Assembly (NCBI GenBank): GCA_016184125.1
Contig: JACPDG010000057.1
Span: 11,485 to 75,484 of the forward strand
From: Candidatus Rokuibacteriota bacterium
GTDB taxonomy: Bacteria; Methylomirabilota; Methylomirabilia; Rokubacteriales; CSP1-6
Length of the DNA stretch: 64,000 nt
Reading direction: 5' to 3'
In this document: positions 1 through 64,000 of the stretch, piece by piece
Numbering within the stretch: position 1 is the stretch's first letter
How the letters are laid out: every line of letters begins with the position of its first letter
Position numbers and translations under genes: made by a program
The notes under the pieces: model-generated
Seen by the model: only the letters and a program-made list of their open reading frames with translations
Databases searched by the model: none
What the model was told of the DNA's origin: nothing

Positions 1-630
1 GCCCGAGATCCTCGGGACGGTGCCTCAGGAGCAGGTTGAGCGGCGCCAGCACCACGAGCACGACGAGGCCTAGGTTCCAGCAGGCCGCCCGCCACCCGGC
101 GTGTGCGATCACGGTCTGCAGCCAGGGCAGCAGGACGATCGAGCCGGCACCAGCGCCGGCGTAGGCGATGCTCATCGCGAGACCCCGCCGGCGCACGAAC
201 CAGTTGGGCAGGTAGAGCGCCTGCCCGCCGTAGCCGAGGCAGTTGCTACCGACGCCGGCGAGCACGCCGAGCGTCAGGTACAGGTGCCAGGGCTCGCGCA
301 CCAGCGTGGCCAGCATCGAGCCGGCCGCCAGGAGCCCCACGCCGAGCTCGATCACGACGCGGGGCCCGCGGGTGTCCATCAACCGGCCGACGAAGGGGCT
401 CAGCGCCGCCGACACGAGGAAGCCGAAGGAGAACGCCCCCGCCGTCACGCCGCGCTCCCAGCCGAACTCGTCGAGGATCGGCGGGAAGAGCAGCGAGAAG
501 GCGGTGCGCGCGGTGACACCGACAGCCATCGTGACGAACGCGACGGCCACGATGACCCAGCCGTAGAAGAACGGCAGGCGCGTCGGCTCGAGTCCTATCG
601 TGATGACGGGATCAGGTTCAGGGGTGGCTC
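1..630 (-). CDS. MFS transporter (partial, continues beyond window start)
   Basis: Reverse-strand translation of 1-600 is one open frame rich in TM segments (..RLPFFYGWVIVAVAFVTMAVGVTARTAFSLLFPPILDEFGW..GVGLLAAGSMLATLVREPWHLYLTLGVLAGVG..) typical of an MFS N-terminal half. The start codon is not resolved; it overlaps the 3' end of the dehydrogenase gene. Confidence 0.55.
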
Positions 631-1575
631 GCCGCGCGCGGCGCGCTCGATGTTCTCCGCGATCAGCTTCGCCCGCGCGTCCAGCATGCCCTCGGTCCAC
701 CCGGACACGTGCGGCGTCATCAGCACGTTCGGCAGCTCGTGGAACGGATGGCGTGCAGGCAGGGTGGGCCCGGGGCCGCTTGGATAGCGGTACCACACGT
801 CGAGCGCTGCGCCAGCGATCGTCTGCTCCACCAGCGCCCGGTACAGCGCCTCCTCGTCGACGATCTCGGCGCGCGCCACGTTGACGAGGACCGCGGTCGG
901 CTTCATGAGCGCGAGCTCTCGCGCGCCCAGCAAACCGCGCGTCGCGTCCGTCAGCGACAGCGCGATCACGACGACATCGGACCGGCGCAGGACGTCGTCG
1001 AGCGCGTCGAGCCCTCCGAGGAGCGCGAGCTCGTCGCCGGCCGATCGCGCCACGTCGCGACGGATGGCGCAGACGGCCATGTCGAAGGCGCGTGCCCGCC
1101 GGGCCACGCACTGTCCGATCCTGCCGTAGCCGAGGATTCCGAGGGTCTTGCCGGCGAGCTCCGTCCAGGGAGCGGGCGCGGGGACGCCGATCGCCCACTG
1201 GCTCTCCCACACGCCATGGCGGAGGCTCGCGTCGAGACGACCGAAGCCGCGGGTCAGTGCGAGGACCGCGCCGATCACGTACTCCGCGATGCCGACCTCG
1301 TGGCCGTAGGCGTTCGCCAGCCACGCGCCGGCCGGAAGCGCCGCCTGGTCGATCCGGTCGAGGCTCGCGCCGGGAACCTGCACGAGCGCGAGCCGCCCGG
1401 CCGACACCGCCATCTCGCGAGTGAACGCCATCGTGACCAGCACGTCCGCGTCGGCAAGATGGCGGACGATCCCGCGCTCGTCGTCCACGACGATGTCGCA
1501 CGGGGTGACGAGACGCGTCCGGACCGCCGGCTCGAGACGAGCGGCGAACACACCGGCGAAGGCGACCTTCGGCAT
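595..1575 (-). CDS. D-isomer-specific 2-hydroxyacid dehydrogenase (PGDH/GyaR-like), NAD-binding
   Basis: ORF 595..1827(-). The likely start is the internal MPKVAFAG (ATG about 1575). It carries the GxGxxG-like LGILGYGRIGQ motif and a catalytic-domain tail ending PHVSGWTEGM, typical of the D-2-hydroxyacid dehydrogenase family. Confidence 0.8.
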   Translation of the reverse strand: MPKVAFAGVFAARLEPAVRTRLVTPCDIVVDDERGIVRHLADADVLVTMAFTREMAVSAGRLALVQVPGASLDRIDQAALPAGAWLANAYGHEVGIAEYVIGAVLALTRGFGRLDASLRHGVWESQWAIGVPAPAPWTELAGKTLGILGYGRIGQCVARRARAFDMAVCAIRRDVARSAGDELALLGGLDALDDVLRRSDVVVIALSLTDATRGLLGARELALMKPTAVLVNVARAEIVDEEALYRALVEQTIAGAALDVWYRYPSGPGPTLPARHPFHELPNVLMTPHVSGWTEGMLDARAKLIAENIERAARGEPPLNLIPSSR

Positions 1576-1651
1576 GCGGCACAGCATCGCGAGTCCCGAT
1601 GGACGATCGGCGACGAACTTCAGATGATTCCTGCCAGCGCCCTGCTCGCGC

Positions 1652-2695
1652 TTGCGCGATCTCATGACCGAGAGGAAGATTCGAGTCGGTATGCGGAGGC
1701 GCGTCGTCCTGCTCGTCGTCCCGCCAGTCGAAGAGCTGGACCTCGTGGGTCCGGTGCAGGTCTTCGGGACGGCGAACCGCCTGCTGGGCGGTGGCCAGTC
1801 GCGGTACGCCGTCGAGGTCGTCACCAACGCACGCGATCTGAGGATCGACGGCGAGTGCGGCCTGGCGGTGCTCGCACACCGTCACTATCGAGACGTGCGC
1901 GGCCAGCCCGACTCCGTGCTCGTGATCTGTGGTGTGGGCGCGCGCACGACGCGAGATCCCGCCCTCTTCGCGTGGCTGCGGCGGGCCGCCACGAGCGCTC
2001 GCCGGCTCGGATCCGTCTGCGTCGGCGCGTTTCTCCTCGCCGAAGCGGGCCTGCTGGCCGGACGGCGCGCGACCGTCCACTGGAAGTACGCGCGTGAACT
2101 CGCGGACCGCTATCGCGAGGTCTCCGTCGAGTCCCGCCCGCTCTGGGTGCAGGACGGCAACATCTACACGTCGGCCGGCGTCTCCGCCGGCATCGACCTC
2201 GCGCTCGCCTGGGTCGAAGAGGACCACGGGACCGCGGCGAGCCTCAAGGTGGCGCGTGAGCTGGTGCTGTTCCTCCGCCGGCCCGGCCAGGACCAGGTCA
2301 GCGTGTCGCTGGCCGCGCAGGCGTCGCACACGAAGGTCATGCACGAGCTGCAGGTCTGGATGGCGGAACACCTCGACCAGCCGCTCCCGGTGGACGTCCT
2401 CGCGGACCGCGCGGCGATGAGCCCGCGGAACTTCGCCCGCGTGTTCGCGCGAGAGCTCGGCGCGACACCCGTCCGCTATCTCGTGCAGCTCCGGGTCGAG
2501 GCGGCCCGGCGGCTACTCGAGCAGACCGACAAGGGCCTCGCGCAGGTGGCCAGCGCATCCGGGTTCGCGAGCGTGGACGTGATGCGGCGCGTGTTCCTCC
2601 GAACGCTCGGCACGACGCCACACCGGTACCGCCGCCACTTCCAGCCGGACGGCGCTCACCATAACTCCGCTCTAAGGGCGGGCCCCACGACGTAG
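1652..2695 (+). CDS. GlxA-family transcriptional regulator (DJ-1/PfpI domain plus AraC-type HTH)
   Basis: The N-terminal half is DJ-1/PfpI-like (VVLLVVPPVEELDLVGPVQVF..ICGVGA). The C-terminal half is an AraC HTH (PRNFARVFARELGATPVRYLVQLRVEAARRLL). An alternative start is at 1691. Confidence 0.8.
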   Translation: MRDLMTERKIRVGMRRRVVLLVVPPVEELDLVGPVQVFGTANRLLGGGQSRYAVEVVTNARDLRIDGECGLAVLAHRHYRDVRGQPDSVLVICGVGARTTRDPALFAWLRRAATSARRLGSVCVGAFLLAEAGLLAGRRATVHWKYARELADRYREVSVESRPLWVQDGNIYTSAGVSAGIDLALAWVEEDHGTAASLKVARELVLFLRRPGQDQVSVSLAAQASHTKVMHELQVWMAEHLDQPLPVDVLADRAAMSPRNFARVFARELGATPVRYLVQLRVEAARRLLEQTDKGLAQVASASGFASVDVMRRVFLRTLGTTPHRYRRHFQPDGAHHNSALRAGPTT

Positions 2696-2931
2696 GGCGG
2701 TTCGCCTGGGCGGCGGGTTTTTCTTGGTCTCGGAATGGCCCGCCCCAAGCGGCTGCGGTTCGAGATCTCTTCAACAACGCGCCGGCGCACCTGGTGATCC
2801 ACCAGAGCCAGCTGAGTGCCGCCGACGACGTCGAGGAGACGCCGACCCACTGCGCGGCCTGGCGCTCGTGTTCCTCCCGACGGCGTCCGAATCGAATCGC
2901 TGACCGGAAACCAGCCAGCGGCGCCTCAGGA

Positions 2932-3828
2932 TTACGGGACGACGATCCGGTACTGGAGAGGCTCCACGGCGAACTCGACCGGCGTCTCGCCGGCGGCCTC
3001 GCCGTCCACCTGGTACGGCGCCGGCGTCTCGGACGTGACGCGGACCGTGCGCGCGCGGTGCAGGCCGTCGCACGCGCGCTCGTCGATGGTTGCGAGAAGT
3101 CCGCGCGCCGCGACCGCGACGAGTCGCAGCGGCGCGGCGTCGCCGAAGACGTAGACCTCGAACCGGCCGTCGGCGATCTCCCGCGCGGGTGACAGGTGGA
3201 GCCACCCGGCGTAGTGCACGACGTTCGCGATCAGCACGAGGCCGAACGTCGACGCCCGCCGCACGCCGTCGATCTCGACGCCGAGCCGCGGCGGATGGTA
3301 CGCGCGGAGCGTCCGCGCGAGCGCCTTGACGTACGACCACTTCGTGATCGGTCCCCGGCGACGGCGGGCGACGTCGCGCACCACGAGGGCGTCGAGCCCG
3401 ATGCCCGCGACCAGCATCGTGAGCGCGCCGTTCGTCCGTCCGACGTCGATCGGACGCGTCCGGCCGGCCGCGACGACACCGACCGCGGCCTCGACGTCGC
3501 GCGGGAGCCCGAGGTCGCGACTCAGCACGTTCGCGGTCCCGACCGGCACGATGCCGACCGGCAACAAGGGATCCGGCAGGCCCTCGAGAACCTCGCGCAG
3601 CGTGCCGTCGCCACCGACGGCCACGACGACATCGACGTCGCGCGCGGCGCGCGCCACGCCGGCCGAGCAGTCACCGCGCCCGGCGCTCACGTGCAGGTCG
3701 GTCACGATGCCGCGACGGTGAAGCGCGGCCGCGACCGCTCCCGCGACCACGAGACCCTTGCCGCGGCCCGCGATCGGATTGGCGACGACGAGCGCCCGGC
3801 TGAACGCCGCCCCTGCCCTGTCACTCAA
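2932..3828 (-). CDS. Diacylglycerol kinase catalytic-domain family lipid kinase (YegS/BmrU-like)
   Basis: ALVVANPIAGRGKG..VVVAVGGDGTLREV..IVPVGTANVLSRDLGLP motifs are typical of the DAGK_cat family. Confidence 0.8.
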   Translation of the reverse strand: MSDRAGAAFSRALVVANPIAGRGKGLVVAGAVAAALHRRGIVTDLHVSAGRGDCSAGVARAARDVDVVVAVGGDGTLREVLEGLPDPLLPVGIVPVGTANVLSRDLGLPRDVEAAVGVVAAGRTRPIDVGRTNGALTMLVAGIGLDALVVRDVARRRRGPITKWSYVKALARTLRAYHPPRLGVEIDGVRRASTFGLVLIANVVHYAGWLHLSPAREIADGRFEVYVFGDAAPLRLVAVAARGLLATIDERACDGLHRARTVRVTSETPAPYQVDGEAAGETPVEFAVEPLQYRIVVP

Positions 3829-3864
3829 GGCTGTTGCTCGAAGGGGGCGAAGCGGCTTCGACGT

Positions 3865-4275
3865 CTACTGCACGACGGTCACGACGCCGAGGTTCCCGAT
3901 CTTCTGGAAGACGAGCGTGACGATGATGACCTCGCCCTTCTGCAACGGCCGGCTGAAGCCGGCGAGCACGACGTGGTGGGCGCCCGGCGCGAACGCGACG
4001 ACGGTCGTGCCCGGCACCTCCACGCGCTCGACCGGGAGCCCCGATGGACCGACGAGGATCGCCTGGCGTGCCAGCGGCGTCTGCACCGCGGTCAGCACGT
4101 CACCGTACTTGCCGGTGCTCTCGAGGTCCACGTAGAAGAACGCCCGGTCGCCCTGGAGGACCGCCCGCCCCCGCTTGGGCCTGATGTGCGTCCCCCCGAC
4201 CTCCGTGACGCTCGGGTAGTGGACGCAGCCGGCGGCGACCAACACCGCGACGGCGAGCGCGAGGGCCCGGGTCAC
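3865..4275 (-). CDS. PCu(A)C-like periplasmic lipoprotein (DUF461-like). Canonical Met residues are absent.
   Basis: GTG start, lipobox LVAAGC, and a C-terminal GAHHVVLAGFSRPLQKGEVIIVTLVFQ that resembles the PCuAC HxM region with Met replaced by Val. This is the terminal part of a longer spurious ORF 3865..5718. Confidence 0.45.
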   Translation of the reverse strand: MTRALALAVAVLVAAGCVHYPSVTEVGGTHIRPKRGRAVLQGDRAFFYVDLESTGKYGDVLTAVQTPLARQAILVGPSGLPVERVEVPGTTVVAFAPGAHHVVLAGFSRPLQKGEVIIVTLVFQKIGNLGVVTVVQ

Positions 4276-5594
4276 GTGCGGTCGAACGCGCCGTCCTCGA
4301 CCATCGCGCGGAAGGCGCGCTCGTAGGCGGCGACGCTCGTCTCGATGTCCTCGTCGGAGTGGACGGCGGAGATCCAGCCGTGGTTCATCGAGCAGTCCAC
4401 GCCCTCGTTCATGAGGGCGCAGCGAAGCAGATGGTAGAGGTTCCCGCGGCGCGGGCGATCGAACCCTGCGAGTCCCGGCTTGCCTTCGAACGACACGTGG
4501 TAGAGCGAGGCCTCGCCGTACACCACGCCGGGCGCGCCCGCGCGCTGGAGCGCCTCGTTCAGGCTCCGGCGCATCGTCTCGCCGGACTTGCCCGCCCGCG
4601 CCTGCAGCGACGCATCGGCGCACAGCTCGAGCGTCGCGATCGCGGCGGCCGCGGACAGCGGGTTGGCGTTGAAGGTGCCGGCGTGCGCGACACGCTCGCT
4701 GCGGTCCCACGCCGGATCGCCGCGGTGCGCGATCATCGCCATGATGTCCCGCCGGCCGCAGAGCGCGCCGCCGGGCAGGCCACCCGCGACGATCTTCGCG
4801 AGCGTCGTCAGATCCGGGGTGACGCCGAAGTACTCCTGTGCGCCGCCGGGCGCGTACCGGAAGCCGGTGATCACCTCGTCGAACACGAGCAGCACATCGT
4901 GCTCGCTCGTCACGCGTCTGAGCTCCTCGAGGTACCCCGGGATCGTCGGCGTCGTGCCCGCCTGACCGCCGGCGGGCTCCAGGATGACGGCCGCCACGTC
5001 GCCGCGCTGGACCGCCGTCTCGACCGCCTTGATGTCGTTCGGCGGACACACGACGACCTGGTCGAGGAGCGCCCCCGGGACGCCGGCGGACATCGGCACC
5101 TCGTAGGGCGGGTTCACGCCGGCGACGACGCCGTCGTGCCAGCCGTGGAAGTGTCCCGACAGCTTCACGATGCGCGGGTGTCCCGTGTACGCGCGCGCCA
5201 CGCGGAGGGCGAGGTGGGTCGCTTCCGTGCCGGACATCGTGAAGCGGGTGAGCTCGGCGCACGGGACGAGCTGGCCGACGAGCTCGGCCCACCGCACCTC
5301 GAGCTCGTGGTTCGCGCCGTAGTGCGTGCCGCGCGCCATCTGGTCCTGGACCGCCGCGACGACCGCGGGATGCGCGTGTCCGAGGAACAGCGCGCCGTGC
5401 CCCATCCAGTAGTCGGTGTACTCGTGGCCGTCGACGTCCCACTTGCGGCTGCCGCTCGCGTGGGTGACGTACAAGGGGAACGGCAGCAGGTAGCGGATGT
5501 CGTGAGTGATCCCGCCCGGGATCGACTTCCTGGCGCGCTCGGCGAGCGCGGCGGACTTCGGATGCCGCTGGCGGAACCGGTCCAGGATCTTCAT
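4272..5594 (-). CDS. Class-III aminotransferase, glutamate-1-semialdehyde 2,1-aminomutase-like
   Basis: The start is at MKILDRF within ORF 4272..5816. SIPGG..DVDGHEYTDYWMGHGALFLGHAHPAVV..MSGTEATHLALRVARAYTG resembles HemL-type PLP enzymes. Confidence 0.8.
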   Translation of the reverse strand: MKILDRFRQRHPKSAALAERARKSIPGGITHDIRYLLPFPLYVTHASGSRKWDVDGHEYTDYWMGHGALFLGHAHPAVVAAVQDQMARGTHYGANHELEVRWAELVGQLVPCAELTRFTMSGTEATHLALRVARAYTGHPRIVKLSGHFHGWHDGVVAGVNPPYEVPMSAGVPGALLDQVVVCPPNDIKAVETAVQRGDVAAVILEPAGGQAGTTPTIPGYLEELRRVTSEHDVLLVFDEVITGFRYAPGGAQEYFGVTPDLTTLAKIVAGGLPGGALCGRRDIMAMIAHRGDPAWDRSERVAHAGTFNANPLSAAAAIATLELCADASLQARAGKSGETMRRSLNEALQRAGAPGVVYGEASLYHVSFEGKPGLAGFDRPRRGNLYHLLRCALMNEGVDCSMNHGWISAVHSDEDIETSVAAYERAFRAMVEDGAFDRT

Positions 5595-5682
5595 CGTGGC
5601 GTCCCTCGTGTCGGGCGAATCGCGGCGCGTGCGCGCAACTTGCCCATGATACCGCGAGGGCCATGACCGAATCGCGAACCCG

Positions 5683-5780
5683 AGGGGCGGCCCGGGTTCC
5701 CCGGGTGCGTCCGCGCACCCCCCGGGCCGCCTCCGAGCGTTGGGGGCTTGGGGGGCCATTTCCGGGCCCCCCATGCTATC
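5683..5780. repeat. GC-hairpin modular repeat copy R1 (reverse orientation)
   Basis: GGGTGCGTCCGCGCACCC hairpin + CCGAGCG-TTGGGGGCTTGGGGGG + G6CC-atttcc-GGC6 hairpin + CATG. Confidence 0.7.
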
Positions 5781-5790
5781 GGCCCGGCGT

Positions 5791-6762
5791 TCATCGCCGG
5801 TGCGGGCGCACGGCAAGCCTCAGGAGCTCGACGACGGCCCCGTGCGTGTCGACGCCAAAGCCATCGACCGTCGCTTCGCGCCGTCTCGTGACGCCGTCGA
5901 ACGCGCCGGCCTCGACGCACGCCTCGATGAGCCGGCGCTCGGTGTCCGGGGTGTGCAGCAGCGCCTCCCCGGTGGCGCGGGCGAGCGCAGCCACGATCCC
6001 GTACGCGCCCCAGTTCGACGTCGCGGCGACGACGAGGTGATCGACCCTCACGACGGACGCCGTGCGCGCGATCAATCCACCGGCCCGCAGGAGCCGCCGC
6101 CGGACGGTGCCCATCCCGATCTCGTTCCCGCCATCCCCGACACCAATGGTGACCGGCCGGTCCGATGCCGACTGCGCACGCCGACAAGCTGACTGCGCGG
6201 TGAATCGGCCGGACGCGGAGCCGGGAGGAGACGCCCGACGGTTGCCGGCGCCCTCGCGGCTCCCCGTCCGGCCACCTCCAGCGACGAGAAAGAGCTCGTC
6301 GATACGCCGATTCCAGGGCGTGATCACCACCCCGCGCAGGTTCATGTACTCGCCGGACGCCGCGCGACCCGGCCGCTCGACGGCGATCAGGTGCGTGGGC
6401 CGTGCGCGCGCCAGCAGCGACGGCGCGGCACCCTCACCCTCGGGATAGACCTCGATGTCGACCGGCTCGGCCAGCGCCTTCAGCGCCGCCTCGACGATCG
6501 GGACGTTATGGGGGTCCGTGACGTACGTGACCTGCGCACCGAGCCGGCGAAGCGCGCGACCGAGCACGGTGGCCCCCGGGGGGCCATCGGTCTCCGGCGT
6601 GTCGGCCGCGACGGTGAAGCCGGTCGCAATCAGAACGCGGCGCGCGGCGCGCAGCCCGGCGGCAGCCGCGAGCGCGCCGTGCGGGACGAAGAAGCCCGCG
6701 ATGCCACGCGCCCCGAGATCGAGCGCCAGGATGTGGTCGATCGGGTCGAAGTCCGCTCGCAC
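5791..6762 (-). CDS. Conserved hypothetical protein (DUF4392-like), with a low-complexity internal insertion
   Basis: A 323-aa ORF with GVGDGGNEIGMG and SNWGAYG motifs recalled as DUF4392-type. The internal stretch GGGRTGSREGAGNRRASPPGSASGR is low complexity. The family assignment is from memory. Confidence 0.45.
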   Translation of the reverse strand: MRADFDPIDHILALDLGARGIAGFFVPHGALAAAAGLRAARRVLIATGFTVAADTPETDGPPGATVLGRALRRLGAQVTYVTDPHNVPIVEAALKALAEPVDIEVYPEGEGAAPSLLARARPTHLIAVERPGRAASGEYMNLRGVVITPWNRRIDELFLVAGGGRTGSREGAGNRRASPPGSASGRFTAQSACRRAQSASDRPVTIGVGDGGNEIGMGTVRRRLLRAGGLIARTASVVRVDHLVVAATSNWGAYGIVAALARATGEALLHTPDTERRLIEACVEAGAFDGVTRRREATVDGFGVDTHGAVVELLRLAVRPHRR

Positions 6763-6775
6763 GGGCGAGACGCTA

Positions 6776-8578
6776 TCATCCCGCCGCTTCGAGGAGCAAC
6801 ACTTGCCAGGGCCCGAGCGGATCGCGCTCGCCGGGGCCCGCGAACCGCGGGTCCGCGCTGTCGATCAACACGCGCCACGCCGGCGCGCTCAGCGAGGCCG
6901 GAAGTCGGCGGCGCTCGCCGGTGAGGTTCGCGACGAGCCTCACCTGCTCGCCGCCCGGGCCGAGCCGCGAGACCGTCAGCACCGCATCGTCCTCGTCCAG
7001 CACCGCCGTCGTCCGCTGCTTGCCACGGCTGCCGAGGGCCGGGTGGGTCCTGCGGAGCGCCAGCCATGCGCGATAGTAGTCACGCAGCTCCCGGTGGCGC
7101 GGAGCGGAGGCGAGCGCGTGGCTCAGGCGCGACCTCACGAACGTCGCCGGATCTCCGGGATCCGGAATCGTTCCCTGCCACGCGAACCGGCTGAACTCGG
7201 CCGCACGGCCGCGGCGCACGGCGTCCATGAGCTCGCGGTCGAGGAACGAGGTGAAGAACTGGAACGGCGCGGTCTCGCCGTACTCCTCTCCCATGAAGAG
7301 CAGCGGAATCGCGGGCACCGAGCACAGCATCGCGACAACCGCCTTGACCGCGTCGAACGGGACGATGCTGCCGAGCCGATCCCCGTGCGCCCGGTTGCCG
7401 ACCTGGTCGTGGTCCTGGAGGAACACGACGAAGTGCTCGCCGTCGAGGTCGGCGCTCGGCGTCCCGCGCAGGCAGCCGAAGTACTCCGAGCGTTGCCCCT
7501 GGAACGCGAACCCCTCGGCGATCGCCTTCGGCAGGAGCGAGGGATCCGTGAAGTCGGCGTAATACCCTACGCGCTCGCCGGTGAGCCTGACGTGCGCCGC
7601 GTGATGGAAGTCGTCGGACCAGACCGCATCGAGCCCGAGGCCGCCGGCCTCCCGGGGCAGGACGAGCTTCCGGTCGTTGTCGTGCGACTCGGCGATGACG
7701 TGGAAGGGGCGTCCGAGCTGCCGCGCCTCGGCGCGGCCCGCCTCCGCGAGCTCGGTCAGCACGTGGACCGGGCTCGCGTCGTAGATGGCGTGGACCGCGT
7801 CGAGCCGAAGGCCGTCGATGTGGAACTCGTGGACCCAGTACCGCGCGTTCTCGACGAAGTGACGGCGCACGCCGGCCGCGTCCGGGCCGTCGAAGTTGAC
7901 CGCGCCGCCCCACGGCGTCTTGTAGCGGTTCGTGAAATAGGGGCCGTACTCGCCGAGGTAATTCCCTTCGGGACCCAGATGGTTGTAGACGACGTCGAGG
8001 ACCACCGACAGGCCCATCGCATGGCACGCGTCCACGAGCCGCCGGAGCCCGTGAGGCCCCCCGTACGTCGACTGCGGGGCGTAGAGGTGCACGCCGTCGT
8101 AGCCCCAGTTCCGCGAGCCCGGGAACTCGGCGACGGGCATCAGCTCGACGGCCGTCACGCCGAGGTCCACGAGCGCGCCGAGGTTCCGGATCACGGCTTC
8201 GAACGTGCCGGCCGGCGTGAAGGTGCCCACGTGCAGCTCGTAGAGCACGAGATCGCCGAGCGCGTGGCCGGCGAACGCCTGGTCCGTCCACGCGAGCTCG
8301 TCGGGGTCCACGACCGCGGACGGCCCGTGCACACCTTCCGGTTGCCACCGCGAGACCGGATCCGGACGATAGCGCTCGCCGTCCAGGCGATACTGGTATC
8401 GCGCGCCGGCCGACACGCCGGGCAGCGTCGTCGCGAACCGATCGGCGTCGACGCGCGTGAGCGGGTGCGGCTTCCGTCCATCGACGACGACGTCGACCGT
8501 GCGACAACGGGGCGCCCACACCGTGAACGTCACGCCGCCGGCATGACGGCTTGCACCGAGTCGATTCATACGGTCCAA
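6776..8578 (-). CDS. treZ: Malto-oligosyltrehalose trehalohydrolase (GH13)
   Basis: N-terminal CBM48-like VTFTVWAPRCRTVDVVVDG and GH13 motifs (VVLDVVYNHLGPEGNYL, GLRLDAVHAI, MGEEYGE), about 590 aa. Clustered with treY. Confidence 0.8.
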   Translation of the reverse strand: MDRMNRLGASRHAGGVTFTVWAPRCRTVDVVVDGRKPHPLTRVDADRFATTLPGVSAGARYQYRLDGERYRPDPVSRWQPEGVHGPSAVVDPDELAWTDQAFAGHALGDLVLYELHVGTFTPAGTFEAVIRNLGALVDLGVTAVELMPVAEFPGSRNWGYDGVHLYAPQSTYGGPHGLRRLVDACHAMGLSVVLDVVYNHLGPEGNYLGEYGPYFTNRYKTPWGGAVNFDGPDAAGVRRHFVENARYWVHEFHIDGLRLDAVHAIYDASPVHVLTELAEAGRAEARQLGRPFHVIAESHDNDRKLVLPREAGGLGLDAVWSDDFHHAAHVRLTGERVGYYADFTDPSLLPKAIAEGFAFQGQRSEYFGCLRGTPSADLDGEHFVVFLQDHDQVGNRAHGDRLGSIVPFDAVKAVVAMLCSVPAIPLLFMGEEYGETAPFQFFTSFLDRELMDAVRRGRAAEFSRFAWQGTIPDPGDPATFVRSRLSHALASAPRHRELRDYYRAWLALRRTHPALGSRGKQRTTAVLDEDDAVLTVSRLGPGGEQVRLVANLTGERRRLPASLSAPAWRVLIDSADPRFAGPGERDPLGPWQVLLLEAAG

Positions 8579-8684
8579 TTGGTCACACCATGTGCGACGG
8601 CGGGGGCTGCATGAGTGCCCGCGGGCGCCGTTGAGACGTCAGAGGAACCGCACTCCCGGCCCGGCTCATGAAAGGTACTCGCTG

Positions 8685-10379
8685 ATGCCCTCTTCGTTCT
8701 CACTGGTCCTTCACACCCATCTTCCGATGGTGGTCAATCACGGACGTTGGCCGCACGGCAGCGACTGGCTCAACGAGGCGGCGTTCGAGTGCTACCTGCC
8801 GCTCCTGGAGGCGATCCACCGGCTCGTCGCCGACGGGATCTCTCCCAAGTGGACGATCAACATCTCGCCGATCCTCGCCGAGCAGCTCGCGTCCCCGGAG
8901 TTCCAGAAGGAGATGTCGTTCTACTACGACAACGTCCGCCGGGCGTGCGTCGACACGCGCGAGCACTTCGCGAATCACGGCCTCGGCGACGTGGCTCGTC
9001 TCACGCACTTCTGGGAAGAGTTCTACGAGCGAATGTGGGAGCTGCATCGGCGCATCGGTGGCGATATTCCGGGCACGTTCGCCGAATTGCAAGCTGCGGG
9101 CCACGTGGAGATCATCACGACCGCCGCCACCCACGGCTACCTGCCCCTCCTCTCGCGCGACGAGTCGATTCACCTCCAGCTCCGGACCGCCATCGAGACG
9201 CACCGGCGGCACTTCGGCCAGGCGCCCCGAGGTATCTGGCTGCCGGAGTGCGCCTACCGCCCGCGCTACGAGTGGACGCCGCCGACGGGCCGCGACCGTG
9301 AGCGCTTCATGCGGCCCGGCCTCGAGGAGCTGCTCGCGGCCCACGGTCTCGAGTACTTCGTCGCCGACGCGCATCTGCTCGCGGCGGGCGCGCCGATGTT
9401 CCCCTACCGCGAGTACATGGCCTTCCGTCGGGATCTCGGCGGTCCGTCATCGGCGGAGCCGTCGGCGACCGTGCCGCGCTCACCGTACGCGACGTACCGG
9501 ATCAGCTCGCGCGGAGGGACTGGAGAGGCCACGGGGTTCTTCCGCGATCCTCGCACCACGCTCCAGGTGTGGAGCCGCGAGCACGGCTACCCGGGCGACT
9601 TCGCGTATCTCGAGTTCCACAAGAAGCACTTCCCGGGCGGGCTCCGGTTCTGGAAGATCACCGACGCGTCGCGTGACCTCGCGACCAAGGGGGTGTACGA
9701 GCCGGACGCGGCGCGCGCGAAGGTCCGCGAGCACGCGCGGCACTTCGTCGCGCTCGTCAGCGACACGCTCGCCGCGGCCGAGAGCGACGGTCCCGCCGTC
9801 GTCTGCTCCCCGTACGATGCCGAGCTGTTCGGGCACTGGTGGTTCGAGGGTCCGGCGTGGCTCGAGCAGGTCGCCCGGGAGATGGCGAAGAACGGCGTGC
9901 GGCCGATGGCGCTCGGTGAAGCGGTCGCCGCGGTCCCCCCGCGCACGACCATCTCGCTCCCCGAGGGCTCCTGGGGAGAGGGCGGCGACCATCGCGTCTG
10001 GCTGAACGCGGACACGGAGTGGACGTGGGACCGCCTGTACAGCGCGGAAGCCGAGTGGGTCGAGCTGGTCTCGCACGCGGCCGACGCCCACCGGGAGCTC
10101 CGGCGCGCGCTGGCCCAGGCCACGCGCGAGCTGCTGCTGCTCCAGGCCTCCGACTGGCCGTTCCTCATCACGACCGGCTCGGCGCGCGACTACGCCGAGC
10201 GGCGCGTCGCGGAGCACTACGCGGACTTCAAGCGGCTCACGGAGATGGCGAGGCGTCTGCGGGACGGCGAACCGCTGTCGGTCGAGGCGGCCGAGCTCCT
10301 GCGGCGCCTCGAGCGCGAGGACTTCTGCTTCCCCGACCTCGATCCCGCGTGGGGCGTGGCCCGCGGCGCGGCCCGGTGA
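8685..10379 (+). CDS. GH57-family 1,4-alpha-glucan branching enzyme (DUF1957 type)
   Basis: The start is at MPSSFSLVLHTHLP (the GH57 hallmark HTHLP) with an AAAGG-like RBS. WLPECAY and PYDAELFGHWWFEG motifs are present. The upstream part of tool ORF 8592..10379 is taken as leader. Confidence 0.75.
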   Translation: MPSSFSLVLHTHLPMVVNHGRWPHGSDWLNEAAFECYLPLLEAIHRLVADGISPKWTINISPILAEQLASPEFQKEMSFYYDNVRRACVDTREHFANHGLGDVARLTHFWEEFYERMWELHRRIGGDIPGTFAELQAAGHVEIITTAATHGYLPLLSRDESIHLQLRTAIETHRRHFGQAPRGIWLPECAYRPRYEWTPPTGRDRERFMRPGLEELLAAHGLEYFVADAHLLAAGAPMFPYREYMAFRRDLGGPSSAEPSATVPRSPYATYRISSRGGTGEATGFFRDPRTTLQVWSREHGYPGDFAYLEFHKKHFPGGLRFWKITDASRDLATKGVYEPDAARAKVREHARHFVALVSDTLAAAESDGPAVVCSPYDAELFGHWWFEGPAWLEQVAREMAKNGVRPMALGEAVAAVPPRTTISLPEGSWGEGGDHRVWLNADTEWTWDRLYSAEAEWVELVSHAADAHRELRRALAQATRELLLLQASDWPFLITTGSARDYAERRVAEHYADFKRLTEMARRLRDGEPLSVEAAELLRRLEREDFCFPDLDPAWGVARGAAR

Positions 10380-10456
10380 TGGCGACGACACGCGAGAGGC
10401 TCGCGGGCTCCACGCCCGGGGCGGAGCGCGATGCGCTCCCCCCCATGGCAACATAG

Positions 10457-11695
10457 ATGCGGCGACCGAGAGTCCTCGCGATGATCATGGCCGGCGGCAA
10501 GGGCGAGCGCCTGCATCCGCTGACCCGCGACCGCTCGAAGCCGGCGGTGCCCTACGGCGGCCGCTGGCGGATCATCGACTTCGTCCTGTCGAACTTCGCG
10601 AACTCCGAGCTGCTGGCGCTCTACGTCCTCGTGCAGTACAAGTCGCAGTCGCTCATCGAGCACCTGCGGCTCGCCTGGCGTACGGGCGGGGTGCTGCAGG
10701 ACTACTTCGTGACCGTCGTGCCGCCACAGATGCGGTTCGGCCCGGCGTGGTACCGCGGCACGGCGGACGCCGTCTTGCAGAACCTCAACCTCGTCGACGA
10801 CTTCAACCCGGACGTCGTCGCGGTCTTCGGCGCCGACCACATCTACCGGATGGACGTGAACCAGATGGTCGCCTTCCACCACGAATCGGGCGCCGAGGTG
10901 ACGATCGCCGCGCGCCGCGTCGATGTGAAGGAGGCGACCGCCTTCGGCGTGCTCGCCGTGGACCGGCACGCGCGGGTCGCCGAGTGGGAGGAGAAGCCGG
11001 CGCAGCCGAAGCCGACGCCCGACGATCCCGCGAGCGCGCTCGTGTCGATGGGCAACTACCTGTTCAACCGCCGGACGCTCGTGGACGCACTGCTGGCCGA
11101 CGCCCGGCGCTCCACCGACCACGACTTCGGCCGCTCCATCATCCCCGAGCTCGTGCCCGCCGGCCGCGTGTTCGTGTACGACTTCCAGCGCAACGAGGTG
11201 CCGGGCACGAAGCCGTACGAGGAGCCCGGCTACTGGCGCGACGTGGGGACGCTCGAGTCGTACTGGGACGCGCACATGGATCTCCTCGGCGAGTCCCCGC
11301 GCCTCGATCTCGACAACCGCCACTGGCCGATCCGCACCGCCTCGCACCCCGGTCCCGCCGCCCGCTTCATCGGCTCGGACGTGGACAACACGCAGGTCGC
11401 CGAGGGCTCGCTGATCAAGCGCGCCACGCTGAGGAACTCGATCCTCGGCCGGAGCGTCTGGGTGAACGAGGGCGCGGTCATCGAGGACTCGATCATCATG
11501 GACCACACGACCGTCGGGAAGGGGGCGAGGCTACGGCGCGCGATCGTCGACCGGTTCAACATCGTCGCCGCGGACACCGAGATCGGGTTCCATCCGGAGA
11601 CGGACCGCCGGCGGTACCACGTCGACCCGTCGGGGCTCGTCGTCGTCCCGCGCGGAGGCCGCAGGGAGTTCCTGCTCGGCCTCGAAGAGCTGTAG
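10457..11695 (+). CDS. glgC: Glucose-1-phosphate adenylyltransferase
   Basis: LAMIMAGGKGERLHPLT..KPAVPYGG..RIIDFVLSN and a full-length match to GlgC architecture. Confidence 0.9.
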   Translation: MRRPRVLAMIMAGGKGERLHPLTRDRSKPAVPYGGRWRIIDFVLSNFANSELLALYVLVQYKSQSLIEHLRLAWRTGGVLQDYFVTVVPPQMRFGPAWYRGTADAVLQNLNLVDDFNPDVVAVFGADHIYRMDVNQMVAFHHESGAEVTIAARRVDVKEATAFGVLAVDRHARVAEWEEKPAQPKPTPDDPASALVSMGNYLFNRRTLVDALLADARRSTDHDFGRSIIPELVPAGRVFVYDFQRNEVPGTKPYEEPGYWRDVGTLESYWDAHMDLLGESPRLDLDNRHWPIRTASHPGPAARFIGSDVDNTQVAEGSLIKRATLRNSILGRSVWVNEGAVIEDSIIMDHTTVGKGARLRRAIVDRFNIVAADTEIGFHPETDRRRYHVDPSGLVVVPRGGRREFLLGLEEL

Positions 11696-11705
11696 GCCCC
11701 GCGTC

Positions 11706-14096
11706 GTGAGTCACCCGCGCTCGATCATCGTCCACGGGCACTTCTACCAGCCGCCGCGCGAGAACCCATGGCTGGAAGAGGTCGAGGTCCAGGACTCCGC
11801 GGCGCCGGCGCACGACTGGAACGAGCGCGTCACCGCCGAGTGCTACGCGCCGAACACCGCCGCGCGACGCGTGAACGCGCACAACCGCATCCACGACATC
11901 GTGAACAACTTCGAGAAGATCTCGTTCAACGTCGGCCCGACGCTCATGAGCTGGCTCGAGCGGCACGCGGAGGACGTGTACCGCACGATCGTCGAGGCCG
12001 ACCGTGTGAGCGCCCGGGAGCGCGGGCACGGCAACGCGCTCGCGCAGGTCTACAACCACATGATCATGCCGCTCGCCACGCGGCGCGACCAGGTCACCCA
12101 GGTGCGCTGGGGGCTGGCGGACTTCCGCAGCCGCTTCTCACGCGAGGCGGAGGGCATGTGGCTGCCGGAGACCGCCGCCGACAGCGAGACGCTCGAGGTG
12201 CTCGCCGAGCACGGCGTGAAGTTCACGATCCTCGCGCCCAACCAGGCGTGGAGGATCCGGCCCCTCGACCGCGACGCGTGGGTCGAGGTCGGCGATCGGA
12301 TCGACCCGAGCCGGCCGTACCTCTGGCGCAGCCGCCGCGGACACGAGCTGACGCTCTTCTTCTACGACGGCCCCATCTCGCGCGCGATCGCGTTCGAGCA
12401 CCTGCTCGAGCGCGGCGAGACGCTCGTCGCACGGCTCAGGGACGGCTTCTCGGACGCCCGCGACTGGCCGGAGCTCGTGCACGGCGCCACCGACGGCGAA
12501 TCCTACGGTCATCACTCCAAGTTCGGCGACATGGCGCTCGCCGCCGCGGTGCAGCAGATCGAGGCGGAAGGGTTCGCGGATCTCACCAACTACGCCGCGT
12601 TCCTCGCCAAGCACCGGCCCACCTGGGCCGTCGAGATCCGCGAGCGGACGTCGTGGAGCTGCGCGCACGGGGTCGAGCGCTGGCGCGCGGACTGCGGTTG
12701 CCGGGTGAACCCGTCGACGCACCAGCGGTGGCGGGCGCCGCTGCGCGAGGCCCTCGACTGGCTGCGCGACCGGGTCGACGGGTGGTACGAGGCGCGTGCG
12801 GGAGCGCTGTTCCAGGACCCCTGGGCGGCACGCGACGAGTACATCGAGGTCATCCTCGACCGGTCTCCGGCGCGCCTGGCGGAGTTCCTCGGGCGCCATC
12901 AGCGCTCCCCGCTCGACGCGGCGGCCACGCTCGAGGCCCGCCGGCTGCTCGAGATGCAGCGCAACCGCTTGCTCATGTACACCTCCTGCGGCTGGTTCTT
13001 CGACGAGCTCAGCGCGCTCGAGCCGGTCCAGATCTTGAAGTACGCGGCCATCGCGATGCAGGACCTGCGGGACCTCGGCGGCGGTCCCCTCGAGCCGGAG
13101 CTCCTCCGGCGGCTCGAAGTCGCGCCGACGAACGTCCGCGAGTTCCGCGACGGCGCCGACGTCTGGCGCCGCCTCGTCCGCCCCGTCGCCGTCGACCTCC
13201 GCCGGGTCGTCGCGCACTATGCCATCAGCGGTCTCCTCGAGGACTACCCGGACGACATGCGGATCTACGCGTTCCGGGTGCGCCGGCTGGACGAAGTCGG
13301 CGAGTCGTACGCCGGCACGGCGCTCCGGATCGCGCACGTCCGCGTCAGCTCGGAGATCACCGGCGACACGAAGGAGCAGATGTACGCCGTGCTGCACTTC
13401 GGCGGGCACGACTTCTCGTGCGGCGTGAGGGCGTGGGAGGACCGGGTCACGTACGACGAGATGAAGGCGCAGCTCACGAGCCGGTACGCGCGCTTCTCGA
13501 TGGCCGACATGGTCCGGGCGATGGACGACTGGTTCCCGGGCCAGTCGTTCTCGCTCCCGCACCTCTTCCTCGAGGAACGGCGCCGCGTCCTCGCGAACGT
13601 CACGCGGGCGGTGCTCGACAAGCACGAGGAGGCGTACCGGCGGATCTGGGACGAGAGCCGCAAGCTCGTGCACTACCTCCGGCAGGCCGATGCGCCGATC
13701 CCCGAGGCGCTCAGGATCGTCGCGCGGCACGTCCTCGAGGAGGAGGCGCGCGCATTGCTCGCGACGGTGCCCCAGGCGCGCGCGATCCCGCACACCCTGT
13801 TCGAGCTCGTCGACGAGGCCCAGGCGCTCGGGCTCACCCTCGACCTCACCCCCGCGCGACCGGCGATGCACGAGGCCGTCCGCACCGCGCTCGCCGCCGT
13901 GGCCGAGGTGCCGCGGCCCGAACGCGCGGCCGACGCCCTCGCGCTCGTGTCCGGCGCTCAGCAGCTCGGTGTGCGGTTCGGCCTCTGGGCGGTCCAGAAC
14001 CAGTTCTTCGACATCTGGCGCGCGCGGCCCGGCGACCGACTGGTGCTGCAACCGCTCGCGCTCGCCCTCGGCTTCGAGCTGCCGCTGACGCCGTGA
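11706..14096 (+). CDS. GH57-family glycoside hydrolase with DUF3536 C-terminal domain
   Basis: N-terminal IIVHGHFYQPPREN..NVGPTLMSWLE (GH57). A long C-terminal extension, 796 aa in total. It ends with TGA overlapping the treY GTG (GTGA). Confidence 0.75.
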   Translation: MSHPRSIIVHGHFYQPPRENPWLEEVEVQDSAAPAHDWNERVTAECYAPNTAARRVNAHNRIHDIVNNFEKISFNVGPTLMSWLERHAEDVYRTIVEADRVSARERGHGNALAQVYNHMIMPLATRRDQVTQVRWGLADFRSRFSREAEGMWLPETAADSETLEVLAEHGVKFTILAPNQAWRIRPLDRDAWVEVGDRIDPSRPYLWRSRRGHELTLFFYDGPISRAIAFEHLLERGETLVARLRDGFSDARDWPELVHGATDGESYGHHSKFGDMALAAAVQQIEAEGFADLTNYAAFLAKHRPTWAVEIRERTSWSCAHGVERWRADCGCRVNPSTHQRWRAPLREALDWLRDRVDGWYEARAGALFQDPWAARDEYIEVILDRSPARLAEFLGRHQRSPLDAAATLEARRLLEMQRNRLLMYTSCGWFFDELSALEPVQILKYAAIAMQDLRDLGGGPLEPELLRRLEVAPTNVREFRDGADVWRRLVRPVAVDLRRVVAHYAISGLLEDYPDDMRIYAFRVRRLDEVGESYAGTALRIAHVRVSSEITGDTKEQMYAVLHFGGHDFSCGVRAWEDRVTYDEMKAQLTSRYARFSMADMVRAMDDWFPGQSFSLPHLFLEERRRVLANVTRAVLDKHEEAYRRIWDESRKLVHYLRQADAPIPEALRIVARHVLEEEARALLATVPQARAIPHTLFELVDEAQALGLTLDLTPARPAMHEAVRTALAAVAEVPRPERAADALALVSGAQQLGVRFGLWAVQNQFFDIWRARPGDRLVLQPLALALGFELPLTP

Positions 14097-16972
14097 GCAG
14101 CCTGAACCGTCTTCGCAGCGAGCCCGACGCGCTGCGCCGGGTCCCGGTGGCGACCTACCGCTTGCAGCTCTCGCCCGATCTCGACTTCGACGCGGCCGCA
14201 TCCCTCGTCGACTACCTCGATGCCCTCGGCGTGACCGACGTCTACACGTCGCCGTTCTTCGAGACCGCGTCGGACGCCTCGCACGGCTACGACGTCAGCG
14301 ACCACGGGCGACTGCGGGACGAGCTCGGCGGCGAGGCGGCCTTCGCACGGGTTGCCGACGCGCTCAAGCGCCGCGGCCTCGGTCTGCTCGTGGACCTGGT
14401 GCCGAACCACATGGGCATCGCACGCGCGAGGAACGCGTGGTGGCGCGACGTGCTGGAGAACGGGCCGTCGTCGGCCTATGCCTCGGTGTTCGACATCGAC
14501 TGGGACCCGGTGAAGCCGGAGCTGCACGGCAAGGTGCTGCTGCCGATCCTCGGCGACCAGTACGGCGCCGTCCTCGACTCCGGCCGGCTGAGCCTCGAGC
14601 TCGATGACGGGCTGTTCTGGGTGCGCTACTACGAGACGCGGCTGCCGGTGGCGCCACCGACGTACGGCCGCGTGCTGAGCCACGGGATCGAGGAGCTCCA
14701 GAGCAGGCTCGGCGCCGAGCACCCCGCCATCGTCGAGCTCAAGAGCGTCATCACCTGGTTCGCCACGATTCCGCCGCCCCACGCCGGCGATCCGGGACGG
14801 CTGGCCGCGAGCGCCGACCACAAGGAATCGGGCCGGCAGCGCCTCGTCCGCCTGCTCGCCAAGTGGCCGGACGTCCGCGCGTTCCTCGAGGACACCGTCC
14901 GGCGCTTCAACGGCACGCCGGGCGATCCGCGGAGCTTCGACCTGCTCGACGCGCTCCTCGGCGATCAGGCGTACCGGCTGGCGTACTGGCGAGTGGCCGG
15001 CGAAGAGATCAACTACCGGCGCTTCTTCGACATCAACGACCTCGCGGCGATCCGGGTGGAGGAGCCGCGCGTGTTCGCGGAGACGCACCGCCTCGTCCTT
15101 CGCCTCGTCGGTGACGGCACGGTGACCGGCCTGCGCGTCGACCATCCCGACGGGCTCTACGCTCCGGCCGAGTACTTCCGCCGGCTGCAGGAGGGGTGCC
15201 TCGAGGCGACCGGCGGCAGCGGGGAGGCGCCACGCCCGTTCTACATCGTCGCGGAGAAGATCCTGTCGCCCGGCGAGCGGTTGCCGGACACGTGGGCGGT
15301 CGCCGGCACGACCGGCTACGACTTCCTGAACCTGGTCAACGGCATCTTCGTCGATCGCCGCCAGGCGCGGGCCCTCGAGCAGCTCTACACGCGCCTGACC
15401 CACGAGCGGGTCTCGTTCGCGGAGATCGTCTACACCGCGAAGCGCGTCATCATGGAGACGTCGATGGCGTCCGAGCTCAACATGCTCGGTCACCGGCTCA
15501 ACCGCATCTCGGAGAAACACCGGTCGTCGCGTGACTTCACGCTGCGCAGCCTCATCCGGGCGCTCCGGCAGATCATCGCGTGCTTCCCGGTCTACCGGAC
15601 GTACTTCGGCGACGAGGGCGACGAGACCCACGATCGCGCGACCCTCGAGCGGGCGGTCGAGCTCGCGAAGCGGCGCCACCCGGGCGTCGATGCCTCCGTC
15701 TACGACTGGATCCACCGGCTGCTCGCGCTGGAGCTCCCGCCGTGGGCCGGCGAGCAGGACCGTCGCGAGCGGCTCGACTTCGTGATGCGATTCCAGCAGA
15801 TCACGGGTCCCGTGACGGCGAAGGGCTACGAGGACACCGCGCTCTACCGCTATCACCGCCTCGTCTCGCTGAACGAGGTCGGCGGCGATCCGAGCCGCTT
15901 CGGCACGTCGATCGCCGAGTTCCACGCCGCGATGCGCGAGCGGCAGGCGGATGCCCCGGCCGGGCTTTCGACGACGGCGACCCACGACACCAAGCGCGGC
16001 GAGGACGTGCGGGCGCGGATCAACGTCCTCTCCGAGATCCCGGCGGAGTGGCGCCGCCGCGTCGCCCGGTGGCAGCGCCTGAACCGCCGGCACCGCACGG
16101 TGGTCGACGGGCGGCCGGTCCCCGGGCCGACCGAGGAATACCTCATCTACCAGACGCTCGCCGGCGCCTGGCCGATCACCGCGGAGCGCGTGCGGGCGTA
16201 CGTCGTGAAGGCGATGCGCGAGGCGAAGAGCTCGACGAGCTGGATCACCCAGAACGAGCGGTACGAAGAGGCGATGCTCCGGTTCACGGACACCGTGCTC
16301 GACCGGCGCCGGTCGCGCGAGTTCCTCCGCGACCTGGGCGAGTTCCAGGAGCGCGTGGCGCACTTCGGACGGCTCAACGGCCTCGCGCAGGTGCTCGTGA
16401 AGATCGCCGCGCCGGGTGTTCCCGACTTCTACCAGGGCACGGAGCTGTGGGACCTGGCGCTCGTGGACCCCGACAACCGGCGTCCCGTCGACTTCGCCCT
16501 GCGCCGGCGGCTGCTCGACGAGCTGGCGATGGAGATCGAGACGACGAGCGACCTGTCGGCGCTGGCCCGGCGGCTCGCCGAGACGGCGGCGGACGGTCGC
16601 GTGAAGCTCTACCTGATCCGCCAGGCCCTCGCGTTCCGCCGCCGCCATCGCGGGCTGTTCCTCGCGGGCGCCTACGAGGCGATCGACGCCGCCGGACCGT
16701 GGGCGGACAGCGTGTGCGCCTTCGCGCGCGTGCATGGGCTCGAGGCCGCGCTCGTCGTGGTGCCGCGCCTGCTCGCGTCACGGAGTGCCGACGGCCTGCC
16801 GCTCGGCGAGGCGTTCTGGGAGTCGACGCGCCTCGAGGTGCCGGCGACAGCGCGCGGCGTCTATCGCGATGTCTTCACGGGCCACCGCGTCGAGGTGAGC
16901 TCCGACGGCCTGGTGCCGGTCGCCCACCTCCTCGCCGGCTTTCCCGTGGCCCTGCTCGGACGCGAGCCGTGA
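14093..16972 (+). CDS. treY: Malto-oligosyltrehalose synthase
   Basis: GTG start overlapping the previous stop. ATYRLQLSPDLDFDAAASLVDYLDALGVTDVYTSPFFE..VDLVPNHMG..GLRVDHPDGL are typical TreY motifs. It forms part of a spurious 1734-aa ORF in the same frame upstream. Confidence 0.85.
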   Translation: MSSLNRLRSEPDALRRVPVATYRLQLSPDLDFDAAASLVDYLDALGVTDVYTSPFFETASDASHGYDVSDHGRLRDELGGEAAFARVADALKRRGLGLLVDLVPNHMGIARARNAWWRDVLENGPSSAYASVFDIDWDPVKPELHGKVLLPILGDQYGAVLDSGRLSLELDDGLFWVRYYETRLPVAPPTYGRVLSHGIEELQSRLGAEHPAIVELKSVITWFATIPPPHAGDPGRLAASADHKESGRQRLVRLLAKWPDVRAFLEDTVRRFNGTPGDPRSFDLLDALLGDQAYRLAYWRVAGEEINYRRFFDINDLAAIRVEEPRVFAETHRLVLRLVGDGTVTGLRVDHPDGLYAPAEYFRRLQEGCLEATGGSGEAPRPFYIVAEKILSPGERLPDTWAVAGTTGYDFLNLVNGIFVDRRQARALEQLYTRLTHERVSFAEIVYTAKRVIMETSMASELNMLGHRLNRISEKHRSSRDFTLRSLIRALRQIIACFPVYRTYFGDEGDETHDRATLERAVELAKRRHPGVDASVYDWIHRLLALELPPWAGEQDRRERLDFVMRFQQITGPVTAKGYEDTALYRYHRLVSLNEVGGDPSRFGTSIAEFHAAMRERQADAPAGLSTTATHDTKRGEDVRARINVLSEIPAEWRRRVARWQRLNRRHRTVVDGRPVPGPTEEYLIYQTLAGAWPITAERVRAYVVKAMREAKSSTSWITQNERYEEAMLRFTDTVLDRRRSREFLRDLGEFQERVAHFGRLNGLAQVLVKIAAPGVPDFYQGTELWDLALVDPDNRRPVDFALRRRLLDELAMEIETTSDLSALARRLAETAADGRVKLYLIRQALAFRRRHRGLFLAGAYEAIDAAGPWADSVCAFARVHGLEAALVVVPRLLASRSADGLPLGEAFWESTRLEVPATARGVYRDVFTGHRVEVSSDGLVPVAHLLAGFPVALLGREP

Positions 16973-17628
16973 GCGTGCACACCTTCCAGTTCGTCGGGTG
17001 CGTGGAGGTGCGCCAGGCGCTCGACCGTCGCGCGCTCGACGAGCGCGAGCTCATGGACCGTCTCGAGGAGGTGCCGGCCGGGTCGATCGCCTACCACACG
17101 CATGGCTACTTCCTGCGCCACCGGCCGTTCACGACGCCGTACGGCAACGACTTCGCGGCGTGGGTCGCGGTGCACGTGCGCGACCAGGCGCTGGCCGAGC
17201 GCCTGGCCGTGATCAACCCGTTCGAGTTCACGGACGTCGAGGACCTCCGCGAGGAGCTCACCTCGACGATCCACGACCACCTCCTCCGGCTCTCGTCCGT
17301 CCCGCAGGTCGAGTTCGGCGAGCCGTTCTACTTCCAGCAGTCCCACCTGGTGGAGGTGCCGCTCGGACCGGCGTGCACCACGCTCGCAGAGTTCCGCGCG
17401 CAGCTCGGCGAGGTCGAATCGAGCGCGATCTACGTGCACATGGTCGAGGCGCGGACCCGGCTCGGGCGCCGATCCGACGACTTCGCCGAGTGGCTCCGCA
17501 CCTCGCTCGGACTCGCCGATCTCGCCGAGCGCATCGAGCGCATCGACACCTACATGACGAGCCTCGAGCGGGTGCGGGCGCGCATCCTGTCCCTCGTCGA
17601 CGCCGCGCTCGCGGAGCCGCGATCGTGA
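16969..17628 (+). CDS. Conserved hypothetical protein, translationally coupled between treY and treT
   Basis: GTG start overlapping the treY stop (GTGA), 219 aa, protein-like composition (VSVHTFQFVGCVEVRQALDRRALDEREL..). Its TGA stop overlaps the treT GTG. Confidence 0.5.
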   Translation: MSVHTFQFVGCVEVRQALDRRALDERELMDRLEEVPAGSIAYHTHGYFLRHRPFTTPYGNDFAAWVAVHVRDQALAERLAVINPFEFTDVEDLREELTSTIHDHLLRLSSVPQVEFGEPFYFQQSHLVEVPLGPACTTLAEFRAQLGEVESSAIYVHMVEARTRLGRRSDDFAEWLRTSLGLADLAERIERIDTYMTSLERVRARILSLVDAALAEPRS

Positions 17629-18815
17629 GGCTCGACGACTACCGGGCTGTCGCGCCACGCGGCGCGCTCGACATCATCCACCGGCTCGCCGAGCGCCTCG
17701 CCGGCAGGCGCGTGCTGCACGTGAGCGCGGGGCGGTTCGGGACCGGCTCGGCCGAGATGCTGACCACCGTGGTGCCGCTGATCGCCGACGTGGGGATCGA
17801 GGCGAGCTGGGAGATCACCGGCGGGGATCCGCCGTTCTACGCGACCGCCCGTGCGCTCGGCGCGGCGCTCGAGGGCCGTGAGCGCGTGCTCGACGACGAG
17901 GCGCTCGACCACTACGTCGAGATGAACCGGGTCAACGCGAAGAAGCTGCGCCTCGACGCTGACGTCGTCATCGTGCATGACGTGCAGCCGGCGACGCTCG
18001 TCACGGACCGTCCGGCGGAGGGCCGCTGGCTCTGGCGCTGCCACTTCGACTGCTCGCGGCCGACCCGGCGCGCGTGGTCGTTCATGCGCCGGTTTCTCGG
18101 GCAGTACGACGCCGCCGTGTTCTCGCTGCCGAAGTTCACGCGGCGACTGACGGTCCCCCACTACGTGATCCACCCCGCGATCGACCCGCTGTCGGACAAG
18201 AACCGCGACCTCGGCCCGCTCCAGATCACGCGGCAGCTCGACGCGCTCCGCGTCCCTCGCGACCGGCCGCTCCTGGTGCAGGTCGGTCCCTTCACGCGCG
18301 CCGCCGACCCGCTCGGCGTGGTCAACGCGTACCGGCTCGTGCGGCGCTACCACCACGTGCGGCTGGTCCTCGCCGGGACCGCCGGCGAGGACCAGGAGAG
18401 CGTCGAGGTCCTGGGCGAACTGCGGGAGGTGGCGCAGCACGACCCGGACGTGATCGTGCTCGAGCTGCCGCCGGAGGCGCACCTGCAGATCAACGCGCTC
18501 CAGCGGGCCGCGACGATCGTCCTCCAGAAGTCGCTGCGCGAGGGGTTCGGTCTCGGGGCGGCCGAGGCGATGTGGAAGGGCAAACCCGTCATCGGCGGCT
18601 CTGCAGGCGGGTTGACGCAGCAGATCATCTACGACGTCACCGGGTACACCGTCCACTCGGTGGACGGTGCCGCCTTCCGCATCCGCCACCTGCTCAACCA
18701 CCCGGAGCTGATCGCCCGCATGGGCGCGGCGGGCCGCGAGCACGTGCGGCGCTCGTTCCTCGCGACGCGCCACCTGACCGACTCCCTGGCGTTGCTGATC
18801 CACGTGATGCGATGA
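17625..18815 (+). CDS. treT: Trehalose glycosyltransferring synthase (GT4)
   Basis: WLWRCHFD, IDPLSDKN and REGFGLGAAEAMWKGKPVIGGSAGG closely match archaeal and bacterial TreT. About 396 aa from the GTG start. Confidence 0.8.
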   Translation: MRLDDYRAVAPRGALDIIHRLAERLAGRRVLHVSAGRFGTGSAEMLTTVVPLIADVGIEASWEITGGDPPFYATARALGAALEGRERVLDDEALDHYVEMNRVNAKKLRLDADVVIVHDVQPATLVTDRPAEGRWLWRCHFDCSRPTRRAWSFMRRFLGQYDAAVFSLPKFTRRLTVPHYVIHPAIDPLSDKNRDLGPLQITRQLDALRVPRDRPLLVQVGPFTRAADPLGVVNAYRLVRRYHHVRLVLAGTAGEDQESVEVLGELREVAQHDPDVIVLELPPEAHLQINALQRAATIVLQKSLREGFGLGAAEAMWKGKPVIGGSAGGLTQQIIYDVTGYTVHSVDGAAFRIRHLLNHPELIARMGAAGREHVRRSFLATRHLTDSLALLIHVMR

Positions 18816-20191
18816 GCGAGCCGAGCGGTGACCGGGCCGAGGGGCCGGCCGCGCCCGAGGGGCGCGCGGCCGCGCCCGAGGGGCGCGCGGCCGCGCCCGA
18901 GGGGCGCGCGGCCGCGCCCGAGGGGCGCGCGGCCGCGCCCGAGGGCGTCGACGACCTCGGGCCGGGAGTCGGGGAGGCGCTGGAGCGCCTGCGGCCACGG
19001 GACCTCGCCGTGGGCATGCTCACGTACAACAACGCGGAGACGGCCGCGGCCGTCGCGCAGAGCGCGGTCCGGGGCATCGAGCAGTATCTTCCCGGCACGT
19101 CGGCGGTGATCCTCAGCGTCGACACCGGGTCCGTGGACGGGACGCCGGACACCCTCGTCGGGCCGTCGGCGGTGCCCGTCGTGTCGATGGTCCACCAGGC
19201 GCGGCTGGCCGAGCGTCTGACCGTCCCGTTCCACGGGGTACCGGGACGCAGCGAAGCGCTGCGCCGAACGCTCGCCGCGTCGCACCGGCTCGGCGCGCGG
19301 GCCCTGGTCCTGCTGGAGGCGGATCTCGCGTCGCCGCCACCCGAGTGGGTGGCGCGCCTGGCGCTGCCGGTGCTCGAAGACAAGGCCGGCTTCGTCGCGC
19401 CGGTCTACGCGCGGCACCGCTACGAGGGGACGATCACGAATCTCCTGCTGGCGCCGCTGATCCGCGCGCTCTACGGGCGCCGTGTCCGGCAGCCGTTCGG
19501 CGGCGAGCAGGCGCTGTCCGGGCGGCTCGTGGACCACCTGCTGATCCACCCGCAGTGGGACTGGCGGAGCGACGATCTGAGCGATGTCTGGGTGCTCGGC
19601 ACGGCCATCGCCGACGGCTTCAGCGTGTGGGAGACCTGGCTCGGCCGCCGGACGATCCGCTCGCGCGCCCGCACCACGGACCTGCCCTCGATGCTCGCGC
19701 AGACGCTCGGCGCCGTCTTCGCCGTCATGCACCGCCACCAGGACCTGTGGCTCGACGTCCGCGGCAGCGAGCCGCTGCCAGAAGTCGGCGAGCGCGTGCT
19801 GCCCGCGGTCGACCCCATCGAGGTCGACGTGCCCCGCATGATCGAGGGCTTTCGCCTGGGTCTCAGGGACCTCGTGCCGATCTGGGAGCACATCCTGGCG
19901 CCGGAGACGCTGGGCGACGTGCTGTCGCTCGAGACGGTCGACCCGGCGGAGTTCCGGTTCCCCGACGACGTGTGGGCGCGCGTCGCCTACGACTTCGCCC
20001 TCGGCTATCACTACGACGTCGTGTACCGCGACCACCTGCTCCGCTCGCTGGCGCCGCTCTACCTGGGCCGCACGGCAGCGTTCGTCCGGCAGACGCAGGG
20101 TCGCAGCGCAGAGGCCACGGAGGCGATGCTGGACGCCGTGGGCGCCGCGTTCGAGCGCCAGAAACCGTACCTGACGGACCGGTGGAGATGA
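18812..20191 (+). CDS. Glycosyltransferase (GT2/GT-A-like) with N-terminal (PEGRAAA)n repeat
   Basis: ATG overlaps the treT stop (ATGA). VGMLTYNNAETAAAV..SVDTGSVDGTPD resembles the GT2 PTYNE...DDGSTD region. The N-terminus is encoded by a perfect 21-bp tandem repeat. The precise family is unknown. Confidence 0.55.
   Translation: MSEPSGDRAEGPAAPEGRAAAPEGRAAAPEGRAAAPEGRAAAPEGVDDLGPGVGEALERLRPRDLAVGMLTYNNAETAAAVAQSAVRGIEQYLPGTSAVILSVDTGSVDGTPDTLVGPSAVPVVSMVHQARLAERLTVPFHGVPGRSEALRRTLAASHRLGARALVLLEADLASPPPEWVARLALPVLEDKAGFVAPVYARHRYEGTITNLLLAPLIRALYGRRVRQPFGGEQALSGRLVDHLLIHPQWDWRSDDLSDVWVLGTAIADGFSVWETWLGRRTIRSRARTTDLPSMLAQTLGAVFAVMHRHQDLWLDVRGSEPLPEVGERVLPAVDPIEVDVPRMIEGFRLGLRDLVPIWEHILAPETLGDVLSLETVDPAEFRFPDDVWARVAYDFALGYHYDVVYRDHLLRSLAPLYLGRTAAFVRQTQGRSAEATEAMLDAVGAAFERQKPYLTDRWR
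18845..18953 (+). repeat. Perfect 21-bp tandem repeat x5 (GCCCGAGGGGCGCGCGGCCGC) encoding (PEGRAAA)n at the N-terminus of the GT2-like gene
   Basis: Four identical 21-bp units plus one variant unit, read directly from the sequence. Confidence 0.9.
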
Positions 20192-22143
20192 AGGACCTCA
20201 AGAAGACCGTGATCATCGAGCACGTGGAACCCACGGTGGACGGCGGCCGCTACCCCGCGAAGCGCGAGGTCGGATGCGTCGTCGAGGTCACCGCGGACAT
20301 CTTCAAGGAGGGCCACGACAAGCTCCTCGCGTGGCTCAAGTACCGCCGCGCCGACGCGAGCGCCTGGGACGAGACCCCCATGCGTTTCGTCGACAACGAC
20401 CGCTGGGCCGGCCGGTTCAAGCTGACGCAGAACACGCGGTACGTGTTCACGATCGAGGCGGTCATCGACGTGTTCGGCTCCTGGCTCGCCGACCTCGAGA
20501 AGCGGCTCGCCGCCCGCCAGCCGGACCTCTCGAGCGAGCTGATCGAAGGCGCGGCCCTCGTCCGCGATGCGCTCCTCCGGGCGCGTGACGAGGACCGCGC
20601 GCGCCTCGAAGCGTACGCGGGCCGCATCGCCGCCACGGCGGACCAGCCGGCCGCCGCGGAGGCGGCGCTCGACCCCGCGCTCACCGTGCTGATGGAGGCG
20701 GCCGTGGACCGGACGGACGCCACGTGGTGCGACCGCGAGTTCGAGATCGTCGCGGACCGCGCGCGCGCGCGCTTCGCCGCCTGGTACGAGTTCTTCCCGC
20801 GCTCGGGGCAGGTTCCCGGGAAGCATGGCACGTTCCGGGACGCCGAGTTCCAGCTTCGCCGCGCCGCCTCCATGGGCTTCGACGTCGTGTACCTGCCACC
20901 GATCCACCCCGTCGGGCGGCGATTCCGCAAGGGCCGCAACAACGCGCTCGAGGCGCAGCCGGACGATCCCGGGAGCGTCTGGGCGATCGGGAGCGAGGAA
21001 GGCGGTCACGCCGCCGTCCATCCGGAGCTCGGGACCATCGAGGACTTCGATGCCTTCGTCGCCACGGCGCGCAGCCTGGGGCTCGAGGTCGCGCTCGACT
21101 TCACCATCCAGGCCTCGCCGGATCACCCGTGGGTCCGAGAGCACCCCGAGTGGTTCTTCCACCGCCCGGACGGCACGATCAAGTACGCCGAGAACCCGCC
21201 GAAGAAATACCAGGACGTGTACCCGCTCAACTTCAGCGGCCGCGACCCGGAGCCGCTCTGGCGGGAGATGCGGCGAGTCCTCGAGTTCTGGATCTCGCAC
21301 GGGGTCAAGAGCTTCCGCGTCGACAACCCGCACACCAAGCCCGTCCGGTTCTGGGAGTGGCTGATCCGGGACATCCAGACCGAGCACCCGGACGTGATCT
21401 TCCTGTCGGAAGCGTTCACGCGGCCGAAGATGATGAAGGTCCTCGCCAAGGCCGGGTTCACGCAGTCGTACACGTACTTCACGTGGCGCAACGAGAAGCA
21501 GGAGCTCATCGACTACTTCACCGAGATCACGTCCCCGCCGGTGAGCGATTACTTCCGCGGCAGCCTCTGGCCGAACACGCCGGACATCCTGCACGAGACC
21601 CTCCAGCGCGGCGGCCGTCCCGCGTTCAAGATGCGGCTCGTGCTCGCCGCCACCCTGTCCTCGCTCTACGGCATCTACTCCGGGTACGAGCTCTGCGAGA
21701 ACGTCCCGCGCGAGCCCGGCTCCGAGGAATACCTGAACTCCGAGAAGTACGAGCTCAAGACCCGGAACTGGCGGGAGCCGGGCAACCTGGTGCAGTTCAT
21801 CACCCGCGTCAACGCGATTCGCCGCGAGCACCCGGCGCTGCAGTGTTACAGCAACCTTCGCTTCTATCCGTCGCTGAGCCCGTCGGTGCTGTGGTACGGC
21901 AAGATGACGCCGGACCGGGACGACGTCGTGCTCGTGGCGGCGAGCCTCGACGTCAGCCAGACGCAGGAGACGCTGGTCGAGGTGCCGCTCGACGAGCTCG
22001 CGATGAGCGAGCACGAGCCGTACCTGATGCATGAGCTGCTGAGCGACAGCACGTGGGAGTGGCGCGGACGCCGCGGCTACGTGAAGCTCGACCCGCACGT
22101 GGACTCCACGCAGATCTTCGCCCTGCGCCGCCTGCGGGGATGA
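20188..22143 (+). CDS. glgE: Alpha-1,4-glucan:maltose-1-phosphate maltosyltransferase
   Basis: ATG overlaps the upstream stop (ATGA). [36 protein letters not shown] are typical of GlgE (GH13_3), about 651 aa. Confidence 0.9.
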
Positions 22144-22207
22144 CGGGGCGACTCCGCACCTCGGCTCCTCCACGCACCCCCGGTGCGGGCGCGCGACACC
22201 CGGGACC

Positions 22208-23874
<1,667 letters not shown>

Positions 23875-23878
<4 letters not shown>

Positions 23879-24230
23879 CATCACGGGGGGACTATCGATG
23901 CCCCCCAAACCCCCCACGCTCGGAGCGCCCCGGCAAAGCCGTGGCGCTCCTCGACCACCGGATTCCTCCACGGACTCTGACATCATGGGGGGCCCCGACT
24001 TGGCCCCCCAACCCCCCCCACGCTCGGCGGCGGCCCGGGGAACCCGGCCCGCCCCTCGGGAATACGATCCGGCCACGGGCTCTGACATCATGGGGGGACT
24101 ACCGATGCCCCCCAAGCCCCCCGCACTCGGAGCCGTCCCGGGGGGTGCGCGGATGCACCCGTGGGGTGCGCGGACGCACCCGGGGAACCCGGGACGGCCC
24201 TCGACCACCGATGCCGTTCACGGGCTCTGA
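23875..24230. repeat. Tandem array of three GC-hairpin repeat units (R2) between treS and mak
   Basis: Three units, each CTGACATCA(C/T)GGGGGG-loop-CCCCCC-AA(A/G)CCCCCC-(A)CGCTCGG-..-CACGG(G/A)CTCTGAC. The third carries two GGGTGCGCGGA(T/C)GCACCC hairpins. Confidence 0.75.
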
Positions 24231-25623
24231 CGCGCTCGCCGCCTGGATCGCCGCACAGCGGTGGTTCGCCGGCAAGACGCGCCGCATCAGCGGGCTCGTC
24301 GTCGAGGACCGGGTGCCGGTCGCGGACGCGAGCGTCCTCGTGGTCGCGGTCGCGCTCGACGACGCGACCACGCAGCGGTACGCCGTGCCGCTCCGCGACG
24401 GACAGGCCATCGCCGACGCGCTCGACGAGGCGAGTTACGGTCGCGCGCTGCTCGACCTGATCGGGCGGGCCGATCGTGCGGCCGGTGAGTCAGGGGAGAT
24501 CGCCGGGCAGCCGACGCGAGCCTTCCCGCGGGATCTGCCTCCCGCCCCATCGGTGCGGCGGCTCGCCGGCGAGCAGAGCAACACCTCGATCGTGCTCGGC
24601 GAGCGTCTCATGCTGAAGCATTTCCGCCGCCTCGTGCCCGGACGCAATCCCGACGAGGAGATCGGCCGCTTCCTGACGGAGCGGACGTCGTTCACGCACG
24701 TCCCGCGGCTCGCCGGGCACCTCGAGTACCGCCGTGGCGCGGAGCGCTCCACGCTGGCCGTGCTGCACGAGCTCGCGACCGGCGCGGAGGACGGGTGGCG
24801 CTGGGTGCTCGACGAGCTGCGCGCCATGTACTCTGGGGTGGCGCCGGCGGCCGGCGAGCCGGACGACGTCGAGCGGCAGGCCGGTCCGACGCTCGACGCG
24901 CTTCGCCAGCTCGGCGCGGTCACCGCCGAGATGCACCTCGCCCTCGCGGGAGGCGTCGCGGATCCCGCGTTCTCACCGGAGCCGATCACGCCGACCGACG
25001 TGGCCGGCTGGTCGCGCGCCGTCGAGCGCCAGCTCGACGAGGCGTCGGGGGTCCTGGAGTCGAGCGGCGCGGCGGATGAGGCGTCCCGGGGAACGCTCGC
25101 GGTCCTGCGCGGCGAGCGTGCCCTGCTCTCCGCGGGGCTGATGGAGCTCGTGGGGCGCACGAAGATCCGCCACCACGGCGACTATCATCTGGGGCAGACG
25201 CTGTACCGGCCGCGCGAGCGGGAGTGGCTCGTGATCGACTTCGAGGGCGAGCCGCTGCGCCCGCTGGCCGAGCGCCGCGCGAAGCACGCGGCGCTCCGCG
25301 ACGTCGCCGGCATGCTGCGCTCGCTCGACTACGCCGCGGTGACCGCGATGCCGGCCGGCCTGGACGTCTGGGCGCGTGCGTGGGAGCGCGCCGCGTCAGC
25401 CGCGTTCGCCGCCGGGTACCGCGAGCGTGCCGCCGGCGCCCCGTTCCTGCCGGTGTCGCCGACGGCGTTCACGTCGGCGGTGGCCGTGTTCCTCGTGGAG
25501 AAGGCCGCGTACGAGGTCGTGTACGAGGCGGCTCACCGGCCCGCGTGGTTGCCGATCCCGCTCGGCGGGCTCACGCGGGCGCTCGCCGCGCTCACTGGCC
25601 GCCCTCGGGCTGGGGCGGCGTGA
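24211..25623 (+). CDS. mak: Maltokinase (maltose 1-phosphate synthase, Pep2/Mak)
   Basis: The N-terminus (AAWIAAQRWFAGKTRRI) and C-terminus (HGDYHLGQTL..IDFEGEP..RDVAGMLRSLDYAA) align with Mak/Pep2. The ATG start lies inside the terminal part of the upstream repeat unit. Confidence 0.8.
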   Translation: MPFTGSDALAAWIAAQRWFAGKTRRISGLVVEDRVPVADASVLVVAVALDDATTQRYAVPLRDGQAIADALDEASYGRALLDLIGRADRAAGESGEIAGQPTRAFPRDLPPAPSVRRLAGEQSNTSIVLGERLMLKHFRRLVPGRNPDEEIGRFLTERTSFTHVPRLAGHLEYRRGAERSTLAVLHELATGAEDGWRWVLDELRAMYSGVAPAAGEPDDVERQAGPTLDALRQLGAVTAEMHLALAGGVADPAFSPEPITPTDVAGWSRAVERQLDEASGVLESSGAADEASRGTLAVLRGERALLSAGLMELVGRTKIRHHGDYHLGQTLYRPREREWLVIDFEGEPLRPLAERRAKHAALRDVAGMLRSLDYAAVTAMPAGLDVWARAWERAASAAFAAGYRERAAGAPFLPVSPTAFTSAVAVFLVEKAAYEVVYEAAHRPAWLPIPLGGLTRALAALTGRPRAGAA

Positions 25624-26104
25624 ACGTCATCCGGAGGGCGAGCCAGCCCTCCTTGTCGAACTCGACGAGCAGCCCCGACCGGTAGAAGAAGACCGGCGTC
25701 TCGTGGTCCTTGCCCGCACGCGTCGGCACGCCCCATCCGATCACGATGGTGTTGCGCGTGAAGATGCCGGGGTTCGGCTCGAGCCGCATGATTCGCACGA
25801 CGTCCGGCTGATAGCCGGCCGCCGCGAGGAGGCCGAACTCGAACGTGAGCCGGCGGATGCCTGGCGGCGCGCGGTCGCCTTCGTAGACCCACTGCGTCGC
25901 GTCGTAGCTCTCGATCTTCAGGGCCTCGGAACGGGTCGGCTCGCCCCACCGCGCGCGGACCACCTCGATCGTGCTCTCGCCCGGAACGATCGCCCCCCAC
26001 TCCGCCGCGTGGGCAGGTCGAGGCGCAACGACCGCGACCAGGACGACGACGGACACGAGCAGCGCGGCGGACAGGACAACACGGTGACGCACGGTCCTCA
26101 TCAT
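25592..26104 (-). CDS. Secreted hypothetical protein (signal peptide)
   Basis: MMRTVRHRVVLSAALLVSVVVLVAVVAPRPAHA is an N-terminal signal, followed by a 170-aa ORF with no recognisable domain. Confidence 0.5.
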   Translation of the reverse strand: MMRTVRHRVVLSAALLVSVVVLVAVVAPRPAHAAEWGAIVPGESTIEVVRARWGEPTRSEALKIESYDATQWVYEGDRAPPGIRRLTFEFGLLAAAGYQPDVVRIMRLEPNPGIFTRNTIVIGWGVPTRAGKDHETPVFFYRSGLLVEFDKEGWLALRMTFTPPQPEGGQ

Positions 26105-26180
26105 GCCACGCTCCGGCCCAGAACATTTCAATGAACCCGGCGCGGGACGATCTGAACCGGATGCGCGCTAGAATCCCCTC

Positions 26181-26666
26181 ATGGCGACGGTCCGCGCCCG
26201 CTACCGCTTCACGGTCGACCACTTCCACCGCATGGCGGCCGCCGGCGTCTTCACCGAGGACGACCGCGTGGAACTGCTGGAGGGAGAGATCACCGTGATG
26301 AGCCCGATCGGCGACCGCCATGTCGCCTGCGTCGACTTCCTCAACGATCGTTTCGGCGAGGCCCTCCGCGTCCGCGCGCTCGTCCGCGTGCAGAGCCCGG
26401 TGCGGCTCGGTCCCCACAGCGCGCCCCAGCCCGACATCGCACTGCTGCGCCGGTCAGCCGACTACTACCGCGCCGTCCCTGCCACGCCACGAGACGTCTT
26501 CCTCGTCATCGAGGTCGCGGACGCTGACGTGGACTATCCCGACATGGCTGGGCCGGAAACTGATCCGCTTCCTCGGCTCCCTGGCCGTCGAAGCCGGGGG
26601 CCGTCGGCCGTCCAGAGCCCGATCGACACGATGCTCGGCGGCTCAGGCTTCGCGGGTCCTGCGTGA
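26181..26666 (+). CDS. Uma2-family (DUF820) putative endonuclease, with divergent or degenerate C-terminus
   Basis: FTVDHFHRMAAAGVF.EDDRVELLEGEI..MSPIGDRH..DIALL..VIEVADADVDYP matches the Uma2 pattern. The C-terminal 40 aa do not look canonical. Confidence 0.6.
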   Translation: MATVRARYRFTVDHFHRMAAAGVFTEDDRVELLEGEITVMSPIGDRHVACVDFLNDRFGEALRVRALVRVQSPVRLGPHSAPQPDIALLRRSADYYRAVPATPRDVFLVIEVADADVDYPDMAGPETDPLPRLPGRRSRGPSAVQSPIDTMLGGSGFAGPA

Positions 26667-26757
26667 CGCACCGAGATAAGCCGACGGGATAGGCTGACGG
26701 GATAGGCGGCGACGAGCTGCTTGCGAACACCCCGCCCTCAGCAGAATGAAAGCCTGA

Positions 26758-27243
26758 GTGATGGCGAGTCCCTACAGCGCACCGCGCCTCTGGGCGTACT
26801 TCCAGAAGCTCGAAGGCCGGCCGATGTTTCTCATGCTTCGAAGTCAATGGGAGACGGTCAAGATCCGGCTTGGCGAGCGTGTGCCTATCGAGATCTCGAC
26901 CACACCAATGGCGCGGCTTCTGACAGCGGCCGATATTGCGGCGGCGGTCGCGGAGCGGAAATCAGAGTACGAGGCGACGATCGCCATCTACCGTCGGGAC
27001 CCGAAGGATGCTGCCCACGCCGCGCCGATTAACGTGGACCGCTACCTCGTGTGGGAACGCATGCCCGATCATCGGGATTTGTTCGCCATGGTGAACGCCG
27101 CATCAACATCCGACAATGCCAATCTGCAGGGCTTCCTGGCGGACCACGTGTTTCTCGTGAAGGAAGGGTCTGGCGATGATCACTGGCTCCCGGCGGTCCC
27201 GATCGAGATCCGAGCTGTCATCGCGAAACGGAACCTGCGATGA
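26758..27243 (+). CDS. Hypothetical protein in lower-GC islet
   Basis: 161-aa ORF, protein-like composition, no recognised motif. Confidence 0.4.
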   Translation: MMASPYSAPRLWAYFQKLEGRPMFLMLRSQWETVKIRLGERVPIEISTTPMARLLTAADIAAAVAERKSEYEATIAIYRRDPKDAAHAAPINVDRYLVWERMPDHRDLFAMVNAASTSDNANLQGFLADHVFLVKEGSGDDHWLPAVPIEIRAVIAKRNLR

Positions 27244-27386
27244 GGGCCGCAGAACTTCGCGGTACAGCGGACCGGCGGGCTCGCGTTGCTCGCCCCCCGG
27301 CCGCTGACCGCGGCGTTGGGCAGCTTCTGCAAAGGCGAGGCGTCGGTGTCAACGTCGTATACTCGTGATACGGAGGCGATGCGCGC

Positions 27387-27596
27387 TTGATCACGTTCAA
27401 GGTCGAGATTGAACGAGAGGACGACGGCCGCTGGCTGGCGGAGGTCGTCGAACTGCCCGGTGTCCTCGTGTACGGCGAAACGCAGGAGGTGGCTCTGTCA
27501 AGGGTTCAGGCGCTTGCTCTCCGAGTCATTGCCGAGCGTCTGGAGCACGGCGAGGCTGAACCTGAACTGCTGAGCATCTCCTTCAACGCGGCGTGA
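27387..27596 (+). CDS. hicB: Type II toxin-antitoxin system HicB-family antitoxin
   Basis: The 69-aa ORF MITFKVEIEREDDGRWLAEVVELPGVLVYGETQEVALSRVQALALRVI matches the HicB/UPF0150 N-terminal fold. GGAGG lies 9 nt upstream of the TTG start. Confidence 0.7.
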   Translation: MITFKVEIEREDDGRWLAEVVELPGVLVYGETQEVALSRVQALALRVIAERLEHGEAEPELLSISFNAA

Positions 27597-27805
27597 GCGC
27601 CTGGCCGAGCAGCCGCGCTCGCCGGGTGCTGGCGGCGCTCCTGAGGATTGGCTGGGTGGTCAAGCGGCAATCCGGTTCCCACCGAACGTTATCCCGCACG
27701 GGATGGGCAGACGTCGTGTTCGCCTTCCACGACGACGAGGAGATCGGGCCCCGCATGCTGGCCCGGATCGCGAAGCGCACTGGTTTGCGACCCGAGGACC
27801 TGTGA
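27593..27805 (+). CDS. hicA: Type II toxin-antitoxin system HicA-family toxin (mRNA interferase)
   Basis: 70 aa. LLRIGWVVKRQSGSHRTLSRTGWADVVFAFHDDEEIGPRMLARIAKRTGL matches the HicA/YcfA pattern (G-W...GSH...P.H....K). The GTG start overlaps the hicB TGA. Confidence 0.75.
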   Translation: MSAWPSSRARRVLAALLRIGWVVKRQSGSHRTLSRTGWADVVFAFHDDEEIGPRMLARIAKRTGLRPEDL

Positions 27806-28004
27806 GCGCCCAACACTGCCGAACTACAGGATTCACCCCGCGGCCTTCGGGCGCGGGTGATCCTGGACGTTAGATGGCGGGGACAATGCTCGTGCCTTTG
27901 AGATCTGTCTTCTCGACGAGGCAGGCATCCTTCGTAACCGTCGGTTCGCTAGACGGCGCTGTCCGCCGCCTGGCCGCGGTCGTCAAACGAAGTGTCTGGC
28001 AGGA

Positions 28005-28301
28005 GTGGGCTTCGCCGCGTTGGCCATCTTTGTCGTCTTCTTCGCCGCATCGACAGTCTTTGGCGGCGTCCTCGTGACTTCAACGCGGCCGTTCGCTCAG
28101 AAGGTTGGCGCGGGCATGTTCATCGGCGCATTGATGAACGCAAGCGCTCTGGCCCTGTGGCGGTCCACGCAGCCCTTGACTGAGGAGGACATCTCGTTGG
28201 TGTCGGCGGGGATTCAGAAGGCGCTCGACACCCCGTCTAACAAGCCGTTCCACCTGCCGCCGGCCCTCGCTCCCTGCGGTCGCTCGGTCCGCCGCAGGTG
28301 A
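28005..28301 (+). CDS. Small putative membrane protein
   Basis: 98 aa with two hydrophobic helices (FAALAIFVVFFAASTVFGGVLV; GAGMFIGALMNASALALW). The reading frame is uncertain because overlapping ORFs exist. Confidence 0.3.
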   Translation: MGFAALAIFVVFFAASTVFGGVLVTSTRPFAQKVGAGMFIGALMNASALALWRSTQPLTEEDISLVSAGIQKALDTPSNKPFHLPPALAPCGRSVRRR

Positions 28302-28328
28302 ACGGCAGCGTTCGGCGCACCAAGCGGC

Positions 28329-28763
28329 GTGTCGACCGCTGACTTCCGGCTTCGGCCGACCGCGGCTCTGTGCAACCGCCGCGGGTGCTCACCGCGAGCG
28401 TTGAGCGTCGGGTCGAGCAAGGGCAATGAGGGTAATGATCGAATGGCGAACACGTGGATCACCGACATGAGGCACTATCTCGATGGCTCCGGAGCCTTGG
28501 TCGAGATGCCCGGGCCCGCTCTGAGCTTGGCGCTGTTCCTCGGAGCGATCGTGGCCTGGGTGACAAGCGGCCGGGCCGCTGGGGACGGACGGACCAACGT
28601 GCCCTGTCGTCGGAGCCCGGGTCGCAGCAGGTGCCCCGGCGAGATCGAAGCTTCGCTGGCATCGGACGGCGCGACGATCTCATGGCGCTGTCCGGTCTGC
28701 GGAGATAACGGCCTGACGCGAGGATGGGAGGGGACGCGTTGGGATCGGCGAGGAACCGGCTGA
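28329..28763 (+). CDS. Hypothetical protein with CxxxxxxxC...CxxC zinc-ribbon-like motif
   Basis: 144-aa ORF. The likely start is at the internal MANTWITDMRHYL (about 28443). It contains CRRSPGRSRC...CPVCG. Confidence 0.35.
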   Translation: MSTADFRLRPTAALCNRRGCSPRALSVGSSKGNEGNDRMANTWITDMRHYLDGSGALVEMPGPALSLALFLGAIVAWVTSGRAAGDGRTNVPCRRSPGRSRCPGEIEASLASDGATISWRCPVCGDNGLTRGWEGTRWDRRGTG

Positions 28764-28794
28764 CGTTCGGCGGGAGAACCCGATTCGATCGGGG

Positions 28795-30393
28795 CTAATA
28801 CCCGAGCGCCGCCCCGTCGCCGCGGGGATCGGCGCCACCCATGAGCGTCCCGTCACGCACGACGACTCCATGCGCGTGGCCGGCCCGGTGGAAGAAGTCC
28901 GGCCCGGGCTTGACGCGGTGACCGCGGCGCTCGAGCGACGCCAGCACCCGGCGTCCAACGCGCCGCTCGACGTGCACGGTGTCCGCCGGCTCGCCGGCGG
29001 AGAGCGAGCCGACGACGAACCGCGGGCGCTCGATGGCCTCCTGGATGTCGACGCCGTAGTCGAGGACGTTCGGCAGGACCTGCAGGTGGAACATCGCCTG
29101 GCCGTGGCCGCCCATCGTCGCGAACGCCATCACCGGGCGCGCGTCGCGGGTGACGATCGAGGCCGTCAGCGTGTGGAACGGCCGCTTGCGGGGTGCGAGG
29201 GCGGTCGGGTGCGACGCGTCCAGCGAGAAGTGGCGGCCACGGTTGTGCAGCAGCACGCCCGTGCCGGGAGGCACGACGCCGGAGCCCCACGCGTTGTAGA
29301 GGCTCTGGATGACGGCGACCACGTCGCCGCGACCGTCGGCGACGACGAAGCCGGTCGTGTCGCCCTCGGGATCGCCCCAGGTGTACGGCTGCGCCTTCGC
29401 GGGATCGTAGAGGGCCCGGCGCCGCCCTGCGTAGTCCTTCGAGAGCAGCGCGTCGACGGGGACGCGCACGTGCGCCGGGTCGCCGATCCAGCGGTCGCGG
29501 TCGGCGTAGGCGAGCTTCGCCATCTCGATCAGGACGTGCAGGTGCTCCGTGGAGCCGAGCCGCCGGCGGGCGACGGGAACGCCCTCGAGCAGGTTGAGCG
29601 CCAGCAGCGCCGCGAGCCCTTGCGTCGGCGGCGGCGTCTGGTAGACCGTGGCCCCTCGATACGTCGTGTGGATCGGCTCGCTCCACTCGCCCGTGTGCGC
29701 GGCCAGGTCGTCGGCCGTGAGGAAGCCGTCCGCCTCCATGCGCCGCGCGATCGCCTCCGCGATCCGCCCGCGATAGAAGAGGTCGGGTCCCTCCACGCCG
29801 AGGCCTTCGAGCGTCCGCGCGAGATCGGCCTGCACCAGGAGCTCGCCTGGCGCCGCAGGACGCCCTCCGGGCGAGAAGATCCGCCGCCATTCGGGATCGG
29901 TGATCGCCGGCGTCCACTCGGCGGCCGCCTGGCTGACGAGCGAGGTGGACGGGAAGCCGTGCTCCGCGTAGTGGATGGCGGGACGCAGCAGGTTTGAGAG
30001 CGGGCGCGAGCCGAAGCGCTCGAGGAGCATCGCCCATCCACGGACGCAGCCGGGAACGCTGACGGTCGCAGGCCCGAGGGTCGGCAGCTGGGTGTAGCCG
30101 CGACGCGCGGCCTCGCCGAACGTCGCGCGCGTCCCCGAGCGTCCGCTTCCGTTCAGGCAGTGAACCCGGCGCGTGGCCGCCTCGTAGTAGAGGCAGAACA
30201 GGTCGCCGCCCGCACCGCAGCAGTAGGGCTGCGTGACGGCGAGCACGGCGTTCGTCGCGACGGCGGCATCCGCGGCCGTACCGCCGGCCTTGAGCGTCCC
30301 GACGCCCGCCAGGGTGGCGAGAGGGTGCGCCGATGCGACGAGGCCTTCGCGTCCCATCGCGACCGGCCGGTGCGAGTATCCGATGTTCGGCAC
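28795..30393 (-). CDS. ggt: Gamma-glutamyltransferase family protein
   Basis: 532 aa. The TTGF-type autoprocessing region (GDTTGFVVADGRGDVVAVIQSL) and the overall GGT pattern are present. Confidence 0.85.
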   Translation of the reverse strand: MPNIGYSHRPVAMGREGLVASAHPLATLAGVGTLKAGGTAADAAVATNAVLAVTQPYCCGAGGDLFCLYYEAATRRVHCLNGSGRSGTRATFGEAARRGYTQLPTLGPATVSVPGCVRGWAMLLERFGSRPLSNLLRPAIHYAEHGFPSTSLVSQAAAEWTPAITDPEWRRIFSPGGRPAAPGELLVQADLARTLEGLGVEGPDLFYRGRIAEAIARRMEADGFLTADDLAAHTGEWSEPIHTTYRGATVYQTPPPTQGLAALLALNLLEGVPVARRRLGSTEHLHVLIEMAKLAYADRDRWIGDPAHVRVPVDALLSKDYAGRRRALYDPAKAQPYTWGDPEGDTTGFVVADGRGDVVAVIQSLYNAWGSGVVPPGTGVLLHNRGRHFSLDASHPTALAPRKRPFHTLTASIVTRDARPVMAFATMGGHGQAMFHLQVLPNVLDYGVDIQEAIERPRFVVGSLSAGEPADTVHVERRVGRRVLASLERRGHRVKPGPDFFHRAGHAHGVVVRDGTLMGGADPRGDGAALGY

Positions 30394-30406
30394 GTGCCCC
30401 TCCGCG

Positions 30407-31429
30407 TCAGCTGGCGTTCGAGAAGAGCTTCGCGACCTCGTCCTGAGGGAAGACCGGCATCGGCGCCGGGCCGTGGCCGTCGACGAGCGTCACGCCCTGG
30501 CCTCGCGGCACCACCTCGCCGATCGCGTGGCAGGCGATGCCGTCTCGCGCGAGCGCATCGATCACGACCGGAGCATCGACCCGCGCGACCGTCATGAGCA
30601 GCGCGCCCGAGGCGATCGTGCCGAGCGGGTCGAGCCCGAGCGCGCGGCACAGCTCGGCGCCCTCCGGCAGCACCGCGATGCAGGCCCGCTCGATCCTGAG
30701 CCCGACGTCCGCCGCGTCGGCGAGCTCCACCAGCGCGGTCGCGAGACCGCCCTCGGTCGGGTCGTGCATCGCGTGCACGCGCGCGACGTCGCACGCGAGC
30801 GCGGCCTCCGGCAGCACGCTGAGCCCCGGCGTCCGCAGCAGGCCCTTCGCGCGCGCCACCACGGACGGCGCGACGCCACGCGCGAGAAGCTCGGGCTCCT
30901 TCTCCCGGGCGATCAGGGCCGCGCCCTCGATCGGGATCCCCTTGGTGAGGAGCACGACATCCCCGACCTCGGCACCGCCCGTCGTGACGAGCCGGTCGCG
31001 CGCGACCTCGCCGAGCATCGTCCCGACGACCACCGGCCGATCGAGCCCGTACGTGATCTCGGTGTGCCCACCGACCAGGGCGACGTCGAGATCGTCGCAC
31101 GCGGCCGTGAGCTCCTCGAACAGCGCGGCGACGGACTCACCGGTCGTGCGGCCTTCCGGGAGCAGGAGCGTGGCGAGAAACCATCGAGGGCGTGCTCCAC
31201 GGACGCCGATGTCGTTGGCGTTCACCTGCAGGGCGTACCAGCCGAGCTCGTCGGTCGCGAACGTGATCGGGTCGGACGTCGCGACGAGGCACCGGTCGCC
31301 GAGGTCGATGACCGCCGCATCCTCGCCGACCCTGGGACCGACGATGACACGAGGGTCCCTGACGGGATGTCGGTCGAAGATCGCCTGGAGGGCGTCGGCG
31401 CGAAGCTTCCCGACGGGGAGGAACGGCAT
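30407..31429 (-). CDS. AIR synthase-related protein (PurM/HypE/ThiL superfamily)
   Basis: LPVGKL..GEDAAVIDLGDRCLVATSDP..ANDIGVRGARPRWF..ALVGGHTE is the PurM-like fold. The start is ambiguous (GTG 31453 or ATG 31429). Confidence 0.7.
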   Translation of the reverse strand: MPFLPVGKLRADALQAIFDRHPVRDPRVIVGPRVGEDAAVIDLGDRCLVATSDPITFATDELGWYALQVNANDIGVRGARPRWFLATLLLPEGRTTGESVAALFEELTAACDDLDVALVGGHTEITYGLDRPVVVGTMLGEVARDRLVTTGGAEVGDVVLLTKGIPIEGAALIAREKEPELLARGVAPSVVARAKGLLRTPGLSVLPEAALACDVARVHAMHDPTEGGLATALVELADAADVGLRIERACIAVLPEGAELCRALGLDPLGTIASGALLMTVARVDAPVVIDALARDGIACHAIGEVVPRGQGVTLVDGHGPAPMPVFPQDEVAKLFSNAS

Positions 31430-31561
31430 GCCGGCCGAGTATACAACCGCCACCCGTTCAGGCGGATCGCCGCGTGCGACCGTCGGGGCGTCGCGACAAC
31501 GCCCTCGCGTGCCGCTTCGCCCTCGCGCGCTGCTTGGCGCGTGGCGCTTGGCGTCGCGACG

Positions 31562-32383
31562 TCAGGGCGTCGACGGAGACACCACGGGAGCGATCGACAG
31601 CGTGGGGAGCGAGCCGAGCCCCGACGCCGGCGTGTCGATGGACACGCCGTTCGACGTCACGAACGTGGTCGTCGTGGACACGGTCACCGCGCCCGAGCCC
31701 GTCAGCGGTGTGGTCGTGGAGCCCGTCACCGGCGTCGTCGAGGACCCTGTGAGGGGCGCGGTCGCCGCCGTCGCGGGCAGCGGGACTGGCAAAGGCGCCG
31801 GCACGTCGATGCGCGGCGCGCCGGGCGTGACGTCGTTCCCGACGACGAGCGATTGCGGCGCCGACGCCGGCACGGTGAAGCCGTTCCTCACCGTGTTGCG
31901 ATCCGTGAGCGTGAGTCCGGGTACCGTCGTGAGTCCGTTCGTCGCGGTCGGCGAAGTCAGCTGAACACCCGTGGCCGGGATCCCGCCCGGCAGGACGCCA
32001 CCGGGCAACGTCACCACCCCCAGCGCGCCCGGAACCGTCGCGGTCGGAGGCACGCCGAGGCCGTTGACCGTCACGGTGGTCTGGGTCACGATGCCGGGTG
32101 CGGTGTTGGCGGGCACGCTGATGCCAGGTGCCGTCGTCCCTCCGGGTACCGTCACAGCGGGCGCTGTCCCGGATGCCAGGCCAACGGCGCCAGTGATCGC
32201 CGCCCCCGCCGGCGTGCCGCCGGAAACCGGCGGTCCGATCAGCCCCACCGCCGGAGCGGAGGGTGCACCGGTGCCGACCGCCCCGGGAGCGACCTGCGCA
32301 GCGACGTGGGGCACGACCGCGCCGACGAGCACGACGGCCCCTGCGAGCGCCACGGTACGCTTCACGATTCGCGTTCTTACCAT
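31562..32383 (-). CDS. Secreted low-complexity Pro/Thr/Gly/Val-rich protein
   Basis: The ATG is preceded by GGAGG. Signal peptide MVRTRIVKRTVALAGAVVLVGAVVPHVAA, then 240 aa of PGAVGTGAPSAPAVG.. repeats. Confidence 0.5.
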   Translation of the reverse strand: MVRTRIVKRTVALAGAVVLVGAVVPHVAAQVAPGAVGTGAPSAPAVGLIGPPVSGGTPAGAAITGAVGLASGTAPAVTVPGGTTAPGISVPANTAPGIVTQTTVTVNGLGVPPTATVPGALGVVTLPGGVLPGGIPATGVQLTSPTATNGLTTVPGLTLTDRNTVRNGFTVPASAPQSLVVGNDVTPGAPRIDVPAPLPVPLPATAATAPLTGSSTTPVTGSTTTPLTGSGAVTVSTTTTFVTSNGVSIDTPASGLGSLPTLSIAPVVSPSTP

Positions 32384-32540
32384 GGGTTCCTCCAACTGGC
32401 CTTGTCGCTGGGGTTGACTGGAAGCAACCGCAGTGCCACGCACGCGCAGGGTGGCGAACGCTCGGCGCACGCCGGGGGCACGGGCGCGCCACGCGACCGT
32501 CGCGCTGAGCGTCGGCGTGTCGCCCGCGCGGCGCCCGCGC

Positions 32541-33443
32541 TCAGCGCGCCGCAGGCTCGTACGTGAGGAGTCGCAGGAGATCCGCGGTGAGGTCGTAGAG
32601 CTGCGCGCAGCCGCCGGCGCCGCCGATGAGCGTCTGGATGCGCTTCGGGAGCTCGGCATCCACCACCTCGCCGATGAGCGTGGCGAGCTTGCGCTGTGGC
32701 TCGGTGCAGATGCCCATGTAGGGAAGCCGCGGGGTCATGCCGTCCGCTCGCACGACCCGGCCCGTGGTGCTGTCGACCTCGTAGGTGAGCTCGAACCCGT
32801 GGACGTTGTCGTACATCGAGTGGAAGAGCCGCAGCCGCCCACCGACACGCTCGATCCGCGCGACCTTCTTGCGCACGAACACACGCGCCTGGCCCGGCTT
32901 CGGGCTGTAGAGATCCGCGGTCATCGCCGTCGCGACCCGGCGCGTCCCGAGGAGCGCGCGGCCGGCCTCCGTGTACGCGAAGCAGGAGTCCGGAAGATCG
33001 CTCCACCCGGTCGTGTCGAGCTGCCAGCACCCCCACGGATCTCCGGTCGCGGCGAGGGCGCGGTCGCGCGGCATCTTGGCCACCTGGCGCGCGAGCCGTG
33101 CGATCTCGATCACGGCGTCGCGCGCCGGTCCTGCGCCCGCTCCGCGGCCGGTCGCTTCCGCGATGCGGCGGCCGAGACCGGCGACCATCGCCGTCCCCGC
33201 GAGCTTGCCGATGCCGGTCAGCACGCCGGGATCGACGACGCCGGCGAGCACGCGCGCGCGGGCTTCGCGGATCGCATACGTCGGCGAGGGCAGGACGACC
33301 GCCGCCACCTCGATGGCCACCCCCGGCTCGCTTACCCTGGCGGTGTGCGTGAACGCGTCATCGTGCGTGTTGTCCGTCCAGGCGTCGACGACGCGCTGCC
33401 AGCGCTCCGCGCTGCGCAGGACCGGGGGATCCATCATCACCAT
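32541..33443 (-). CDS. Hypothetical protein (DUF2889-like, uncertain)
   Basis: 300-aa ORF with protein-like composition. The family is recalled only weakly. Confidence 0.45.
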   Translation of the reverse strand: MVMMDPPVLRSAERWQRVVDAWTDNTHDDAFTHTARVSEPGVAIEVAAVVLPSPTYAIREARARVLAGVVDPGVLTGIGKLAGTAMVAGLGRRIAEATGRGAGAGPARDAVIEIARLARQVAKMPRDRALAATGDPWGCWQLDTTGWSDLPDSCFAYTEAGRALLGTRRVATAMTADLYSPKPGQARVFVRKKVARIERVGGRLRLFHSMYDNVHGFELTYEVDSTTGRVVRADGMTPRLPYMGICTEPQRKLATLIGEVVDAELPKRIQTLIGGAGGCAQLYDLTADLLRLLTYEPAAR

Positions 33444-33475
33444 CGACGGCGGCCCTCACAGCCCCTGAACCACTC

Positions 33476-33560
33476 CCGAGCCGCGCCCCGGGTCCCCCGG
33501 GGCGCGTGCGAGCGACCGGGGGGCTTGGGGGGCATCGATAGTCCCCCCATGATGTCAGTG
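33476..33560. repeat. GC-hairpin repeat copy R3 (reverse orientation), overlapping the YHS gene stop
   Basis: ..CCGGGGGGCTTGGGGGGCATCGATAGTCCCCCCATGATGTCAG. Confidence 0.7.
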
Positions 33561-33740
33561 CTGCTCGACGGCGCCGCCCTCGAGGTACGTGTCGGGATCA
33601 CGGTCGAACTTCTGCTTGCAGCCCACCGCGCAGAAGTAATAGGTCTCGCCCTGGTACTTCGACTGCGCCGCCGCCTTCGCGGGCTCGACGTCCATGTGGC
33701 ACACGGGGTCCTTCGCCATCGCATCGTCCTCCTTCATCCG
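33555..33740 (-). CDS. YHS-domain metal-binding protein
   Basis: [25 protein letters not shown] is the YHS/TRASH-type motif. It lies immediately downstream of copA, and its stop codon lies within the end of a GC-hairpin repeat copy. Confidence 0.7.
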
Positions 33741-36037
33741 CGTGTGCGCGCGGATCCGGTTGCGTGGGCGGTGGCCGGCGCCCGCGACACGCGGTCGCTC
33801 GGTGCCCAGCGCTTGAGCCTCAGGCTGTTGGTCACGACCGAGACCGACGAGAACGCCATGGCGGCGCCGGCCAGGATCGGCGACAGCAGCACGCCCCAGA
33901 TCGGGTAGAGAACGCCGGCCGCGACGGGGATGAGCACCACGTTGTAGCCGAACGCCCACACGAGGTTCTCCTTGATGATGCGGATCGTCCGGCGGGACAG
34001 CCCGACGGCCGCCACGACCGCGCGCAGGTCGCCGCGCATGAGGGTCACGTCCGCGGCCTCGATCGCCACGTCGGTCCCGCCGCCCATCGCGATGCCCACG
34101 TCGGCCTGCGCGAGCGCCGGCGCGTCGTTGATCCCGTCGCCGACCATGGCCACGAGGCGCTCCTCCGCCTGGAGACGTTTCACCTCGCGCGCCTTGTCCT
34201 CGGGGAGCACCTCCGCCAGCACCCGGTCGATTCCCGCCTCGCGCGCGATCGCCCGCGCGGTGACTCGGTTGTCGCCCGTCAGCATGACGACGCCGATGCC
34301 CAGCCGTCTCAGCTCCGCGACCGCGTCGCGGGCTTCGGGCTTGAGCACGTCCGCGGCGGCGATGAGGCCGAGCAGCCGGCCGGCGAACGCCACGAACATC
34401 ACGGTCTTGCCCTCCGCGGCGAGCCGATCTGCGCCGGCCTCCGCGTCACCGACCTCGATGCCGCGCATGTCCATCATCGTGCGATTCCCGAGGAGCACGC
34501 GGCCGTCGGGGGCGAGCGCGTCGATACCCTGTCCGGGGACCGTCGTGAATTCCGTCACCGCGGGGAGCGCGAGACCGCGTTCCTTGGCCCGCGCGACGAT
34601 CGCCTCCCCGAGCGGGTGTTCGGATCCCTGCTCGGCGGCGGCGGCGATCGCCACGATCTCGTCGTCTCCGGCGCCCCGCATGGCGATCACGTCGGTCACG
34701 ACCGGCCGGCCCACCGTCAGCGTGCCGGTCTTGTCGAAGACGATGGTGCCGACGCGGTGGAGCAGCTCAAGCGCCGCCGCGCTCTTGATGAGGATGCCGT
34801 GCTCGGCGCCGCGGCCGGTGCCCACCATGATCGCGGTCGGCGTCGCGAGGCCCATCGCGCACGGACACGCGATGACGAGCACCGCGACGGCGTTCGTCAG
34901 CGCCATCATCAACGCGAGCTCGGGACCGAGCGCCCACCAGGCGGCGAACGTGAGCGCCGCGAGGAGGAGCACGATCGGGACGAACACCGCGGCCACCCGG
35001 TCCGCCAGCCGCTGGATCGGCGCCCTCGATCCCTGGGCCTCCTCGACGAGCTTGATGATGCGCGCGAGCGTCGTCTCGCTGCCGACGCGCGTCGCGCGGA
35101 ACACGAAGCTGCCGGTGCGGTTCACCGTCCCGCCGACGACGAGCGCGCTCGGGCCCACGGCCACCGGCACGCTCTCCCCGGTGAGCATCGACTGATCGAT
35201 GGTCGAGGTACCCTCCACGACGAGACCGTCGACCGGGATCCGCTCGCCGGGACGGATGCGGACGAGATCACCGACCTGGACCTCGGCCGTCGGGACGTCG
35301 ACCTCCTGCCCGTCGCGCAGCACGCGCGCGGTCCGCGGCGCGAGGTGCATGAGCCGACGGATCGCGTCCGACGTCCGGCCGCGCGCCCGCGCCTCGAGCC
35401 ACCGCCCGAGCACCACCAGCGTGATTACCACCGCGGCGGTCTCGTAGTACGTCATCGCGCCGTGGCCCATGAACCGGTGCGGCCACAGCGTGACCGCGAC
35501 ACTGAAGAAGAACGCCGCGTTCGTCCCGATCGAGACGAGCGTCGACATCGACGCGGAGCGGTAGCGCAGGTCCCGGAGGAAGCCGGCATGGAACTGCGAG
35601 CCGACCCAGAACTGGACGGGGGTGGCGAGCACCAGCTGGAGCCATGGGCTCCGCAGCCACGCGGGCGCGAAGGGGAACAGCTCCGGCATGCCGCCCACCA
35701 GGACCGGGAGCGAGAGGACCGCGCCAGCCAAGAACTTCGCGCGCATCAGCCGCTGCTCGCGCTCCCGCGCCTCTCGCTCGCGATCGACGTGCTCCGGTGC
35801 GGATGGCGCCTCGGCGAGCTCGTACCCGGCATGCGCGACGGCGTCGCGCAACCCGGCGAGGTCCGTCCGTCCCGCATCGAACGCGATGCTCGCCTGCTCG
35901 GTCGCGAGGTTCACGGAGGCCTCGGCCACCCCCGGCACGTCCTTCAGCGCGCGCTCCACCTTCCCGACACACGCGGCGCAGTGCATGCCGCGGACGGGGA
36001 GCGTCAGCCGCTCGCGATCACGGGTCACCGTCTCCAT
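33734..36037 (-). CDS. copA: Copper-translocating P1B-type ATPase
   Basis: N-terminal HMA domain ([12 protein letters not shown]), CPC motif ([12 protein letters not shown]), [15 protein letters not shown]. Length 767 aa. Confidence 0.9.
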
Positions 36038-36046
36038 CGATCCAGC

Positions 36047-36328
36047 CTACCGCCCGCCGAAGCGGGAGAACACGTCCAGGAGCTCGTCGATCTTCCGCTG
36101 CCGCTCGGTCTTCGTGCCCGACCGCATCGCGTCCGCGACGCACGACTCGATGTGGCGGCCGAGCAGGAGCTTCTGGACCTGCTCGAGCGCCCCCTGCACC
36201 GCCGAGACCTGCAGGAGAATGTCGACGCAGTACGCGTCGGCCTCGATCATCCGCTGGAGGCCCTGCACTTGACCCTCGATCCGCCGCAGGCGGCCGAGCG
36301 CCTTCGTCCTCGTGTCGTCGTCGATCAT
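36047..36328 (-). CDS. csoR: CsoR-family copper-sensing transcriptional repressor
   Basis: KALGRLRRIEGQVQGLQRMIEADAYCVDILLQVSAVQGALEQV..LGRHIESC carries the C-H-C metal-site residues of the CsoR/RcnR family. The start is at the internal MIDDDT. Confidence 0.8.
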   Translation of the reverse strand: MIDDDTRTKALGRLRRIEGQVQGLQRMIEADAYCVDILLQVSAVQGALEQVQKLLLGRHIESCVADAMRSGTKTERQRKIDELLDVFSRFGGR

Positions 36329-36368
36329 CGCGTTCGCCTCGATCCTCGCCGAGCCTGTCGGGGCACGA

Positions 36369-36383
36369 TACCCCCAGGGGGTA
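36369..36383. promoter_or_regulatory. Putative CsoR operator (TACCCCC-A-GGGGGTA perfect palindrome), about 40 nt upstream of csoR
   Basis: A perfect 7-1-7 GC-tract inverted repeat of the type bound by CsoR (compare the B. subtilis copZA operator TACCCTACGGGGGTA). Confidence 0.6.
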
Positions 36384-36464
36384 GTGTGCAGGACGCCGGC
36401 GGCGGCTGTCAACACCGCGAAGGTGAGACGGCGGTCCGGCTCACCGGAGGCTCAGCGCCCGTGA

Positions 36465-36835
36465 ACGAATCGCGTGGTCGAGGAGCGCCCCGGCGCTATG
36501 CCTGCCCTCCAGTCCGCCGAGGGGTGTCGAGAGGACCGCCCCGGGGGTTCCCGGGGCGGTTCCGAGCGCGGGGGGGTGTGGGGCATACGCGTTAACGTAA
36601 TATCGGCTTACGATGTGAATCCGCGGGAAACCCACGATTTCCGGGGTCCAGGTCCGCCAAGAGACCCCGAAAAGACGGGCATGGGGGTGTGGGGCGGGGT
36701 GTGGGGGGCCATGTCGGGGCCCCCAGGGACGCAGCGGGAGATCGAGGACCGCCCCGGGTTTCCCGGGGCGGTTCCGAGCGCGGGGGGGTATGGGGGGCCA
36801 TGTCGGGGCCCCCCATGATCAAAAGAGCGATGGCT
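36465..36835. repeat. Cluster of three or more degenerate GC-hairpin repeat units (R4) with an atypical AT-richer core
   Basis: A repeated CCGCCCCGGG(G)TTTCCCGGGGCGGTTCCGAGCGCGGGGGGGT(A/G)TGGGG(GG)CCATGTCGGGGCCCC motif occurs twice. The core between is GCATACGCGTTAACGTAATATCGGCTTACGATGTGAATCC. Confidence 0.65.
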
Positions 36836-37209
36836 GCTCGGCGCCCGCCGTGGTCGATCGCCGGCGGCGGGCCGACGGCTTCGCCGCCTTCCCGCTGTCG
36901 CTCGCACCCTTCACGCCGTCGGCCGGCGCCGGCCGCGGCAGCTTCCAGCCCTTGAGGCGCGCGATACGCTCGCCCTGCTTGATGGCGAGCAGGTCGACCA
37001 GGCGCGCGAGAGGGTTGCGCAGCAGACCGAGGTACTTCTCCCAGTACCGCGGTGTGAGGGCCAACGTTCGCATCTGCGCGAGCGCCAGCTCGAGCGCGAC
37101 GCGATCGCCCTTCCGCGCGGCCAGGCGCAGATCGCCGAGGAGCTTGTCTCGGCTGATCCGCGAGGGCGGCGTCCTCGGGACCCGCGCGGCCGGCCGACGG
37201 CGGCGGCTC
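36819..37209 (-). CDS. Small basic hypothetical protein, translationally coupled to the MetE-like gene
   Basis: The GTG start overlaps the upstream TGA (GTGA). About 130 aa (..ALELALAQMRTLALTPRYWEKYLGLLRNPLARLVDLLAIKQGERIARLKGWK..). Confidence 0.4.
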
Positions 37210-38263
37210 ACGGCTTGCCGGAGAGCTCCCGCCGGAGCAGCCGTGCTGCACCGACGAGCGAGCGCAGCTTGGAGACCGCGACCCAGCGCGGCGTCTCCCA
37301 CAACCCGCAATCCGGCGCGAGCCAGACGCGCTCGGCCGGCACGTGCTCGAGGGCCAGGCGGACGCGCGCGGCAACCTCCTCCGGCGGCTCGACGCGATAC
37401 GCCTTCACGTCGACGACGCCGACCGCGATCTCCTTGCCGGTGGGGTACTTGGCCCAGAGCTCGATCTCCGCCATCTCCCGGCTGGCGTACTCGAACACGA
37501 ACTGCTCGACGGGCGCATCGGCGAGGAGCGGGTGGAGCGCCGCGTACCGGCGCGGCGTCGCGAACGAGCCCCGGTGCGCGTTGCCGAAGCACACATGGAG
37601 CGCGAGCTTCGCCCTCACACCGGCGACGGTCGCACGCAGGGCCTCCAGCAGCACCGCCGGCCCCTCACGCAGCAGCCGGTGCTTGCCGGCACTCATGACG
37701 TAGTTCGGCTCGTCGATCTGGATCAGCTCGCATCCGGCCTCGACGAGGAGGCGAAGCTCCCGATTGACGATGTCGATGAGATCGGCGAGCAGCGTATCCT
37801 CGGACGTGTACGGCCCGCCGCGCCGGAGCGGCATCAGGAGCGTGATCGGGCCCGGCACGGCGACGCGAATCGGCCGGTCGGCGTGGGCCCGCGCGAACCG
37901 GAACTCGTCCACGATGCCGAGTCCCTCGGGCGCTTCGATGCGGCCGACCACGTCGAACGGACAGTGCGAGTCGTAGCTCGGCGGACCGAGCCGGCGCGGG
38001 ACCGCGAGCGGGCGCAGCCCCGCGAGGTGGTCGTAGAACCCGCGAATGAACATCGTGCGCCGCATCTCACCGTCGGAGATGACGTCGACGCCCGTCTCGA
38101 TCTGATCGCGGATCGCGATGCGCACGGCGTCGTCGTACGCCTCGCGCAGATCGGTCGGCCCCAGCCGGTCGGCGGCCGTGGCCTCACGCACGAGGTGCAA
38201 CCACGACGGCCAGGCGTGCGACCCGACGACGGTGGTGGGAAGCAGTGGCAGCTGAGCTGGCAT
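37208..38263 (-). CDS. Cobalamin-independent methionine synthase-like protein (short MetE C-terminal-domain/UROD-like type)
   Basis: 351 aa. HVCFGN..FVFEYASREMAEI..WLAPDCGL are the MetE C-terminal catalytic-domain motifs. Confidence 0.75.
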   Translation of the reverse strand: MPAQLPLLPTTVVGSHAWPSWLHLVREATAADRLGPTDLREAYDDAVRIAIRDQIETGVDVISDGEMRRTMFIRGFYDHLAGLRPLAVPRRLGPPSYDSHCPFDVVGRIEAPEGLGIVDEFRFARAHADRPIRVAVPGPITLLMPLRRGGPYTSEDTLLADLIDIVNRELRLLVEAGCELIQIDEPNYVMSAGKHRLLREGPAVLLEALRATVAGVRAKLALHVCFGNAHRGSFATPRRYAALHPLLADAPVEQFVFEYASREMAEIELWAKYPTGKEIAVGVVDVKAYRVEPPEEVAARVRLALEHVPAERVWLAPDCGLWETPRWVAVSKLRSLVGAARLLRRELSGKP

Positions 38264-38365
38264 CGGCCGGATGCTACCACCGTTCCGGAATGGCCATCGG
38301 TCCCCGCCGGCGGCGGCCGGTCGCTCATGCCACCCGAACGATCCAAGTGCGTGGGGAGTCAGCGA

Positions 38366-38549
38366 GCGGCGGCGGCGGGCGGGGTGGAAGGGCGGGTGGA
38401 GGGGGGCGAGCCGAGCCCTTCCGGCGAACTCGGCGAACTGCTATCGCGAAACAGCGGCAGCGAGTGGGAACGCCCCGGCGGTGATCGGTCTCCGACGGCG
38501 GTGGTCGGTCGCCCCCCTCCACCCGCCCCTCCGCCCCGCCCGCCGCCGC
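38366..38549. repeat. MITE-like element: 41-bp imperfect terminal inverted repeats flanking a 100-bp core, between the rng end and the metE-like start
   Basis: Left arm GCGGCGGCGGGCGGGGTGGAAGGGCGGGTGGAGGGGGGCGA. Right arm TCGCCCCCCTCCACCCGCCCCTCCGCCCCGCCCGCCGCCGC, with 2 mismatches to the reverse complement of the left arm. Confidence 0.6.
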
Positions 38550-38567
38550 GTCCACGCCGAGGGCTAA

Positions 38568-40094
38568 CTAACGCACCTGGATTTCGTAATCCTCGCGCTG
38601 CGGATGCCCGCCCTGCGTCTGGACGGTGATCTTCACGTCGAGCGACGTGCCGAGCTGGCGGAGCACGTCCTTGCCGTCGTTCTCGAGGTAGTGGACGAGC
38701 TCCGGGTGGGCGCGCACGACGATCTCGCGCCCCGGCTGGGTGGCCAGCCTCGCCTGGATCGCCCGGAGGATCTCCGCGGTGAGTGTCGCGTCGGAGCGGA
38801 TCACGCCGCTGCCCTTGCAGGTCGGGCACGCGGTCGACAGCAGCGACCGGAGATCCTGCCGGACGCGCTTGCGCGTCATCTCCACGAGACCGAGCTCCGA
38901 GATGTCGAGCACGTTCGTCCGCGCCTTGTCGTCCGCGAGCGCCTTCTTGAGCGCCTTCTCGACCTCCGCGCGGTGCTCCGGCCGTTCCATGTCGATGAAG
39001 TCGATGATGATGATGCCGCCGAGATCGCGCAGCCGGATCTGGCGGACGACCTCGTTCACCGCCTCGAGATTGATCTTGAGCACCGTCTGCTCGAAATCCC
39101 GCTTGCCGACGTACTTGCCCGTGTTGACGTCGATCGAGACGAGCGCCTCGGTGTGGTCGATCACGATGTAGCCGCCGGACTTGAGCCACACGCGCCGGCG
39201 AAGCGCCTTCTCGATCTCGCGCTCGATGCCGTACGTCTCGAAGATCGGCACCCGCCCCTCGTACCGCTTCACGCGGTCGGCGAGCCCGGGCACGAGCGCC
39301 TGCACGTCGCTCACGCTCTTCGCGTAGACGTCCGGGTCGTCGACGACGAACTCCTCGACGTCGGTCGACATCAGATCGCGCAGGACGCGGAACGTGAGGT
39401 CCATCTCCTGGTGCAGCACGGCCGGCGCCCGCGACTGCTCGTGGCGGCCGTTGATCTGGGCCCAGAGACGGCCGAGGAACGCCAGGTCGGCCGCGAACTC
39501 CTCCGCGCCCTTGCCCTCCGCGTTCGTGCGCAGGATGAAGCCGCCGGGCGGCGGGTTCAGCTCGCGCAGCACGCTGCGCAGCCGGTCACGCTCGCGCTCG
39601 TCGCGAATGCGGCGCGACACGCCGATGTGGCTCGTCTGGGGCATGTAGACGAGGTACCGGCCGGGCAGCGAGATGAACGAGGTGACGCGCGCGCCCTTGG
39701 TTCCGAGCGACTCCTTCGACACCTGCACGAGCACGTCCTGGCCCTTGCGCAGCAGCTCCTCGATCGGCGTCGTCGGCTCGCGCCGCGGCGGCTCCTCGTC
39801 GACGTCGACGTCGGCGTCCGGCTCCCCCTCGCTCGCGAGCATCTCGCGGACGTACTCGCCGAGGTTGGCCGTGTAGTCGCCGGCGTAGAGGAACGCGTCC
39901 TTCGCGAGGCCGATGTCGACGAACGCGGCCTGCATCCCCGGCAGGACGTTCGTCACCGTGCCCTTGTAGACGCTGCCCACGATCGAGCGCTGCCGGTGGC
40001 GCTCGAGGTACAGCTCGACGAGGACGTTACTCTCGAGGACGGCGACCCGGGTCTCGGTGAGCCCCGCGTTGACGACGACGATCCGTTTGCCCAC
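38568..40094 (-). CDS. rng: Ribonuclease G/E family endoribonuclease
   Basis: S1 domain plus catalytic domain (GGIIIIDFIDM..CPTCKGSGV). Length 508 aa. Confidence 0.85.
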   Translation of the reverse strand: MGKRIVVVNAGLTETRVAVLESNVLVELYLERHRQRSIVGSVYKGTVTNVLPGMQAAFVDIGLAKDAFLYAGDYTANLGEYVREMLASEGEPDADVDVDEEPPRREPTTPIEELLRKGQDVLVQVSKESLGTKGARVTSFISLPGRYLVYMPQTSHIGVSRRIRDERERDRLRSVLRELNPPPGGFILRTNAEGKGAEEFAADLAFLGRLWAQINGRHEQSRAPAVLHQEMDLTFRVLRDLMSTDVEEFVVDDPDVYAKSVSDVQALVPGLADRVKRYEGRVPIFETYGIEREIEKALRRRVWLKSGGYIVIDHTEALVSIDVNTGKYVGKRDFEQTVLKINLEAVNEVVRQIRLRDLGGIIIIDFIDMERPEHRAEVEKALKKALADDKARTNVLDISELGLVEMTRKRVRQDLRSLLSTACPTCKGSGVIRSDATLTAEILRAIQARLATQPGREIVVRAHPELVHYLENDGKDVLRQLGTSLDVKITVQTQGGHPQREDYEIQVR

Positions 40095-40148
40095 GGCAGC
40101 ACCTCGCTGACGCGAGCGGCGACCGGCAGGGCCGGCCCGACTCGCGTC

Positions 40149-41243
40149 TCATTGGAACTGCCGCATCCGGACCGAGACGAGGAGTCCGAGGGCCACGAGG
40201 GAGACGAGCATCGACGAGCCCCCGTAACTCATCAGAGGCAACGGGATGCCGACGACCGGCAGGAGACCCGTGACCATCCCCACGTTGACGAGGATCTGGG
40301 TGGCGAAGAGCCCCGTCACGCCCAGGGCCACGAGCCGCCCCACCGGATCGCGGGAGGAGGCGGCGATGTCGAAGCCCCGGAGGAGGAGGATCGCGTAGCC
40401 GGCCAGCAGCACCAGACAGCCGACGAATCCCCACATCTCGGCGAACACGGCGAAGATGAAATCTGTATGGCGCTCCGGGAGGAAGGCGAGCCGGCTCTGC
40501 GTCGCGCCGCTCACGCCCTTGCCCAGGAGCTGCCCCGAACCGATGGCGATCTTGGCCTGGATCACGTTGTACGCGCTCCCGAGGGGATCGCGCAGCGGAT
40601 CCAGGTACACGAGGACACGTTCCCGCTGGTAATCCTTGATCAGCAGCCAGCCGACCGGCATCGCGGCCGCGCCCATGCCCGCGATCCAGGCGAGGAGCCG
40701 GACGCTGATGCCGGCGCCGAACAACAGCAGGATCAGCACGGGAAAGAGCAGCACCGCCGTGCCCAGGTCGGGCTGCTTCACGATGAGCCCGGCCGGGACC
40801 AGCACGACGGGGAGGATCCAGAGGAGCGTCGAGACGGTGATGGGCTGCGCCCACCGCGAGCAGAGCAGCCACACGAGCATCAGCACGAACGCGATCTTGA
40901 AGATCTCCGACGGCTGGACGCTGAAGGCGCCCACGCCGATCCACCGGCGCGCGCCCGAGACGGTCTTGCCCACGACGAAGATGGCGACGAGGCCCGCGAG
41001 GCCGAGCACGTAGAAGAGCGGTGCGACCTGCACGAACCGCCGGTAGTCGATGCTGATGACGACGACGAGGGCAAGGAGGCCGATGCCGAACCACGCGAGC
41101 TGCCGCAACGCCACCGCCGACCCCGCCCGTCCGGGGTGCAGGGTCATGAGCGTCGTGGCCGAGACCGCGACCAGCACGGTCGCGGTCACGAGCAGCCCCC
41201 AGTCGACGTTCTGGAGCAGCCGGCGGTCGATCTTGAGCGTCAT
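40149..41243 (-). CDS. rodA: Rod shape-determining protein RodA (SEDS family)
   Basis: 364 aa, multi-TM, FtsW/RodA/SpoVE motifs (LPERHTDFIFAV..GLLPVVGIPLPLMSYGGSS). Confidence 0.85.
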   Translation of the reverse strand: MTLKIDRRLLQNVDWGLLVTATVLVAVSATTLMTLHPGRAGSAVALRQLAWFGIGLLALVVVISIDYRRFVQVAPLFYVLGLAGLVAIFVVGKTVSGARRWIGVGAFSVQPSEIFKIAFVLMLVWLLCSRWAQPITVSTLLWILPVVLVPAGLIVKQPDLGTAVLLFPVLILLLFGAGISVRLLAWIAGMGAAAMPVGWLLIKDYQRERVLVYLDPLRDPLGSAYNVIQAKIAIGSGQLLGKGVSGATQSRLAFLPERHTDFIFAVFAEMWGFVGCLVLLAGYAILLLRGFDIAASSRDPVGRLVALGVTGLFATQILVNVGMVTGLLPVVGIPLPLMSYGGSSMLVSLVALGLLVSVRMRQFQ

Positions 41244-43063
41244 CCGCGGATGTCGATCGACGCGACCTTCTCGAGGAAGATTGCCTCGTAGATCTTCTTG
41301 GCGATCGGGGCCGCGACCTGACCGCCCTTGCCGCCGCCCTCGACCATCACGACGACGACGACCTGAGGATCGTGCGCCGGCGCGAAGGACGCGAACCAGG
41401 CGTGGTCCTCACCCTTGTCCGCCCGCGAGTTGGTCATCGTCTGCGCCGTCCCGGTCTTGCCCGCGATATCGAGCCCCGGGATGCGTGCCCCGCCGCCCGT
41501 GCCGCCCTCGTTCACGACGCTCCACAGGCTCTTGCGCAGGAATTCCTGGACGATCGGCGACAGCTCGACGTAGCCCATCACCTTGCCGGGATCGTTCCAC
41601 ACGACCCCGCGTTCGGATCGTTCGATGCGCTGCACCAGCCGCGGCTTCCACAACACACCACCGTTCGCCAGCGCCGACATGAACCGCGCGACCTGAATCG
41701 GCGTAACGAGGACCTGGCCCTGTCCGATCGACATGTTCACCGTCTCGCCTGCATGCCAGATCAGGCGGCCGCGCCGATCGCGCTTCGGGGCCGGGATGAG
41801 CCCCGGCTTTTCCCCGGAGAGGTCGATCCCGGTCGCCTGGCCGAGGCCGAACATGCGCGCGTATTTCGCGATCGCCTCGGCGCCGACCCTGAGTCCCGCC
41901 TGGTAGAAATAGATGTTACAGGACTGGACGATCGCCCGGCGCAGGTCGACGGACCCGTGTCCCTCCTTCTTCCAGTCCTTGAACGTCAGTCCGCCCAGGT
42001 GGAACTCGCCGCTGCAGAAGACGCGGTCCATCGGAGTGAGCTTTCCCTCCTGCAGCCCCGCGGCGGCGACGACGACCTTGAAGACCGACCCGGGCGCGTA
42101 CTGACTCTGGATGACGCGGTTCAACAGCGGATGCTTCGGGTCCTGGACGATCGAGAGCCACGCGGCGCGGTCGATGGTGCCGGTGAACCGGTCGATCTCG
42201 AACGCCGGCGCCGAGACCATCGCAAGCACGTCGCCGGTGCGTGGATCCATGACGACCACGGCCCCGGCACGCCCCTCGAACGCGCGCTCGGCGGCCCCCT
42301 GGATGCGGCGGTCGAGCGTCGTCACCACCTGGGCGCCCGGCTCGGGCTCCTTGTGCTGGATGAGGCGGATCGGCCGGCCCAGCGCGTCGACCTCGATCTG
42401 CTCACCGCCGTCGCGGCCCCGCAGGTACTCGTCGAGGAGGCGCTCGAGTCCGCTCTGGCCCACCATGTCGCCACGCCGGTAGCGTCCCTGGCGCAGCTGC
42501 TCGTCGGTGGCCTCGCGCACGTAGCCGAGCAGGTGCGCGGCGAAGCGGCTCGTCGGGTACGCGCGCTGCGGCTCCACCTCGACGATCACGCCGGGCAGCT
42601 CGATCTTCCACTCCTCGATCTTGGCGACGTCCTCGAGCCCGAGCCCGCGACGGATGCGCACCGGCTGGAACGAGTCCGGCGACGCCCGCTCGGCCGCCTG
42701 CACGAGGTCCTCGTACGGAATGCGGAGGAGCGACGCCACACGGCCGAGCACGGCGCCGCGCCGCGCGGGATCGCGGTCGAGCTCGCGCGGGATCAGCGAC
42801 AAGGTGAACGCCGGTCGGTTGTCGACGAGCGGACGGCCGTAGCGGTCGAACAGGATGCCGCGCGGGGCCGCGACCGGGCGGATGCGGGTTCGGTTCTTGT
42901 CCGAGGCGTCGAGGAAGCGGCCCCCCTCGAGCACCTGCAGATACCAGAGCTGCGCGACGATCACGAGCAGCGCGGCCATGACCGAGACCGTGATCGCGAC
43001 GATGCGGCGCTCGTCTCCGCTCCCGGCTGGTCCGAGCCTGGCGTGACGGGGTTGCACGCTCAC
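41240..43063 (-). CDS. mrdA: Penicillin-binding protein 2 (transpeptidase)
   Basis: N-terminal TM, dimerisation domain, SxxK (APGSVFK), SxN and KTG (GKTGTAQ) motifs. Confidence 0.9.
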   Translation of the reverse strand: MSVQPRHARLGPAGSGDERRIVAITVSVMAALLVIVAQLWYLQVLEGGRFLDASDKNRTRIRPVAAPRGILFDRYGRPLVDNRPAFTLSLIPRELDRDPARRGAVLGRVASLLRIPYEDLVQAAERASPDSFQPVRIRRGLGLEDVAKIEEWKIELPGVIVEVEPQRAYPTSRFAAHLLGYVREATDEQLRQGRYRRGDMVGQSGLERLLDEYLRGRDGGEQIEVDALGRPIRLIQHKEPEPGAQVVTTLDRRIQGAAERAFEGRAGAVVVMDPRTGDVLAMVSAPAFEIDRFTGTIDRAAWLSIVQDPKHPLLNRVIQSQYAPGSVFKVVVAAAGLQEGKLTPMDRVFCSGEFHLGGLTFKDWKKEGHGSVDLRRAIVQSCNIYFYQAGLRVGAEAIAKYARMFGLGQATGIDLSGEKPGLIPAPKRDRRGRLIWHAGETVNMSIGQGQVLVTPIQVARFMSALANGGVLWKPRLVQRIERSERGVVWNDPGKVMGYVELSPIVQEFLRKSLWSVVNEGGTGGGARIPGLDIAGKTGTAQTMTNSRADKGEDHAWFASFAPAHDPQVVVVVMVEGGGKGGQVAAPIAKKIYEAIFLEKVASIDIRG

Positions 43064-43070
43064 GCCCGGA

Positions 43071-43559
43071 TCACGCGGCCCGGTCGCGCACGGCGTCCGT
43101 CCACGCGAGGAGCAGGACGACCGCGGCGCCGAGGAATCCGTTGTACAGGGCCTGCGGCAGAACCACGTACGTCATGAGCTCGCCGAAGGAGGCCGGGAAG
43201 TGGAAGAGCTTCAGCAGTCCGAACCGCCCGACGCCCTCGGCGACCGAGAGGAGCACCAGCCCGGGCACCTGGACGAGTGGCTGGGCGACCGCGAGCCGAC
43301 CGGAGAGGCCGCCGACCAGCGCGCCGATCGTGGCCTTCGTCAGCCCCTGCACACCGACAAGTCCGCCGGCGGCCACGTCCTGCAGCAGGCCGGCGGCGAA
43401 CCCGGTCAGGCAGCCGACCTCGGTGCCGCGGCGGAGCGCGACGAGCACGACGATGATCAGCGGGATGTCGGGAGCGATATCGCCGACGCGGATCGCGGGT
43501 GCGATCGTCGCCTGCGCGACGTTGCCGCCGAAGATGGTCAGCAGCAGGAAGGCGCGCAC
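43071..43559 (-). CDS. mreD: Rod shape-determining protein MreD
   Basis: GTG start 11 nt after the mreC stop. 162 aa, highly hydrophobic. Position in the mreBCD order. Confidence 0.7.
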   Translation of the reverse strand: MRAFLLLTIFGGNVAQATIAPAIRVGDIAPDIPLIIVVLVALRRGTEVGCLTGFAAGLLQDVAAGGLVGVQGLTKATIGALVGGLSGRLAVAQPLVQVPGLVLLSVAEGVGRFGLLKLFHFPASFGELMTYVVLPQALYNGFLGAAVVLLLAWTDAVRDRAA

Positions 43560-43569
43560 GGCGACACGC

Positions 43570-44406
43570 TCATCCGTTCGGGGGAAAGTGGCCGGCGAGG
43601 TCCTGCGCGGTGCTCCCCGTGAGGAGCAGCACCTCGTCGACGCGCGCGAAGTCCACGACGGGCTCCAGCGCCGCATAGTGGAAGAGGGCGGCACCGCGGT
43701 CGTCGATGGCACGCACGCGGCCGACCGGGAGGCCGCGCGGGAACACGCCCCCCTGGCCCGCCGTGACGATGAGGTCACCCACCTGGATCTGGTTGCCGTC
43801 GCGCGCCATGAACTTCAACCGCATCGTGCCTCGCGGCTCGCCCTCGACGATCCCCGGAGTGCGTGTGCGGACGGCGTGAGCGCCGACGGTCGACGCGGGG
43901 TCGGTGAGCACCTGCACGATCGACACGCCCAGGCGCACGTCGACGACACGACCGATGAGACCGTCGGGCGTGATGGCGGCCGTGAGCCGGGTGACGTTGT
44001 CTCCGCGACCGCGGTTCACGGTCAGCGAGCGGACCCACCCGCCCCATTCGCGGGCGATGACCTCCCCGGCGAGCGTGTCCAGCGGCAGGCGTGCCCGCAG
44101 GTCGAGCAGCCGGCGAAGTCGGCGGTTCTCGTCCTGCACCTCGGCGACGACGAGGCCGTCGATCCGGAACTTCCGGATCTCCTCGCGCAGGCGGGTGTTT
44201 TCGTTGCGGACGTCCTTCCAATCCAGGTAGGTGGCCCAGAGCCCGAACGTGGCACGGTAGACGCGGGTGAGCACCGTGTGCACCGGCGTCGTGACGACGG
44301 CGACGACGTCGGCGGCGCCGGACGCCTGGCCGCGCGTCTGGAGCGTGAGCAGGACGAGGCACACGAAAATGACCCCGGCCAGCACCAGCACCCCACGACG
44401 TTTCAC
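43570..44406 (-). CDS. mreC: Rod shape-determining protein MreC
   Basis: N-terminal TM, coiled coil, beta-rich C-terminus (RLTAAITPDGLIGRVVDV). Length 278 aa. Confidence 0.85.
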   Translation of the reverse strand: MKRRGVLVLAGVIFVCLVLLTLQTRGQASGAADVVAVVTTPVHTVLTRVYRATFGLWATYLDWKDVRNENTRLREEIRKFRIDGLVVAEVQDENRRLRRLLDLRARLPLDTLAGEVIAREWGGWVRSLTVNRGRGDNVTRLTAAITPDGLIGRVVDVRLGVSIVQVLTDPASTVGAHAVRTRTPGIVEGEPRGTMRLKFMARDGNQIQVGDLIVTAGQGGVFPRGLPVGRVRAIDDRGAALFHYAALEPVVDFARVDEVLLLTGSTAQDLAGHFPPNG

Positions 44407-44434
44407 GCGATCGGACCCCGCAGTGGCGACGCCG

Positions 44435-45484
<1,050 letters not shown>

Positions 45485-45805
45485 TCATATTTACCGGTGT
45501 CCTGGGTCTGTCTAGCCTAGCACAGTCCGTGCCACGGCCGAACAAAAACGCCGTAACGACAGCCACTTAGATTGCGCAACGCTCGCGTGATCCCGTTGCT
45601 GGGCTCTCGTCTGCCGATAAACGGAAATACTTTTCGCGAGGTTTGAGGCCATGTCCGCCCCCGGGGCCACGAGGACCGCGCGTAGCCCGCCTGGCCTTTC
45701 CCCGGTGCCGTAGATCCTGAAGCAGAAGGAGGCGAGAGCGCAGCAGCCGGGACCCAGTCTGACACGAGGTTGACGCAGCCTGTCGCCCGACCGGGTCCCA
45801 CGGTG

Positions 45806-47096
45806 TCATCGCACCCCGAGCACATTCGGAAGCCAGAGCGTGACGGCCGGGACGTACGCGACGACGGCGAGCGCTGCGACCAGGGCCAGGACGAAGGGCA
45901 GCGCCCACCGTGACACCTCCTCCATCGGAACCCCCGCGATCCGGGACGCGACGTAGAGGTTGACCGCCACGGGCGGCGTGACGGTCCCGACCGCGAGGTT
46001 GACCGTCATCATGACGCCGAACCAGATCGGGTCCCACTCGAACCGCGCGAGGAGCGGGATGAAGATCGGCAGGAACACGTAGTAGATCGAGATCGCATCG
46101 AGCAGCATGCCGGCGATGACGAGCAGGACGTTCAGCAACGCGAGGATGACGTACGGGTTGTCCGAGAGCGTGAGCAGCGAGTGCGCCGCGCGGTCCATCA
46201 CGCCGAGCGTCGAGCCGGTCCACGAGAACAGGCCGGCGAAACTGACGACGATCATGACGACGGACGTCGCCACCGCCGCGTCGAGAAAGAGGTGGTACAG
46301 GTCGGCGAGCGCGAGGTTGCGCAGGACGACGAAGCCGACGAACAGCCCGTACATCACCGCGACGACGGCGGCTTCCGTCGGCGTGAACACGCCTCCGTAG
46401 ATCCCGCCGAGGATCACGAGCGGCGCGATCAGACCCCACTTCGCCTCCCACGCCGCGCGCGCGATCTCGCGGGGGGTGCCCCACGGCTCGCCGCCCCATC
46501 CTCGCCGTCGGGAGATGATGACGACCGGCATGACCAGAGCCAGGCCCATCAGCAGTCCGGGGACGACCCCGGCGGCGAACAGCCTCGACACCGACGTCTC
46601 CGTGATCACGCCGTACACGACGAACGCGACGCTCGGCGGAATGAGCACGTCGGTCGTGGCCGCGGCAGCGACGAGCGCGGCGGCGAACCCGACCGCGTAC
46701 CCGCGGTGGACCATCGCCGGGATCATCACGGAGCCGATCGCCGCCGTGTCTGCCGGGCCGGTGCCCGAGATCGCGCCGAAGAACACGCAGCCACCGACGG
46801 CGACGAGTCCGAGGCCGCCGCGCACGGGTCCGATGAGCCGGTTCAGCAGCTGCACGAGGCCGTGCGACAGGCCGACGCGCTCCATGACGAAGCCCGCGAG
46901 GATGAAGAAGGGGATCGCCAGCAGCGGGAACTTCGCAATGTTCGCGTACACGTTCGCCGCCGTCACCTGCACCCCGAGGCCGAACGTCCACAGGAACACG
47001 ACCGCGGTCAGCCCAACCGCGGTGAGGATCGGGACACCGAGCAGGAGCAGCAGCAGGAACGCGCCGAAGAGAACGACGCCCGGATCGATCACGTGT
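45806..47096 (-). CDS. dctM: TRAP transporter large permease
   Basis: GTG start (VIDPGVVLFGAF). 430 aa, typical DctM hydrophobic profile. Confidence 0.85.
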
Positions 47097-47550
47097 CGCC
47101 ACGCCACGCGCGCGTGGCGGCTTGCACGATGCGCAGCATCACGAGGACGCCGAACACCGGAATCCCCGCGGTGTACCACCACTGGGGGATGGCGAGCGCC
47201 TCCGACGTCGTCCCGAGCATCCGCTCGCTCTCGATCTGGCGGACGCCGTAGTAGACGAGGATGCCGAAGAGCGCCACGCTCAGGACCGCGGAGAAGACGA
47301 CCGAGCCACGCCGCACGGCACGGGGCAGCCGCTCGACGAGCCAGGTGAACGCCAGGTGCCCGCCCTCCCGGAACGCGACGGCCGTCCCGAGGAGCGTGAG
47401 CCACACGAACAGGCTCACCACGAGCTCCTCGGTGAAGGCCAGCGAGTAGCGGATGACGTACCGCGTGATGACGTTGACGAACGCCACGAGCGTCATCACG
47501 GCGAAGACGAGCACCGCTGCCGCCTCCTCGAGGCGGTCGAACCGCTGCAC
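47089..47550 (-). CDS. dctQ: TRAP transporter small permease
   Basis: 153 aa, 4 TM. Overlaps the dctM start by 8 nt. Confidence 0.8.
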   Translation of the reverse strand: MQRFDRLEEAAAVLVFAVMTLVAFVNVITRYVIRYSLAFTEELVVSLFVWLTLLGTAVAFREGGHLAFTWLVERLPRAVRRGSVVFSAVLSVALFGILVYYGVRQIESERMLGTTSEALAIPQWWYTAGIPVFGVLVMLRIVQAATRAWRGDT

Positions 47551-47554
47551 GCGG

Positions 47555-48577
47555 CTATTTCGTCTTCGAGACGATCTGCTCGGCCGACTTCACGAGGTCG
47601 GCGCCGACCTCGCCGACCCACTTGTCGTAGACGGGCCGGGTCTTCTCGCGGAACCCCGCGATCGCGGCCGGCGACAGCACGACCACCTCCATGCCGTTCT
47701 TCTTGAGGTTCTCGATGCCCTCGGTCGAGCCCTCGAGTCCCTTGCGCGCGGCCGCCTTCTCCCACGCCGCGACCTCGACGGCCGTCTTCTTCACGATCTC
47801 GCGATCGGCGGGGGAGAGGCTGTTCCAGGTGAGCTTCGACACGCCGATGATCACGGGGTCGATCGCGTACCCCCAGACGGTGAGGTGCTTCTGCGACGTC
47901 CACAGCTTGAACGGCGTGATCACCGTGACGATCGGGTTCTCCTGACCGTCGACGGTGCCGGAAACGAAGGCCTGCTGCGCCTCGCCCCAGTTCATGTTCA
48001 CCGGGTTCGCACCGAGCGCGCGGAACGTGTCGATGAAGATCGGCGAGCCGACGACCCGGATCTTCAGGCCGTTCAGGTCCTCCGGCTTGCGGACGGCCCG
48101 CTTGGAGTTCGTCACCTCCCGGAAGCCGTTCTCCGCCCAGGCGAGCGGGATCACGCCCTTCGCCTCGATGAGCTGCGCGAGCTTCCGTCCCGGCTCGCCC
48201 TCCTGCACCGCGTCGAGCGCCTTGTAGGACGGGAACATGAAGGGCATCGCGAACAGGTTCAGCTCCTTCACCTGCGGCGACCAGTTGATCGTCGAGCCGA
48301 ACGCGAAGTCGGCGACGCCCTGGTTGAGCAGCGTGAACTCGTTCGTCTGCTTCCCGGCGAAGAGTTGCCCGGCGAAGTAGTTCTTGATGTTGATCCGCCC
48401 CTGCGTCCGCTCCTTCAGCCGGTCGGCGAACCTGATCGCCGCCTCGCCCCACGGGCCCGTCGGCCCCACGACCAGGCTGTTCTTGAATTCGGGTTTGTAC
48501 TGCTGGGCCTGGGCCGGCGCGATACCGACGGCCACGCCGAGGGCGACTGCGATCACGGGAGCGACCCACCGACGCAT
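47555..48577 (-). CDS. dctP: TRAP transporter solute-binding protein
   Basis: The ATG (MRRWVAPVIAV..) is preceded by AAGGAG. Signal peptide plus DctP-family fold motifs. Confidence 0.85.
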   Translation of the reverse strand: MRRWVAPVIAVALGVAVGIAPAQAQQYKPEFKNSLVVGPTGPWGEAAIRFADRLKERTQGRINIKNYFAGQLFAGKQTNEFTLLNQGVADFAFGSTINWSPQVKELNLFAMPFMFPSYKALDAVQEGEPGRKLAQLIEAKGVIPLAWAENGFREVTNSKRAVRKPEDLNGLKIRVVGSPIFIDTFRALGANPVNMNWGEAQQAFVSGTVDGQENPIVTVITPFKLWTSQKHLTVWGYAIDPVIIGVSKLTWNSLSPADREIVKKTAVEVAAWEKAAARKGLEGSTEGIENLKKNGMEVVVLSPAAIAGFREKTRPVYDKWVGEVGADLVKSAEQIVSKTK

Positions 48578-48699
48578 GCTGGACTCCTTCATCTGCTGGT
48601 TTGCGCATCGCGCGCTGGCGACGCGGACATCCACGTATAGCACCGGACGGCCTGACATGACAACGAGGGCTTCGGGCGGGCTCGCGGCGCAAAATCCCA

Positions 48700-48728
48700 T
48701 TGACTCTCACAGGCCCCGCGTGTAAATC
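48700..48728 (+). promoter_or_regulatory. Putative sigma70-type promoter of cspA-1 (TTGACT-17-TAAATC)
   Basis: The -35 TTGACT at 48700-48705 and -10 TAAATC at 48723-48728 have a 17-nt spacer. They lie about 170 nt upstream of the csp ATG. Confidence 0.4.
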
Positions 48729-48783
48729 TTTCCCTCGGTTTTGGCTGGGACGGTGTTGAGTACAAATCGGGATTCGAGACAGA

Positions 48784-48820
48784 CGCCGCGCGGGATGCCC
48801 CTCGCGCGGCGTTTTTCTTT
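48784..48820 (+). terminator. Intrinsic-terminator-like hairpin plus T-tract inside the cspA-1 leader (possible attenuator)
   Basis: GCCGCGCG-ggatgcccct-CGCGCGGC followed by GTTTTTCTTT. Confidence 0.4.
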
Positions 48821-48900
48821 GCCTTCCAATTCCGGAAGGTGACCCCGCCATCCCGGCGGGGATCAGCCGGGGCAGGAGTCCCCAAGGAGAGTCGCAGGAC

Positions 48901-49101
48901 ATGGCACAGGGACGTGTGAAGTGGTTCAACGATGCGAAGGGGTACGGGTTCATCACGCAGGACGGCGGCGAGGACGTGTTCGTCCACTACAGCGCCATCC
49001 AGGCTCAGGGCTTCAAGACGCTGTCCGAGGGTGACCTGGTCGAGTTCGAGGTGACGCGCGGTCCGAAGGGTCTCCAGGCGGCGAACGTCCGCAAGCTCTA
49101 A
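48901..49101 (+). CDS. cspA: Cold-shock protein
   Basis: [28 protein letters not shown]. 66 aa, RNP1/RNP2 motifs, AAGGAG RBS. Confidence 0.9.
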
Positions 49102-49173
49102 GCTCCTGCGTCCCGGCATGCGGCTCCGGATCCACGTCATCTATGGGTCCGGAGCGGCCCACCGTCCGACTCA

Positions 49174-49219
49174 GTTCGAGCCAACAATCGACCGCCGGGC
49201 GGTCGATTGTTGCTCGAAC
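49174..49219. repeat. P1 palindromic element, copy 1 (46 bp near-perfect palindrome)
   Basis: GTTCGAGCCAACAATCGACCGCC-GGG-CGGTCGATTGTTGCTCGAAC. Confidence 0.8.
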
Positions 49220-49224
49220 TCTCA

Positions 49225-49271
49225 GTTCGTAGAAACCATCGGCCGCGAACGCGGCCGATGGTTTCACGAAC
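49225..49271. repeat. P2 palindromic element, copy 1
   Basis: GTTCGTAGAAACCATCGGCCGCG-AA-CGCGGCCGATGGTTTCACGAAC. It lies immediately after P1 copy 1, separated by TCTCA. Confidence 0.8.
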
Positions 49272-49375
49272 TCTCATCCGAGCAGATGACCGAGCCGCGG
49301 GGTCGTCTGTGCCGGAACGTGAACGATCATCCAGCGTGACCGCCGCGGCGACACCGCCAAGCGAGGCAAGAGGAC

Positions 49376-49576
49376 ATGGCACAGGGCATCGTCAAGTGGT
49401 TCAACGACGCGAAGGGCTACGGCTTCATCCAGATCGAGGGGGGCGAGGACGTCTTCGTCCACTACAGCGCGATCCAGGCCTCCGGGTTCCGCACGCTCGC
49501 CGAAGGCGATGTCGTGGAGTTCGAGATGGCGCGGGGCCCGAAGGGACTTCAGGCGTCCAACGTGAAGAAGGTCTGA
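49376..49576 (+). CDS. cspA: Cold-shock protein (second tandem paralog)
   Basis: [34 protein letters not shown]. 66 aa. Confidence 0.9.
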
Positions 49577-49603
49577 CGCGCGATCGCGCGCCGGTCGACT
49601 CGG

Positions 49604-49640
49604 GACGGCCCCCGGATTCCCCGGGGGCCGTCGCATTTCC
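49604..49640 (+). terminator. Rho-independent terminator after csp-2
   Basis: GACGGCCCCCGG-attc-CCGGGGGCCGTC is a 12-bp stem, followed by a short gcATTTcc tract. Confidence 0.55.
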
Positions 49641-50057
49641 GGGAGAGCGGGCAAAAAAGAGCCCCGACGGCTGCTGCGACGCTGCGCGATCCCTCATGGC
49701 GCGTCGCCCCGCGTGGTGAGCGCGGGAACCGTCGGGGCCGGTGGTGCCTGGTTCTCCCAGGCGGCCCACCAGGGACTCGTGTGGACCTTGCCCTAGGAGG
49801 CAACCACCTCACAGATCACCGTAGGGCTACACATCGACTGGATCACCTCCTATTCTCGGCAAGGGCGCCACGCGGGCCCAGGTCCCACTTACCCAGAACC
49901 GGATGCCGACTCCCGGCCCGGGGCCCGGTCACGTTCTGCCACCGGCGTCATTACCGGCGGGGACGCTCGAGGAGCGCTGTTGTCCGCTCCGACCGGTATT
50001 TGATTGCATCCTACACGAGCCCGTGGCGCCGCCAAACGAAAAAGTGGTGAGCGTGCG

Positions 50058-50441
50058 CTACTCGACGACGATCCGTCCGCGATTACGTTCCCAGAGTCCC
50101 GCGCCGATGCCCTGCACGCGCCGGATCTCCTGCGGTTTCTTGAAGACGCCGTGCGTCGTCCGGTACTGGACGATCTTCTCGGCGACCTTGCGGCCGATGC
50201 CGGAGAGCGTCATGAGCTGATCGACGCTCGCCGTGTTGATGTTCACGGGTGCCGAGGCGGCGACCTCGGACTTCGTGTCCGTCACGGCCGTCTTCTCGGT
50301 TCGAGCGACAATCGACCGCCGCGGCGGTCGATTGTCGCTCGAACTCTCCGGCGCGGCGGATGCAGCCGGCGTCAGCAGGAATGGCAAGATCGAGGCAACG
50401 ACGAGGGCGATCGCGAGCGACGAGCGAAGTGCGATGCGCAT
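50058..50441 (-). CDS. comEA: ComEA-like helix-hairpin-helix DNA-binding protein (signal peptide, linker, HhH)
   Basis: Signal MRIALRSSLAIALVVASILPFLLTPAASA, and C-terminal NINTASVDQLMTLSGIGRKVAEKIVQYRTTHGVFKKPQEI. The linker ESSSDNRPPRRSIVART is encoded by a P1 palindrome copy. Confidence 0.7.
   Translation of the reverse strand: MRIALRSSLAIALVVASILPFLLTPAASAAPESSSDNRPPRRSIVARTEKTAVTDTKSEVAASAPVNINTASVDQLMTLSGIGRKVAEKIVQYRTTHGVFKKPQEIRRVQGIGAGLWERNRGRIVVE
50299..50345. repeat. P1 palindromic element, copy 2 (inside the comEA-like ORF, in frame)
   Basis: GTTCGAGCGACAATCGACCGCC-GCGG-CGGTCGATTGTCGCTCGAAC. Confidence 0.8.
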
Positions 50442-50470
50442 AGGGGTTCTCCCGGTGCCGTACGGGCACC

Positions 50471-50635
50471 ATGATCCGTTCACGTCCGAGTTCATCGGGG
50501 GACTATCGATGCCCCCCAAGCCTCCCAACTCGGAGCGCCCCGGGGGGGTGCGCGGACGCACCCGTGGTGCGCGGACGCACCCGCCAAAGCCGTGGCGCTC
50601 CTCGACCACCGAATTCCTTCACGGGCTCCGCGGCG
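50471..50635. repeat. GC-hairpin repeat copy R5 (full, two GGGTGCGCGGACGCACCC-type hairpins)
   Basis: TTCATCGGGGGACTATCGATGCCCCCCAAGCCTCCCAACTCGGAGCGCCCCGG GGGGGTGCGCGGACGCACCC GTGGTGCGCGGACGCACCC GCCAAAGCCGTGGCGCTCCTCGACCACCGAATTCCTTCACGGGCTCCG. Confidence 0.75.
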
Positions 50636-50816
50636 CGCGTCACCGCACGACGGGGCCGGTGACGCGCCCGCGCTTTACCGAACGCTCGCGAGCACGACCA
50701 TTCGACGTCGCGGGTCCGGTGCCGTCAACGTCCAAAGTTGTGGTCACACGCATCCGATACGCTGCCGGCGGGACGTCATCGATGCCCGCGCGACGGTGCC
50801 CGCGCAGGTGGGCCGC

Positions 50817-51122
50817 CTACTCCTCCGCGCGCTCCTCGAGCCGCGCCAGGTACTCGGCCCACTCGACCGGTACGAGGCTCTGCTTGCGTGTGTTGCAGTC
50901 CTTGCAGGACGGCACGACGTTGCCGCGCACCGACGTGCCGCCGCGGCCCAGTGGCACGATGTGGTCCATCGTGAGGGAGGTGGGGCCGACCGACCGGCGG
51001 CAGTAGTAGCAGACGCCGCTCGCGATGCGGCGCTTCCACCAGGCGCTCTTTCTGAGCTCGCGCGCCCGCGCCCGCTCGCGCCTGAGCTCGTCGGGATCGA
51101 TGGGCGCGTAGAACTCAGGCAT
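50817..51122 (-). CDS. HNH endonuclease (small stand-alone)
   Basis: CYYCRRSV..LTMDHIVPLGRGGTSVRGNVVPSCKDCNTRK is the HNH motif. 101 aa. The start overlaps the ABC-F 3' end by 8 nt. Confidence 0.7.
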   Translation of the reverse strand: MPEFYAPIDPDELRRERARARELRKSAWWKRRIASGVCYYCRRSVGPTSLTMDHIVPLGRGGTSVRGNVVPSCKDCNTRKQSLVPVEWAEYLARLEERAEE

Positions 51123-53181
51123 CGTCCGCGAGCGCGCCCGCCAGCTCCTCCCACTCCGACATGAGGCCGGCGAGGTCGCTCTCGGCGCTCTTCCGCTCCG
51201 CGAGCACCGCCCGCGCACGGTCGCCGTCCCGGTACAGCTCGGGCTCGGCCAGCATCCCCGAGATCTCGTCGAGGCGCGCCTCGAGCTCGGTGATGCGCCG
51301 CTCGACGGCGTCGAGCCGGACGCGCAAGCGCCGGACCTCGGCCGCGGATCGCCGCCGCTCGCGTGGCGTAGGACTGCCGTGCGCGCGGCGGGCGTCGGCC
51401 GCGGGCTCTGCGGCGCGCCGGCGCCACGCGACTCCGGTGTCGTCCGTCCCCGCCGGATCCTGCGACGCCGTGTCGGGAGCGGCCAGGCGTGCGCGCGCGT
51501 CGCGGTAGTCGTCGTACGTACCGGGGTACGACGTGAGCCGACCGTCCTCGATCTCCACCACGCGGCTCGCGATGCGGTTGATGAAGTAGCGGTCGTGCGA
51601 GATGAAGACGATCGTGCCTCCGAAATCGGCGAGCGCGTCCTCGAGGACCTCGCGGGACGCGAGGTCGAGATGGTTCGTCGGCTCGTCGAGGGCCAGCAGC
51701 GCGGCGGGGCGCACGAGCATGCGCGCCAGGGCGAGCCGGGCCTTCTCGCCACCCGAGAGCACCGCCACGCGCTTGTCGACGCTGTCGCCCGAGAAGAGGA
51801 AGCTCCCCAGGATCGTCCTGAGACGCGTCCGCCCGAGCTCGGGCGCCGCGCGCTCCATCTCCTCGTAGACGGTCCGCGACGGGTCGAGGGCCTCGAGCTG
51901 GTGCTGCGCGTAGTAGTGGATGGTGACGCCGAGCCCGAGCGTCCGCTCTCCCCGCTCGAACGGCAGCGTGCCGGCGAGCACGCGCAGCAGCGTCGACTTC
52001 CCGGCCCCGTTCGGCCCGACGAGCGCGACCGTCTCGCCGCGCTCGACCTCGAAGTCGACGCCGGCGTACACGACCCGGTCGCCGTACGCCTTGTGGAGCC
52101 CACGCAGCGTGAGGACCCGCCGGCCGGTCCGCGGTGCCTCCGGAAACGCGAAGCGGATCCGCCGCTGGGCCTCCGGCACCTCGACACGCTCCATCCGCTC
52201 GAGCATCTTGAGCCGGCTCTGGACCTGTCTCGCCTTCGTCGCCTTGTAGCGGAAGCGCTCCACGAACCGCTCGATCTCGGCGACGCGCTTCGCCTGGTTC
52301 GCCGCCTGCGCCTCGAGGAGCTGCCGGCGCGTCTCGCGCTCGACCAGGAAATCGTCGTAGTCGCCGGCGTAGACCGAGACGCCGCCCGGACCGAGGTCGG
52401 CGATCGACGTGACCATGCGGTTCAGGAAGTAGCGGTCGTGCGAGACCACGACCACGGTGCCGTCATAGCGCTCGAGAAAACTCTCGAGCCACCCGAGCGA
52501 GTCGAGATCCAGGTGGTTCGTCGGCTCGTCGAGCAACAGCAGCGACGGCCGCAGCAGCAGGAGGCGGGCCAGGGCCGCGCGCATCCGCCACCCGCCCGAG
52601 AACTCGGCCAGCGGGCGCGTCACCTCGGCGGGCGCGAAGCCGAGCCCGCCGAGGATCAGCCGCGCCCCGGTCTCGAGGCGATAGCCGCCGAGCGCGTCGA
52701 AACGCTGCTGCAGCTCTCCGTAGCGGGCGGTGAGCGCCTCGTCGGGGGCGCCGGCCAGGGCGGTGGCGACGACCTCGAGCTCGCGCTCGAGCTGCCACAC
52801 CTCGTCGAACCCGGACAGCGCCTCGCCGAGGACCGTGATCATGGGGGGACCATCGAAGCCCCCCAAGCCCCCCGCGCTCGGAGCGCCCCGGCCAAGCCGT
52901 GGCGCTCCTCGATCACCCGCTTGGTTCACGGGCTCGGTGACGGTGTGCGGCACGGCGCCGCCCGCGTCCTGCGGCAGGTACCCGACCGTCGTGGTTCGCG
53001 GCCGGCTGACCGCCCCGCTGTCCGGCGTCTCCTGCCCCGCCAGGATCCGGCAGAGCGTCGTCTTGCCCACGCCGTTCGGTCCGACGAGCCCGATCCGCTC
53101 GCCGTCGCCGATCCGCCACGAGAGGTCGCGGAAGAGCGTCTGCCCGCCGTAGGTCTTGGAGACGCCGTCGAGCTGGATCAT
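51115..53181 (-). CDS. ABC-F family ATPase (two ABC domains, EttA/Uup-like) carrying an in-frame repeat insertion
   Basis: MIQLDGVSKTYGG, two Walker A sites (GLVGPNGVGKTT; ALVGPNGAGKST), two signatures (FSGGWRMRAALARLL; LSGGEKARLALARML) and a coiled C-terminus. Residues NQAGDRGAPRLGRGAPSAGGLGGFDGPPMITV are encoded by a GC-hairpin repeat copy. Confidence 0.85.
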   Translation of the reverse strand: MIQLDGVSKTYGGQTLFRDLSWRIGDGERIGLVGPNGVGKTTLCRILAGQETPDSGAVSRPRTTTVGYLPQDAGGAVPHTVTEPVNQAGDRGAPRLGRGAPSAGGLGGFDGPPMITVLGEALSGFDEVWQLERELEVVATALAGAPDEALTARYGELQQRFDALGGYRLETGARLILGGLGFAPAEVTRPLAEFSGGWRMRAALARLLLLRPSLLLLDEPTNHLDLDSLGWLESFLERYDGTVVVVSHDRYFLNRMVTSIADLGPGGVSVYAGDYDDFLVERETRRQLLEAQAANQAKRVAEIERFVERFRYKATKARQVQSRLKMLERMERVEVPEAQRRIRFAFPEAPRTGRRVLTLRGLHKAYGDRVVYAGVDFEVERGETVALVGPNGAGKSTLLRVLAGTLPFERGERTLGLGVTIHYYAQHQLEALDPSRTVYEEMERAAPELGRTRLRTILGSFLFSGDSVDKRVAVLSGGEKARLALARMLVRPAALLALDEPTNHLDLASREVLEDALADFGGTIVFISHDRYFINRIASRVVEIEDGRLTSYPGTYDDYRDARARLAAPDTASQDPAGTDDTGVAWRRRAAEPAADARRAHGSPTPRERRRSAAEVRRLRVRLDAVERRITELEARLDEISGMLAEPELYRDGDRARAVLAERKSAESDLAGLMSEWEELAGALADDA
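52836..52941. repeat. GC-hairpin repeat copy R6, inserted in frame within the ABC-F coding sequence
   Basis: GTGATCATGGGGGGACCATCGAAGCCCCCCAAGCCCCCCGCGCTCGGAGCGCCCCGGCCAAGCCGTGGCGCTCCTCGATCACCCGCTTGGTTCACGGGCTCGGTGAC. Confidence 0.75.
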
Positions 53182-53585
53182 CCCATCGTCTGCAGACGCT
53201 CGGGGACGATCTTCACCATCACGCGCACCTCGCCCGGACGCTTCCAGGGATACCGGTCCTGACCGATGTACTTCTTCGCGAGCGCGTCGATGTGCTCGTC
53301 GGCGCCGCGCTCGGTCATCTCGGCGACGCGGCCCTGCACCTGCACGTAGCGGTAGGGGTTGTCGGGATCCTGGATCGACAGCGCGATCCGCGGGTTCTTC
53401 TGGAGATTGCGGTCCTTCACACGGCCGCGCGCGGTGTTGATCCGGATGTGGGTGCCGTCCCAGTCGAGCCACACCGGCGTGACCTGCGGCTGGGCGCCGC
53501 CCGCCGTGGTCGCCAGGTGCGCGAACGCCTTCTTGGTGGTGAACAGATCTCGGAACTCCTCCGGAATCGTCGTCGCCATCGTCAC
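53178..53585 (-). CDS. Pyridoxamine 5'-phosphate oxidase family protein (FMN/F420-binding split barrel)
   Basis: FAHLATTAGGAQPQVTPVWL..IRINTARGRVKDRNLQKNPRIALSI is the PPOX-like pattern. 135 aa. The stop overlaps the ABC-F start (ATGA). Confidence 0.75.
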   Translation of the reverse strand: MTMATTIPEEFRDLFTTKKAFAHLATTAGGAQPQVTPVWLDWDGTHIRINTARGRVKDRNLQKNPRIALSIQDPDNPYRYVQVQGRVAEMTERGADEHIDALAKKYIGQDRYPWKRPGEVRVMVKIVPERLQTMG

Positions 53586-53596
53586 TTCCCTCCTGG

Positions 53597-53712
53597 TCTG
53601 AAATCATGGGGGGACTATCGAAGCCCCCCAAGCCCCCCAATCGCTCGCACGCGCCCCGGGGGACCCGGGGCGCGGCTCGGCTATCGGGTTCGTTCACCGG
53701 CCCTCAGCTGCT
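53597..53712. repeat. GC-hairpin repeat copy R7
   Basis: TCTGAAATCATGGGGGGACTATCGAAGCCCCCCAAGCCCCCCAATCGCTCG..CCCCGGGGGACCCGGGG... Confidence 0.65.
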
Positions 53713-54031
53713 CCAGCACGCTGAACGCGTGGCGTACGGACTTCGCGGAGAGCGATCCGGACATCAGCAGCGCGATGTCGAGCGTCTCGGCGATCTCCTG
53801 GTCGGTCGCCCCCTGGTCGAGGACCTCCTCGACGCGATGGTCCACTCAGTCGAAACAGTTCTGCGAGACCGCGATCGCGAGCGCGGTCAGCTCCTTGTGC
53901 TTCTTCGACAGCGCCCCGTCGGCGTACACCTGCTTGCCGAGCTCGCCGAACGCGGCGAACACCTTCATCGGCGACGTGACGACGAGACCGTTGACGCGGC
54001 GCTTCTCCCGGTTGCGTTCGTGGACGTGCAT
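53681..54031 (-). pseudogene. AhpD/carboxymuconolactone-decarboxylase-family gene interrupted by an in-frame TGA at the CxxC site and a 1-nt frameshift (Sec candidate or pseudogene)
   Basis: N-terminal frame: ..HKELTALAIAVSQNCFD-TGA-VDHRVEEV. A -1 shift then gives LDQGATDQEIAETLDIALLMSG..RAGERTR-stop. Reconstructed, this reads C-F-D-[TGA]-V-D-H with the spacing of AhpD CxxCxxH. The RBS GAGAGGAGA precedes ATG 54031. Confidence 0.5.
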
Positions 54032-54050
54032 GGCTTGCTGTCTCCTCTCG

Positions 54051-54097
54051 GTTCGTGGAAACCATCGGCCGCGAAGGCGGTCGATGGTTTCGCGAAC
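54051..54097. repeat. P2-like palindromic element, copy 2 (hybrid P2 left arm / P1-like right arm)
   Basis: GTTCGTGGAAACCATCGGCCGCG-AA-GGCGGTCGATGGTTTCGCGAAC, followed by TCTCAG. It lies between the 54100..54606 gene end and the AhpD-like gene RBS. Confidence 0.7.
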
Positions 54098-54099
54098 TC

Positions 54100-54606
54100 T
54101 CAGCGGCCCTTCTGCGTGCTCAGCTCCGCCGCCCGCGCCTCGGCCATGCCGCGCAGGGCGAAGAGCACGCGCACGAGGCACTGCTGGACGAGGAGCGCGT
54201 CCTGCGTGAACGGATCGGCCAGCCAATCGCGTGCCCAGCCGGGCTTCTCGCTCGCGAAGCCGAGCGTCGGCGAGAGCGATTGCAGGCGCAGCAGCAGGTC
54301 GTCGGGCGGCAGGCCGCTGGCGCGCAGCCGCGCCACCACCGCCGCCCGCACCGCCGCGTTCCAGACGCCCGTGAGCCCCTCGAGGAGCGCCTGGTAACAG
54401 GTCAGATCGGCCTTCGACTGCAGGTGCTGCAGCACCGCGGGGACGAGCGCGTTGACGGTCGCGTTGCCTTCGTCGTCCTGGCCGAAGAGCGGTCCGATGA
54501 CCGGATCCTTCTCCGGCGCGGGCAGGTGCTCGAGCAGCGCGACGGCCGCGGCGGCCGGGGTCGGCGGGAGCCGGGCGAGTCTCTCGAGCAACGGGACGTC
54601 CGCCAT
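54100..54606 (-). CDS. Hypothetical protein
   Basis: The ATG (MADVPLLERLARLPP..) is preceded by GGAGGGAGG. 168 aa, no recognised domain. Confidence 0.45.
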   Translation of the reverse strand: MADVPLLERLARLPPTPAAAAVALLEHLPAPEKDPVIGPLFGQDDEGNATVNALVPAVLQHLQSKADLTCYQALLEGLTGVWNAAVRAAVVARLRASGLPPDDLLLRLQSLSPTLGFASEKPGWARDWLADPFTQDALLVQQCLVRVLFALRGMAEARAAELSTQKGR

Positions 54607-54607
54607 G

Positions 54608-56080
54608 TCAGCGCCTCCCTCCATCGACGCCCGTGGGTCGCGGGACGCCGATCTCGGCCCCGGCGCGGACACCCGCCCCGGGACGCGCCGGCGCGCCGGA
54701 AGCGCCGCCTCGCGCGAGGTCCTGAGCCCGGCCGCCGGGGACGAGGAACGCCGACGCGAGCGCGACGACGGCGACGCCGAGCCCGACGACGAAGACGCCG
54801 TGCAGCGCATCGCTCATGTCGAGCCCACTCGCGAGCCGGCGTCCCATGACCGCGCCCATGAGCGAGATCCCGATCGCGCCGCCGATCGTCCGGAAGAACT
54901 GCGTCATCGACGTCGCGGTGCCGAGCTCGCTGCGCTCGACGGCGCTCTGGACCGCAATCAGCATCGGCACCATGGTGAGCCCCATGCCGACGCCGCCGAC
55001 GAGCGCGTCGCGCATCGCCGCGGGCAGCGTGAGCGACGGCGACCAGCGCGACAGCAGCACGAAGCCGCCGACCAGACACGCCATGCCCGCGACGACGAGC
55101 CCGCGGTATCCGACGCGGAGGACGAGCCGCGCGCTGACGATCGACATGACCACCCAGCCGAGCACGAACGGGATGAGCACGATGCCGGCACCGGTCGCCG
55201 TCATCCCGCCGACCGCCTGTAGGAAGAGCGGCACGAACTGGATCGCGCCGAACATCGCCATGCCGGCGAGAAACCCCGTCGCCGATGCGGCGAGCACCAT
55301 GCGGTTCGTGAACAGCCTGAGCGGAACGATCGGCTCGGCCGCCCGGCGCTCCACACCGACGAAGCCGGCGAGCGCGGCGAACGCGACGGCCCCGGCGCCG
55401 ACGACGGCAGGTCCTCCGGACGGTTGCGTCCTCGTCGCCTCGAGCGCGAGCAGCAGCGCCGAGACCCCCGTGGTGAACAGCGCGATGCCCGCGTAGTCGA
55501 TGGCCGCCCTCCGCCGCGAGGACCGGTCCTCGCGGAGCGCCGAGACGACGAGCGCGATCGCGATCACGCCGAACGGCAGGTTGATGTAGAACACCCACCG
55601 CCAGGAGACGTGGTCGGTCAGCAGGCCGCCGATGAGCGGCCCGAGCAGCGACGCGATGCCCCACACGCCCGACAGGTAGCCTTGCATGCGGGCGCGGCGC
55701 TCGAGGCCGTAGAGCTCGCCGACGATCGTCATCCCGATCGTCATGAGGCTTCCCGCGCCAAGCCCCTGGATCATGCGGAAGCCGATGAGCTGGCCCATGG
55801 TCTGCGCCGCGCCAGAGAGCGCCGAACCGAGCAGGAACACGATGACCCCGATGACGTAGATCGGCCGGCGACCGTAAAGATCCGACAGCCGGCCCCAGAG
55901 CGGCATCATGACGGTCGCCGTCAGCAGGAAGCCGGATCCGACCCAGGAGTAGATCTCGATCCCGCCGAGGCTCCCGACGGCGTTCGGCATCGCCGTCGCG
56001 ACCACGGTCGACTCCATCGCCGCAAGGAAGATCGTCATCATCACGCCCGCGAGGGCGCGGCCCTTCTTCGTTCCCTCCAT
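54608..56080 (-). CDS. MFS transporter, DHA2 (EmrB/QacA-like, 14 TMS) family
   Basis: GRLSDLYGRRP, the LGPLIGGLLTD motif and 14 predicted TM segments. Length 490 aa. Confidence 0.8.
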   Translation of the reverse strand: MEGTKKGRALAGVMMTIFLAAMESTVVATAMPNAVGSLGGIEIYSWVGSGFLLTATVMMPLWGRLSDLYGRRPIYVIGVIVFLLGSALSGAAQTMGQLIGFRMIQGLGAGSLMTIGMTIVGELYGLERRARMQGYLSGVWGIASLLGPLIGGLLTDHVSWRWVFYINLPFGVIAIALVVSALREDRSSRRRAAIDYAGIALFTTGVSALLLALEATRTQPSGGPAVVGAGAVAFAALAGFVGVERRAAEPIVPLRLFTNRMVLAASATGFLAGMAMFGAIQFVPLFLQAVGGMTATGAGIVLIPFVLGWVVMSIVSARLVLRVGYRGLVVAGMACLVGGFVLLSRWSPSLTLPAAMRDALVGGVGMGLTMVPMLIAVQSAVERSELGTATSMTQFFRTIGGAIGISLMGAVMGRRLASGLDMSDALHGVFVVGLGVAVVALASAFLVPGGRAQDLARGGASGAPARPGAGVRAGAEIGVPRPTGVDGGRR

Positions 56081-56082
56081 CA

Positions 56083-56406
56083 GTGGCCGCCGGTGCACGC
56101 CGCACAGCGGCACAGCGCGCGCAGGTCGGGGTACGCGTAGAGGCTCTCGTGCCCGTCGGACCAGCGCACGCGCACGCCGCGGTCGACGCGCGCGACCTCG
56201 GCCGGCCACGCCATGTCGCGCGTCACGTCCTCGAGCGTCGCGCAGCCGCCGCAGCCGCAATCGCGACGCAAGCGCTCGAACGGATAGATGCTGCCGTGCT
56301 GGTCCGCCCAGTCGACGCCGAGCGCGTAGCGGCCGACGAAGTGCACGTCCTTCGGCACGTCCGGGTCGGGCTGACCGAGGAGCGGCAGCCTCACCTTGCG
56401 GTCCAT
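56083..56406 (-). CDS. DUF971 domain protein
   Basis: 108 aa with a conserved Cys cluster (DCGCGGCA..LCRCAACTGGH), as recalled for DUF971. Confidence 0.6.
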
Positions 56407-56515
56407 GTGTTCATGGGGGGACTATCGAAGCCCCCCAAGCCCCCCGCGCTCGGAAGCGCCCCGGCACAGCCGGGGCGCTCCTCGACAGCCGTTGCGTTCA
56501 CGAACGTTCATCCAG
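56407..56515. repeat. GC-hairpin repeat copy R8, between the alkA stop and the DUF971 start
   Basis: GTGTTCATGGGGGGACTATCGAAGCCCCCCAAGCCCCCCGCGCTCGGAAGCGCCCCGGCACAGCCGGGGCGCTCCTCGACAGCCGTTGCGTTCACGAACGTTCATCC. Confidence 0.7.
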
Positions 56516-57425
56516 CGGTCCCGGCCGGCAGGCCGAGGCGCAGCCCGGCGAGCAGGTAATGGACCGCGAGATTGCGGTAGGGGCCCCACGCGCGCGCCCG
56601 GCGTCTCACGGCGTCCTCGCTCAGGGCACGACCGCGGCCGTCGTAGCGCTCGAACGCGCGCCGCACGCCGAGGTCGCCGGCCGGGCAGACGTCGCCGCGG
56701 CCCAGGCACCGTGCCAGGTACCACTCCGCCGTCCACCGGCCCAGCCCGCGGAGCCCGGTGATCCGATCGACGACGACGTCGTTCGTCGCCGCCGTGAACG
56801 CATCGACGTCGAGCGCGCCGTCGACGACCGCGCGCCCGAGGTCGCGGATGTACTCCGCCTTCCGCGTGGAGAACTTCATCGCGCGCAGCTCGCTCACCCG
56901 GCTCGCGGCCAGGGCCGCGGCGTCGGGGAAGGCGTAGACGCTGTCGCCGTCGACGGCCACCGGCGTGCCGTACCGCGTGACGAGGCGGGCGCGGCACGCG
57001 AAGGCGAACGCCAGGTTCACCTGCTGCGCGGTGATGGAGCCGACGATCATCTCGAGACCATTCGGCGCGAGCGTGGGCCGCATGCCGTGGAGCGGCACGA
57101 CCAGCCCGGCGAGCATCCGGTCGCTCTTCGCGAAGCGGTAGAACCCTTCGAGGTCGAAGCCGAGGCCGAAGATCTTCTCGACCTCGGCACGCACCGCGTC
57201 CTCGACGCGGGACGACCGGGCGCCGGGGACCGTGACGTCGAGCCGCACGTCGTCCACCGGTCCGCGCCAGCGTGCTTCCCAGAGCCAGAGCCGGCCGTCC
57301 AGGCGGAGCACTCGACGGAAGATGCCGTCGCCGACCCGGTTCGCGGGGTCGTCGCCCCAGACGTGGTAGCGCGCCAGTGTCGCCCCGACGTCGAGTGGAC
57401 CGTTCACAGGCAGGACGAATCTCAT
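56508..57425 (-). CDS. alkA: DNA-3-methyladenine glycosylase II (HhH-GPD superfamily)
   Basis: AlkA N-terminal domain plus HhH-GPD (VDRITGLRGLGRWTAEWYLARCLGRGDVCPAGDLGVRRA). Confidence 0.8.
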   Translation of the reverse strand: MRFVLPVNGPLDVGATLARYHVWGDDPANRVGDGIFRRVLRLDGRLWLWEARWRGPVDDVRLDVTVPGARSSRVEDAVRAEVEKIFGLGFDLEGFYRFAKSDRMLAGLVVPLHGMRPTLAPNGLEMIVGSITAQQVNLAFAFACRARLVTRYGTPVAVDGDSVYAFPDAAALAASRVSELRAMKFSTRKAEYIRDLGRAVVDGALDVDAFTAATNDVVVDRITGLRGLGRWTAEWYLARCLGRGDVCPAGDLGVRRAFERYDGRGRALSEDAVRRRARAWGPYRNLAVHYLLAGLRLGLPAGTAG

Positions 57426-57496
57426 CGGGGGATCACGCAGCGGTTCAGTGTACCAGACGTTGTCCGATCGCCCCGAGTCGGCTACCCTGGGGCGCC

Positions 57497-58282
57497 ATGA
57501 CGGCCGTCCTCGACGAGACGCTCGACCACGTCGCCATCCTGACGCTGAACCGGCCGGACACGCTGAACGCGCTCACCCCCGACACGGCGCGCGAGCTCGG
57601 CGAGCACCTCGAGCGCGCCGCGGCGGACCCGGTCGTCCGCGCGGTGGTCGTGACGGGCGCCGGCTCGGCGTTCTCCGCGGGCGGTGACATCCGGTTCCTC
57701 GAAGCGCTCCCGAGCCTGCCGGTCACCGAGCTCGCCGAGGTCGTGTACCGCGCCTTCCAGCGTCCCATCCGCGCGATGCGGAGCATGGAGAAGCCCGTCA
57801 TCGCGGCGGTGAACGGTGCGGCCGTCGGCGCCGGGTGCGAGCTCGCGATCGCGGCGGACTTCAGGATCGCGTCGACCGCCGCGCGGTTCGGCGAGGTCTG
57901 GATCAGGCTCGGGTGCATCCCGGCACTCGGCGGCATGTTCCTGCTGCCGCGGCTCGTGGGGCTCGGGCGGGCGACCGAGATGATCATGACCGGCGAGATC
58001 GTCGAGGCCGAGGAGGCTCGCCGCATCGGTCTGGTCGGCCGCGTCGTCGCGCCGGATGCGCTCCGTGACGCCGCGCTGGACCTCGCGCGCCGGCTGGCGG
58101 CCGGCCCGACGCGCGCGCTCGCCGCCGCGAAGGCCGCGCTCAACCGCGGGCTGTCATCGAACCTGTGGGCCGAGCTCGAGTCGACGGTGCCGCTCCAGCT
58201 CTCCTGCTTCGCGACGCGCGACTTCGCCGAGGGCGTTCGCGCGCTCGCGGAGCGCCGTCCGCCGCGCTTCACCGGCGGCTGA
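57497..58282 (+). CDS. Enoyl-CoA hydratase/isomerase family protein
   Basis: ILTLNRPDTLNAL..VVTGAGSAFSAGGDI..AAVNGAAVGAGCELAIAADFRIA are crotonase-fold motifs. Confidence 0.85.
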   Translation: MTAVLDETLDHVAILTLNRPDTLNALTPDTARELGEHLERAAADPVVRAVVVTGAGSAFSAGGDIRFLEALPSLPVTELAEVVYRAFQRPIRAMRSMEKPVIAAVNGAAVGAGCELAIAADFRIASTAARFGEVWIRLGCIPALGGMFLLPRLVGLGRATEMIMTGEIVEAEEARRIGLVGRVVAPDALRDAALDLARRLAAGPTRALAAAKAALNRGLSSNLWAELESTVPLQLSCFATRDFAEGVRALAERRPPRFTGG

Positions 58283-58285
58283 TCC

Positions 58286-58332
58286 GACGTCATGGGGGGA
58301 CTATCGAAGCCCCCCACGACGTCGGTTCGCGC
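58286..58332. repeat. Minimal GC-hairpin repeat copy R9 (first hairpin module only, flanked by the inverted CCGACGTC/GACGTCGG)
   Basis: CCGACGTCATGGGGGGACTATCGAAGCCCCCCACGACGTCGG. Confidence 0.6.
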
Positions 58333-58341
58333 GCTCTGAGA

Positions 58342-58388
58342 GTTCGAGCAACAATCGACCGCCGCGGCGGTCGGTTGTTGCTCGAACT
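58342..58388. repeat. P1 palindromic element, copy 3 (convergent intergenic region)
   Basis: GTTCGAGCAACAATCGACCGCC-GCGG-CGGTCGGTTGTTGCTCGAAC, preceded by CTCTGAGA. Confidence 0.8.
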
Positions 58389-58406
58389 GAGTCGTCCGTC
58401 TCGACC

Positions 58407-60227
58407 TCAGTGCCGGAGGTGGTACGGGACGTCGGTGACGATGACGTTCTTCCTGAAGAGGAGCGAGCCCTTGATCAGGAGCGCCGTCTGGTTGTGCATG
58501 AGGTGCTGCCACCACCGCGCAGGAATGAACTCGGGCAGGACGATCGTGACCACGTGGTGCTCGTCCCGTTGCTGCAGGTGATCGATGTACTCGAACAGCG
58601 GCCCGAGCAGCGACCGATAGGGTGAGGTCAGCACGATCAGCGGTACGCCCATCCCCCACTTCCCCCAGCGCTCCTCGAGCCGTCGTGTCTGCTCCGGGTC
58701 CGTCTCGACGTAGACCGCCTTCGCCGATGGCGAGAGTGTCTGCGCGTACTGCAGCGCGCGGACGACACCGCGGTGGAGGTCACCCACGAGGACCAGCACG
58801 GTGTGGCTGATGGGCGGCGGCGGAGCGAAATCTTCCAGGGACAGCTGCACGGCGACGTCCCTGTAGTGGTGGCGCGTCATGAGGAACGTCACGACGAGGG
58901 TCGGGATCAGGGCGATGACGATCCACGCCCCCTCGATGAACTTCGTCACCACCAGCGTGAGCAGCACCATCCCGGTGACGGTCGCGCCCACGGCGCTGAA
59001 CCAGATCCGCCACCACCACCCCTCCTCGCGCAGGCGCAGCGAGCGCCGGACCATGCCGCTCTGGGAGACGGTGAAGGAGATGAAGACGCCGATCGCGTAG
59101 AGCGGCAGGAGCGCGTGAGTGTCGCCCTGGAAGCCGATCAGCAGCAGGATGGCGAGGCCGGCCAGGATGACGATCCCGTTCGAGAAGACGAGCCGATCGC
59201 CCTGGGCGCGGAACTGTCGCGGCATGAAGCCGTCCCGGGCCATGAAGAACGACAGCCGCGGGAAGTCGGCGAACGACGTGTTGGCCGCGAGGAGAAGGAT
59301 CAGCATGGTGACGGCCTGGATCTCGAAGTAGAAGAAGCCCCCGCCGAAGACGCGCCGCGCGATTTTCGAGACCACCGTCTCGTTGGCGCTCGGAACGATG
59401 CCGAAATCGAAGGCGAGGTACGTGATGCCGAGGAACATGGTGACCGTCATGGCGCCGAGCCAGGCCATCACGGTCCGCGCGTTCTGAGCCTCCGGCGGCC
59501 TGAACGCCGGGACGCCGTCCGAGACCGCCTCGATGCCCGTGAGGGCGGTGCAGCCGGCCGCGAACGCGCGGAGGAGGAGGAACAAGCCGATGCCCTCGAG
59601 ACCCGGCGGGTGCGGCTCGTAGGGCGCCTCGGGCAACCAGCCCAAGGCCGTGCTCACGAGCCCGTACGCCACCATGCCGAGGACGCTGACCACGAACACG
59701 TAGGTCGGCAGGGCGAAGAGCCGGCCGGATTCGCGGACGCCGCGCAGGTTGGCGAGGGCGACGCCGATCACGGCGCCCACGCAGAGGGCCACGCGAAACG
59801 GGAACAGCTCCGGGATCGCCGACGTGACGGCCGCGACGCCGGCCGCCACGCTGACCGCGACCGTGAGCACGTAGTCCGTCAGCAGCGCGGCGCCAGCGAT
59901 CAGTGACGGGAAGACGCCGAGGTTGTCCTTCGCGACGATGTAGGCGCCACCGCCGTGCGGGTAGGCGCGGATCGTCTGCCGGTAGGAGGCGATGACGATC
60001 AGGATCAACGCCGCGATGCCGGCCGCGATGGGCAGCGAGTAGCTGAGGGCAAGGGCGCCAGCCAGGATCAGGACGTGGAGGATTTCCTCGGTCGCGTAGG
60101 CGTTGGACGACAGCGGGTCGGACGCGAAGATCGCGAGGCCGGTCGCCCTGCCGAGACGCTCGTGCCGCGACTGCGCGGTGGGGAGGGGCCGGCCGACGAC
60201 GAACCGCTTGAGCGAGTAGAGTCTCAT
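58407..60227 (-). CDS. APC-superfamily amino-acid permease with C-terminal cytoplasmic domain
   Basis: 12 or more TM segments with an APC N-terminal pattern (TGLAIFASDPLSSNAYATEEI), followed by a soluble domain of about 130 aa. Length 606 aa. Confidence 0.85.
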   Translation of the reverse strand: MRLYSLKRFVVGRPLPTAQSRHERLGRATGLAIFASDPLSSNAYATEEILHVLILAGALALSYSLPIAAGIAALILIVIASYRQTIRAYPHGGGAYIVAKDNLGVFPSLIAGAALLTDYVLTVAVSVAAGVAAVTSAIPELFPFRVALCVGAVIGVALANLRGVRESGRLFALPTYVFVVSVLGMVAYGLVSTALGWLPEAPYEPHPPGLEGIGLFLLLRAFAAGCTALTGIEAVSDGVPAFRPPEAQNARTVMAWLGAMTVTMFLGITYLAFDFGIVPSANETVVSKIARRVFGGGFFYFEIQAVTMLILLLAANTSFADFPRLSFFMARDGFMPRQFRAQGDRLVFSNGIVILAGLAILLLIGFQGDTHALLPLYAIGVFISFTVSQSGMVRRSLRLREEGWWWRIWFSAVGATVTGMVLLTLVVTKFIEGAWIVIALIPTLVVTFLMTRHHYRDVAVQLSLEDFAPPPPISHTVLVLVGDLHRGVVRALQYAQTLSPSAKAVYVETDPEQTRRLEERWGKWGMGVPLIVLTSPYRSLLGPLFEYIDHLQQRDEHHVVTIVLPEFIPARWWQHLMHNQTALLIKGSLLFRKNVIVTDVPYHLRH

Positions 60228-60483
60228 CGTCCGTCAGCGGCGGCGCGCGCGCGCGGGGGCTCGAGGCGCACGCAGCCAATGATACCCGCGCGGCCAGGAG
60301 AACAGAAGAACGGCACGCCCGGTCGGGCTCCCTGCCGGGGCGCGCGGTGGTCGAGTGGCGGCGTCCACCCCGCTCGCGCACGAACTGCACATGCGGGTCC
60401 CGCACTCCGGGTAGCCCCGATGCCGCCGACGCATGCTCCAGCGTCGTCCCGCACTCGCAGTCGTGGTTCATCACGCACCGCCC

Positions 60484-60669
60484 TCAGACGATCTCGAACG
60501 GAGCGCTCGCCTTGATGAGCACCGCCTCGAGCACGTTGCCAGCGCAGTCACGGCAGTATGTCGCCGACTCCAGCGAGATCGCGCAGGCTGGACAGCACGG
60601 CTGACCGCACTCGACGCAGCCGAGATGGTGGAACGAATGCTTGATCTGCCCTCCGCAGTCACAGTTCAT
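60484..60669 (-). CDS. Small Cys-rich putative zinc-binding protein (9 Cys in 61 aa)
   Basis: MNCDCGGQIKHSFHHLGCVECGQPCCPACAISLESATYCRDCAG. ORF only; no RBS was assessed. Confidence 0.3.
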   Translation of the reverse strand: MNCDCGGQIKHSFHHLGCVECGQPCCPACAISLESATYCRDCAGNVLEAVLIKASAPFEIV

Positions 60670-60774
60670 GTCGCCCTCCCGCTCGAAGGCTCACGGCGAC
60701 ACACTTCAAGAGCCGTTCCATTGCGCGCGGGCGCGAGGAACTCGCCAGAAAACCGTGGGCTTACACGATCTCGG

Positions 60775-60896
60775 GGCCCTCAGGCCGAGCGGGAAGTCGA
60801 GGAGCGCCGCGGGTTCCCCGCGGCGCTTCCGAGCGCCGGGGGGGGGTGGGGAGGGGGGTGGGGGGCCATCTCGGGGCCCCCCATGAGGTCGGTTCA
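60775..60896. repeat. GC-hairpin repeat copy R10 (reverse orientation), abutting the dnaB stop
   Basis: ..TTCCGAGCGCCGGGGGGGGGTGGGGAGGGGGGTGGGGGGCCATCTCGGGGCCCCCCATGAGGTCGGTTCAG. Confidence 0.65.
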
Positions 60897-63800
60897 GAAC
60901 GGCTGGGAGGCGCGAGCCGGGTCGGCGATGTTCTCGAAGCGCGCGTACTCCGGCAGGAAGACGAGCTTCACGGTCCCGATCGGGCCGTTGCGCTGCTTGC
61001 CGATGATCACCTCGGCGATCTTCTCTTCCTCGGGCGGCACGTCTTCCTTGTACACGCGCGAGCGATAGAGGAAGAGGATCAGGTCCGCGTCCTGCTCGAG
61101 GGCGCCCGAATTGTGACTGACGATACCGTCCGCGAGCCACGACGCAGGACCGGGAACTGTCAAGTCGAAGACGTCCTCCTCACCGTCGGCCGCCACCCGC
61201 ACGACTCGGTCCCAGAAGAGATCGCTCGTTGCCTGCGCCTCGAGCTCCTCGTCGCAGAGAATGTTTGCGTACTCAGCAACGACCGCGCGCGACGGCGCGC
61301 ACCGGAGCTGCGACGTACCCCCGTACGCCGTGCCGCGCAACCCGGCCATCCGTCGCTGCGAGATGCGGCGCTCGCGCATCAGACGCTTCACGCGCTCGAA
61401 CACCTCGCGCGGCAGCGTATCGACGTTCGTGTTCACGTCGCGATCCGCGAGCGCAGCGGCGAGTGCTCGCGCCTGGGGCTCGCGAGGACCGAACGCGCCG
61501 ACGGCGTCGAGAAAACGCCGCTGGTCGGCGCCGCCGGACACTGACACGAAGAAGCTCGTGCGATAGGTTCCCTTCCGGGCCGACGAGATCCTCGCAACGA
61601 TCCCGAGCCTCATCAGCAGCGCGGCGACGTCCGTCGCCAGTCCCGCACTGTTGGTACTGTAGAAGACCGAGTGACTGCCTCGCCCACGCCGAGGAACGAT
61701 AGTGCCATCCGTCGCCCACAGGTGTCGGAGGAGGAGGGCGATCTGCGCGTTCGAGAGGCGGAAGGCATCCTCGGGAACCCGCTTCTCGTGCGAGCGCTGC
61801 CCGAAGATCCCGAGCTGGCGCAGCCATGCGTTCACGCCCCTCGGGTGCCACCGGTCGCCGTTGCCGCTGATGAGCAGCTGATGCCAACCTCGCCGACCAC
61901 GGTACCGCGTGACGTCACACCCGAACTCCTCGCGCGCCGCCTCTGCAACGATGGCGCTGTTCTCTTCGGAGCCCGTCGTGTACCGGAGTGGCTGATGGCT
62001 GAGGGAGCTGCCGTCACCGATGAGCTGGCCGAGGAGCGCAACGCGAGCGTCGGGCCAGGACTCGGGGGACAGCGGCTCCGGGAGATGCCGCGCAAGCGCG
62101 ACGCGGTCGCCTTTGATCAATTCGGTGACCGTCTGCCATCCGCGACCGGTGAAGACCCGGTGCTCGGCCGTCGCCCGGATGGTACGGCCGCTCGCCAGCC
62201 CCACGCGGAAGACCGGTCGTGTCCCGACCTTCCAGATCCGCTCGCTCTTCGCCGCGACGATCTTCCCGGCCGGTGACATGGCGAGCACCTCGGGGGAGGT
62301 GTCCACGAGCTCCCGGATCGGAGCTCGACGTCCGTCGGAAAGCAGCACGACCGTGTCTGCCGTCACGCATTCGCGAAGGTCGGAGAGCTGCGGACGGAAG
62401 TCGCGCTGCGCGCGGCTCTCGACGGCGCGCGACAGCTGCGAGAGGGCCACGACGGGGATGTTGAGCTCCTTCGCGAGGGCCTTCAGGGATCGCGAGATCT
62501 CGGAGATCTCCTGCTGGCGGTTCTCCATCGACGCGCGGCCGCGCATGAGCTGCAGGTAGTCGATGACGACCAGATCCAGCCCGTGCTCGGCCTTCATCCG
62601 CCGCGCCTTCGCGCGCGCCTCGAGCACGGTGATGCCCGGGCTGTCGTCGATGTAGATCTTCGCCTCGCTGAGCCGTCCCGCCGCGGCCGTGAGCCGATGC
62701 CAGTCGGCCGCCGTGAGATAGCCGGTGCGGACGGATTGCGAGTCGACCTTCGCCTCCGAGCACAGCATGCGCTGGACGAGCTGCTGGGACGACATCTCGA
62801 GCGACAGCACGAGCACGCTGGCGTGCAGGTGCACGCCGACGTGCTGCGCGATGTTGAGGGCGAAGGCCGTATTGTGCGTGACCACGTAGTCGCCGGTGAT
62901 GTACGTCCGCGAGGGATGCGTCACCGCGATGCACTGCGCCTCGGACAGGCGCGTCGGCTCGACGGAGACGAAGACCGGCCAGCGCCGCCGGCGAGGCGCC
63001 GAGAGCGGGCGCGCCCGCTTCGACGAGAGCTGGAACATCGTCTTCGGCTCGGAGTGCTGGATGTTGCAGACGTACGCGGGCCTCCCGGCATGCCGCGTCC
63101 CGGCGTGGCTGTATGTGGTGCGCCGGCGGCGGACCGAGCACCACCCGCCCAGGGAGCGGACGAGATCCGCGACATCGCGCGCCAACCGCGCGCTCGTCGA
63201 GCAGAACCGAGCGCTGCCCCAGCGTTCCACCCACCCGTCGGTGTCCATGAGACCGGACAGGAGCGCGAGACGGGCGTCGCGGGAAGCGTTCAGATAGACG
63301 GCGGGGATGAACTTCTCCTCCGAGCGGATGCCCCACAGGCCGAGGCGTCTCAGTGACTCCATGAGCGTGTTCGGGGCAACCCCGGCCACGCCCTTGCGAT
63401 GCGCACCGGCGGCCTGGACGATACGCCAGTCGTCACCGCCCCCGGCGCGAAGCGCGAACGCCGCCGTGGCATGCTCCAGAACGAGCTCGCGGATCTCGGC
63501 GTCGGCCGTCGAGAACATCAGGCTGCTGCCGGAGAGCTTCCCGTCGCCGAGCCGCGCGCCGAGCAGCCAGGGGTCGATCGGGAGCGGCTCGTCGTGGCCG
63601 AAATCGCCCGACGGCGCGTCGATCCAGAGCCGGTGCCGATAGCGCGCTCGGCGGAGCAGCGCGGCGACGCGCTCGGTGGTCAGCACGCGCGGCTCGCGCC
63701 AGCGGCGGTCATGCACCCGCCAGAGATGCTCGGCGGTGCATTCCGTCGATCGGCCGTCGGAGAACGTCACCCGGTGGATCTGCTGCCGCCCCTGCGGGAA

Positions 63801-64000
63801 GATGCCGCTCACGAACGAGGGCCGGCCGTCGATGGAGGCGAGCGCGTCGCCGAGTCGCAGGTCGCCCATGCGCTTCCATCCCGTCACCGTCTTGACGGGC
63901 GCGTCGAGCGGCTGCGCCTTCCCCATGCTCGGGCGGCCCGCGATGATGATGAAGTCCGACGGCTGGAACCCCGACGTCTCCATGTCGAGCTTCTCGAACC
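60894..64000 (-). CDS. dnaB: Replicative DNA helicase DnaB (partial, N-terminus beyond window) containing two inteins
   Basis: Extein pieces are ..[13 protein letters not shown] / [30 protein letters not shown] / [16 protein letters not shown].. (Walker A, H4 motif). They are interrupted by a 349-aa element and a 420-aa element. Confidence 0.9.
61110..62369 (-). other. Class-1 intein with LAGLIDADG homing endonuclease, at the DnaB site before SGAIEQDAD
   Basis: It starts [22 protein letters not shown] and ends [20 protein letters not shown] followed by Ser+1. [10 protein letters not shown] and [12 protein letters not shown] are LAGLIDADG motifs. The end block resembles the Ssp DnaB intein. 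Confidence 0.85.
62871..63917 (-). other. Class-3 intein (Ala1, WCT-type) in the DnaB P-loop, with a LAGLIDADG homing-endonuclease domain
   Basis: Inserted between GRPSMGK and T. It starts with Ala. Block B is [12 protein letters not shown] (T7, H10, W12). Block F carries Cys (AQCIAV). Block G is VVTHN followed by Thr+1. LAGLIDADG-like [10 protein letters not shown] and [12 protein letters not shown] are present. Confidence 0.7.

Follow-up and report, generated by a model that had tools for sequence, protein, structure and literature searches.

A conserved trehalose and alpha-glucan gene cluster of Candidatus Rokubacteria with a putative trehalose-synthase module shared across phyla

The locus described here, from a Candidatus Rokubacteria MAG, probably consists of a divergent treZ gene and a ten-gene operon that is conserved among Rokubacteria; together they would encode a closed cycle between trehalose and alpha-glucan. 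The cluster appears to offer three routes to trehalose and a way of turning it into glycogen and back, and two of its genes, of unclear function, are predicted to be parts of a trehalose-synthase module that is shared across phyla rather than stand-ins for a missing glycogen synthase. Rokubacteria are abundant, uncultured bacteria of soil and subsurface, and for this uncultured lineage the functions of all cluster genes are predicted from homology and gene context. All eleven genes lie within positions 6776-25623 of the window, by which we mean the whole 64-kb stretch of DNA analyzed.

Gene calling by third-codon-position GC analysis, Pfam and NCBIfam recovered exactly the eleven genes, in the same order, that a first-pass annotation of this DNA had listed for the interval. 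The minus-strand treZ is followed on the plus strand by genes for a GH57 branching enzyme, GlgC, a GH57 protein with a DUF3536 domain, TreY, a DUF5752 protein, TreT, a GT-A-like protein, GlgE, TreS and Mak, with 4-bp start/stop overlaps at five consecutive junctions from the GH57-DUF3536 gene through glgE. The identical eleven-gene order occurs in about 30 other species-level Rokubacteria/Methylomirabilota genomes, so the arrangement is not due to chance. The intergenic region between treZ and the operon (8579..8684) presumably holds the promoter and regulatory region; no sigma-70-like site was found within it. Between treS and mak lies a 332-bp spacer (23879..24210) that contains three tandem units, each of about 105 bp, of a dispersed hairpin repeat whose 35-nt core also occurs at 33525-33559 (minus strand) and 53597-53631 (plus strand). 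The spacer is missing in relatives, where treS and mak abut.

Domain and family matches bear out the gene identities proposed earlier for three trehalose routes (TreY/TreZ, TreT and TreS), for TreS-Mak-GlgE and for GlgC. The TreY/TreZ pathway is represented by equivalog matches to both enzymes: the malto-oligosyltrehalose trehalohydrolase TreZ (6776..8578, minus strand), a GH13 protein with CBM_48, Alpha-amylase and DUF3459 domains, scores 695 bits against TIGR02402 (cutoff 539), and the malto-oligosyltrehalose synthase TreY (14093..16972, plus strand) scores 983 bits against TIGR02401 (cutoff 499). The trehalose synthase (maltose alpha-D-glucosyltransferase) TreS, encoded at 22208..23878 on the plus strand, reaches 924 bits against TIGR02456 (cutoff 678). 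TreT, a trehalose glycosyltransferring synthase of family GT4 (17625..18815, plus strand), is placed in its family by the TreT-specific N-terminal domain TreT_GT1 (PF21269, E 9e-39) and the GT-B C-terminal domain Glycos_transf_1 (PF00534), and aligns over nearly its full length with solved TreT structures, at 329 bits to 6zj4 (residues 13-393) and 280 bits to 2x6q (residues 2-390). Its 286 bits against NF041139 fall below the cutoff of 775; that model describes Thermococcales TreT and is lineage-specific, so the score is no argument against membership of the TreT family. The view that TreT is rare in bacteria is outdated: it is not rare in uncultured bacteria, with DUF5752-TreT pairs in Rokubacteria, Nitrospira, NC10, Elusimicrobia, Omnitrophica, Thermodesulfobacteriota and others.

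All four activities of the GlgE pathway (TreS, Mak, GlgE and branching) are encoded, with branching supplied by a GH57 rather than a GH13 enzyme. The maltose-1-phosphate maltosyltransferase GlgE (20188..22143, plus strand) has GlgE_dom_N_S (E 9e-47), GLGE_C (E 1e-19) and Alpha-amylase domains, while the maltokinase Mak, or Pep2 (24211..25623, plus strand), carries a Mak_N_cap domain and scores 345 bits against TIGR02457 (cutoff 375); its ATG at 24211 is where homologue alignments begin. ADP-glucose would be supplied by the glucose-1-phosphate adenylyltransferase GlgC (10457..11695, plus strand; NF002023, 561 bits, cutoff 458). The GH57 alpha-1,4-glucan branching enzyme gene (8685..10379, plus strand) lies in an ORF that opens at 8592 and likely starts at the ATG at 8685, since homologue alignments begin at ORF residues 27-32. 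Its product combines the catalytic domain (Glyco_hydro_57) and BE_C with both catalytic motifs, WLPECAY (nucleophile Glu) and PYDAELFGHWW (acid/base Asp), and scores 416 bits against the solved structures 3n8t and 3p0b. Against NCBIfam equivalogs, it reaches 510 bits on NF041566 (cutoff 920) and 477 bits on a second model (cutoff 1000). The branching enzyme and TreT both fall under lineage-specific NCBIfam equivalog cutoffs.

The second GH57 protein (11706..14096, plus strand; 796 aa) pairs its catalytic domain (E 5e-17) with DUF3536 (E 1e-103) and carries the motifs HGHFYQPP, WLPET and TDGESYGHH; no relatives of it were found in NCBIfam or PDB. Its gene sits between treZ and treY in loci L067 and L068, and glgX adjoins treZ in the related locus L057. 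The protein may have a debranching or amylase role at the position of TreX.

Among the ORFs that were scanned over the 64 kb of the window, none was identified as glgA, glgB, glgX, glgP or otsAB, which extends the earlier observation that the cluster itself lacks glgA and GH13 glgB. Only GlgC represents the classical GlgC-GlgA-GlgB pathway, the GlgA (GT5) and GlgB (GH13_9) domains being absent from the scanned window ORFs; this search covered the window, and glgA and glgB may sit elsewhere in the genome. The suggestion that a GH57 enzyme takes the place of GlgB gains support from syntenic clusters that do contain a GH13 glgB, after mak in Nitrospira and before treZ in Thermodesulfobacteriota, so that the GH57 branching enzyme is a plausible non-orthologous stand-in for GlgB.

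In the pathway we propose, TreT would condense ADP-glucose from GlgC with glucose to form trehalose, which TreS, Mak and GlgE would convert by way of maltose and maltose-1-phosphate to linear alpha-1,4-glucan. The GH57 enzyme, instead of a GH13 GlgB, would branch the glucan, and the GH57-DUF3536 protein (at the TreX position), TreY and TreZ would return it to trehalose. If flux runs in this direction, no GlgA would be needed between ADP-glucose and glycogen, much as in the OtsA/B-TreS-Mak-GlgE route of mycobacteria. The TreT reaction depends on free glucose, a point against the proposed pathway.

The gene previously listed as hypothetical is not anonymous. It encodes a 219-aa DUF5752/OrfY-family protein (16969..17628, plus strand) that matches Pfam PF19027 (E 7e-60; 202 bits, cutoff 23) and the solved structure PDB 4CSO, 'OrfY', the latter at E 2.3e-16, or 8e-50 when the family profile is used. 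DUF5752 is an internally duplicated domain; its halves align with an HHalign probability of 99.8%, and each carries a matching set of His, Asp-Phe and Trp. The gene overlaps treT by 4 bp in the window, and in 81 of 82 loci, spread over several phyla, it is the immediate upstream neighbor of treT. The GT-A-like gene directly follows treT in 62 of 74 loci, some of them without a nearby glgE. The DUF5752-treT pair also stands beside otsA, otsB and mscS in Elusimicrobia, Omnitrophica and other lineages, and the gene that comes after the GT-A-like one in Nitrospira encodes a short protein consisting of the MscS transmembrane helix domain alone. DUF5752, treT and the GT-A-like gene form a separate three-gene module. 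At its core is the DUF5752-treT pair, which different phyla have conserved and which is found repeatedly beside mechanosensitive channels. DUF5752 also occurs in fusions, at the C-terminus of MscS (directly after the beta-domain) and at the C-terminus of maltokinase. The literature searched made no mention of the DUF5752 family, and these comparative data give it a first broad functional context, tying it to TreT, mechanosensitive channels and maltokinase in several phyla.

Most likely, DUF5752 binds a ligand or a protein and serves TreT as a regulatory partner, which would tie trehalose synthesis to the osmotic state. The depositors of 4CSO titled it 'OrfY protein, transcription factor', and local regulators are typically small proteins encoded beside the genes they act on; if that label is correct, DUF5752 acts on DNA and not on TreT. 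We regard a DNA-binding transcription factor for trehalose genes as unlikely, however, given that the gene lies mid-operon with 4-bp overlaps on both sides, that C-terminal fusions to MscS and maltokinase are unusual positions for a DNA-binding domain, and that no HTH or other DNA-binding Pfam domain was found in the protein. AlphaFold models of DUF5752 (pLDDT 44) and of the GT-A-like protein (pLDDT 57) are poor, so the models lend no structural support to the readings of either protein.

The GT-A-like protein (18812..20191, plus strand; 459 aa) carries APEGRAA repeats at the N-terminus, a GT81-like domain and, at the C-terminus, a helical domain that is well conserved. The 5' end of its gene contains a perfect tandem repeat (18846..18945, plus strand) of 21 bp x 4.8 copies (TRF score 200, 100% matches). 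Its sole detectable relatives are GT81 GpgS proteins: it scores 34 bits against NF010496, short of the cutoff of 262 for membership, and its family profile matches GpgS PDB chains at E 3e-6 over the N-terminal 190 residues only. GpgS and MpgS are also the top Foldseek matches of its low-confidence model, at non-significant values (E 0.02, TM about 0.3). On these profile matches, the protein is a distant relative of the GT81 glucosyl-3-phosphoglycerate synthases. E169-A-D171 and Arg146 are present in the window protein, as is a Glu where GpgS has Glu232. None of the 64 homologues inspected shares that last Glu; they carry Q, A, P, S, T, G, C or H instead. Rokubacteria proteins have E-x-D at the DxD position in 56 of 57 cases, Arg at the Lys114 position, and PG[RK]G and PLGG motifs. 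The metal motif reads E-G-N in Nitrospira orthologues and S-G-N in an NC10 orthologue, conservation is lower in the GT-A domain than in the C-terminal helical one, and no invariant acidic residue was found in the GT-A domain among 13 aligned orthologues.

This protein is probably an accessory of TreT: it could be an NDP-glucose enzyme of the GT81 type, or else a partner with no catalytic role. The former might be an active glucosylglycerate synthase, joining ADP-glucose and D-glycerate, so that the operon would make two compatible solutes, trehalose and glucosylglycerate, from the ADP-glucose of GlgC. This is a tentative possibility, consistent with the name 'glucosylglycerate synthase' given by JGI to many close homologues, with GT81 GpgS and MpgS as the only detectable relatives (some family members also match the MGS GT domain), with the motifs kept in Rokubacteria and with the Glu of the window protein at the Glu232 position. 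At the position of the first GRVTEL residue of GpgS, this protein has a Thr; the Arg of GpgS binds the acceptor phosphate, and its loss would fit a non-phosphorylated acceptor. The variability of the Glu232 position across the homologues, the replaced metal-binding motifs of Nitrospira and NC10, and the weaker conservation of the GT-A domain all speak against an active enzyme. Alternatively, the same features could point to a non-catalytic pseudo-glycosyltransferase that binds TreT and activates or regulates it, a reading we hold possible with similar reserve. Retaining GT-A enzymes are described as strictly conserving a catalytic Asp-Lys-Glu network (GpgS Asp134-Lys114-Glu232; PMC2581804), which this family does not keep throughout; no acidic residue of the GT-A domain is invariant in the alignment, and the C-terminal domain is the best-conserved part. 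Strict adjacency to treT and the Nitrospira MscS transmembrane-only gene also fit, as does a precedent in the msc-gt-tpsp operon of Thermoproteus tenax, which encodes a GT-like activator in a trehalose synthase complex together with an MscS piece (PMC3634074). That activator is a GT4 (GT-B) protein, however, and not homologous, and the E-x-D and nucleotide-binding motifs in Rokubacteria suggest selection for at least NDP-sugar binding.

We consider it very unlikely that the protein, seen in the first-pass annotation as a GT2-like enzyme, takes over from GlgA the priming or elongation of alpha-glucan and makes the cluster a self-contained glycogen synthesis unit. The missing glgA in the cluster and scanned window ORFs would agree with such a role, as would the priming of alpha-1,4-glucan MGLP by mycobacterial glucosylglycerate from a GT81 enzyme (PMC2581804). 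However, the gene tracks treT and not glgE, glgC or GH57 genes, and occurs in otsA-otsB-DUF5752-treT-GT-treS-mak clusters with no glgE, glgC or GH57 gene in the available flank. The protein shares no similarity with glycogen synthases of families GT5, GT3 or GT4, GlgE elongates without GlgA (PMC11206854), and the variable catalytic positions across the family argue against a GlgA substitute.

A more specific and rather doubtful scenario would combine both proteins. DUF5752 might be a sensor of trehalose, itself a twofold-symmetric sugar, or of another osmotic signal, attached to TreT as a free-standing protein and to the MscS cytoplasmic cage and maltokinase as C-terminal fusions, with the GT81-like protein as a pseudo-glycosyltransferase regulatory subunit of TreT. 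If true, the size of the trehalose pool would be coupled to its synthesis, release and conversion to glycogen. The ties of DUF5752 to TreT, MscS and maltokinase make its proposed control of trehalose synthesis directly testable. More broadly, a conserved single operon with three trehalose routes and glycogen cycling points to a central desiccation/osmotic-stress strategy, and suggests a GlgA-independent glycogen route that uses a GH57 branching enzyme.

The locus is a variant of already known trehalose/GlgE clusters. As in the actinobacterial and mycobacterial clusters (treS-pep2(mak)-glgE-glgB, with GlgC and OtsA/OtsB trehalose), TreS, Mak and GlgE are adjacent, GlgC gives ADP-glucose, trehalose is an intermediate to alpha-glucan and TreY/TreZ recycle the glucan. 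In contrast to those clusters, branching is by GH57 and not GH13_9 GlgB, trehalose entry is by TreT (GT4) and not OtsA/OtsB, the window holds neither GlgA nor GlgM, and a single operon includes DUF5752 and the GT81-like gene. Kouril et al. reportedly described a treT-orfY operon in Thermoproteus tenax in 2008, and a Thermoproteus-type TreT, as judged by the match to 6zj4, is here likewise paired with an OrfY-family protein. The theme of a trehalose synthase with GT-like and MscS-related partners also recurs, the Nitrospira MscS gene paralleling msc-gt-tpsp. Unlike in T. tenax, the host is bacterial, the GT partner is GT-A/GT81-like rather than GT4, the enzyme is TreT and not TPSP, no MscS gene lies in the window, and the module is embedded in a glucan-cycling operon. 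The Sulfolobus-type treZ-treX-treY cluster shares TreY and TreZ with an adjacent third glucan-active hydrolase, which here is GH57 with DUF3536 rather than a GH13 debranching TreX/GlgX; GlgX holds that neighborhood in L057. Finally, the GT-A-like protein resembles GpgS in its GT-A N-terminal domain, where the PG[KR]G, DxD-like E-x-D, GxxT and PLGG motifs align, but differs in its sub-cutoff score, in having N-terminal repeats and an additional conserved domain, helical and of about 130 aa, at its C-terminus, in a Glu232 equivalent that is not family-conserved, and in the change of the metal-binding Asp to Asn in the Nitrospira and NC10 orthologues.

We identified an eleven-gene cluster in which treZ (6776-8578, minus strand; TIGR02402, 695 bits) is followed by ten co-directional plus-strand genes, the last ending at 25623. 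These encode a GH57 branching enzyme with GH57 and BE_C domains (start ATG at 8685), GlgC (NF002023, 561 bits), a protein with GH57 and DUF3536 domains, TreY (TIGR02401, 983 bits), a DUF5752 protein (16969-17628; Pfam E = 7e-60; 100% identical to HYU51_11695 of a Candidatus Rokubacteria MAG), a TreT-type GT4, a GT-A-like protein (18812-20191; 100% identical to HYU51_11705 of that MAG) whose sole match is the GT81 glucosyl-3-phosphoglycerate synthase GpgS (34 bits), GlgE with N/S and C domains (start ATG at 20188), TreS (TIGR02456, 924 bits) and the maltokinase Mak (start ATG at 24211; TIGR02457, 345 bits, plus Mak_N_cap). The GC content of the window is about 70%, and spurious frames are abundant in its raw ORF lists. 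Genes were called by third-codon-position GC analysis with start-codon inspection and identified through Pfam and NCBIfam, and these calls matched exactly the gene list, order and coordinates of the first-pass annotation. The starts of the branching enzyme and mak were refined by homologue alignments, and that of glgE by start-codon inspection; a shorter GT-A-like frame from 19016 was rejected, as a conserved RLRPRDLAV stretch lies upstream of that start. From the GH57-DUF3536 gene to glgE, neighbouring genes overlap by 4 bp at all five junctions, as the genes of an operon would. A scan that is uninformative in 70% GC DNA returned no promoter-like sites and no more terminator-like sites than chance predicts, and no Rfam family was found at 6000-27000.

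Scanning one genome per species with a nine-sequence DUF5752 alignment yielded 80 loci, onto which the eleven window proteins were placed by tblastn. About 30 Rokubacteria/Methylomirabilota genomes share the complete order, from minus-strand treZ through the ten genes ending in mak. A second clade carries otsA-otsB-DUF5752-treT-GT-A-treS-mak, Nitrospira carry DUF5752-treS-treT-GT-A-(short MscS transmembrane protein)-glgE-mak-glgB, and Thermodesulfobacteriota/Syntrophaceae carry glgB-treZ-GH57-DUF3536-treY-DUF5752-treT-mscS-glgC. Such sharing of gene orders across genomes and phyla indicates that the cluster is real, under selection and modular.

DUF5752, the hypothetical of the first-pass annotation, is closely associated with treT. 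Of the 82 loci that have enough sequence, 81 have treT downstream of DUF5752, at a median of 18 bp between aligned ends; treS intervenes in all five Nitrospira loci. The sole exception is a proteobacterial MAG (L079, 4136-6148), where treY-DUF5752 is followed by about 1.3 kb of short ORFs only (112-142 aa) and then glgC. Further DUF5752-treT pairs, with otsA, otsB and mscS as neighbours, come from metagenomic lineages that include Elusimicrobia and Omnitrophica. A profile of 44 diverse DUF5752 members matches PDB 4CSO at E = 8e-50 (2e-16 for the window protein alone), an entry deposited as "OrfY protein, transcription factor". Kouril et al. are said to have described in 2008 the co-transcription of orfY with treT in Thermoproteus tenax; the literature searched yielded no papers on DUF5752, or on OrfY with Thermoproteus tenax or trehalose, and the CASP11 paper does not mention OrfY.

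DUF5752 is an internal duplication, its N- and C-terminal halves aligning with an HHalign probability of 99.8% (E = 6e-29). In both halves one His and one Trp are invariant and an Asp-Phe pair almost so (H43/D61/F62/W65 and H157/D171/F172/W175), and these sets are present in 4CSO too. An AlphaFold2 model from a shallow alignment was too poor to interpret (pLDDT 44). The domain is also found fused directly C-terminal to the MscS beta-domain and behind a full-length maltokinase, and because of these fusions a ligand- or protein-binding regulatory domain fits better than a DNA-binding one. In the channel fusions (loci L081-L083 and L089, on metagenome contigs; proteins P0493-P0496, P0501, P0502 and P0504), DUF5752 forms the cytoplasmic part beyond the beta-domain, and no MS_channel_3rd domain was detected. 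Each fusion gene has treT as its immediate downstream neighbour, and the clusters contain in addition a TetR regulator, a second full MscS, otsA, a Usp protein and DUF1646.

In 62 of 74 loci the gene after treT is the GT-A-like one, and since some of these clusters lack glucan genes in the available flank, it belongs to the TreT module and not to the GlgE/GlgC part. The first-pass annotation had placed this enzyme, as GT2-like, in the position of GlgA; given its tie to treT, the role of GlgA substitute has the least support of the readings considered. One of the two better supported readings is an active enzyme of GT81-like type that would use a non-phosphorylated acceptor, with glucosylglycerate synthase, the JGI name of many homologues, as the obvious candidate. 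The family profile matches only GT81 GpgS structures (E = 3e-6, over the N-terminal ~190 residues), with additional matches to the MGS GT domain and Glycos_transf_2 for some members. Foldseek likewise returned only GpgS and MpgS, at non-significant scores and from a shallow-alignment model too poor to interpret (pLDDT 57).

The other reading, about equally probable, is a degenerate GT-like protein that serves as a regulatory subunit. Residue roles for comparison come from the structure paper on M. tuberculosis GpgS, which describes the Asp-Lys-Glu network as "strictly conserved" (PMC2581804). At the Lys114 position the GT-A-like family has an invariant Arg (Arg146 in the window protein). In place of Asp134-x-Asp136, 56 of 57 Rokubacteria copies have E-x-D, all five from Nitrospira have E-G-N, and the one from NC10 has S-G-N. 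Glu232 is matched by Glu in the window protein only, with Q/A/P/S/T/G/C/H across 64 homologues. Conservation is higher in the C-terminal helical domain than in the GT-A domain, both within Rokubacteria (74% vs 59%) and for Nitrospira (52% vs 38%). A regulatory subunit would have a parallel in T. tenax, where a GT activates trehalose-6-phosphate synthase/phosphatase from an operon that includes an MscS fragment (PMC3634074). At the N-terminus of the window protein, a perfect 21-bp tandem repeat of 4.8 copies (18846-18945) encodes APEGRAA repeats; homologue N-termini are variable and non-repetitive, which makes a recent origin and a variable length of the repeat probable.

Against 3n8t, 3p0b and 5wu7, solved structures of the Thermococcus, Thermus and Pyrococcus GH57 branching enzymes, the window's branching enzyme reaches 416 bits, and it keeps the nucleophile and acid/base motifs. 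The ORFs scanned within the 64-kb window yielded no GlgA, GlgB, GlgX, GlgP or OtsA/B domain, and syntenic clusters of other phyla carry bona fide GH13 GlgB (770 bits to NF003811 in locus L067). For these reasons non-orthologous displacement of GlgB is the best reading of the enzyme, so that this half of the proposed GlgB/GlgA replacement stands. The GH57-DUF3536 protein has GH57 catalytic motifs and lacks a characterised relative in NCBIfam or a solved one in PDB. In L067 and L068 its gene has treZ on one side and treY on the other, and GlgX adjoins treZ in locus L057, from which we infer a putative TreX-like role in debranching or trimming.

The treS-mak spacer (23879-24210) contains three tandem units of ~105 bp, each with a hairpin GGGGGG-ACTAYCGAT-GCCCCCC directly behind a TGA. 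A 35-nt core recurs at 33525-33559 (minus) and 53597-53631 (plus), where chance predicts none. Since treS and mak abut in relatives, the spacer looks like an inserted dispersed REP/MITE-like element. A 560-aa mak ORF from 23941 was rejected, as homologues align only from the ATG at 24211 and the upstream portion is repeat DNA. Elsewhere on the minus strand are a copper-type P1B ATPase (HMA and E1-E2 ATPase domains) adjoining a CsoR-like metal-sensitive repressor (33734-36451), unrelated to the cluster; a full rod-shape set, mreB-mreC-mreD-PBP2-rodA (40149-45484), followed immediately by an RNase E/G family gene (38568-40148); and, running past the window end, a DnaB-type replicative helicase split by an intein that carries a homing-endonuclease domain of the LAGLIDADG type (60894-63998).

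All enzyme families of the cluster are known, and it is no categorically new system. What is new is the combination of TreT entry and GH57 branching, without GlgA or GlgB, in one conserved operon, the coupling of DUF5752 to TreT across phyla with MscS and maltokinase fusions, and a GT81-like third partner whose catalytic network varies. Also new, and contrary to the first-pass annotation, is that TreT is not rare among uncultured bacteria: DUF5752 has 752 representatives at 50% clustering, and nearly all DUF5752 loci examined carry treT.

With functions predicted throughout from homology and gene context, GlgC would supply ADP-glucose and TreT would form trehalose, which TreS, Mak, GlgE and the GH57 branching enzyme would convert to branched glucan; the GH57-DUF3536 protein, TreY and TreZ would return glucan to trehalose. 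The TreT step may be modulated by DUF5752 and possibly also by the GT-like protein, and the recurring MscS linkage suggests osmotic control. In Nitrospira locus L077 (14940-15650, plus strand), a gene overlapping the stop of the GT-A-like gene, upstream of glgE, encodes a 236-aa protein with the MscS transmembrane-helix domain (PF05552) only, and an equivalent ORF is present in L070. This protein resembles the transmembrane-only MSC of the T. tenax msc-gt-tpsp operon. The predicted cycle follows the same logic as the mycobacterial GlgC/OtsAB/TreS/Mak/GlgE system, with TreT here in place of OtsA/B and GH57 in place of GlgB.

Follow-up and report, generated by a model that had tools for sequence, protein, structure and literature searches.

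What is the GC-rich hairpin repeat that recurs along a 64,000-nt stretch of a Rokubacteria genome (hereafter the window), and how did its copies come to lie flush against genes? An earlier note on this DNA had described a hyper-abundant, unrecognized family with about ten loci in 64 kb, and all ten of the loci that it listed were found to contain the family. We conclude that this scattered two-hairpin repeat of ~100 bases is a miniature mobile element with recent activity and that it matches no named repeat family. We also consider it probable that the family consists of small (~75–145 nt), non-autonomous mobile DNA elements of Rokubacteria (Rokubacteriales, Methylomirabilota). The ten loci comprise 13 full or partial units and one head-only copy of a single repeat family, a number far above chance. 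A repeat finder clustered the window copies into families D1, D2, D7, and D8; the sequence CTGACATCATGGGGGG, with up to 2 mismatches allowed, occurred 7 times in the window compared with an expectation of 0.02; and a covariance model trained on 64 copies recognized 12 window units at the cut-off of E ≤ 5e-4. One extra match of the model, at 49599–49672, comprised a stem only and is probably a plain hairpin.

The 5' end of a unit consists of 1–6 variable nucleotides followed by CATG, which precedes the first hairpin in nearly all copies. Hairpin 1 has the form G6-loop-C6, is often one or two pairs longer, and follows CATG directly. A 3-nt linker, A-N-N, a second run of C5–7, and CGCTCG then lead into hairpin 2, a stem of 12–13 bp, after which come CTCGA and a 3' tail of 14–23 nt, often ...GTTCACGGGCTC. 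An optional 21-nt hairpin module sits in the loop of hairpin 2. Two corrections apply to the modular build first proposed from the sequence. The CGCTC/GAGCG "mini-palindrome" of module (c) pairs with module (e): it forms the 5' arm of the 12–13-bp stem (stem 2), and module (e) contributes the 3' arm. The zero to two hairpins of module (d) are located in the loop of this stem. Among the stem cells, 92.7% were paired. Both stems manifested compensatory covariation, with 11 of 21 pairs changed on both sides; the covariation score was 0.132 compared with 0.046 in shuffles, none of 500 of which reached the observed value, and it did not exceed 0.046 when the partners were slid.

One locus lies between treS and mak. 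A copy of the target, CTGAC, is present at 23875–23879 on the forward strand, with the stop codon of treS being its TGA (23877–23879), and is followed by R2, a 352-nt array of three head-to-tail units (23880–24231, forward strand). The units, at 23880–23981, 23982–24086, and 24087–24231, measure 102, 105, and 145 nt, respectively, and each ends in CTGAC. The third contains two module-(d) hairpins (24144–24159 and 24165–24180), and its tail supplies the start ATG of mak at 24211. An array of three tandem units had previously been placed at 23875–24230; its end required adjustment, the last CTGAC occupying 24227–24231. We considered whether the array might encode an NH2-terminal extension of Mak, given that the mak frame is open throughout it, and rejected this reading: the array measures 352 nt, there is no in-frame upstream start codon, and open frames are expected at such a GC content.

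The other copies are single or composite. R1 (5679–5782, reverse strand, 55.6 bits with the covariance model) has the head CATG-G6-CCCGGAAATGG-C6, and its stem-2 loop contains one module-(d) hairpin (5704–5719). On one side is the stop of a GLUCM-like gene (5791–6762, reverse strand) and on the other the start of an aminotransferase gene (Pfam assignments), both genes having the same direction as the copy. R3 (33455–33558, reverse strand, 68.4 bits) is situated between the stop of a YHS-domain gene, which is the TGA of a CTGAC, and a DUF2889 gene (Pfam); this locus had been delimited as 33476–33560, and extending its boundary to ~33455 adds the tail. What had been described as a cluster at 36465–36835 is indeed one, and was resolved into an intact unit and a composite or interrupted one. 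The intact unit, R4a (36741–36824, reverse strand), lies upstream of csoR, gave the best covariance-model match in the window (88.1 bits), and has the loop type CCCCGACATGG, which is common to many other genomes. The composite, R4b (36465–36735, reverse strand; covariance-model match at 36528–36618, 35.3 bits), contains a degenerate head (~36690–36735), a lower-GC segment of ~100 nt (~36590–36690) bounded by CCCCACACCCCC repeats, stem 2 at 36528–36583, and an additional 3' half-unit whose tail is GTTCACGGGCGCTGAG. Its inner segment had no relatives in the collected loci and no Rfam match.

In R5 (50481–50635, forward strand, matched by the covariance model), the head is mutated to CATCGGGGG and module (d) is represented by two hairpins (50547–50562 and 50566–50581); the copy lies between the start of a ComEA-like gene and the stop of a small HNH gene. 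R6 (52835–52940, forward strand, 78.3 bits) is a 98-nt element (52839–52936) bounded by GTGA repeats at 52835–52838 and 52937–52940; a copy at 52836–52941 had been recognized before, but it is located inside an ABC-F gene rather than between genes. R7 (53597–53712, forward strand, matched by the covariance model) separates the start of a PNPOx gene from an upstream open reading frame (53694–54065, reverse strand), the stop of which is the TCA of the R7 tail motif GTTCAC. This frame, earlier called AhpD-like, does end inside R7 as had been stated; the label is supported only indirectly, by a weak Pfam match to CMD on the orthologue in a relative, with no match on the window frame itself. R8 (56407–56515, forward strand, matched by the covariance model) constitutes the whole spacer from the stop of an HhH-GPD gene (56508–56510) to the start of a GBBH_N/DUF971 gene (56406), is antisense to both neighbors, and has GTTCAT on each side. 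R9 (58286–58332, forward strand) is a head-only copy, G6-ACTATCGAAG-C6 with arms extended by GACGTC, that scored weakly with the covariance model and starts 3 nt past the stop codon of an enoyl-CoA hydratase gene. R10 (60775–60896, reverse strand, 53.7 bits), with an expanded C-run region, directly follows the stop of dnaB (60894–60896, Pfam). The observation that copies sit flush against genes is therefore borne out by the treS stop and the mak start, and also by three stops that fall in element ends, namely those of the YHS gene, of the HhH-GPD gene (previously called alkA), and of dnaB.

The family is widespread in the clade. Across 713 kb of loci from dozens of Rokubacteria metagenome-assembled genomes (MAGs), the covariance model yielded 102 matches, and among the matches listed the repeat was present in dozens of other Rokubacteria/Methylomirabilota MAGs; it is therefore not a local duplication, the finding that would have spoken against a dispersed family. 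Three loci retrieved by means of TreS and not by means of the repeat (L097 to L099) contained ~1 copy per 7 kb, and the density in the window and other loci was ~1 copy per 5–7 kb. Copy-bearing loci labeled "Acidoferrum" or "uncultured bacterium" MAG have a GC content of 70%, the same as the rest, and a first reading of the contig matches as cross-phylum conservation was dropped when TreS and ABC-F identified the window itself as Rokubacteria. The loop ACTATCGAW and module (d) were confined to the window among the loci compared, and a metagenome scan with the window-specific loop gave no matches. A scan of viral contigs with the head pattern returned 10 matches, on small, low-GC contigs, which are not the same element and resemble the G-run hairpins at the termini of small viral genomes. 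No Rfam family matched the window at its gathering score, and the repeat family was not described in the Rokubacteria genome paper or in the other literature searched, in agreement with its having been called unrecognized.

Comparison of orthologous sites indicated mobility. The treS-mak site is empty in four loci (L097, L098, L110, and L111), with ATCTGAC followed directly by the mak sequence in the orthologues without an insert, whereas that in the window is filled with three units; L099 contains a different subfamily at this position and L112 a decayed copy. Contigs of close relatives end at treS. The YHS and DUF2889 genes overlap by ATGA in L110 and L112, compared with the presence of R3 in the window. 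The junction of glgE and treS is filled in L097 and L098, whereas the window has a 75-nt spacer without a full unit and L099 a 7-nt spacer. In the nearest relative, the R7 site (CMD/PNPOx) is empty, with a 2-nt gap, R6 is absent, and R5 is probably absent, the corresponding gap being 224 nt compared with 377 nt in the window; R8 is probably present in the relative too, with a gap of 92 nt. R6 is inserted in-frame and antisense in the ABC-F gene (51115–53181, reverse strand), to which it adds 34 residues (TEPVNQ...GPPMI), and this 34-codon insert is missing from five ABC-F homologues, one of them 90% identical. Copies have thus been inserted precisely into otherwise conserved sequence.

Copy number also differs greatly among related genomes. 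Three syntenic loci of 21.7 kb gave one weak match, compared with seven units in the syntenic part of the window; given that these relatives are essentially devoid of copies, the expansion is lineage-specific and recent. Together, the empty and filled orthologous sites and the window-specific subfamily show recent insertion, which supports the suggestion of a non-autonomous element that is, or was until recently, active. Many genomes have the main loop subfamilies in common, and identity within a genome (0.747) is only slightly above that between genomes (0.702); much of the family is therefore old. Old orthologous copies (L049/L080 and L097/L098) retain their hairpins, which could reflect host-level selection on structure.

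A search for target-site duplications, one of the checks that had been proposed for this family, revealed direct repeats of 3–6 bp containing TGA or TCA around the insertions. They differ by site: TCTGAC at R2, GTGA at R6, GTTCAT at R8, TGA in L099, and ATGA in L098. The same 5-mer recurred after stem 2 in 8 of 67 single copies compared with 1.7 ± 1.2 in permuted pairs (0 of 500 reaching this number), so that the signal was visible in only ~12% of single copies. This excess was apparent only with the position-restricted test; an unrestricted longest-common-substring test detected none save in tandem arrays. For repeats of 3–4 bp, a fixed element end and a true duplication are, from the sequences, not fully separable. 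Such duplications contain T-N-A, and together with a size of <200 nt and a high copy number they are what would be expected of classical MITEs, which derive by deletion from a DDE insertion sequence (for example, IS5/IS1031-like with a TNA target) and generate target duplications of 3–5 bp. DDE transposases need inverted ends, however, and no inverted repeat is common to the two ends when these are placed by means of the empty sites. Those of R6, TCATGGGGGG... and ...CACGGGCTCG, have if anything a common direct motif, TCAYGGG. We therefore regard a MITE origin as very unlikely. We know of no well-characterized bacterial transposition mechanism that pairs duplication-like flanks with missing terminal inverted repeats.

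Within the mobile-element reading, a more specific mechanism deserves consideration, namely that the repeats are derivatives of the IS200/IS605 or RAYT/REP type and that an HUH Y1 transposase mobilizes them in single-stranded form. They would then insert, without duplication, 3' of a tetra- or pentanucleotide that contains TGA, and their right end would happen to mimic the target. Hairpins near both ends without terminal inverted repeats would be so explained, as would head-to-tail arrays, which are expected where the right end regenerates the target, and the preponderance of A·C over G·T mismatches in the stems (32 versus 13) hints that one particular strand folds. The CATG located 5' of hairpin 1 is also analogous to the tag of REP sequences, which are imperfect palindromes of 20–40 nt with a conserved GTAG or CGTC at one end (PMC3733652). 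Within one genome, however, the right end varies together with the left flank (TCTGAC, GTGA, GTTCAT), which fits a true duplication rather than a fixed element end; moreover, the window shows no strand bias (six loci forward, four reverse), and inverted REP pairs are absent. Nor did we find a Y1 gene: in 0.85 Mb of loci, phmmer searches of all open reading frames with Escherichia coli RayT, and phmmer searches with an approximate IS608 TnpA query, gave no match. The RAYT-like gene that had been proposed as a partner was thus not detected in these loci. A Pfam scan of ~30 open reading frames of the window detected no transposase or recombinase. The sequence so covered is much too limited to rule out such a gene elsewhere in a genome of 6–8 Mb. 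Two local candidates for a mobilizing gene were discarded. The small HNH gene beside R5 occupies the same position in the relative that probably lacks R5 and is therefore not linked to the element, and the frame between inverted copies in L035 proved to be part of the ftsZ-pgeF-yggS cluster. Overall, HUH Y1 mobilization is possible but somewhat unlikely.

The position of copies relative to genes raises a different question, whether the repeats are primarily host-functional, REP-like motifs (terminators, protectors of mRNA 3' ends, translation modulators, or binding sites for host proteins) that are under selection and only incidentally mobile. Two counts support the mobile reading. Of 100 copies, 69 had a stop-type triplet, which may also be TAG or TAA, at 0–4 nt on the upstream side of CAT, compared with a background of 1.6% per position; and with regard to gene context 27 copies were sense and co-directional, 18 convergent, 15 antisense and co-directional, and only 1 divergent. 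In 20 of 41 cases, however, a real stop codon preceded the start of the head by exactly 3 nt. This 3-nt spacing, the avoidance of divergent promoter regions (1 of 61), the compensatory changes that maintain both hairpins across many genomes, and the retention of structure in old orthologous copies would all suit a host function. The same operons nevertheless occur in syntenic relatives without the elements, R6 is translated within ABC-F, and orientation to transcription is not fixed (27 sense versus 15 antisense). A terminator placed between the formerly overlapping treS and mak would be harmful, the hairpins lack a following U-tract, and a scan of one cluster (36380–36900) called no terminator-like sites. 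We therefore judge a primary host function to be unlikely. The bound structural motif that the earlier note had offered as an alternative may be a secondary role, but it fails to explain the in-frame genic insertion or the near-absence of copies from syntenic relatives.

The proximity of hairpin 1 to stop codons, with G6 beginning 6–7 nt after TGA, together with the sole sub-threshold Rfam match (blv_FSE on the G6 hairpin, 22 bits compared with a gathering score of 34), led us to consider a recoding signal for readthrough, frameshifting, or selenocysteine insertion (SECIS). This reading was rejected because TAG and TAA also occur, because antisense and intragenic copies exist, and because relatives lack the element. 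Translational coupling was a further candidate. MIRUs insert at start codons with −4 coupling (PMC12548453), and intercistronic minisatellites of this kind at start/stop overlaps, containing a small open reading frame that keeps the flanking genes translationally coupled, would account for insertion at ATGA/TGA junctions at three sites, for the tandem direct units, and for the ATG of CATG that lies 4 nt past the upstream stop in many copies. ATG-initiated frames showed no preference for ending in the tail zone, however (20 versus 13 and 18 for the other two frames, of ~83), and unit lengths are in general not multiples of 3. In addition, 15 of 42 co-directional copies are antisense, the sequences of the repeats are not similar to those of MIRUs, and the hosts belong to different phyla. 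A MIRU-like origin is thus very unlikely.

Returning to the mobile element, copies survive at stop codons, at ATGA overlaps of stop and start, at the ends of convergent genes, and, in rare cases (~1 of 113 copies), at an in-frame position within a gene; the bulk lie at gene boundaries. Each insertion regenerates the target at the end of the new copy, hence the head-to-tail arrays. We propose that an enzyme encoded elsewhere mobilizes the elements in trans and that it would recognize both hairpins together with the single-stranded flanks that are conserved (CATG, A-N-N-C6, and CGCTCG), most likely on a folded single strand as with HUH/Y1 enzymes. A target containing TGA or TCA, combined with selection against disruption of promoters and genes, would leave copies at gene ends, and any role as intercistronic RNA or DNA hairpins would be secondary. 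A broader possibility, to which we attach little credence, is that the element belongs to a class of miniature mobile elements that spans phyla, is based on the module CATG-G(n)-loop-C(n)-A-N-N-C(n), and is moved by an unrecognized recombinase that makes TGA/TCA-centered duplications of 3–6 bp and does not need inverted ends. The same head module was found on repeat families of other kinds, in MAGs of Actinomycetota and in a single low-GC MAG of Melainabacteria. Among copies not chosen by the search pattern, the linker was 3 nt long with A first in 22 of 27, and the three run lengths tended to match (6,6,6 in 13 copies and 5,5,5 in 4). The purine-pyrimidine-pyrimidine order of this module could allow an intramolecular C+·G-C triplex or a switch between two hairpins.

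Rokubacteria, which live in soil and the subsurface and are uncultured, have large genomes, of which an unusually high fraction (8–17%) is non-coding (PMC5712423). At least two further small repeat families are present nearby, and the present family together with these may explain part of that fraction. The element offers a clean natural example of selfish DNA colonizing a gene-dense genome with little damage: the stop triplet or ATGA overlap is duplicated, and the upstream gene therefore keeps its stop, while the downstream gene retains or regains a start. It is tolerated even as a 34-residue insert in an essential-type ATPase, ABC-F. Its insertion separates formerly overlapping, translationally coupled genes, and the element breaks metagenome assemblies. 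The combination of two covarying hairpins, site-dependent short duplications, and an absence of inverted ends points to a non-textbook mobilization mechanism.

The REP/BIME/MIRU-like behavior initially noted is supported, although the family, while it resembles REP/BIME, MIRU, RPE, and MITE elements, lacks defining features of each. Unlike Rho-independent terminators, neither hairpin is followed by a T-run. The RPE of Rickettsia is reportedly a small palindromic repeat found in-frame in protein genes and translated as an extra surface peptide; R6 in ABC-F is likewise an in-frame translated insert, but such an insert is the exception here. BOX elements of Streptococcus pneumoniae, from an AT-rich host, are also modular, with a variable number of an internal module in a constant element, as with the zero to two internal modules here, but their sequence is unrelated and their module logic different. 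Palindrome-associated derivatives of IS200/IS605 and non-TIR elements such as Nezha have subterminal hairpins without terminal inverted repeats, insert beside a short specific sequence, and may form arrays if their end mimics the target. The present family resembles them in these traits, with a TGA/TCA-containing flank always present; it differs in its site-varying, duplication-like flanks, with the right end varying with the flank, and its lack of strand bias, with no TnpA found in the 0.85 Mb of loci. With MIRUs it shares GC-rich units of 40–100 nt, tandem direct arrays in operons, insertion at stop/start junctions, and flanking genes that abut or overlap the unit ends, whereas it has no conserved coupled mini-ORF, occurs in both orientations and at much higher density, and has two covarying hairpins. 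Compared with REP/BIME, its tag is CATG instead of GTAG or CGTC, which are absent; its units of ~100 nt contain two different hairpins and a C-run; its copies, in the window and other loci, are single or head-to-tail and not alternating inverted pairs; and its insertions are precise, with short flanking duplications and no RAYT found in the loci searched. Like REP/BIME, it is a family of GC-rich hairpins with a conserved tetranucleotide by the stem and mosaic modules, conserved across related species, high in copy number (hundreds for REP), and extragenic, lying for the most part at the 3' ends of genes and within operons and seldom in promoters.

The array at 23875-24231, between treS and mak, and nine other loci that an earlier note had pointed out in the window were all found to hold one repeat family. 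A repeat finder grouped the copies into clusters D1 (8 copies), D2, D7, and D8, Tandem Repeats Finder detected a 105-nt period (2.6 copies, 23874-24141) and a 21-nt sub-repeat (24137-24185), and the 16-mer CTGACATCATGGGGGG, with up to two mismatches, occurred seven times in the window compared with 0.02 expected. Covariance-model matches on the plus strand corresponded to the three units of the array (R2; 23879-23955, 23981-24060, and 24086-24174) as well as to R5 (50490-50575), R6 (52837-52913), R7 (53602-53681), and R8 (56409-56486), and those on the minus strand to R1 (5679-5778), R3 (33475-33554), R4a (36741-36820), a unit in R4b (36528-36618), and R10 (60796-60888). R9 (58286-58332) is a hairpin with the head, the 5' G-run hairpin of the unit, only. 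A stretch located 3' of a cold-shock gene (49599-49672) matched only the second hairpin, stem 2, and is probably an ordinary hairpin.

TreS (22208-23878) is 82-95% identical to Candidatus Rokubacteria / Methylomirabilota MAG proteins, and the ABC-F protein of the window shows 100% identity to NCBI MBI2217987.1 of a Candidatus Rokubacteria MAG, encoded on a 78.9-kb contig. A scan for the head pattern with one genome per species yielded at least 96 stretches. Among the matches listed, the majority were Rokubacteria/Methylomirabilota MAGs in which the element was complete, with its head hairpin, the second C-run, and the second stem, and in many cases with the same GTTCACGGGCTCTGAG tail. Others came under three uncertain MAG labels outside the clade ("Acidoferrum," "uncultured bacterium," and "Anaeromyxobacteraceae"), the loci checked having a GC content of ~69-73%. 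Given that the complete element is present in many other Rokubacteria/Methylomirabilota MAGs, the copies are not only local duplications, the outcome that the earlier note had named as refuting its proposal. The whole window gave zero Rfam families at gathering score, which fits the initial description of an unrecognized family; at permissive thresholds, the sole weak likeness was that of the G6 hairpin to the BLV frameshift hairpin (22 bits versus 34). No description of the element was found in Rfam or in the literature searched, including the Rokubacteria genome paper, in which the word "repeat" does not occur. The family is real, recently active, and apparently undescribed so far, and the overall interpretation of the earlier note is supported.

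Alignment of 64 copies gave the consensus NNA-CATG-GGGGG-[loop 7-11]-CCCCCC-A(A/T)N-CCCCCC-N(0-3)-CGCTCG-[G(N)GCGCCCCGG-loop-CCG(T/G)GGCGC(N)CC]-TCGA, followed by a tail of 14-23 nt that reads ...CGATTCGTTCACGGGCTC in one large subfamily. Two parts of the unit originally listed as separate modules, (c) and (e), are present but pair with each other as the arms of a single stem of 12-13 bp. Some units also carry module (d), GGGTGCGCGGACGCACCC, a 21-nt hairpin with a fixed insertion point in the loop of stem 2; its five occurrences in the window all lie within elements, and it was absent from the 109 other loci compared. In the stems of the alignment, 92.7% of cells were paired and 11 of 21 stem pairs showed changes on both sides (for example, A-U 29, G-C 22, and C-G 8 at column 64/89). 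The covariation score was 0.132, compared with 0.046 in shuffles (0 of 500 reached 0.132) and a maximum of 0.046 when the partners were slid, so that both stems are supported by covariation. Single units as RNA folded 1-4 SD better than shuffles. The excess of A.C (32) over G.T (13) mismatches in the stems hints weakly at folding of the complementary strand, this evidence being soft because the copies share ancestry. Heads and second stems re-assort, with R3 and R7 sharing a stem 2 that is also found under other heads in other MAGs, and the term "modular" is therefore apt.

Orthologous junctions were found in both empty and filled states. Between treS and mak, the sequence ...GCCATCTGAC is followed directly by mak sequence in three loci from other genomes (L098, L110, and L111), and the two genes overlap in L097. 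The window has a 352-nt insert that begins exactly after CTGAC and ends in CTGAC, with the original mak ATG lost and a replacement ATG located in the tail of unit 3. A single unit from a different subfamily, with TGA...TGA on its flanks, lies at this stop codon in L099, ATCTGAC is followed by a decayed insert of 97 nt in L112, and the gap in the closest relative is 87 nt. The YHS and DUF2889 genes share an ATGA overlap in L110 and L112 and have R3 between them in the window. An antisense copy lies between glgE and treS in L097 and L098, with ATGA...ATGA bounds in L098, and this junction is a 4-nt gene overlap in the two closest relatives, as judged from gene coordinates, and a 7-nt spacer in L099. 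The ABC-F protein of the window contains 34 additional residues (TEPVNQAGDRGAPRLGRGAPSAGGLGGFDGPPMI) between ...PHTV and TVLGEAL... that are missing in five homologues, one of them 90% identical, and that correspond in the DNA to an element of 98 nt (52839-52936) together with a repeat of 4 nt, GTGA, which occurs at 52835 and again at 52937. Of the 113 copies examined, no other was clearly inserted in-frame within a gene, the second flagged case (L044) belonging to the Actinomycetota family described below. Gene coordinates of the nearest relative, a population in JGI 3300056388, indicated that R7 (2-nt gap) and R6 (ABC-F of 654 versus 688 residues) are absent, that R5 is probably absent, and that R8 is probably present. 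Three syntenic 21.7-kb loci (TreS 82-84% identical) gave one weak model match in 65 kb, compared with 7 units in the syntenic part of the window. Two close-relative contigs with P0002 (JGI 3300043331 and 3300056388) stop shortly after treS, as would fit a tendency of metagenome assemblies to break at this repeat.

With the boundaries set by empty sites, the element has no terminal inverted repeats; a direct TCAYGGG motif is present at both ends. The target-site check suggested in the earlier note revealed site-dependent direct repeats, which vary among copies of the one genome (TCTGAC at R2, GTGA at R6, GTTCAT at R8, and CTGA at R10) and in other loci are TGA (L099) and ATGA/TCAT (L098), all with T-(G/C)-A in common. 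An unrestricted longest-match test of the flanks showed an excess for tandem arrays only, and a position-restricted test found 8 single copies, of 67, in which one 5-mer recurred on the two sides, compared with 1.7 ± 1.2 for permuted pairs (0 of 500). Given that the right end changes along with the left flank, we read the flanking repeats as probable true target duplications rather than as fixed element ends, a distinction that repeats of 3-4 bp leave uncertain. Each new copy restores the target at its end, which explains both the head-to-tail arrays and why the conserved ATCTGAC at the treS end has been used repeatedly and independently. An enzyme recognizing the strand in its folded form would mobilize the element in trans, and copies would survive mainly where TGA/TCA duplicates harmlessly, such as at stop codons and ATGA overlaps. 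No RayT or IS200-type TnpA homologues were detected in 0.85 Mb of loci and no transposase among the window ORFs scanned. The small HNH gene adjoining R5 was rejected as the mobilizing gene, being conserved there in the relative that probably lacks R5.

Pfam annotation placed sense copies behind the stop codons of treS, dnaB, and the GLUCM-like, YHS, and enoyl-CoA hydratase genes, and antisense copies in the HhH-GPD / GBBH_N/DUF971 and CMD-like ORF / PNPOx gaps, with copies also upstream of csoR and one within a gene (ABC-F). The dnaB gene itself (60894-63983) encodes an intein whose homing-endonuclease domain is of the LAGLIDADG type (Pfam Intein_splicing, LAGLIDADG_3). A stop-type triplet preceded CAT by 0-4 nt in 69 of 100 copies, and by exactly 3 nt in 37 copies (background, 1.6% per position), and a long same-strand ORF of high GC3 ended within 40 nt upstream in 41 of 74 copies, at a distance of 3 nt in 20 of the 41. 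Flanking genes were co-directional with the element in sense for 27 copies, convergent for 18, co-directional in antisense for 15, and divergent for 1. The family therefore avoids promoters, favors gene ends, and has no fixed transcriptional orientation. A mainly host-functional repeat, serving as a terminator or stabilizer, is contradicted by this mixed orientation, by the syntenic operons without the copies, and by the copy within a gene; old copies may have a secondary role. A MIRU-style coupled mini-ORF was not supported.

Within the window, 7 copies share the loop variant ACTATCGA(A/T)G, which was found in no other genome among the matches listed and had zero matches in the metagenome collection. 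Each of the main loop types CCCCGANATGG, CCTCGAAGGG, and CTCCGGGCG is common to many assemblies, and identity was 0.747 within and 0.702 between assemblies. The shared loop types and near-equal identities indicate that the family and its subfamilies are old, with recent bursts in individual lineages, including that of the window.

Other repeats and islands were also apparent. A second, unrelated family is a 47-nt near-perfect palindrome (GTTCGAGCaACAATCGACCGCC..GGCGGTCGATTGTtGCTCGAAC; variant GTTCGTgGAAACCATCGGCCGCG..) at 49174-49220, 49226-49272, 50299-50345, 54052-54098, and 58342-58388, which has TCTCA-like direct repeats on its flanks and is therefore MITE-like with inverted ends; its core 12-mer was absent in all other loci compared. 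The copy at 50299-50345 is in-frame within a ComEA-like gene (50058-50441, minus strand) that encodes 127 amino acids versus 110 in the nearest relative, the 17 codons corresponding to 47 + 4 nt. A perfect 21-nt tandem repeat (CGGCCGCGCCCGAGGGGCGCG; 4.8 copies, 18846-18945), each unit a 7-bp hairpin, occupies the spacer of two co-directional glycosyltransferase genes, which is 20 nt in L110, and shares its period and ~74% similarity with module (d). Other tandem repeats occupy the same operon spacers in other Rokubacteria genomes, including a duplicated 68-nt unit between glgE and treS (L110, 9831-10000) and, in front of csoR, a CCCCCTCCAAACCTCCCC... repeat of ~46 nt (L111, ~20700-21000). In the window, the repeat cluster upstream of csoR includes a ~100-nt lower-GC segment (36590-36690) with CCCCACACCCCC direct repeats at its borders. 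In relatives, this site is occupied by a promoter (TTGACA...ATAAT) and a CsoR-type operator (ATACCCC-N-GGGGTAT), neither of which was recognizable in the window, and the repeats may therefore have remodeled the csoR control region. A likely inserted island is a ~2.8-kb lower-GC stretch (0.656; ~26012-28808) that contains a Uma2-family putative endonuclease gene (26181-26666) and is missing at the syntenic positions in L098 and L110-L112.

The module at the head of the element (CAT-G-run hairpin-C-run, then the A-N-N linker of 3 nt and a second C-run) also heads one distinct repeat across several Actinomycetota MAGs and yet another in one low-GC Melainabacteria MAG. In copies outside the search-pattern selection, the linker was 3 nt long and began with A in 22 of 27, and the three run lengths tended to agree (6,6,6 in 13 and 5,5,5 in four). 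As an idea, the order of purine, pyrimidine, and pyrimidine runs would permit an intramolecular triplex or two alternative hairpins. The Actinomycetota repeat (~75 nt; L003, L013, L017, L036, L037, L043, L044, L055, L062, L070, L081, and L085), G7-ACGA-C7-AGA-C8-GCT-CAT-G7-CTGCCCG-C7-ATA-C6, which often continues into additional ATACCCCCC-TGG units, has the same block of G-run hairpin, A-N-N, and C-run, and its L044 copy is in-frame within a long ORF. The repeat of the Melainabacteria MAG (~44% GC; L009, L027, L028, and L031) opens with GGCTAGGGCTT-CATGGGGGG-hairpin-CCCCCC-ACA-CCCCCC and continues with another hairpin, TTAAGGGGC...GCCCCCTTAA; it has the architecture of the Rokubacteria element in an AT-rich genome, and the covariance model gave no match to it. 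The head pattern was also present in IMG/VR contigs (L100-L109; 2.5-19 kb, 37-58% GC), where it is probably unrelated to the element; its position at both ends of a 3-kb contig (L103), after a poly-A stretch, suggests a G-run hairpin at the terminus of a small viral genome, possibly one of RNA.

The established features of the element are precise insertion, flanking TGA/TCA repeats, two constrained hairpins with conserved unpaired motifs, and lineage-specific expansion. The REP/BIME/MIRU-like behavior initially ascribed to it holds as a likeness: the element resembles REP/BIME, MIRU, and non-TIR miniature elements in differing respects, but it lacks a defining feature of each family that could be tested. 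For IS200/IS605-derived elements the comparison points both ways, with a TGA/TCA-containing flank always present, a right end that varies with that flank, and mixed orientations in the window. Rickettsia palindromic elements (RPE) also resemble it in some respects. The family is one more in the well-populated class of bacterial miniature repeats, the small non-autonomous intergenic repeats.

Follow-up and report, generated by a model that had tools for sequence, protein, structure and literature searches.

What is the block of atypical DNA that lies between the gamma-glutamyltranspeptidase gene ggt and a gene for a secreted protein on this Rokubacteria contig, and how did it get there? An initial annotation of the 64-kb stretch analysed here (the window) had described the block as a lower-GC islet at 26181-28790, likely a horizontally acquired accessory locus, with a Uma2-family endonuclease gene, several hypothetical genes, a hicBA pair and a zinc-ribbon protein gene. 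Judged from its sequence, the region from ∼26590 to 28320 (possibly to 28794) very probably represents the remains of a chromosomal integron whose integrase gene (intI) was co-oriented with the cassettes and has been almost entirely lost. Integrons capture genes by means of IntI, a tyrosine recombinase that joins attI to the attC site of a circular cassette, folded as a single-stranded hairpin; promoterless genes are thus stacked in a row. Clusters of attC sites lacking an integron-integrase are known as CALINs (Cury et al. 2016, PMC4889954). The features are listed in Table 1.

Table 1. Features of the islet and its flanking genes (positions in the window)
Feature	Position	Strand	Description
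Left flank, secreted/exported protein gene (host)	25592-26131	-	179 aa; likely true start ATG ∼26104; GC3 0.89
Chimeric 161-codon ORF	26181-26666	+	Uma2 N-terminus, ∼20 codons of unclear origin, then last integron integrase codons
Uma2-family (PF05685) gene fragment	26181-26531	+	N-terminal ∼117 codons only; GC3 0.90
intI 3'-end remnant	26592-26666	+	SRGPSAVQSPIDTML...stop; last ∼15-25 codons of intI
attI-like region	26686-26731	+	Direct repeats GGGATAGGC at 26686-26694 and 26699-26707, then CGAACACC at 26724-26731
Cassette 1	26737-27315	+	Gene 26761-27243 (GTG 26758 also possible); conserved 160-aa protein, function unknown
attC1 (73 nt)	27249-27321	+	R'' GCAGAAC, R' GTTGGGC; two single-base bulges on 5' arm
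Cassette 2	27316-27869	+	hicB 27387-27596 (69 aa), hicA 27593-27805 (70 aa); 4-nt GTGA overlap
attC2 (58 nt)	27818-27875	+	R'' GCCGAAC, R' GTTAGAT
Cassette 3	27870-28310	+	Decayed membrane-protein gene: ORF 27874-28077 (5' piece) and ORF 28005-28301 (3' piece, TM helices)
attC3 (82 nt)	28235-28316	+	R'' GTCTAAC, R' GTTCGGC; overlaps last 67 nt of ORF
Putative Zn-ribbon protein gene	28443-28763	+	106 aa, Cys-rich (CX8C...CX2C); true start ATG 28443
Right flank, ggt (host)	28795-30393	-	Gamma-glutamyltranspeptidase; PF01019, E 2e-135

The drop in base composition is real, but smaller than the ∼60% versus 70% first stated: GC is 65.9% in 26181-28790 versus 70.5% in the whole window, and 400-nt windows go down to 61%. 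With 2.6-kb windows (SD of GC 1.9%), the interval is among the two lowest stretches; the dip sets in at ∼26590, not at 26181. GC3 is host-like in the Uma2 part (0.90) and shifted in the genes behind it (0.73-0.83, pooled 0.77, versus a host mean of 0.888 ± 0.063), so that the windowed GC and GC3 check proposed with the initial annotation does find a shifted codon-position composition. Within the window this shift is confined to the islet block. From the lower GC and GC3 we infer that the cassettes are foreign in origin. A second low-GC stretch, at 45-50 kb, was considered as a sister islet and rejected, having a GC3 of 0.92-0.95 and no attC matches.

GGT shares 70-72% amino acid identity with four Rokubacteria loci (L001-L004), and in these loci the next gene downstream of ggt, on its strand and after a gap of ∼0-90 nt, is a homologue of the secreted-protein gene. 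Because the two genes are adjacent in all four related genomes, the interval ∼26105-28794 is taken as an insertion, by comparison with relatives that are only ∼70% identical in GGT. The proposed horizontal acquisition is borne out in three ways: the islet is missing from the ggt/secreted-protein junction in L001-L004 (the synteny check, at ∼70% GGT identity), its GC3 is shifted and its genes recur elsewhere beside other neighbours. Searches for tRNA genes and for flanking direct or inverted repeats gave nothing informative on the insertion route, a search for the sigma-70 promoter consensus gave nothing informative on islet expression, and blastn of the islet against plasmids and phages returned only a short Uma2 match on one plasmid.

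attC sites were sought with a covariance model, CM R1, whose 12 seed attC sites all come from other loci, so that the window contributed nothing to it. The seed alignment is 88.8% paired, and none of 500 shuffles reached its covariation score; variable loops had been trimmed beforehand, as MAFFT put the L'' boxes out of register when given the full-length sites. CM R1 is a home-made surrogate rather than IntegronFinder's model, and its seeds were chosen by a scanner tuned on the window's own hairpins, which makes it independent in sequence and not in design. With filters off, CM R1 finds exactly three strong matches in the 64 kb, all on the plus strand: 32.1, 32.0 and 28.9 bits for attC1, attC2 and attC3 (the last for 28239-28312), with rough E-values of 2e-5, 2.1e-5 and 1.2e-4. 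The next best match has 16 bits (E 0.15). The three sites are clustered within 1.1 kb, and each closes a gene unit at its 3' end. The initial statement that the islet has no hairpin repeats is wrong in substance, given these three structured hairpins.

An independent structural scanner reports the same three sites only, in 128 kb of strand (background: 32 matches per 2.19 Mb of strand); a naive scan for AAC...GTT hairpins was dropped, since its 32 + 36 matches were too noisy in this GC-rich DNA. The lengths of the three sites fall within the ∼55-140 nt typical of attC; all three have the AAC and GTT cores, and single-base bulges on the 5' arm only are seen in the first two stems; two boxes (R'' of attC1 and R' of attC3) are one or two letters off the consensus RYYYAAC / GTTRRRY. 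The bottom strand of attC1 folds at -28.1 kcal/mol (z -3.9; for attC2, z is -3.7), and attC1 shows compensatory changes relative to the copy in L071. The sites are mutually dissimilar, with 39-50 identical positions out of 73-82. Positions 27818-27871 of attC2 are 88.9% identical to L078:4200-4253, an attC site 3.8 kb downstream of the intI gene of L078. Beside true intI genes, CM R1 finds strand-consistent arrays (14 sites in L126, six in L108 and three in L075), and L076 and L079, at 470 and 453 bits against a cut-off of 265, encode full integron integrases and have same-strand attC sites downstream.

These sites also bear on the opposite history, in which the relatives have lost an ancestral block by deletion; the hairpins would then be terminators or repeats of an ordinary kind, and the GC dip a matter of chance. 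Such a history would draw on the fact that only four relatives, at ∼70% GGT identity, were compared, and on the second low-GC stretch in the window. But ggt abuts the next gene (∼0-90 nt) in 4/4 relatives, so a precise deletion would be needed; the GC3 shift occurs in the islet only; and the hairpins are strand-specific, with the scores of attC sites and with matches to those of true integrons. We give this history next to no credence.

The cassettes can be told apart as discrete mobile units: homology to other contigs breaks at the attC crossover points (in L075 and L078; the homologue in L162/L163 ends in an attC site). Cassette 1 is 89.6% identical in nucleotides to L075:565-1139 over 26751-27324 only, and the neighbours differ. 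L075 has an intI fragment (TIGR02249, E 2e-46, profile positions 217-315 of 315), and the first cassette behind it holds the ∼90%-identical homologue of the 160-aa gene. The protein has 45 homologue clusters and no Pfam domain, and its gene is present in L071-L075. Its conserved motifs are YRxDPKD, PINVDRY, ASTxDNxN and FLVKExxGxDHWLP. Searches of NCBIfam, PHROGs and PDB sequences gave no function; its AlphaFold2 model is confident (pLDDT 91.7), and Foldseek against PDB and BFVD found no fold match.

Cassette 2 carries the hicBA pair, with a clear HicA and a putative, weakly matching HicB. HicA matches PF07927 (E 1.5e-12, profile positions 2-58 of 58) and has 'SGSH', comparable with the conserved Gly-Ser-His motif. 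The HicB matches are below the cut-off for Pfam HicB_lk/UPF0150 (E 0.005-0.05) and reach 8e-5 for PHROG 497 ('HicB-like'); no DNA-binding domain was detected in the 69-aa ORF. A homologous pair is found in L159 (72% and 74% amino acid identity). Toxin-antitoxin systems, HicA/HicB included, are among the commonest cassettes, have a known stabilising role in integron arrays and, as HicA/HicB cassettes, have been reported in metagenomic integrons, while about two-thirds of cassette genes have no known function (PMC7370490). HicBA probably serves as an addiction module against loss of the array.

In cassette 3, the 98-aa membrane ORF of the initial annotation turns out to be the 3' piece of a decayed gene, split by an internal deletion and a frameshift: a 169-aa homologue (P0169) matches ORF 27874-28077 with its N-terminus and ORF 28005-28301 with its C-terminus (the homologues P0167 and P0168 have 119-122 aa). 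Homology to L162/L163 covers 27869-28247, and the homologue there ends in an attC site of 43.3 bits (E 2e-8); the membrane gene is found in L162-L165. Behind cassette 3, the ORF described as a 144-aa Cys-containing protein belongs to a conserved family (147 homologue clusters, most members having 105-115 aa; no Pfam domain), with the later start and shorter product given in Table 1. No CM match to an attC site was found behind this Zn-ribbon gene, either in the window or beside its homologues in L156, L157 and L159, and in L159 it adjoins the hicBA pair without an attC site. GTTCGGC at 28765 was considered as the R' box of a fourth attC site and rejected (no paired arm, no CM match).

In some systems, toxins of the HicA type can play a part in phage defence. 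The initial annotation had suggested that the uncharacterised ORFs cooperate in a defence or abortive-infection module kept by the hicBA pair; the islet does have small co-oriented ORFs beside a toxin-antitoxin pair, and the Zn-ribbon gene and hicBA stand side by side in L159 too. However, PADLOC (PADLOC-DB 2.0), which had been named as a check, finds no system, its sole match being a weak one to the Uma2-like PDC-S03 (E 2e-5) on the Uma2 fragment. The genes are bounded by separate attC sites, one unit is a pseudogene, and the genes occur elsewhere, without one another and beside unrelated neighbours: the cassette 1 gene (161 aa from the GTG) in L071-L075, and the membrane gene in L162-L165. 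A joint defence function is therefore very improbable. The idea of maintenance by hicBA fails as part of a defence module and survives loosely, in agreement with stabilising toxin-antitoxin cassettes (PMC7370490).

If the islet is what remains of an integron, traces of its platform may be expected upstream of cassette 1. The first ORF there was thought to be a possibly degenerate Uma2 gene, and this holds: the Pfam match is genuine (E 9.9e-17) but covers profile positions 2-107 of 172 only, so the domain is not full-length, and the remainder of the ORF is unrelated. Several full-length IntI proteins have their best tblastn match at the end of the ORF, and in every case it is their C-terminal NRGPxGVRSPxDRL that aligns; tblastn of IntI1 and of six IntI proteins against the whole 64-kb window returned only this 14-15 aa C-terminal remnant, at 26592-26636. 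The peptide is very short, and alone it reaches E ∼0.004-0.03 in a 700-nt search space; the chimeric ORF has no NCBIfam match, and no curated integrase model scores on the remnant. At the nucleotide level, 26594-26621 is identical to L075 in 22 of 28 positions (score 31 versus 17.6 ± 2.3 for shuffles). The attI-like region, in turn, is identical in 38 of 46 positions to L075:343-388, just past the intI stop (score 52 versus 20 ± 2.7 for shuffles), and the double GGGATAGGC motif occurs three times in the 1.68 Mb of sequence searched, each time 3' of intI. The intI tail and the GGGATAGGC repeats of the window are colinear with those of L075 and L125, which are real integrons. At the junction of the attI-like region with cassette 1 no GTT core is visible, and the sequence reads CCT where GTT is expected; CCTCAGC may be a degenerate 5' junction of cassette 1 (L075 and L072 have GTTCTGC / GTTGAGC).

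A second alternative is that there never was a resident integron and that an integrase from another locus put the cassettes into a secondary site of the chromosome, which is the other known origin of CALINs. There is no integrase gene in the 64-kb window, most CALINs have no intI pseudogene nearby and such insertion is documented (PMC4889954; bioRxiv 10.1101/2022.09.11.507474). Against it, the C-terminal intI codons and the GGGATAGGC double repeat stand in the order and spacing of L075 and L125, and the same first cassette follows in L075; we regard secondary-site insertion as very unlikely.

On the resident-integron reading, a deletion has taken all of intI except its last ∼15-25 codons and fused this stub to a truncated Uma2 gene, leaving behind the attI-like repeats and three cassettes, each with its own attC site. 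Lacking its integrase, the array would be immobile as long as no other IntI of the genome works on its attC sites in trans. The whole block, together with the Uma2 gene, would have been inserted between ggt and the downstream gene in this lineage.

The type of element is already known (an integron remnant, or CALIN), and its practical value is modest. A CALIN needs two or more attC sites that share a strand and are no more than 4 kb apart; the islet has three on the plus strand in 1.1 kb. Cury et al. found intI pseudogenes near 15 of 279 CALINs and described a group of integrons with co-oriented intI (PMC4889954). The islet resembles the minority class of CALINs with an intI pseudogene in its three dissimilar attC sites within 1.1 kb, its small co-oriented ORFs, its cassettes of mostly unknown function with one toxin-antitoxin pair, and its lack of a functional integrase. 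Its integrase remnant, however, is far below the >50% profile coverage used by these authors, so that their pipeline would class it as a CALIN without pseudogene (PMC4889954), and it differs in that the attI-like repeat region is still recognisable. With the co-oriented intI integrons (e.g. of Treponema; PMC4889954) it shares a layout in which intI (here a stub), attI-like repeats and cassettes have the same orientation and the array lies 3' of intI; its closest intact relatives, all with this layout, are L075, L076, L078, L079, L088, L116 and L140. It differs from that group in its host, a Rokubacteria (Methylomirabilota) MAG, and in the GGATAGGC-N5-GGATAGGC repeat directly after the intI stop, of which a limited literature search found no description. 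Compared with sedentary chromosomal integrons (the Vibrio superintegrons), the islet likewise has a type II toxin-antitoxin pair as a cassette within the array, but the array is very small, with heterogeneous attC sites in place of near-identical repeats, and its platform is dead.

More speculatively, the window, L075 and L125 could belong to an undescribed clade of co-oriented integrons of uncultured soil bacteria (Rokubacteria and neighbours), with attI directly 3' of the intI stop and marked by GGATAGGC-N5-GGATAGGC as a putative integrase-binding repeat. The 160-aa first cassette (∼90% identity between two integrons) may encode a new fold with a niche-selected function, and hicBA with an attC site (in the window) or without one (in L159, by the Zn-ribbon gene) could be a snapshot of cassette birth or decay. 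We consider this a doubtful, though possible, extension.

A limited literature search found no paper on integrons in Rokubacteria/Methylomirabilota, and the islet documents integron activity in this little-studied soil phylum. It suggests one way in which CALINs can form, through a deletion that spares so little of intI that the stub is too short for standard pseudogene screens, and some 'orphan' CALINs may conceal similar stubs. A specific, testable anatomy (a dead integron platform with three bounded cassettes) supersedes the vague label of a low-GC islet, and one conserved cassette protein family with a confident, unmatched predicted fold is added. There are modest gains for annotation, with the 161-aa 'Uma2' ORF recognised as chimeric and the 98-aa ORF as part of a broken gene.

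The GGT encoded in the window is 70-72% identical to the GGT of four Candidatus Rokubacteria/Methylomirabilota MAGs (L001-L004), and an ORF of the segment between ggt and the secreted-protein gene shares 100% identity with the Candidatus Rokubacteria protein HYU51_11750. In all four relatives a homologue of the secreted-protein gene begins ∼0-90 nt past the ggt stop codon on the same strand, while in the window 2.66 kb of DNA transcribed in the opposite direction lies between them. Because the genes are adjacent in all four relatives and separated here, ∼26105-28794 is inserted DNA in comparison with each of the relatives available. The reading of this segment in the initial annotation as a horizontally acquired accessory locus therefore holds: the block is absent from the junction in all four relatives, and GC3 is shifted from 26758 on. 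No tRNA gene was found, and no repeats flanking the inserted block.

The G+C content of 26181-28790 is 65.9% (70.5% for the whole 64-kb window), which places it among the two lowest stretches of the window (2.6-kb windows, SD 1.9%); the minimum of individual 400-nt windows is 61%. The dip, first given as about 60% versus 70%, is genuine, but its value is closer to 65% than to 60%. Codon usage sets only part of the segment apart: GC3 is 0.73-0.83 in the genes from 26758 on (pooled 0.77), but the Uma2 part (26181-26531) is host-like at 0.90 (mean of 37 host ORFs with a length of 150 aa or more: 0.888 ± 0.063). The other low-GC stretch (second-lowest, 45000-50000) has a gene GC3 of 0.92-0.95; its low GC is due to amino-acid composition (codon positions 1 and 2), not foreign DNA, and a covariance model (CM) search found no attC hits in it.

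Further presence/absence differences from the four relatives are seen at 31450-32600, 33360-36047 and 37157-38568. A 767-aa ORF (33734-36037), whose Cys-rich N-terminus suggests a metal-transporting ATPase, is absent from two relatives (L001 and L002), and 37157-38568 (351-aa ORF) is absent from all four. The 1146-aa ORF at 22183-25623 is a composite of a TreS-like gene (22208-23878, GC3 0.97), then a stretch rich in repeats, whose translation is a series of ...TSWG..PPNPP... segments, and then a maltokinase-like part; among the four relatives, the TreS part is present at the matching position in L004 alone.

The closest copy of the 161-aa ORF (26758..27243; a 160-aa protein if it starts at 26761) is in locus L075 (89.6% nucleotide identity), with homology limited to 26751-27324, i.e. 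the gene and ∼80 nt downstream. The part behind the gene forms an imperfect inverted repeat between ...AAC and GTT..., with compensatory changes among the copies in the window, L075 and L071. Such a pattern is characteristic of an integron gene cassette that carries an attC site. Three separate tests (folding, a structural scanner and a CM) agree on the attC sites listed in the table. Folding as single-stranded DNA gives bulged hairpins at all three (z from -2.2 to -3.9). The scanner (AAC/GTT closing box, short unpaired spacer, stem, bulge of 1-2 nt restricted to the 5' arm, further stem), run over both strands of the window, reports exactly these three sites; on unrelated loci it gives a background of 32 hits per 2.19 Mb of strand. 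The CM built here, R1, was seeded with 12 attC sites from other loci only, with variable loops trimmed; its alignment is 88.8% paired, with a covariation score reached by none of 500 shuffles. Searched with filters off (E-values are rough), the window gives as its next match the reverse strand of attC1 (16 bits, E 0.15). On other loci, R1 finds strand-consistent arrays beside true integrase genes (14 sites in L126, six in L108, five in L072 and three in L075). As the seed sites of R1 were chosen by a scanner tuned on the window hairpins, the independence of this test extends to the sequences used but not entirely to the design.

attC sites and genes of the inserted block (R1 scores in bits)
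Feature	Position	Strand	Description
Cassette 1	about 26737-27315	+	160-aa protein gene (26761-27243), strongly conserved motifs
attC1	27249-27321	+	R1 32.1 bits, E 2e-5
Cassette 2	27316-27869	+	hicB and hicA, 4-nt overlap
attC2	27818-27875	+	R1 32.0 bits, E 2.1e-5
Cassette 3	27870-28310	+	pseudogene; ORFs 27874-28077 and 28005-28301
attC3	28239-28312 in R1 (28235-28316 by folding)	+	R1 28.9 bits, E 1.2e-4
Last gene (putative Zn-ribbon)	28443-28763	+	106 aa, CX8C...CX2C

attC2 shares 88.9% identity with an attC of the array in L078, the match spanning exactly 27818-27871. In that region of L078 (3173-4257) the attC2-like site (89%) comes after an unrelated gene of 323 aa, in an array 3.8 kb downstream of intI; different genomes thus carry one type of attC behind different genes. 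Elsewhere in the window, 5673-5745 can form a GC-rich hairpin of very high stability (about -50 kcal/mol under RNA parameters) between GAAC and GTTG. The CM does not score this hairpin as an attC; it is possibly one of the GC-hairpin repeats of the initial annotation.

No integrase gene was found in the window by tblastn with IntI proteins. In L075, tblastn with IntI1 matches 51-299 at 70% identity, and this fragment is an integron integrase (NCBIfam TIGR02249, E 2e-46, profile positions 217-315 of 315). The first cassette after intI in L075 holds the homologue, 90% identical, of the 160-aa gene in the window, and two further cassettes with attC come next, all on the intI strand. The same arrangement is seen in the closest relatives (L076, L078, L079, L088, L116 and L140), with full-length integron integrases in L076, L079 and also L091 (470, 453 and 425 bits; NCBIfam cut-off 265); such a co-oriented ('inverted integrase') layout has been described (PMC4889954).

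The tail of the window's 'Uma2 ORF' (26181..26666) reads SRGPSAVQSPIDTML, which is the best window match of every IntI tested, always at their C-terminal NRGPxGVRSPxDRL. At the nucleotide level, 22 of 28 positions of 26594-26621 are identical to L075 (z about 5.8), and ∼65 nt downstream of this, 26686-26731 aligns with the sequence just past the L075 intI stop (38/46, z about 12). The latter contains a GGGATAGGC-N4-GGGATAGGC repeat, a double motif that occurs three times in the 1.68 Mb compared (window, L075 and L125), each time just 3' of intI. The Uma2 domain, suspected of being degenerate, is indeed truncated (Pfam profile positions 2-107 of 172). A deletion would have removed ∼300 intI codons and the 3' third of the Uma2 gene, fusing both into a chimeric ORF. 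The attI/cassette-1 junction looks inactive, as CCT replaces the expected GTT in a short alignment. Between its attI-like repeats and first cassette, L075 has ∼155 nt (L075:400-565) without counterpart in the window; they hold attC-like fragments GAAGAAC...GAGCGGCAC...GTTCCGC, in which the CM calls no attC, and may be a decayed ORF-less cassette.

IntI captures cassettes singly by recombining attI with the bottom strand of a folded attC, and the window cassettes would have been captured in this way, one by one. With intI now lost, any further change in the array would require another integrase of this genome to act in trans. The locus fits the definition of a CALIN (a cluster of attC sites lacking an integron-integrase) and is not a complete integron. 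Its three attC sites are mutually dissimilar, as are those of the CALINs of Cury et al. (PMC4889954). Recognisable intI pseudogenes were reported near only 15 of 279 CALINs in that study, at 50% profile coverage, a screen that the stub in the window would slip past. This kind of element is already well known; full-text literature searches for work on integrons in Rokubacteria or Methylomirabilota gave no paper.

The proposal of a defence or abortive-infection module is not upheld, with PADLOC finding no defence system. Pfam gives no domain for the 161-aa, 98-aa and 144-aa ORFs, and NCBIfam and PHROGs add HicB-like and toxin hits only. The predicted hicBA pair is borne out by a clear HicA, but the HicB signal is weak (Pfam). 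Integrons carry toxin-antitoxin systems, such as HicA/HicB, among their most frequent cassettes, with a proposed role in stabilising arrays; for about two thirds of cassette genes no function is known (PMC7370490).

The family of the 161-aa ORF is small (45 clusters), conserved and nameless, without Pfam domain, whose gene neighbours vary by contig, frequently including transposases and toxin-antitoxin genes. Its invariant motifs include PINVDRY and FLVKE..DHWLP. The AlphaFold2 model of the 160-aa protein is confident (pLDDT 91.7, pTM 0.86), and no sequence or fold relative was found in PDB or BFVD (best Foldseek E 0.57 and 0.21). Comparison with P0169, a 169-aa homologue, shows that the two ORFs of cassette 3 are the two ends of one gene, which is frameshifted and has lost an internal segment. 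Its homologue in L162/L163 likewise ends in an attC (43.3 bits); in both cases the reading frame extends into the attC, and the conserved peptide TPSNKP is the translated R'' box GTCTAAC.

The 106-aa gene (the 144-aa ORF re-started at 28443) belongs to a large family (147 clusters), in which some members have a DUF6933 segment fused at the C-terminus. Behind this gene the CM detects no attC in the window, L156, L157 or L159; it may be a fourth cassette that lost its attC, or adjoining DNA. In L159 (5001-5898) a Zn-ribbon homologue (76% aa identity) is directly followed by homologues of hicB (72%) and hicA (74%). Since this trio has no CM-detected attC, a second genome holds the three genes together without a cassette array that can be recognised. 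The L159 trio adjoins pieces of a PepX_C peptidase gene.

Follow-up and report, generated by a model that had tools for sequence, protein, structure and literature searches.

The 64-kb window analyzed here (the whole stretch of DNA, with a G+C content of about 70%) contains five copies of a short palindromic repeat, which together with 10 further copies at unrelated loci on soil and groundwater contigs form a real family of REP/MITE-like hairpins in Rokubacteria. We did not find this family described in the literature searched, which yielded no paper on palindromic repeats in Rokubacteria or Gemmatimonadetes. From the comparison of filled and empty sites below, we consider it very probable that the palindromes are inserted repeats that are mobile or were so until recently.

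Two of the five copies lie head to tail in the spacer between csp1 (whose product is identical to MBI2217983.1) and csp2. The first, copy A of the P1 type, occupies 49170 to 49224 on the plus strand and consists of CTCA, a palindrome with one bulged C (49174 to 49219), and TCTCA; copy B, of the P2 type, follows right behind it (49225 to 49276, plus strand), with one bulged A in its palindrome (49225 to 49271) and again TCTCA at its end. This is the only adjacent pair in the window, and it is direct rather than inverted, with TCTCA as the separator. Copy C, a second P1, spans 50294 to 50349 on the plus strand (TCTCG, a perfect 23+23 palindrome at 50299 to 50344, and TCTCC) and is located within a minus-strand comEA-like coding sequence. 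The P2-like copy D (54046 to 54102, plus strand) is composed of TCTCG, a palindrome at 54051 to 54097 with G·T pairs and one mismatch near the apex, and TCTCA, and falls between the TGA stop codon (54100 to 54102) of a minus-strand open reading frame (54100 to 54810) and the GAGGAG ribosome-binding site of the next minus-strand gene, which starts at about 54032. Copy E, a P1 with one mismatch, is found on the minus strand at 58337 to 58392 (palindrome 58342 to 58387), its inverted orientation being judged from its flanks, TGAGA-palindrome-TGAG. Its neighbors are an enoyl-CoA hydratase gene and an amino-acid permease gene that converge on it, and it is enclosed by a second, G5-headed repeat that is described below. 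The initial annotation had placed five related palindromes at 49174, 49225, 50299, 54051, and 58342, and all of them are present there; its description of these palindromes as perfect applies strictly to the 50299 copy alone, the others having a bulged base or mismatch(es).

The palindromes are 46 to 47 bp long, with stems of 21 to 23 bp, loops of 0 to 4 nt, and often one bulge near the base. Folded as single-stranded DNA, the copies reach −21.6 to −28.9 kcal/mol, with z-scores of −7 to −11. The half-site pattern matches seven times in the window against 0.88 expected, a count that none of 100 shuffles reached, and no palindrome half-sites occur in the window outside the full palindromes. Run over the whole 64-kb window with filters off, a covariance model returned exactly the five copies, four of them at 72 to 78 bits (copy B, 78.3 bits) and copy A (49174) at 33 to 45 bits, with the next best match at 14 bits. 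The window contains no other family of long near-perfect palindromes. All five copies are confined to 9.2 kb; counting the tandem pair as one, the probability of four sites falling inside 9.2 of 64 kb is, by simple arithmetic, about 0.01.

Copies outside the window were sought by two patterns. The first, a strict palindrome pattern applied to GTDB species genomes, proved too strict and matched only a Rokubacteria metagenome-assembled genome (L001) and a 1.3-kb contig labeled Gemmatimonadetes (L002), with one copy each. A looser pattern applied to JGI metagenomes returned 48 loci, eight of which hold true members (L011, L014, L018, L029, L039, L043, L052, and L056, most of them supplied by one soil sample), the remainder being chance matches or unrelated palindromes. 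The neighbors of the 10 further copies differ, with NuoF, ABC permeases, fabG-acpP, and a histidine kinase among them; the positions occupied include the fabG-acpP gap (L014), a gap between ABC-permease genes, and a gap between convergent genes. A pattern scan of IMG/VR gave 24 loci and no family member, and a BLAST search of plasmids gave just one chance match of 35 nt. In Rfam no model matched at its gathering threshold, only generic miRNA-hairpin models appearing far below threshold, and the three translated frames of P1 had no match in a protein search.

Alignment of the resulting 15 copies shows that the fold is conserved: 95.6% of stem cells pair, compared with 29 to 41% in slid controls. 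Eight of the 22 stem pairs have changed on both sides, and the observed covariation score was not reached in any of 500 shuffles. The stem thus varies by compensatory change, and GTTCG, ATCG, and the flanks stay constant, although for the metagenome copies the search pattern itself dictated part of this constancy, in GTTCG, ATCG, and the right-hand TC. P1 and P2 have ends, core, and flanks in common and a stem kept by compensatory change; they belong to a single element family and are no random terminators, as had been proposed from the window alone. More copies were found in other Rokubacteria-like contigs, at loci that are unrelated. The copy at 54051 had been taken for a P2/P1 hybrid. As GCGGTCGAT is the common right apex across the wider family, this copy can be explained without P1-P2 recombination.

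The flanking bases also form a pattern. On the left, the counts are C in 14, T in 10, C in 15, and R in 15 of the 15 copies; on the right, T in 14, C in 14, T in 13, and C in 12. CTC is present on the left in 10 of 15 copies and on the right in 12. The initial annotation had the copies followed by TCTCA or TCTCAG; a shared flank is indeed there, and its better form is CTCR on the left and TCTC(A/C) on the right.

Filled and empty versions of the same sites can be compared in syntenic relatives, which encode the same csp1 protein and whose DNA is about 80 to 88% identical to the window. Copies A and B are missing from the orthologous csp1-csp2 spacer in five of these loci (L003 to L007), where the sequence reads ...CGCTCCCGAGCA, in place of GACTCA(P1)TCTCA(P2)TCTCATCCGAGCA in the window. 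The spacer measures 274 nt in the window and about 167 to 170 nt in the relatives, a difference of about 103 nt that corresponds to 51+52. A conserved hairpin after csp1 (49124 to 49154, plus strand; CTCCGGATCC...GGGTCCGGAG) lies upstream of the palindromes and is also present in the relatives without them; it is therefore not part of the element, and the palindromes were added to a spacer that was already structured. At copy C, CTTCTCG/GGCGCC in L003 corresponds to CTTCTCG(palindrome)TCTCC/GGCGCG in the window, and at the place of copy D, L003 and L004 have a gap of about 40 nt. A relative at about 80 to 88% identity has no palindrome copies in 20 kb of synteny with the window, which points to a lineage-specific gain. 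A further comparison is offered by the second repeat, which without the palindrome reads GGCGC/TCCGAG (window copies at 50497 and 52844) and is filled in L056 as GGCACGCTCA(palindrome)TCTCCGAGCG.

Three further features were observed around the cold-shock genes. Between csp2 and the comEA-like gene, the stretch from 49654 to 49860 on the minus strand gives a sub-threshold match to Ms_IGR-5, an Actinobacteria small RNA (35.4 bits against a gathering score of 45; E value 1.7e-6). It ends in a hairpin and U-run, is also found downstream of csp1 in L008 to L010, and includes AGGAGGUGAUCC, which we take to be complementary to the 3′ end of 16S rRNA; this stretch is possibly a conserved small RNA beside the cold-shock genes. 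A canonical terminator-like hairpin with a 14-bp stem and a T-run is located at 48781 to 48814 (plus strand), between the divergent dctP (minus strand) and csp1 (plus strand) genes and in the likely csp1 leader. This position is odd for a terminator, and the hairpin may act in attenuation or belong to a cold-shock leader. A match to the cspA thermoregulator at 48749 to 49154 is weak (22.6 bits, far below threshold).

Two of the 15 copies, copy C and the one in L029, are read in frame within coding sequences as 17 extra codons. The comEA-like gene (50058 to 50441, minus strand) encodes 127 residues that comprise a signal peptide, a linker, and an HHH_3 domain (residues 64 to 124). Copy C is a clean 51-nt insertion in the linker, translated as SSSDNRPPRRSIVARTE, such that the PE/K junction of the L003 orthologue becomes PE(17 residues)K in the window. 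In L029, the 51-nt unit adds 17 codons inside the HATPase_c domain of a histidine kinase, and the Pfam score of this domain rises from 58.2 to 65.7 bits once the 17 residues are deleted.

As to how the palindromes spread, we lean on balance toward a model in which they are a very small non-autonomous mobile element, made of the hairpin and a few flanking bases, that moves as single-stranded DNA by RAYT-like cleavage between C and T (C^T). The insertion unit would be TCR, the 46- to 47-nt palindrome, and TC, about 51 nt in all, cut and joined at the C^T of CTC. The agent would likely be a single-strand HUH/Y1, RAYT-like enzyme that is encoded elsewhere in the genome and recognizes the folded hairpin. 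The E. coli enzyme TnpA-REP binds to a hairpin with a bulge, on each side of which it cuts between C and T (PMC3479197), a precedent that makes a RAYT-like single-strand enzyme the best available model. Insertion at the C^T of CTC fits every filled and empty site seen. As an example, the rule would convert GGCGC^TCCGAG into GGC.CGCTCA(palindrome)TCTCCGAG, exactly the L056 sequence. Moreover, the first copy ends in a new CTC at which a second insertion would be possible, and this would explain the head-to-tail P1-P2 pair. Any effects on the host, such as mRNA 3′-end protection, pausing, or the 17 extra linker residues, would be secondary.

The 53 open reading frames of the window that were scanned against Pfam encode glycogen and trehalose, cell-shape, transport, and other housekeeping functions, with no transposase among them. 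The RodA protein of the window is identical to MBI2217975.1. A tblastn search of 419 kb of collected loci with E. coli RAYT and IS200 queries, which is a weak test, likewise gave no match. A few other features of the window were noted in passing. A GC-rich tandem/inverted repeat with a 21-nt period (GCGCGGCCGCGCCCGAGGGGCGCGCGGCCGCGC) lies at 18841 to 18938, just past a trehalose-synthase-like gene. The region from 24300 to 28800 is lower in GC (0.656 at 26 to 28 kb), with short open reading frames without Pfam matches and a Uma2-family putative restriction endonuclease (26181 to 26666), and may be an inserted segment. An open reading frame of about 1029 residues (60894 to 63983, minus strand) is syntenic with the DnaB gene of L003 and far longer than the usual DnaB, which suggests an intein.

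Movement by a DDE transposase, which we judge unlikely, would make the palindrome a minimal MITE whose arms are the fused terminal inverted repeats of an unseen insertion sequence that enters at CTC with a 3-bp duplication. The whole element is an inverted repeat, and the frequency of CTC on either side would suit a 3-bp target duplication equally well; the filled and empty sites, too, fit a 48-bp A/G-palindrome-T element plus a duplicated CTC. The initial annotation had raised a TCTCA target duplication, and to the extent that a direct CTC repeat flanks most copies, this idea stands. However, within a copy the left flank does not change along with the right (ATGCA/TCTAC and GCGCA/TCTCC; as trinucleotides, TGC/CTA in L014, CGC/CTC in L018 and L052, and CCC/CTC in L039), and a classical variable target-site duplication is hence not shown. 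The right flank is also more constant than the left, as expected of sequence that travels with the element, and the compensatory stem changes together with the recurrent one-base bulge suggest recognition of a folded strand. No insertion sequence with matching ends was found in the collected loci, plasmids, or IMG/VR, which are limited collections.

The second repeat of the window, the more abundant of the two, bears on a further question, namely whether the palindrome moves by itself. The motif GGGGGACTATCGAWGCCCCC occurs eight times in the window against 0.01 expected, and each occurrence heads a modular element of 105 to 200 bp (heads at 23886, 24093, 33528 on the minus strand, 50497, 52844, 53609, 56416, and 58295, with a tandem array of three at about 23.87 to 24.29 kb). 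In the element that hosts copy E, the head motif GGGGGACTATCGAAGCCCCC spans 58295 to 58314 on the plus strand. The modules are a G5 hairpin, CAAGCCCCCC, a variable central hairpin GGAGCGCC...GGCGCTCC, TCGACCACCG, and ...TTCACGGGCTCTGACATCATG; the repeat is often bounded by CTGAC, containing a gene's TGA stop. The relative L003 lacks the copy at 50497, and related elements are found in L001, L002, L018, L052, and L056. Among these, L002 (JACOVF010000029.1, 1.3 kb) combines the P palindrome with the exact G5 head motif, two repeats of Rokubacteria type, under its Gemmatimonadetes label; mis-binning is the probable cause, the alternative being that the repeats occur in more than one phylum.

In copy E, L001, L018, L052, and L056, the palindrome occupies the same internal point of this larger element (...GC.CA(palindrome)TCTCC/A-GAGCG...), beside genes that differ from locus to locus. 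This recurrence means that the palindrome prefers the site, that the composite spreads as a unit, or both, and the four Rokubacteria-like loci together with 58342 indicate that some copies may be passengers of the larger repeat. Taken further, the same observation would make the palindrome an interchangeable module of the G5-headed repeat, in a BIME-like mosaic, that is not mobile alone and whose isolated copies are remnants; the csp site, which also reads ...TCCGAGCA after the palindromes, could be taken in this sense. We find this account improbable, given that the sites in comEA, the L029 kinase, L014 (fabG-acpP), L039, L043, and at 54051 bear no trace of the larger element, that the insert at sites free of it is exactly the 51- to 52-nt unit, and that seven of the eight larger elements in the window are without the palindrome.

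Still less probable, in our view, is a reading of the palindromes as RNA or DNA structures under host selection, for instance protectors of transcript ends, hairpins for pausing or termination, or palindromic operators for a dimeric regulator, that are kept for their function and not spread by transposition. The hairpins are very stable, several copies are located just past stop codons or between convergent genes, and REPs are known to stabilize mRNA 3′ ends (PMC3479197); a secondary effect on mRNA stability or pausing may exist. Yet orientation relative to transcription, as read from the flanks, is mixed (about five sense, five antisense, and two convergent), two copies are translated inside proteins, the sites are absent in close relatives with the same genes, and no Rfam family matches. 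Across the family, the six G·T pairs are not in excess of the four A·C pairs, a balance that favors neither strand, and the stem sequence differs between copies, which argues against a fixed operator. The terminator role suggested in the initial annotation is unlikely: since no copy has a U-tract, the tails being TCTCA or TCTCC, these are not canonical intrinsic terminators, and a terminator scan accepted none of the copies as canonical, its one call at a palindrome being a sub-stem inside copy E for which the other arm served as "tail". In addition, csp1 has its own conserved hairpin, one copy is inside the comEA-like coding sequence, and copy D is positioned between the stop codon and the next ribosome-binding site of a same-strand gene pair.

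Several other identities were considered and rejected. Integron attC sites have the core sites RYYYAAC ... GTTRRRY at their two ends, and the palindromes, which run from GTTCG to CGAAC, show the opposite order. Paired DNA-uptake sequences do not fit, as single half-sites are nowhere in the window, nor does an operator site, as the stem sequence varies among copies. Permuted parS-like GTTTCAC half-sites in P2 are missing from P1 and were judged coincidental.

Among known repeat systems, REPs offer several points of comparison. They are defined as the GTAG and CGTC super-families by an unpaired GTAG or CGTC tag at one end of the stem-loop, with a size of 20 to 40 bp and a stem of 5 to 13 bp (PMC3733652). 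The palindromes share with REPs and BIMEs a short, interspersed, and mostly extragenic nature with occasional copies in genes, subfamilies that differ by complementary stem changes, a common one-base bulge, and, as in BIMEs, the combination with other repeat motifs into mosaics (PMC3733652). They also have CT on both sides, matching the C^T cleavage of TnpA-REP (PMC3479197). In contrast to REPs, they have no unpaired GTAG or CGTC tag and end instead in CTCR and TCTC, with GTRG appearing only in the paired left arm of P2-like copies and absent from P1; the stem, 21 to 23 bp against 6 to 13 bp, has about twice the length of any REP stem given in PMC3733652, and the element is 46 to 47 bp long rather than 20 to 40 bp. 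REPs and REPINs are characterized by high copy number and by doublets in inverted orientation; the window has five copies in 64 kb, all of them inside 9.2 kb, and its lone doublet is direct. Moreover, a REPtron has a RAYT gene with copies of the repeat on its flanks, and no RAYT was found in the window open reading frames scanned or the 419 kb of collected loci, and REPs occur mainly in Proteobacteria, unlike the present repeat in Rokubacteria.

The palindromes likewise resemble bacterial MITEs such as Correia/NEMIS and RUP, in that they are small, non-coding, and fully inverted-repeat, with a short direct repeat at the ends and locations near or inside genes. They differ in being about 51 nt rather than about 100 to 150 nt long, in having no internal unique sequence, in sharing the same CTC flank in most copies instead of one that changes from site to site, and in having no known parent insertion sequence. 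With the Rickettsia palindromic elements (RPEs), they have in common in-frame palindromic insertions translated as an extra peptide, here of 17 residues in the ComEA linker and the histidine-kinase ATPase domain. RPEs, however, are 100 to 150 bp long, unrelated in sequence and host, and mostly in coding regions, whereas the present copies are mostly intergenic; the behavior is shared, not the membership. Finally, IS200/IS605-type single-strand elements (IS608 and ISDra2) and their miniature derivatives, PATEs, resemble the palindromes in the recognition of a folded hairpin, which for the latter is proposed here, in insertion by a short specific flanking sequence, and in having no variable target duplication. 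In those elements the two subterminal hairpins differ from each other, and guide bases determine the tetra- or pentanucleotide at which cleavage occurs, whereas here one hairpin would serve as both ends, with no TnpA or TnpB near the palindromes.

Interspersed palindromic repeats that act as miniature transposons are already well known, and the present finding is modest in this respect, not a new kind of system. If the single-strand C^T model is right, the element would be among the smallest mobile DNA units known in bacteria, and a REP-like system outside the GTAG and CGTC super-families would exist in a phylum known only from metagenomes. The clean filled and empty sites and the in-frame protein insertions provide material for work on the spread of hairpin elements and on their tolerance by proteins. 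On the practical side, repeats of this kind break assemblies and mislead gene callers and binning, as may be the case for the 1.3-kb contig L002 with its Gemmatimonadetes label. A more speculative proposal, which we put forward only tentatively, is that Rokubacteria harbor a class of ultra-short, 51-nt single-hairpin mobile elements for which a candidate HUH-type enzyme would use one long bulged hairpin as both ends and cut at the C^T of CTC; being short and stop-free, such elements would be tolerable as 17 codons in proteins. Should this be true, the element may, together with the G5-headed modular repeats, add to the large, repeat-rich genomes of this uncultured phylum.
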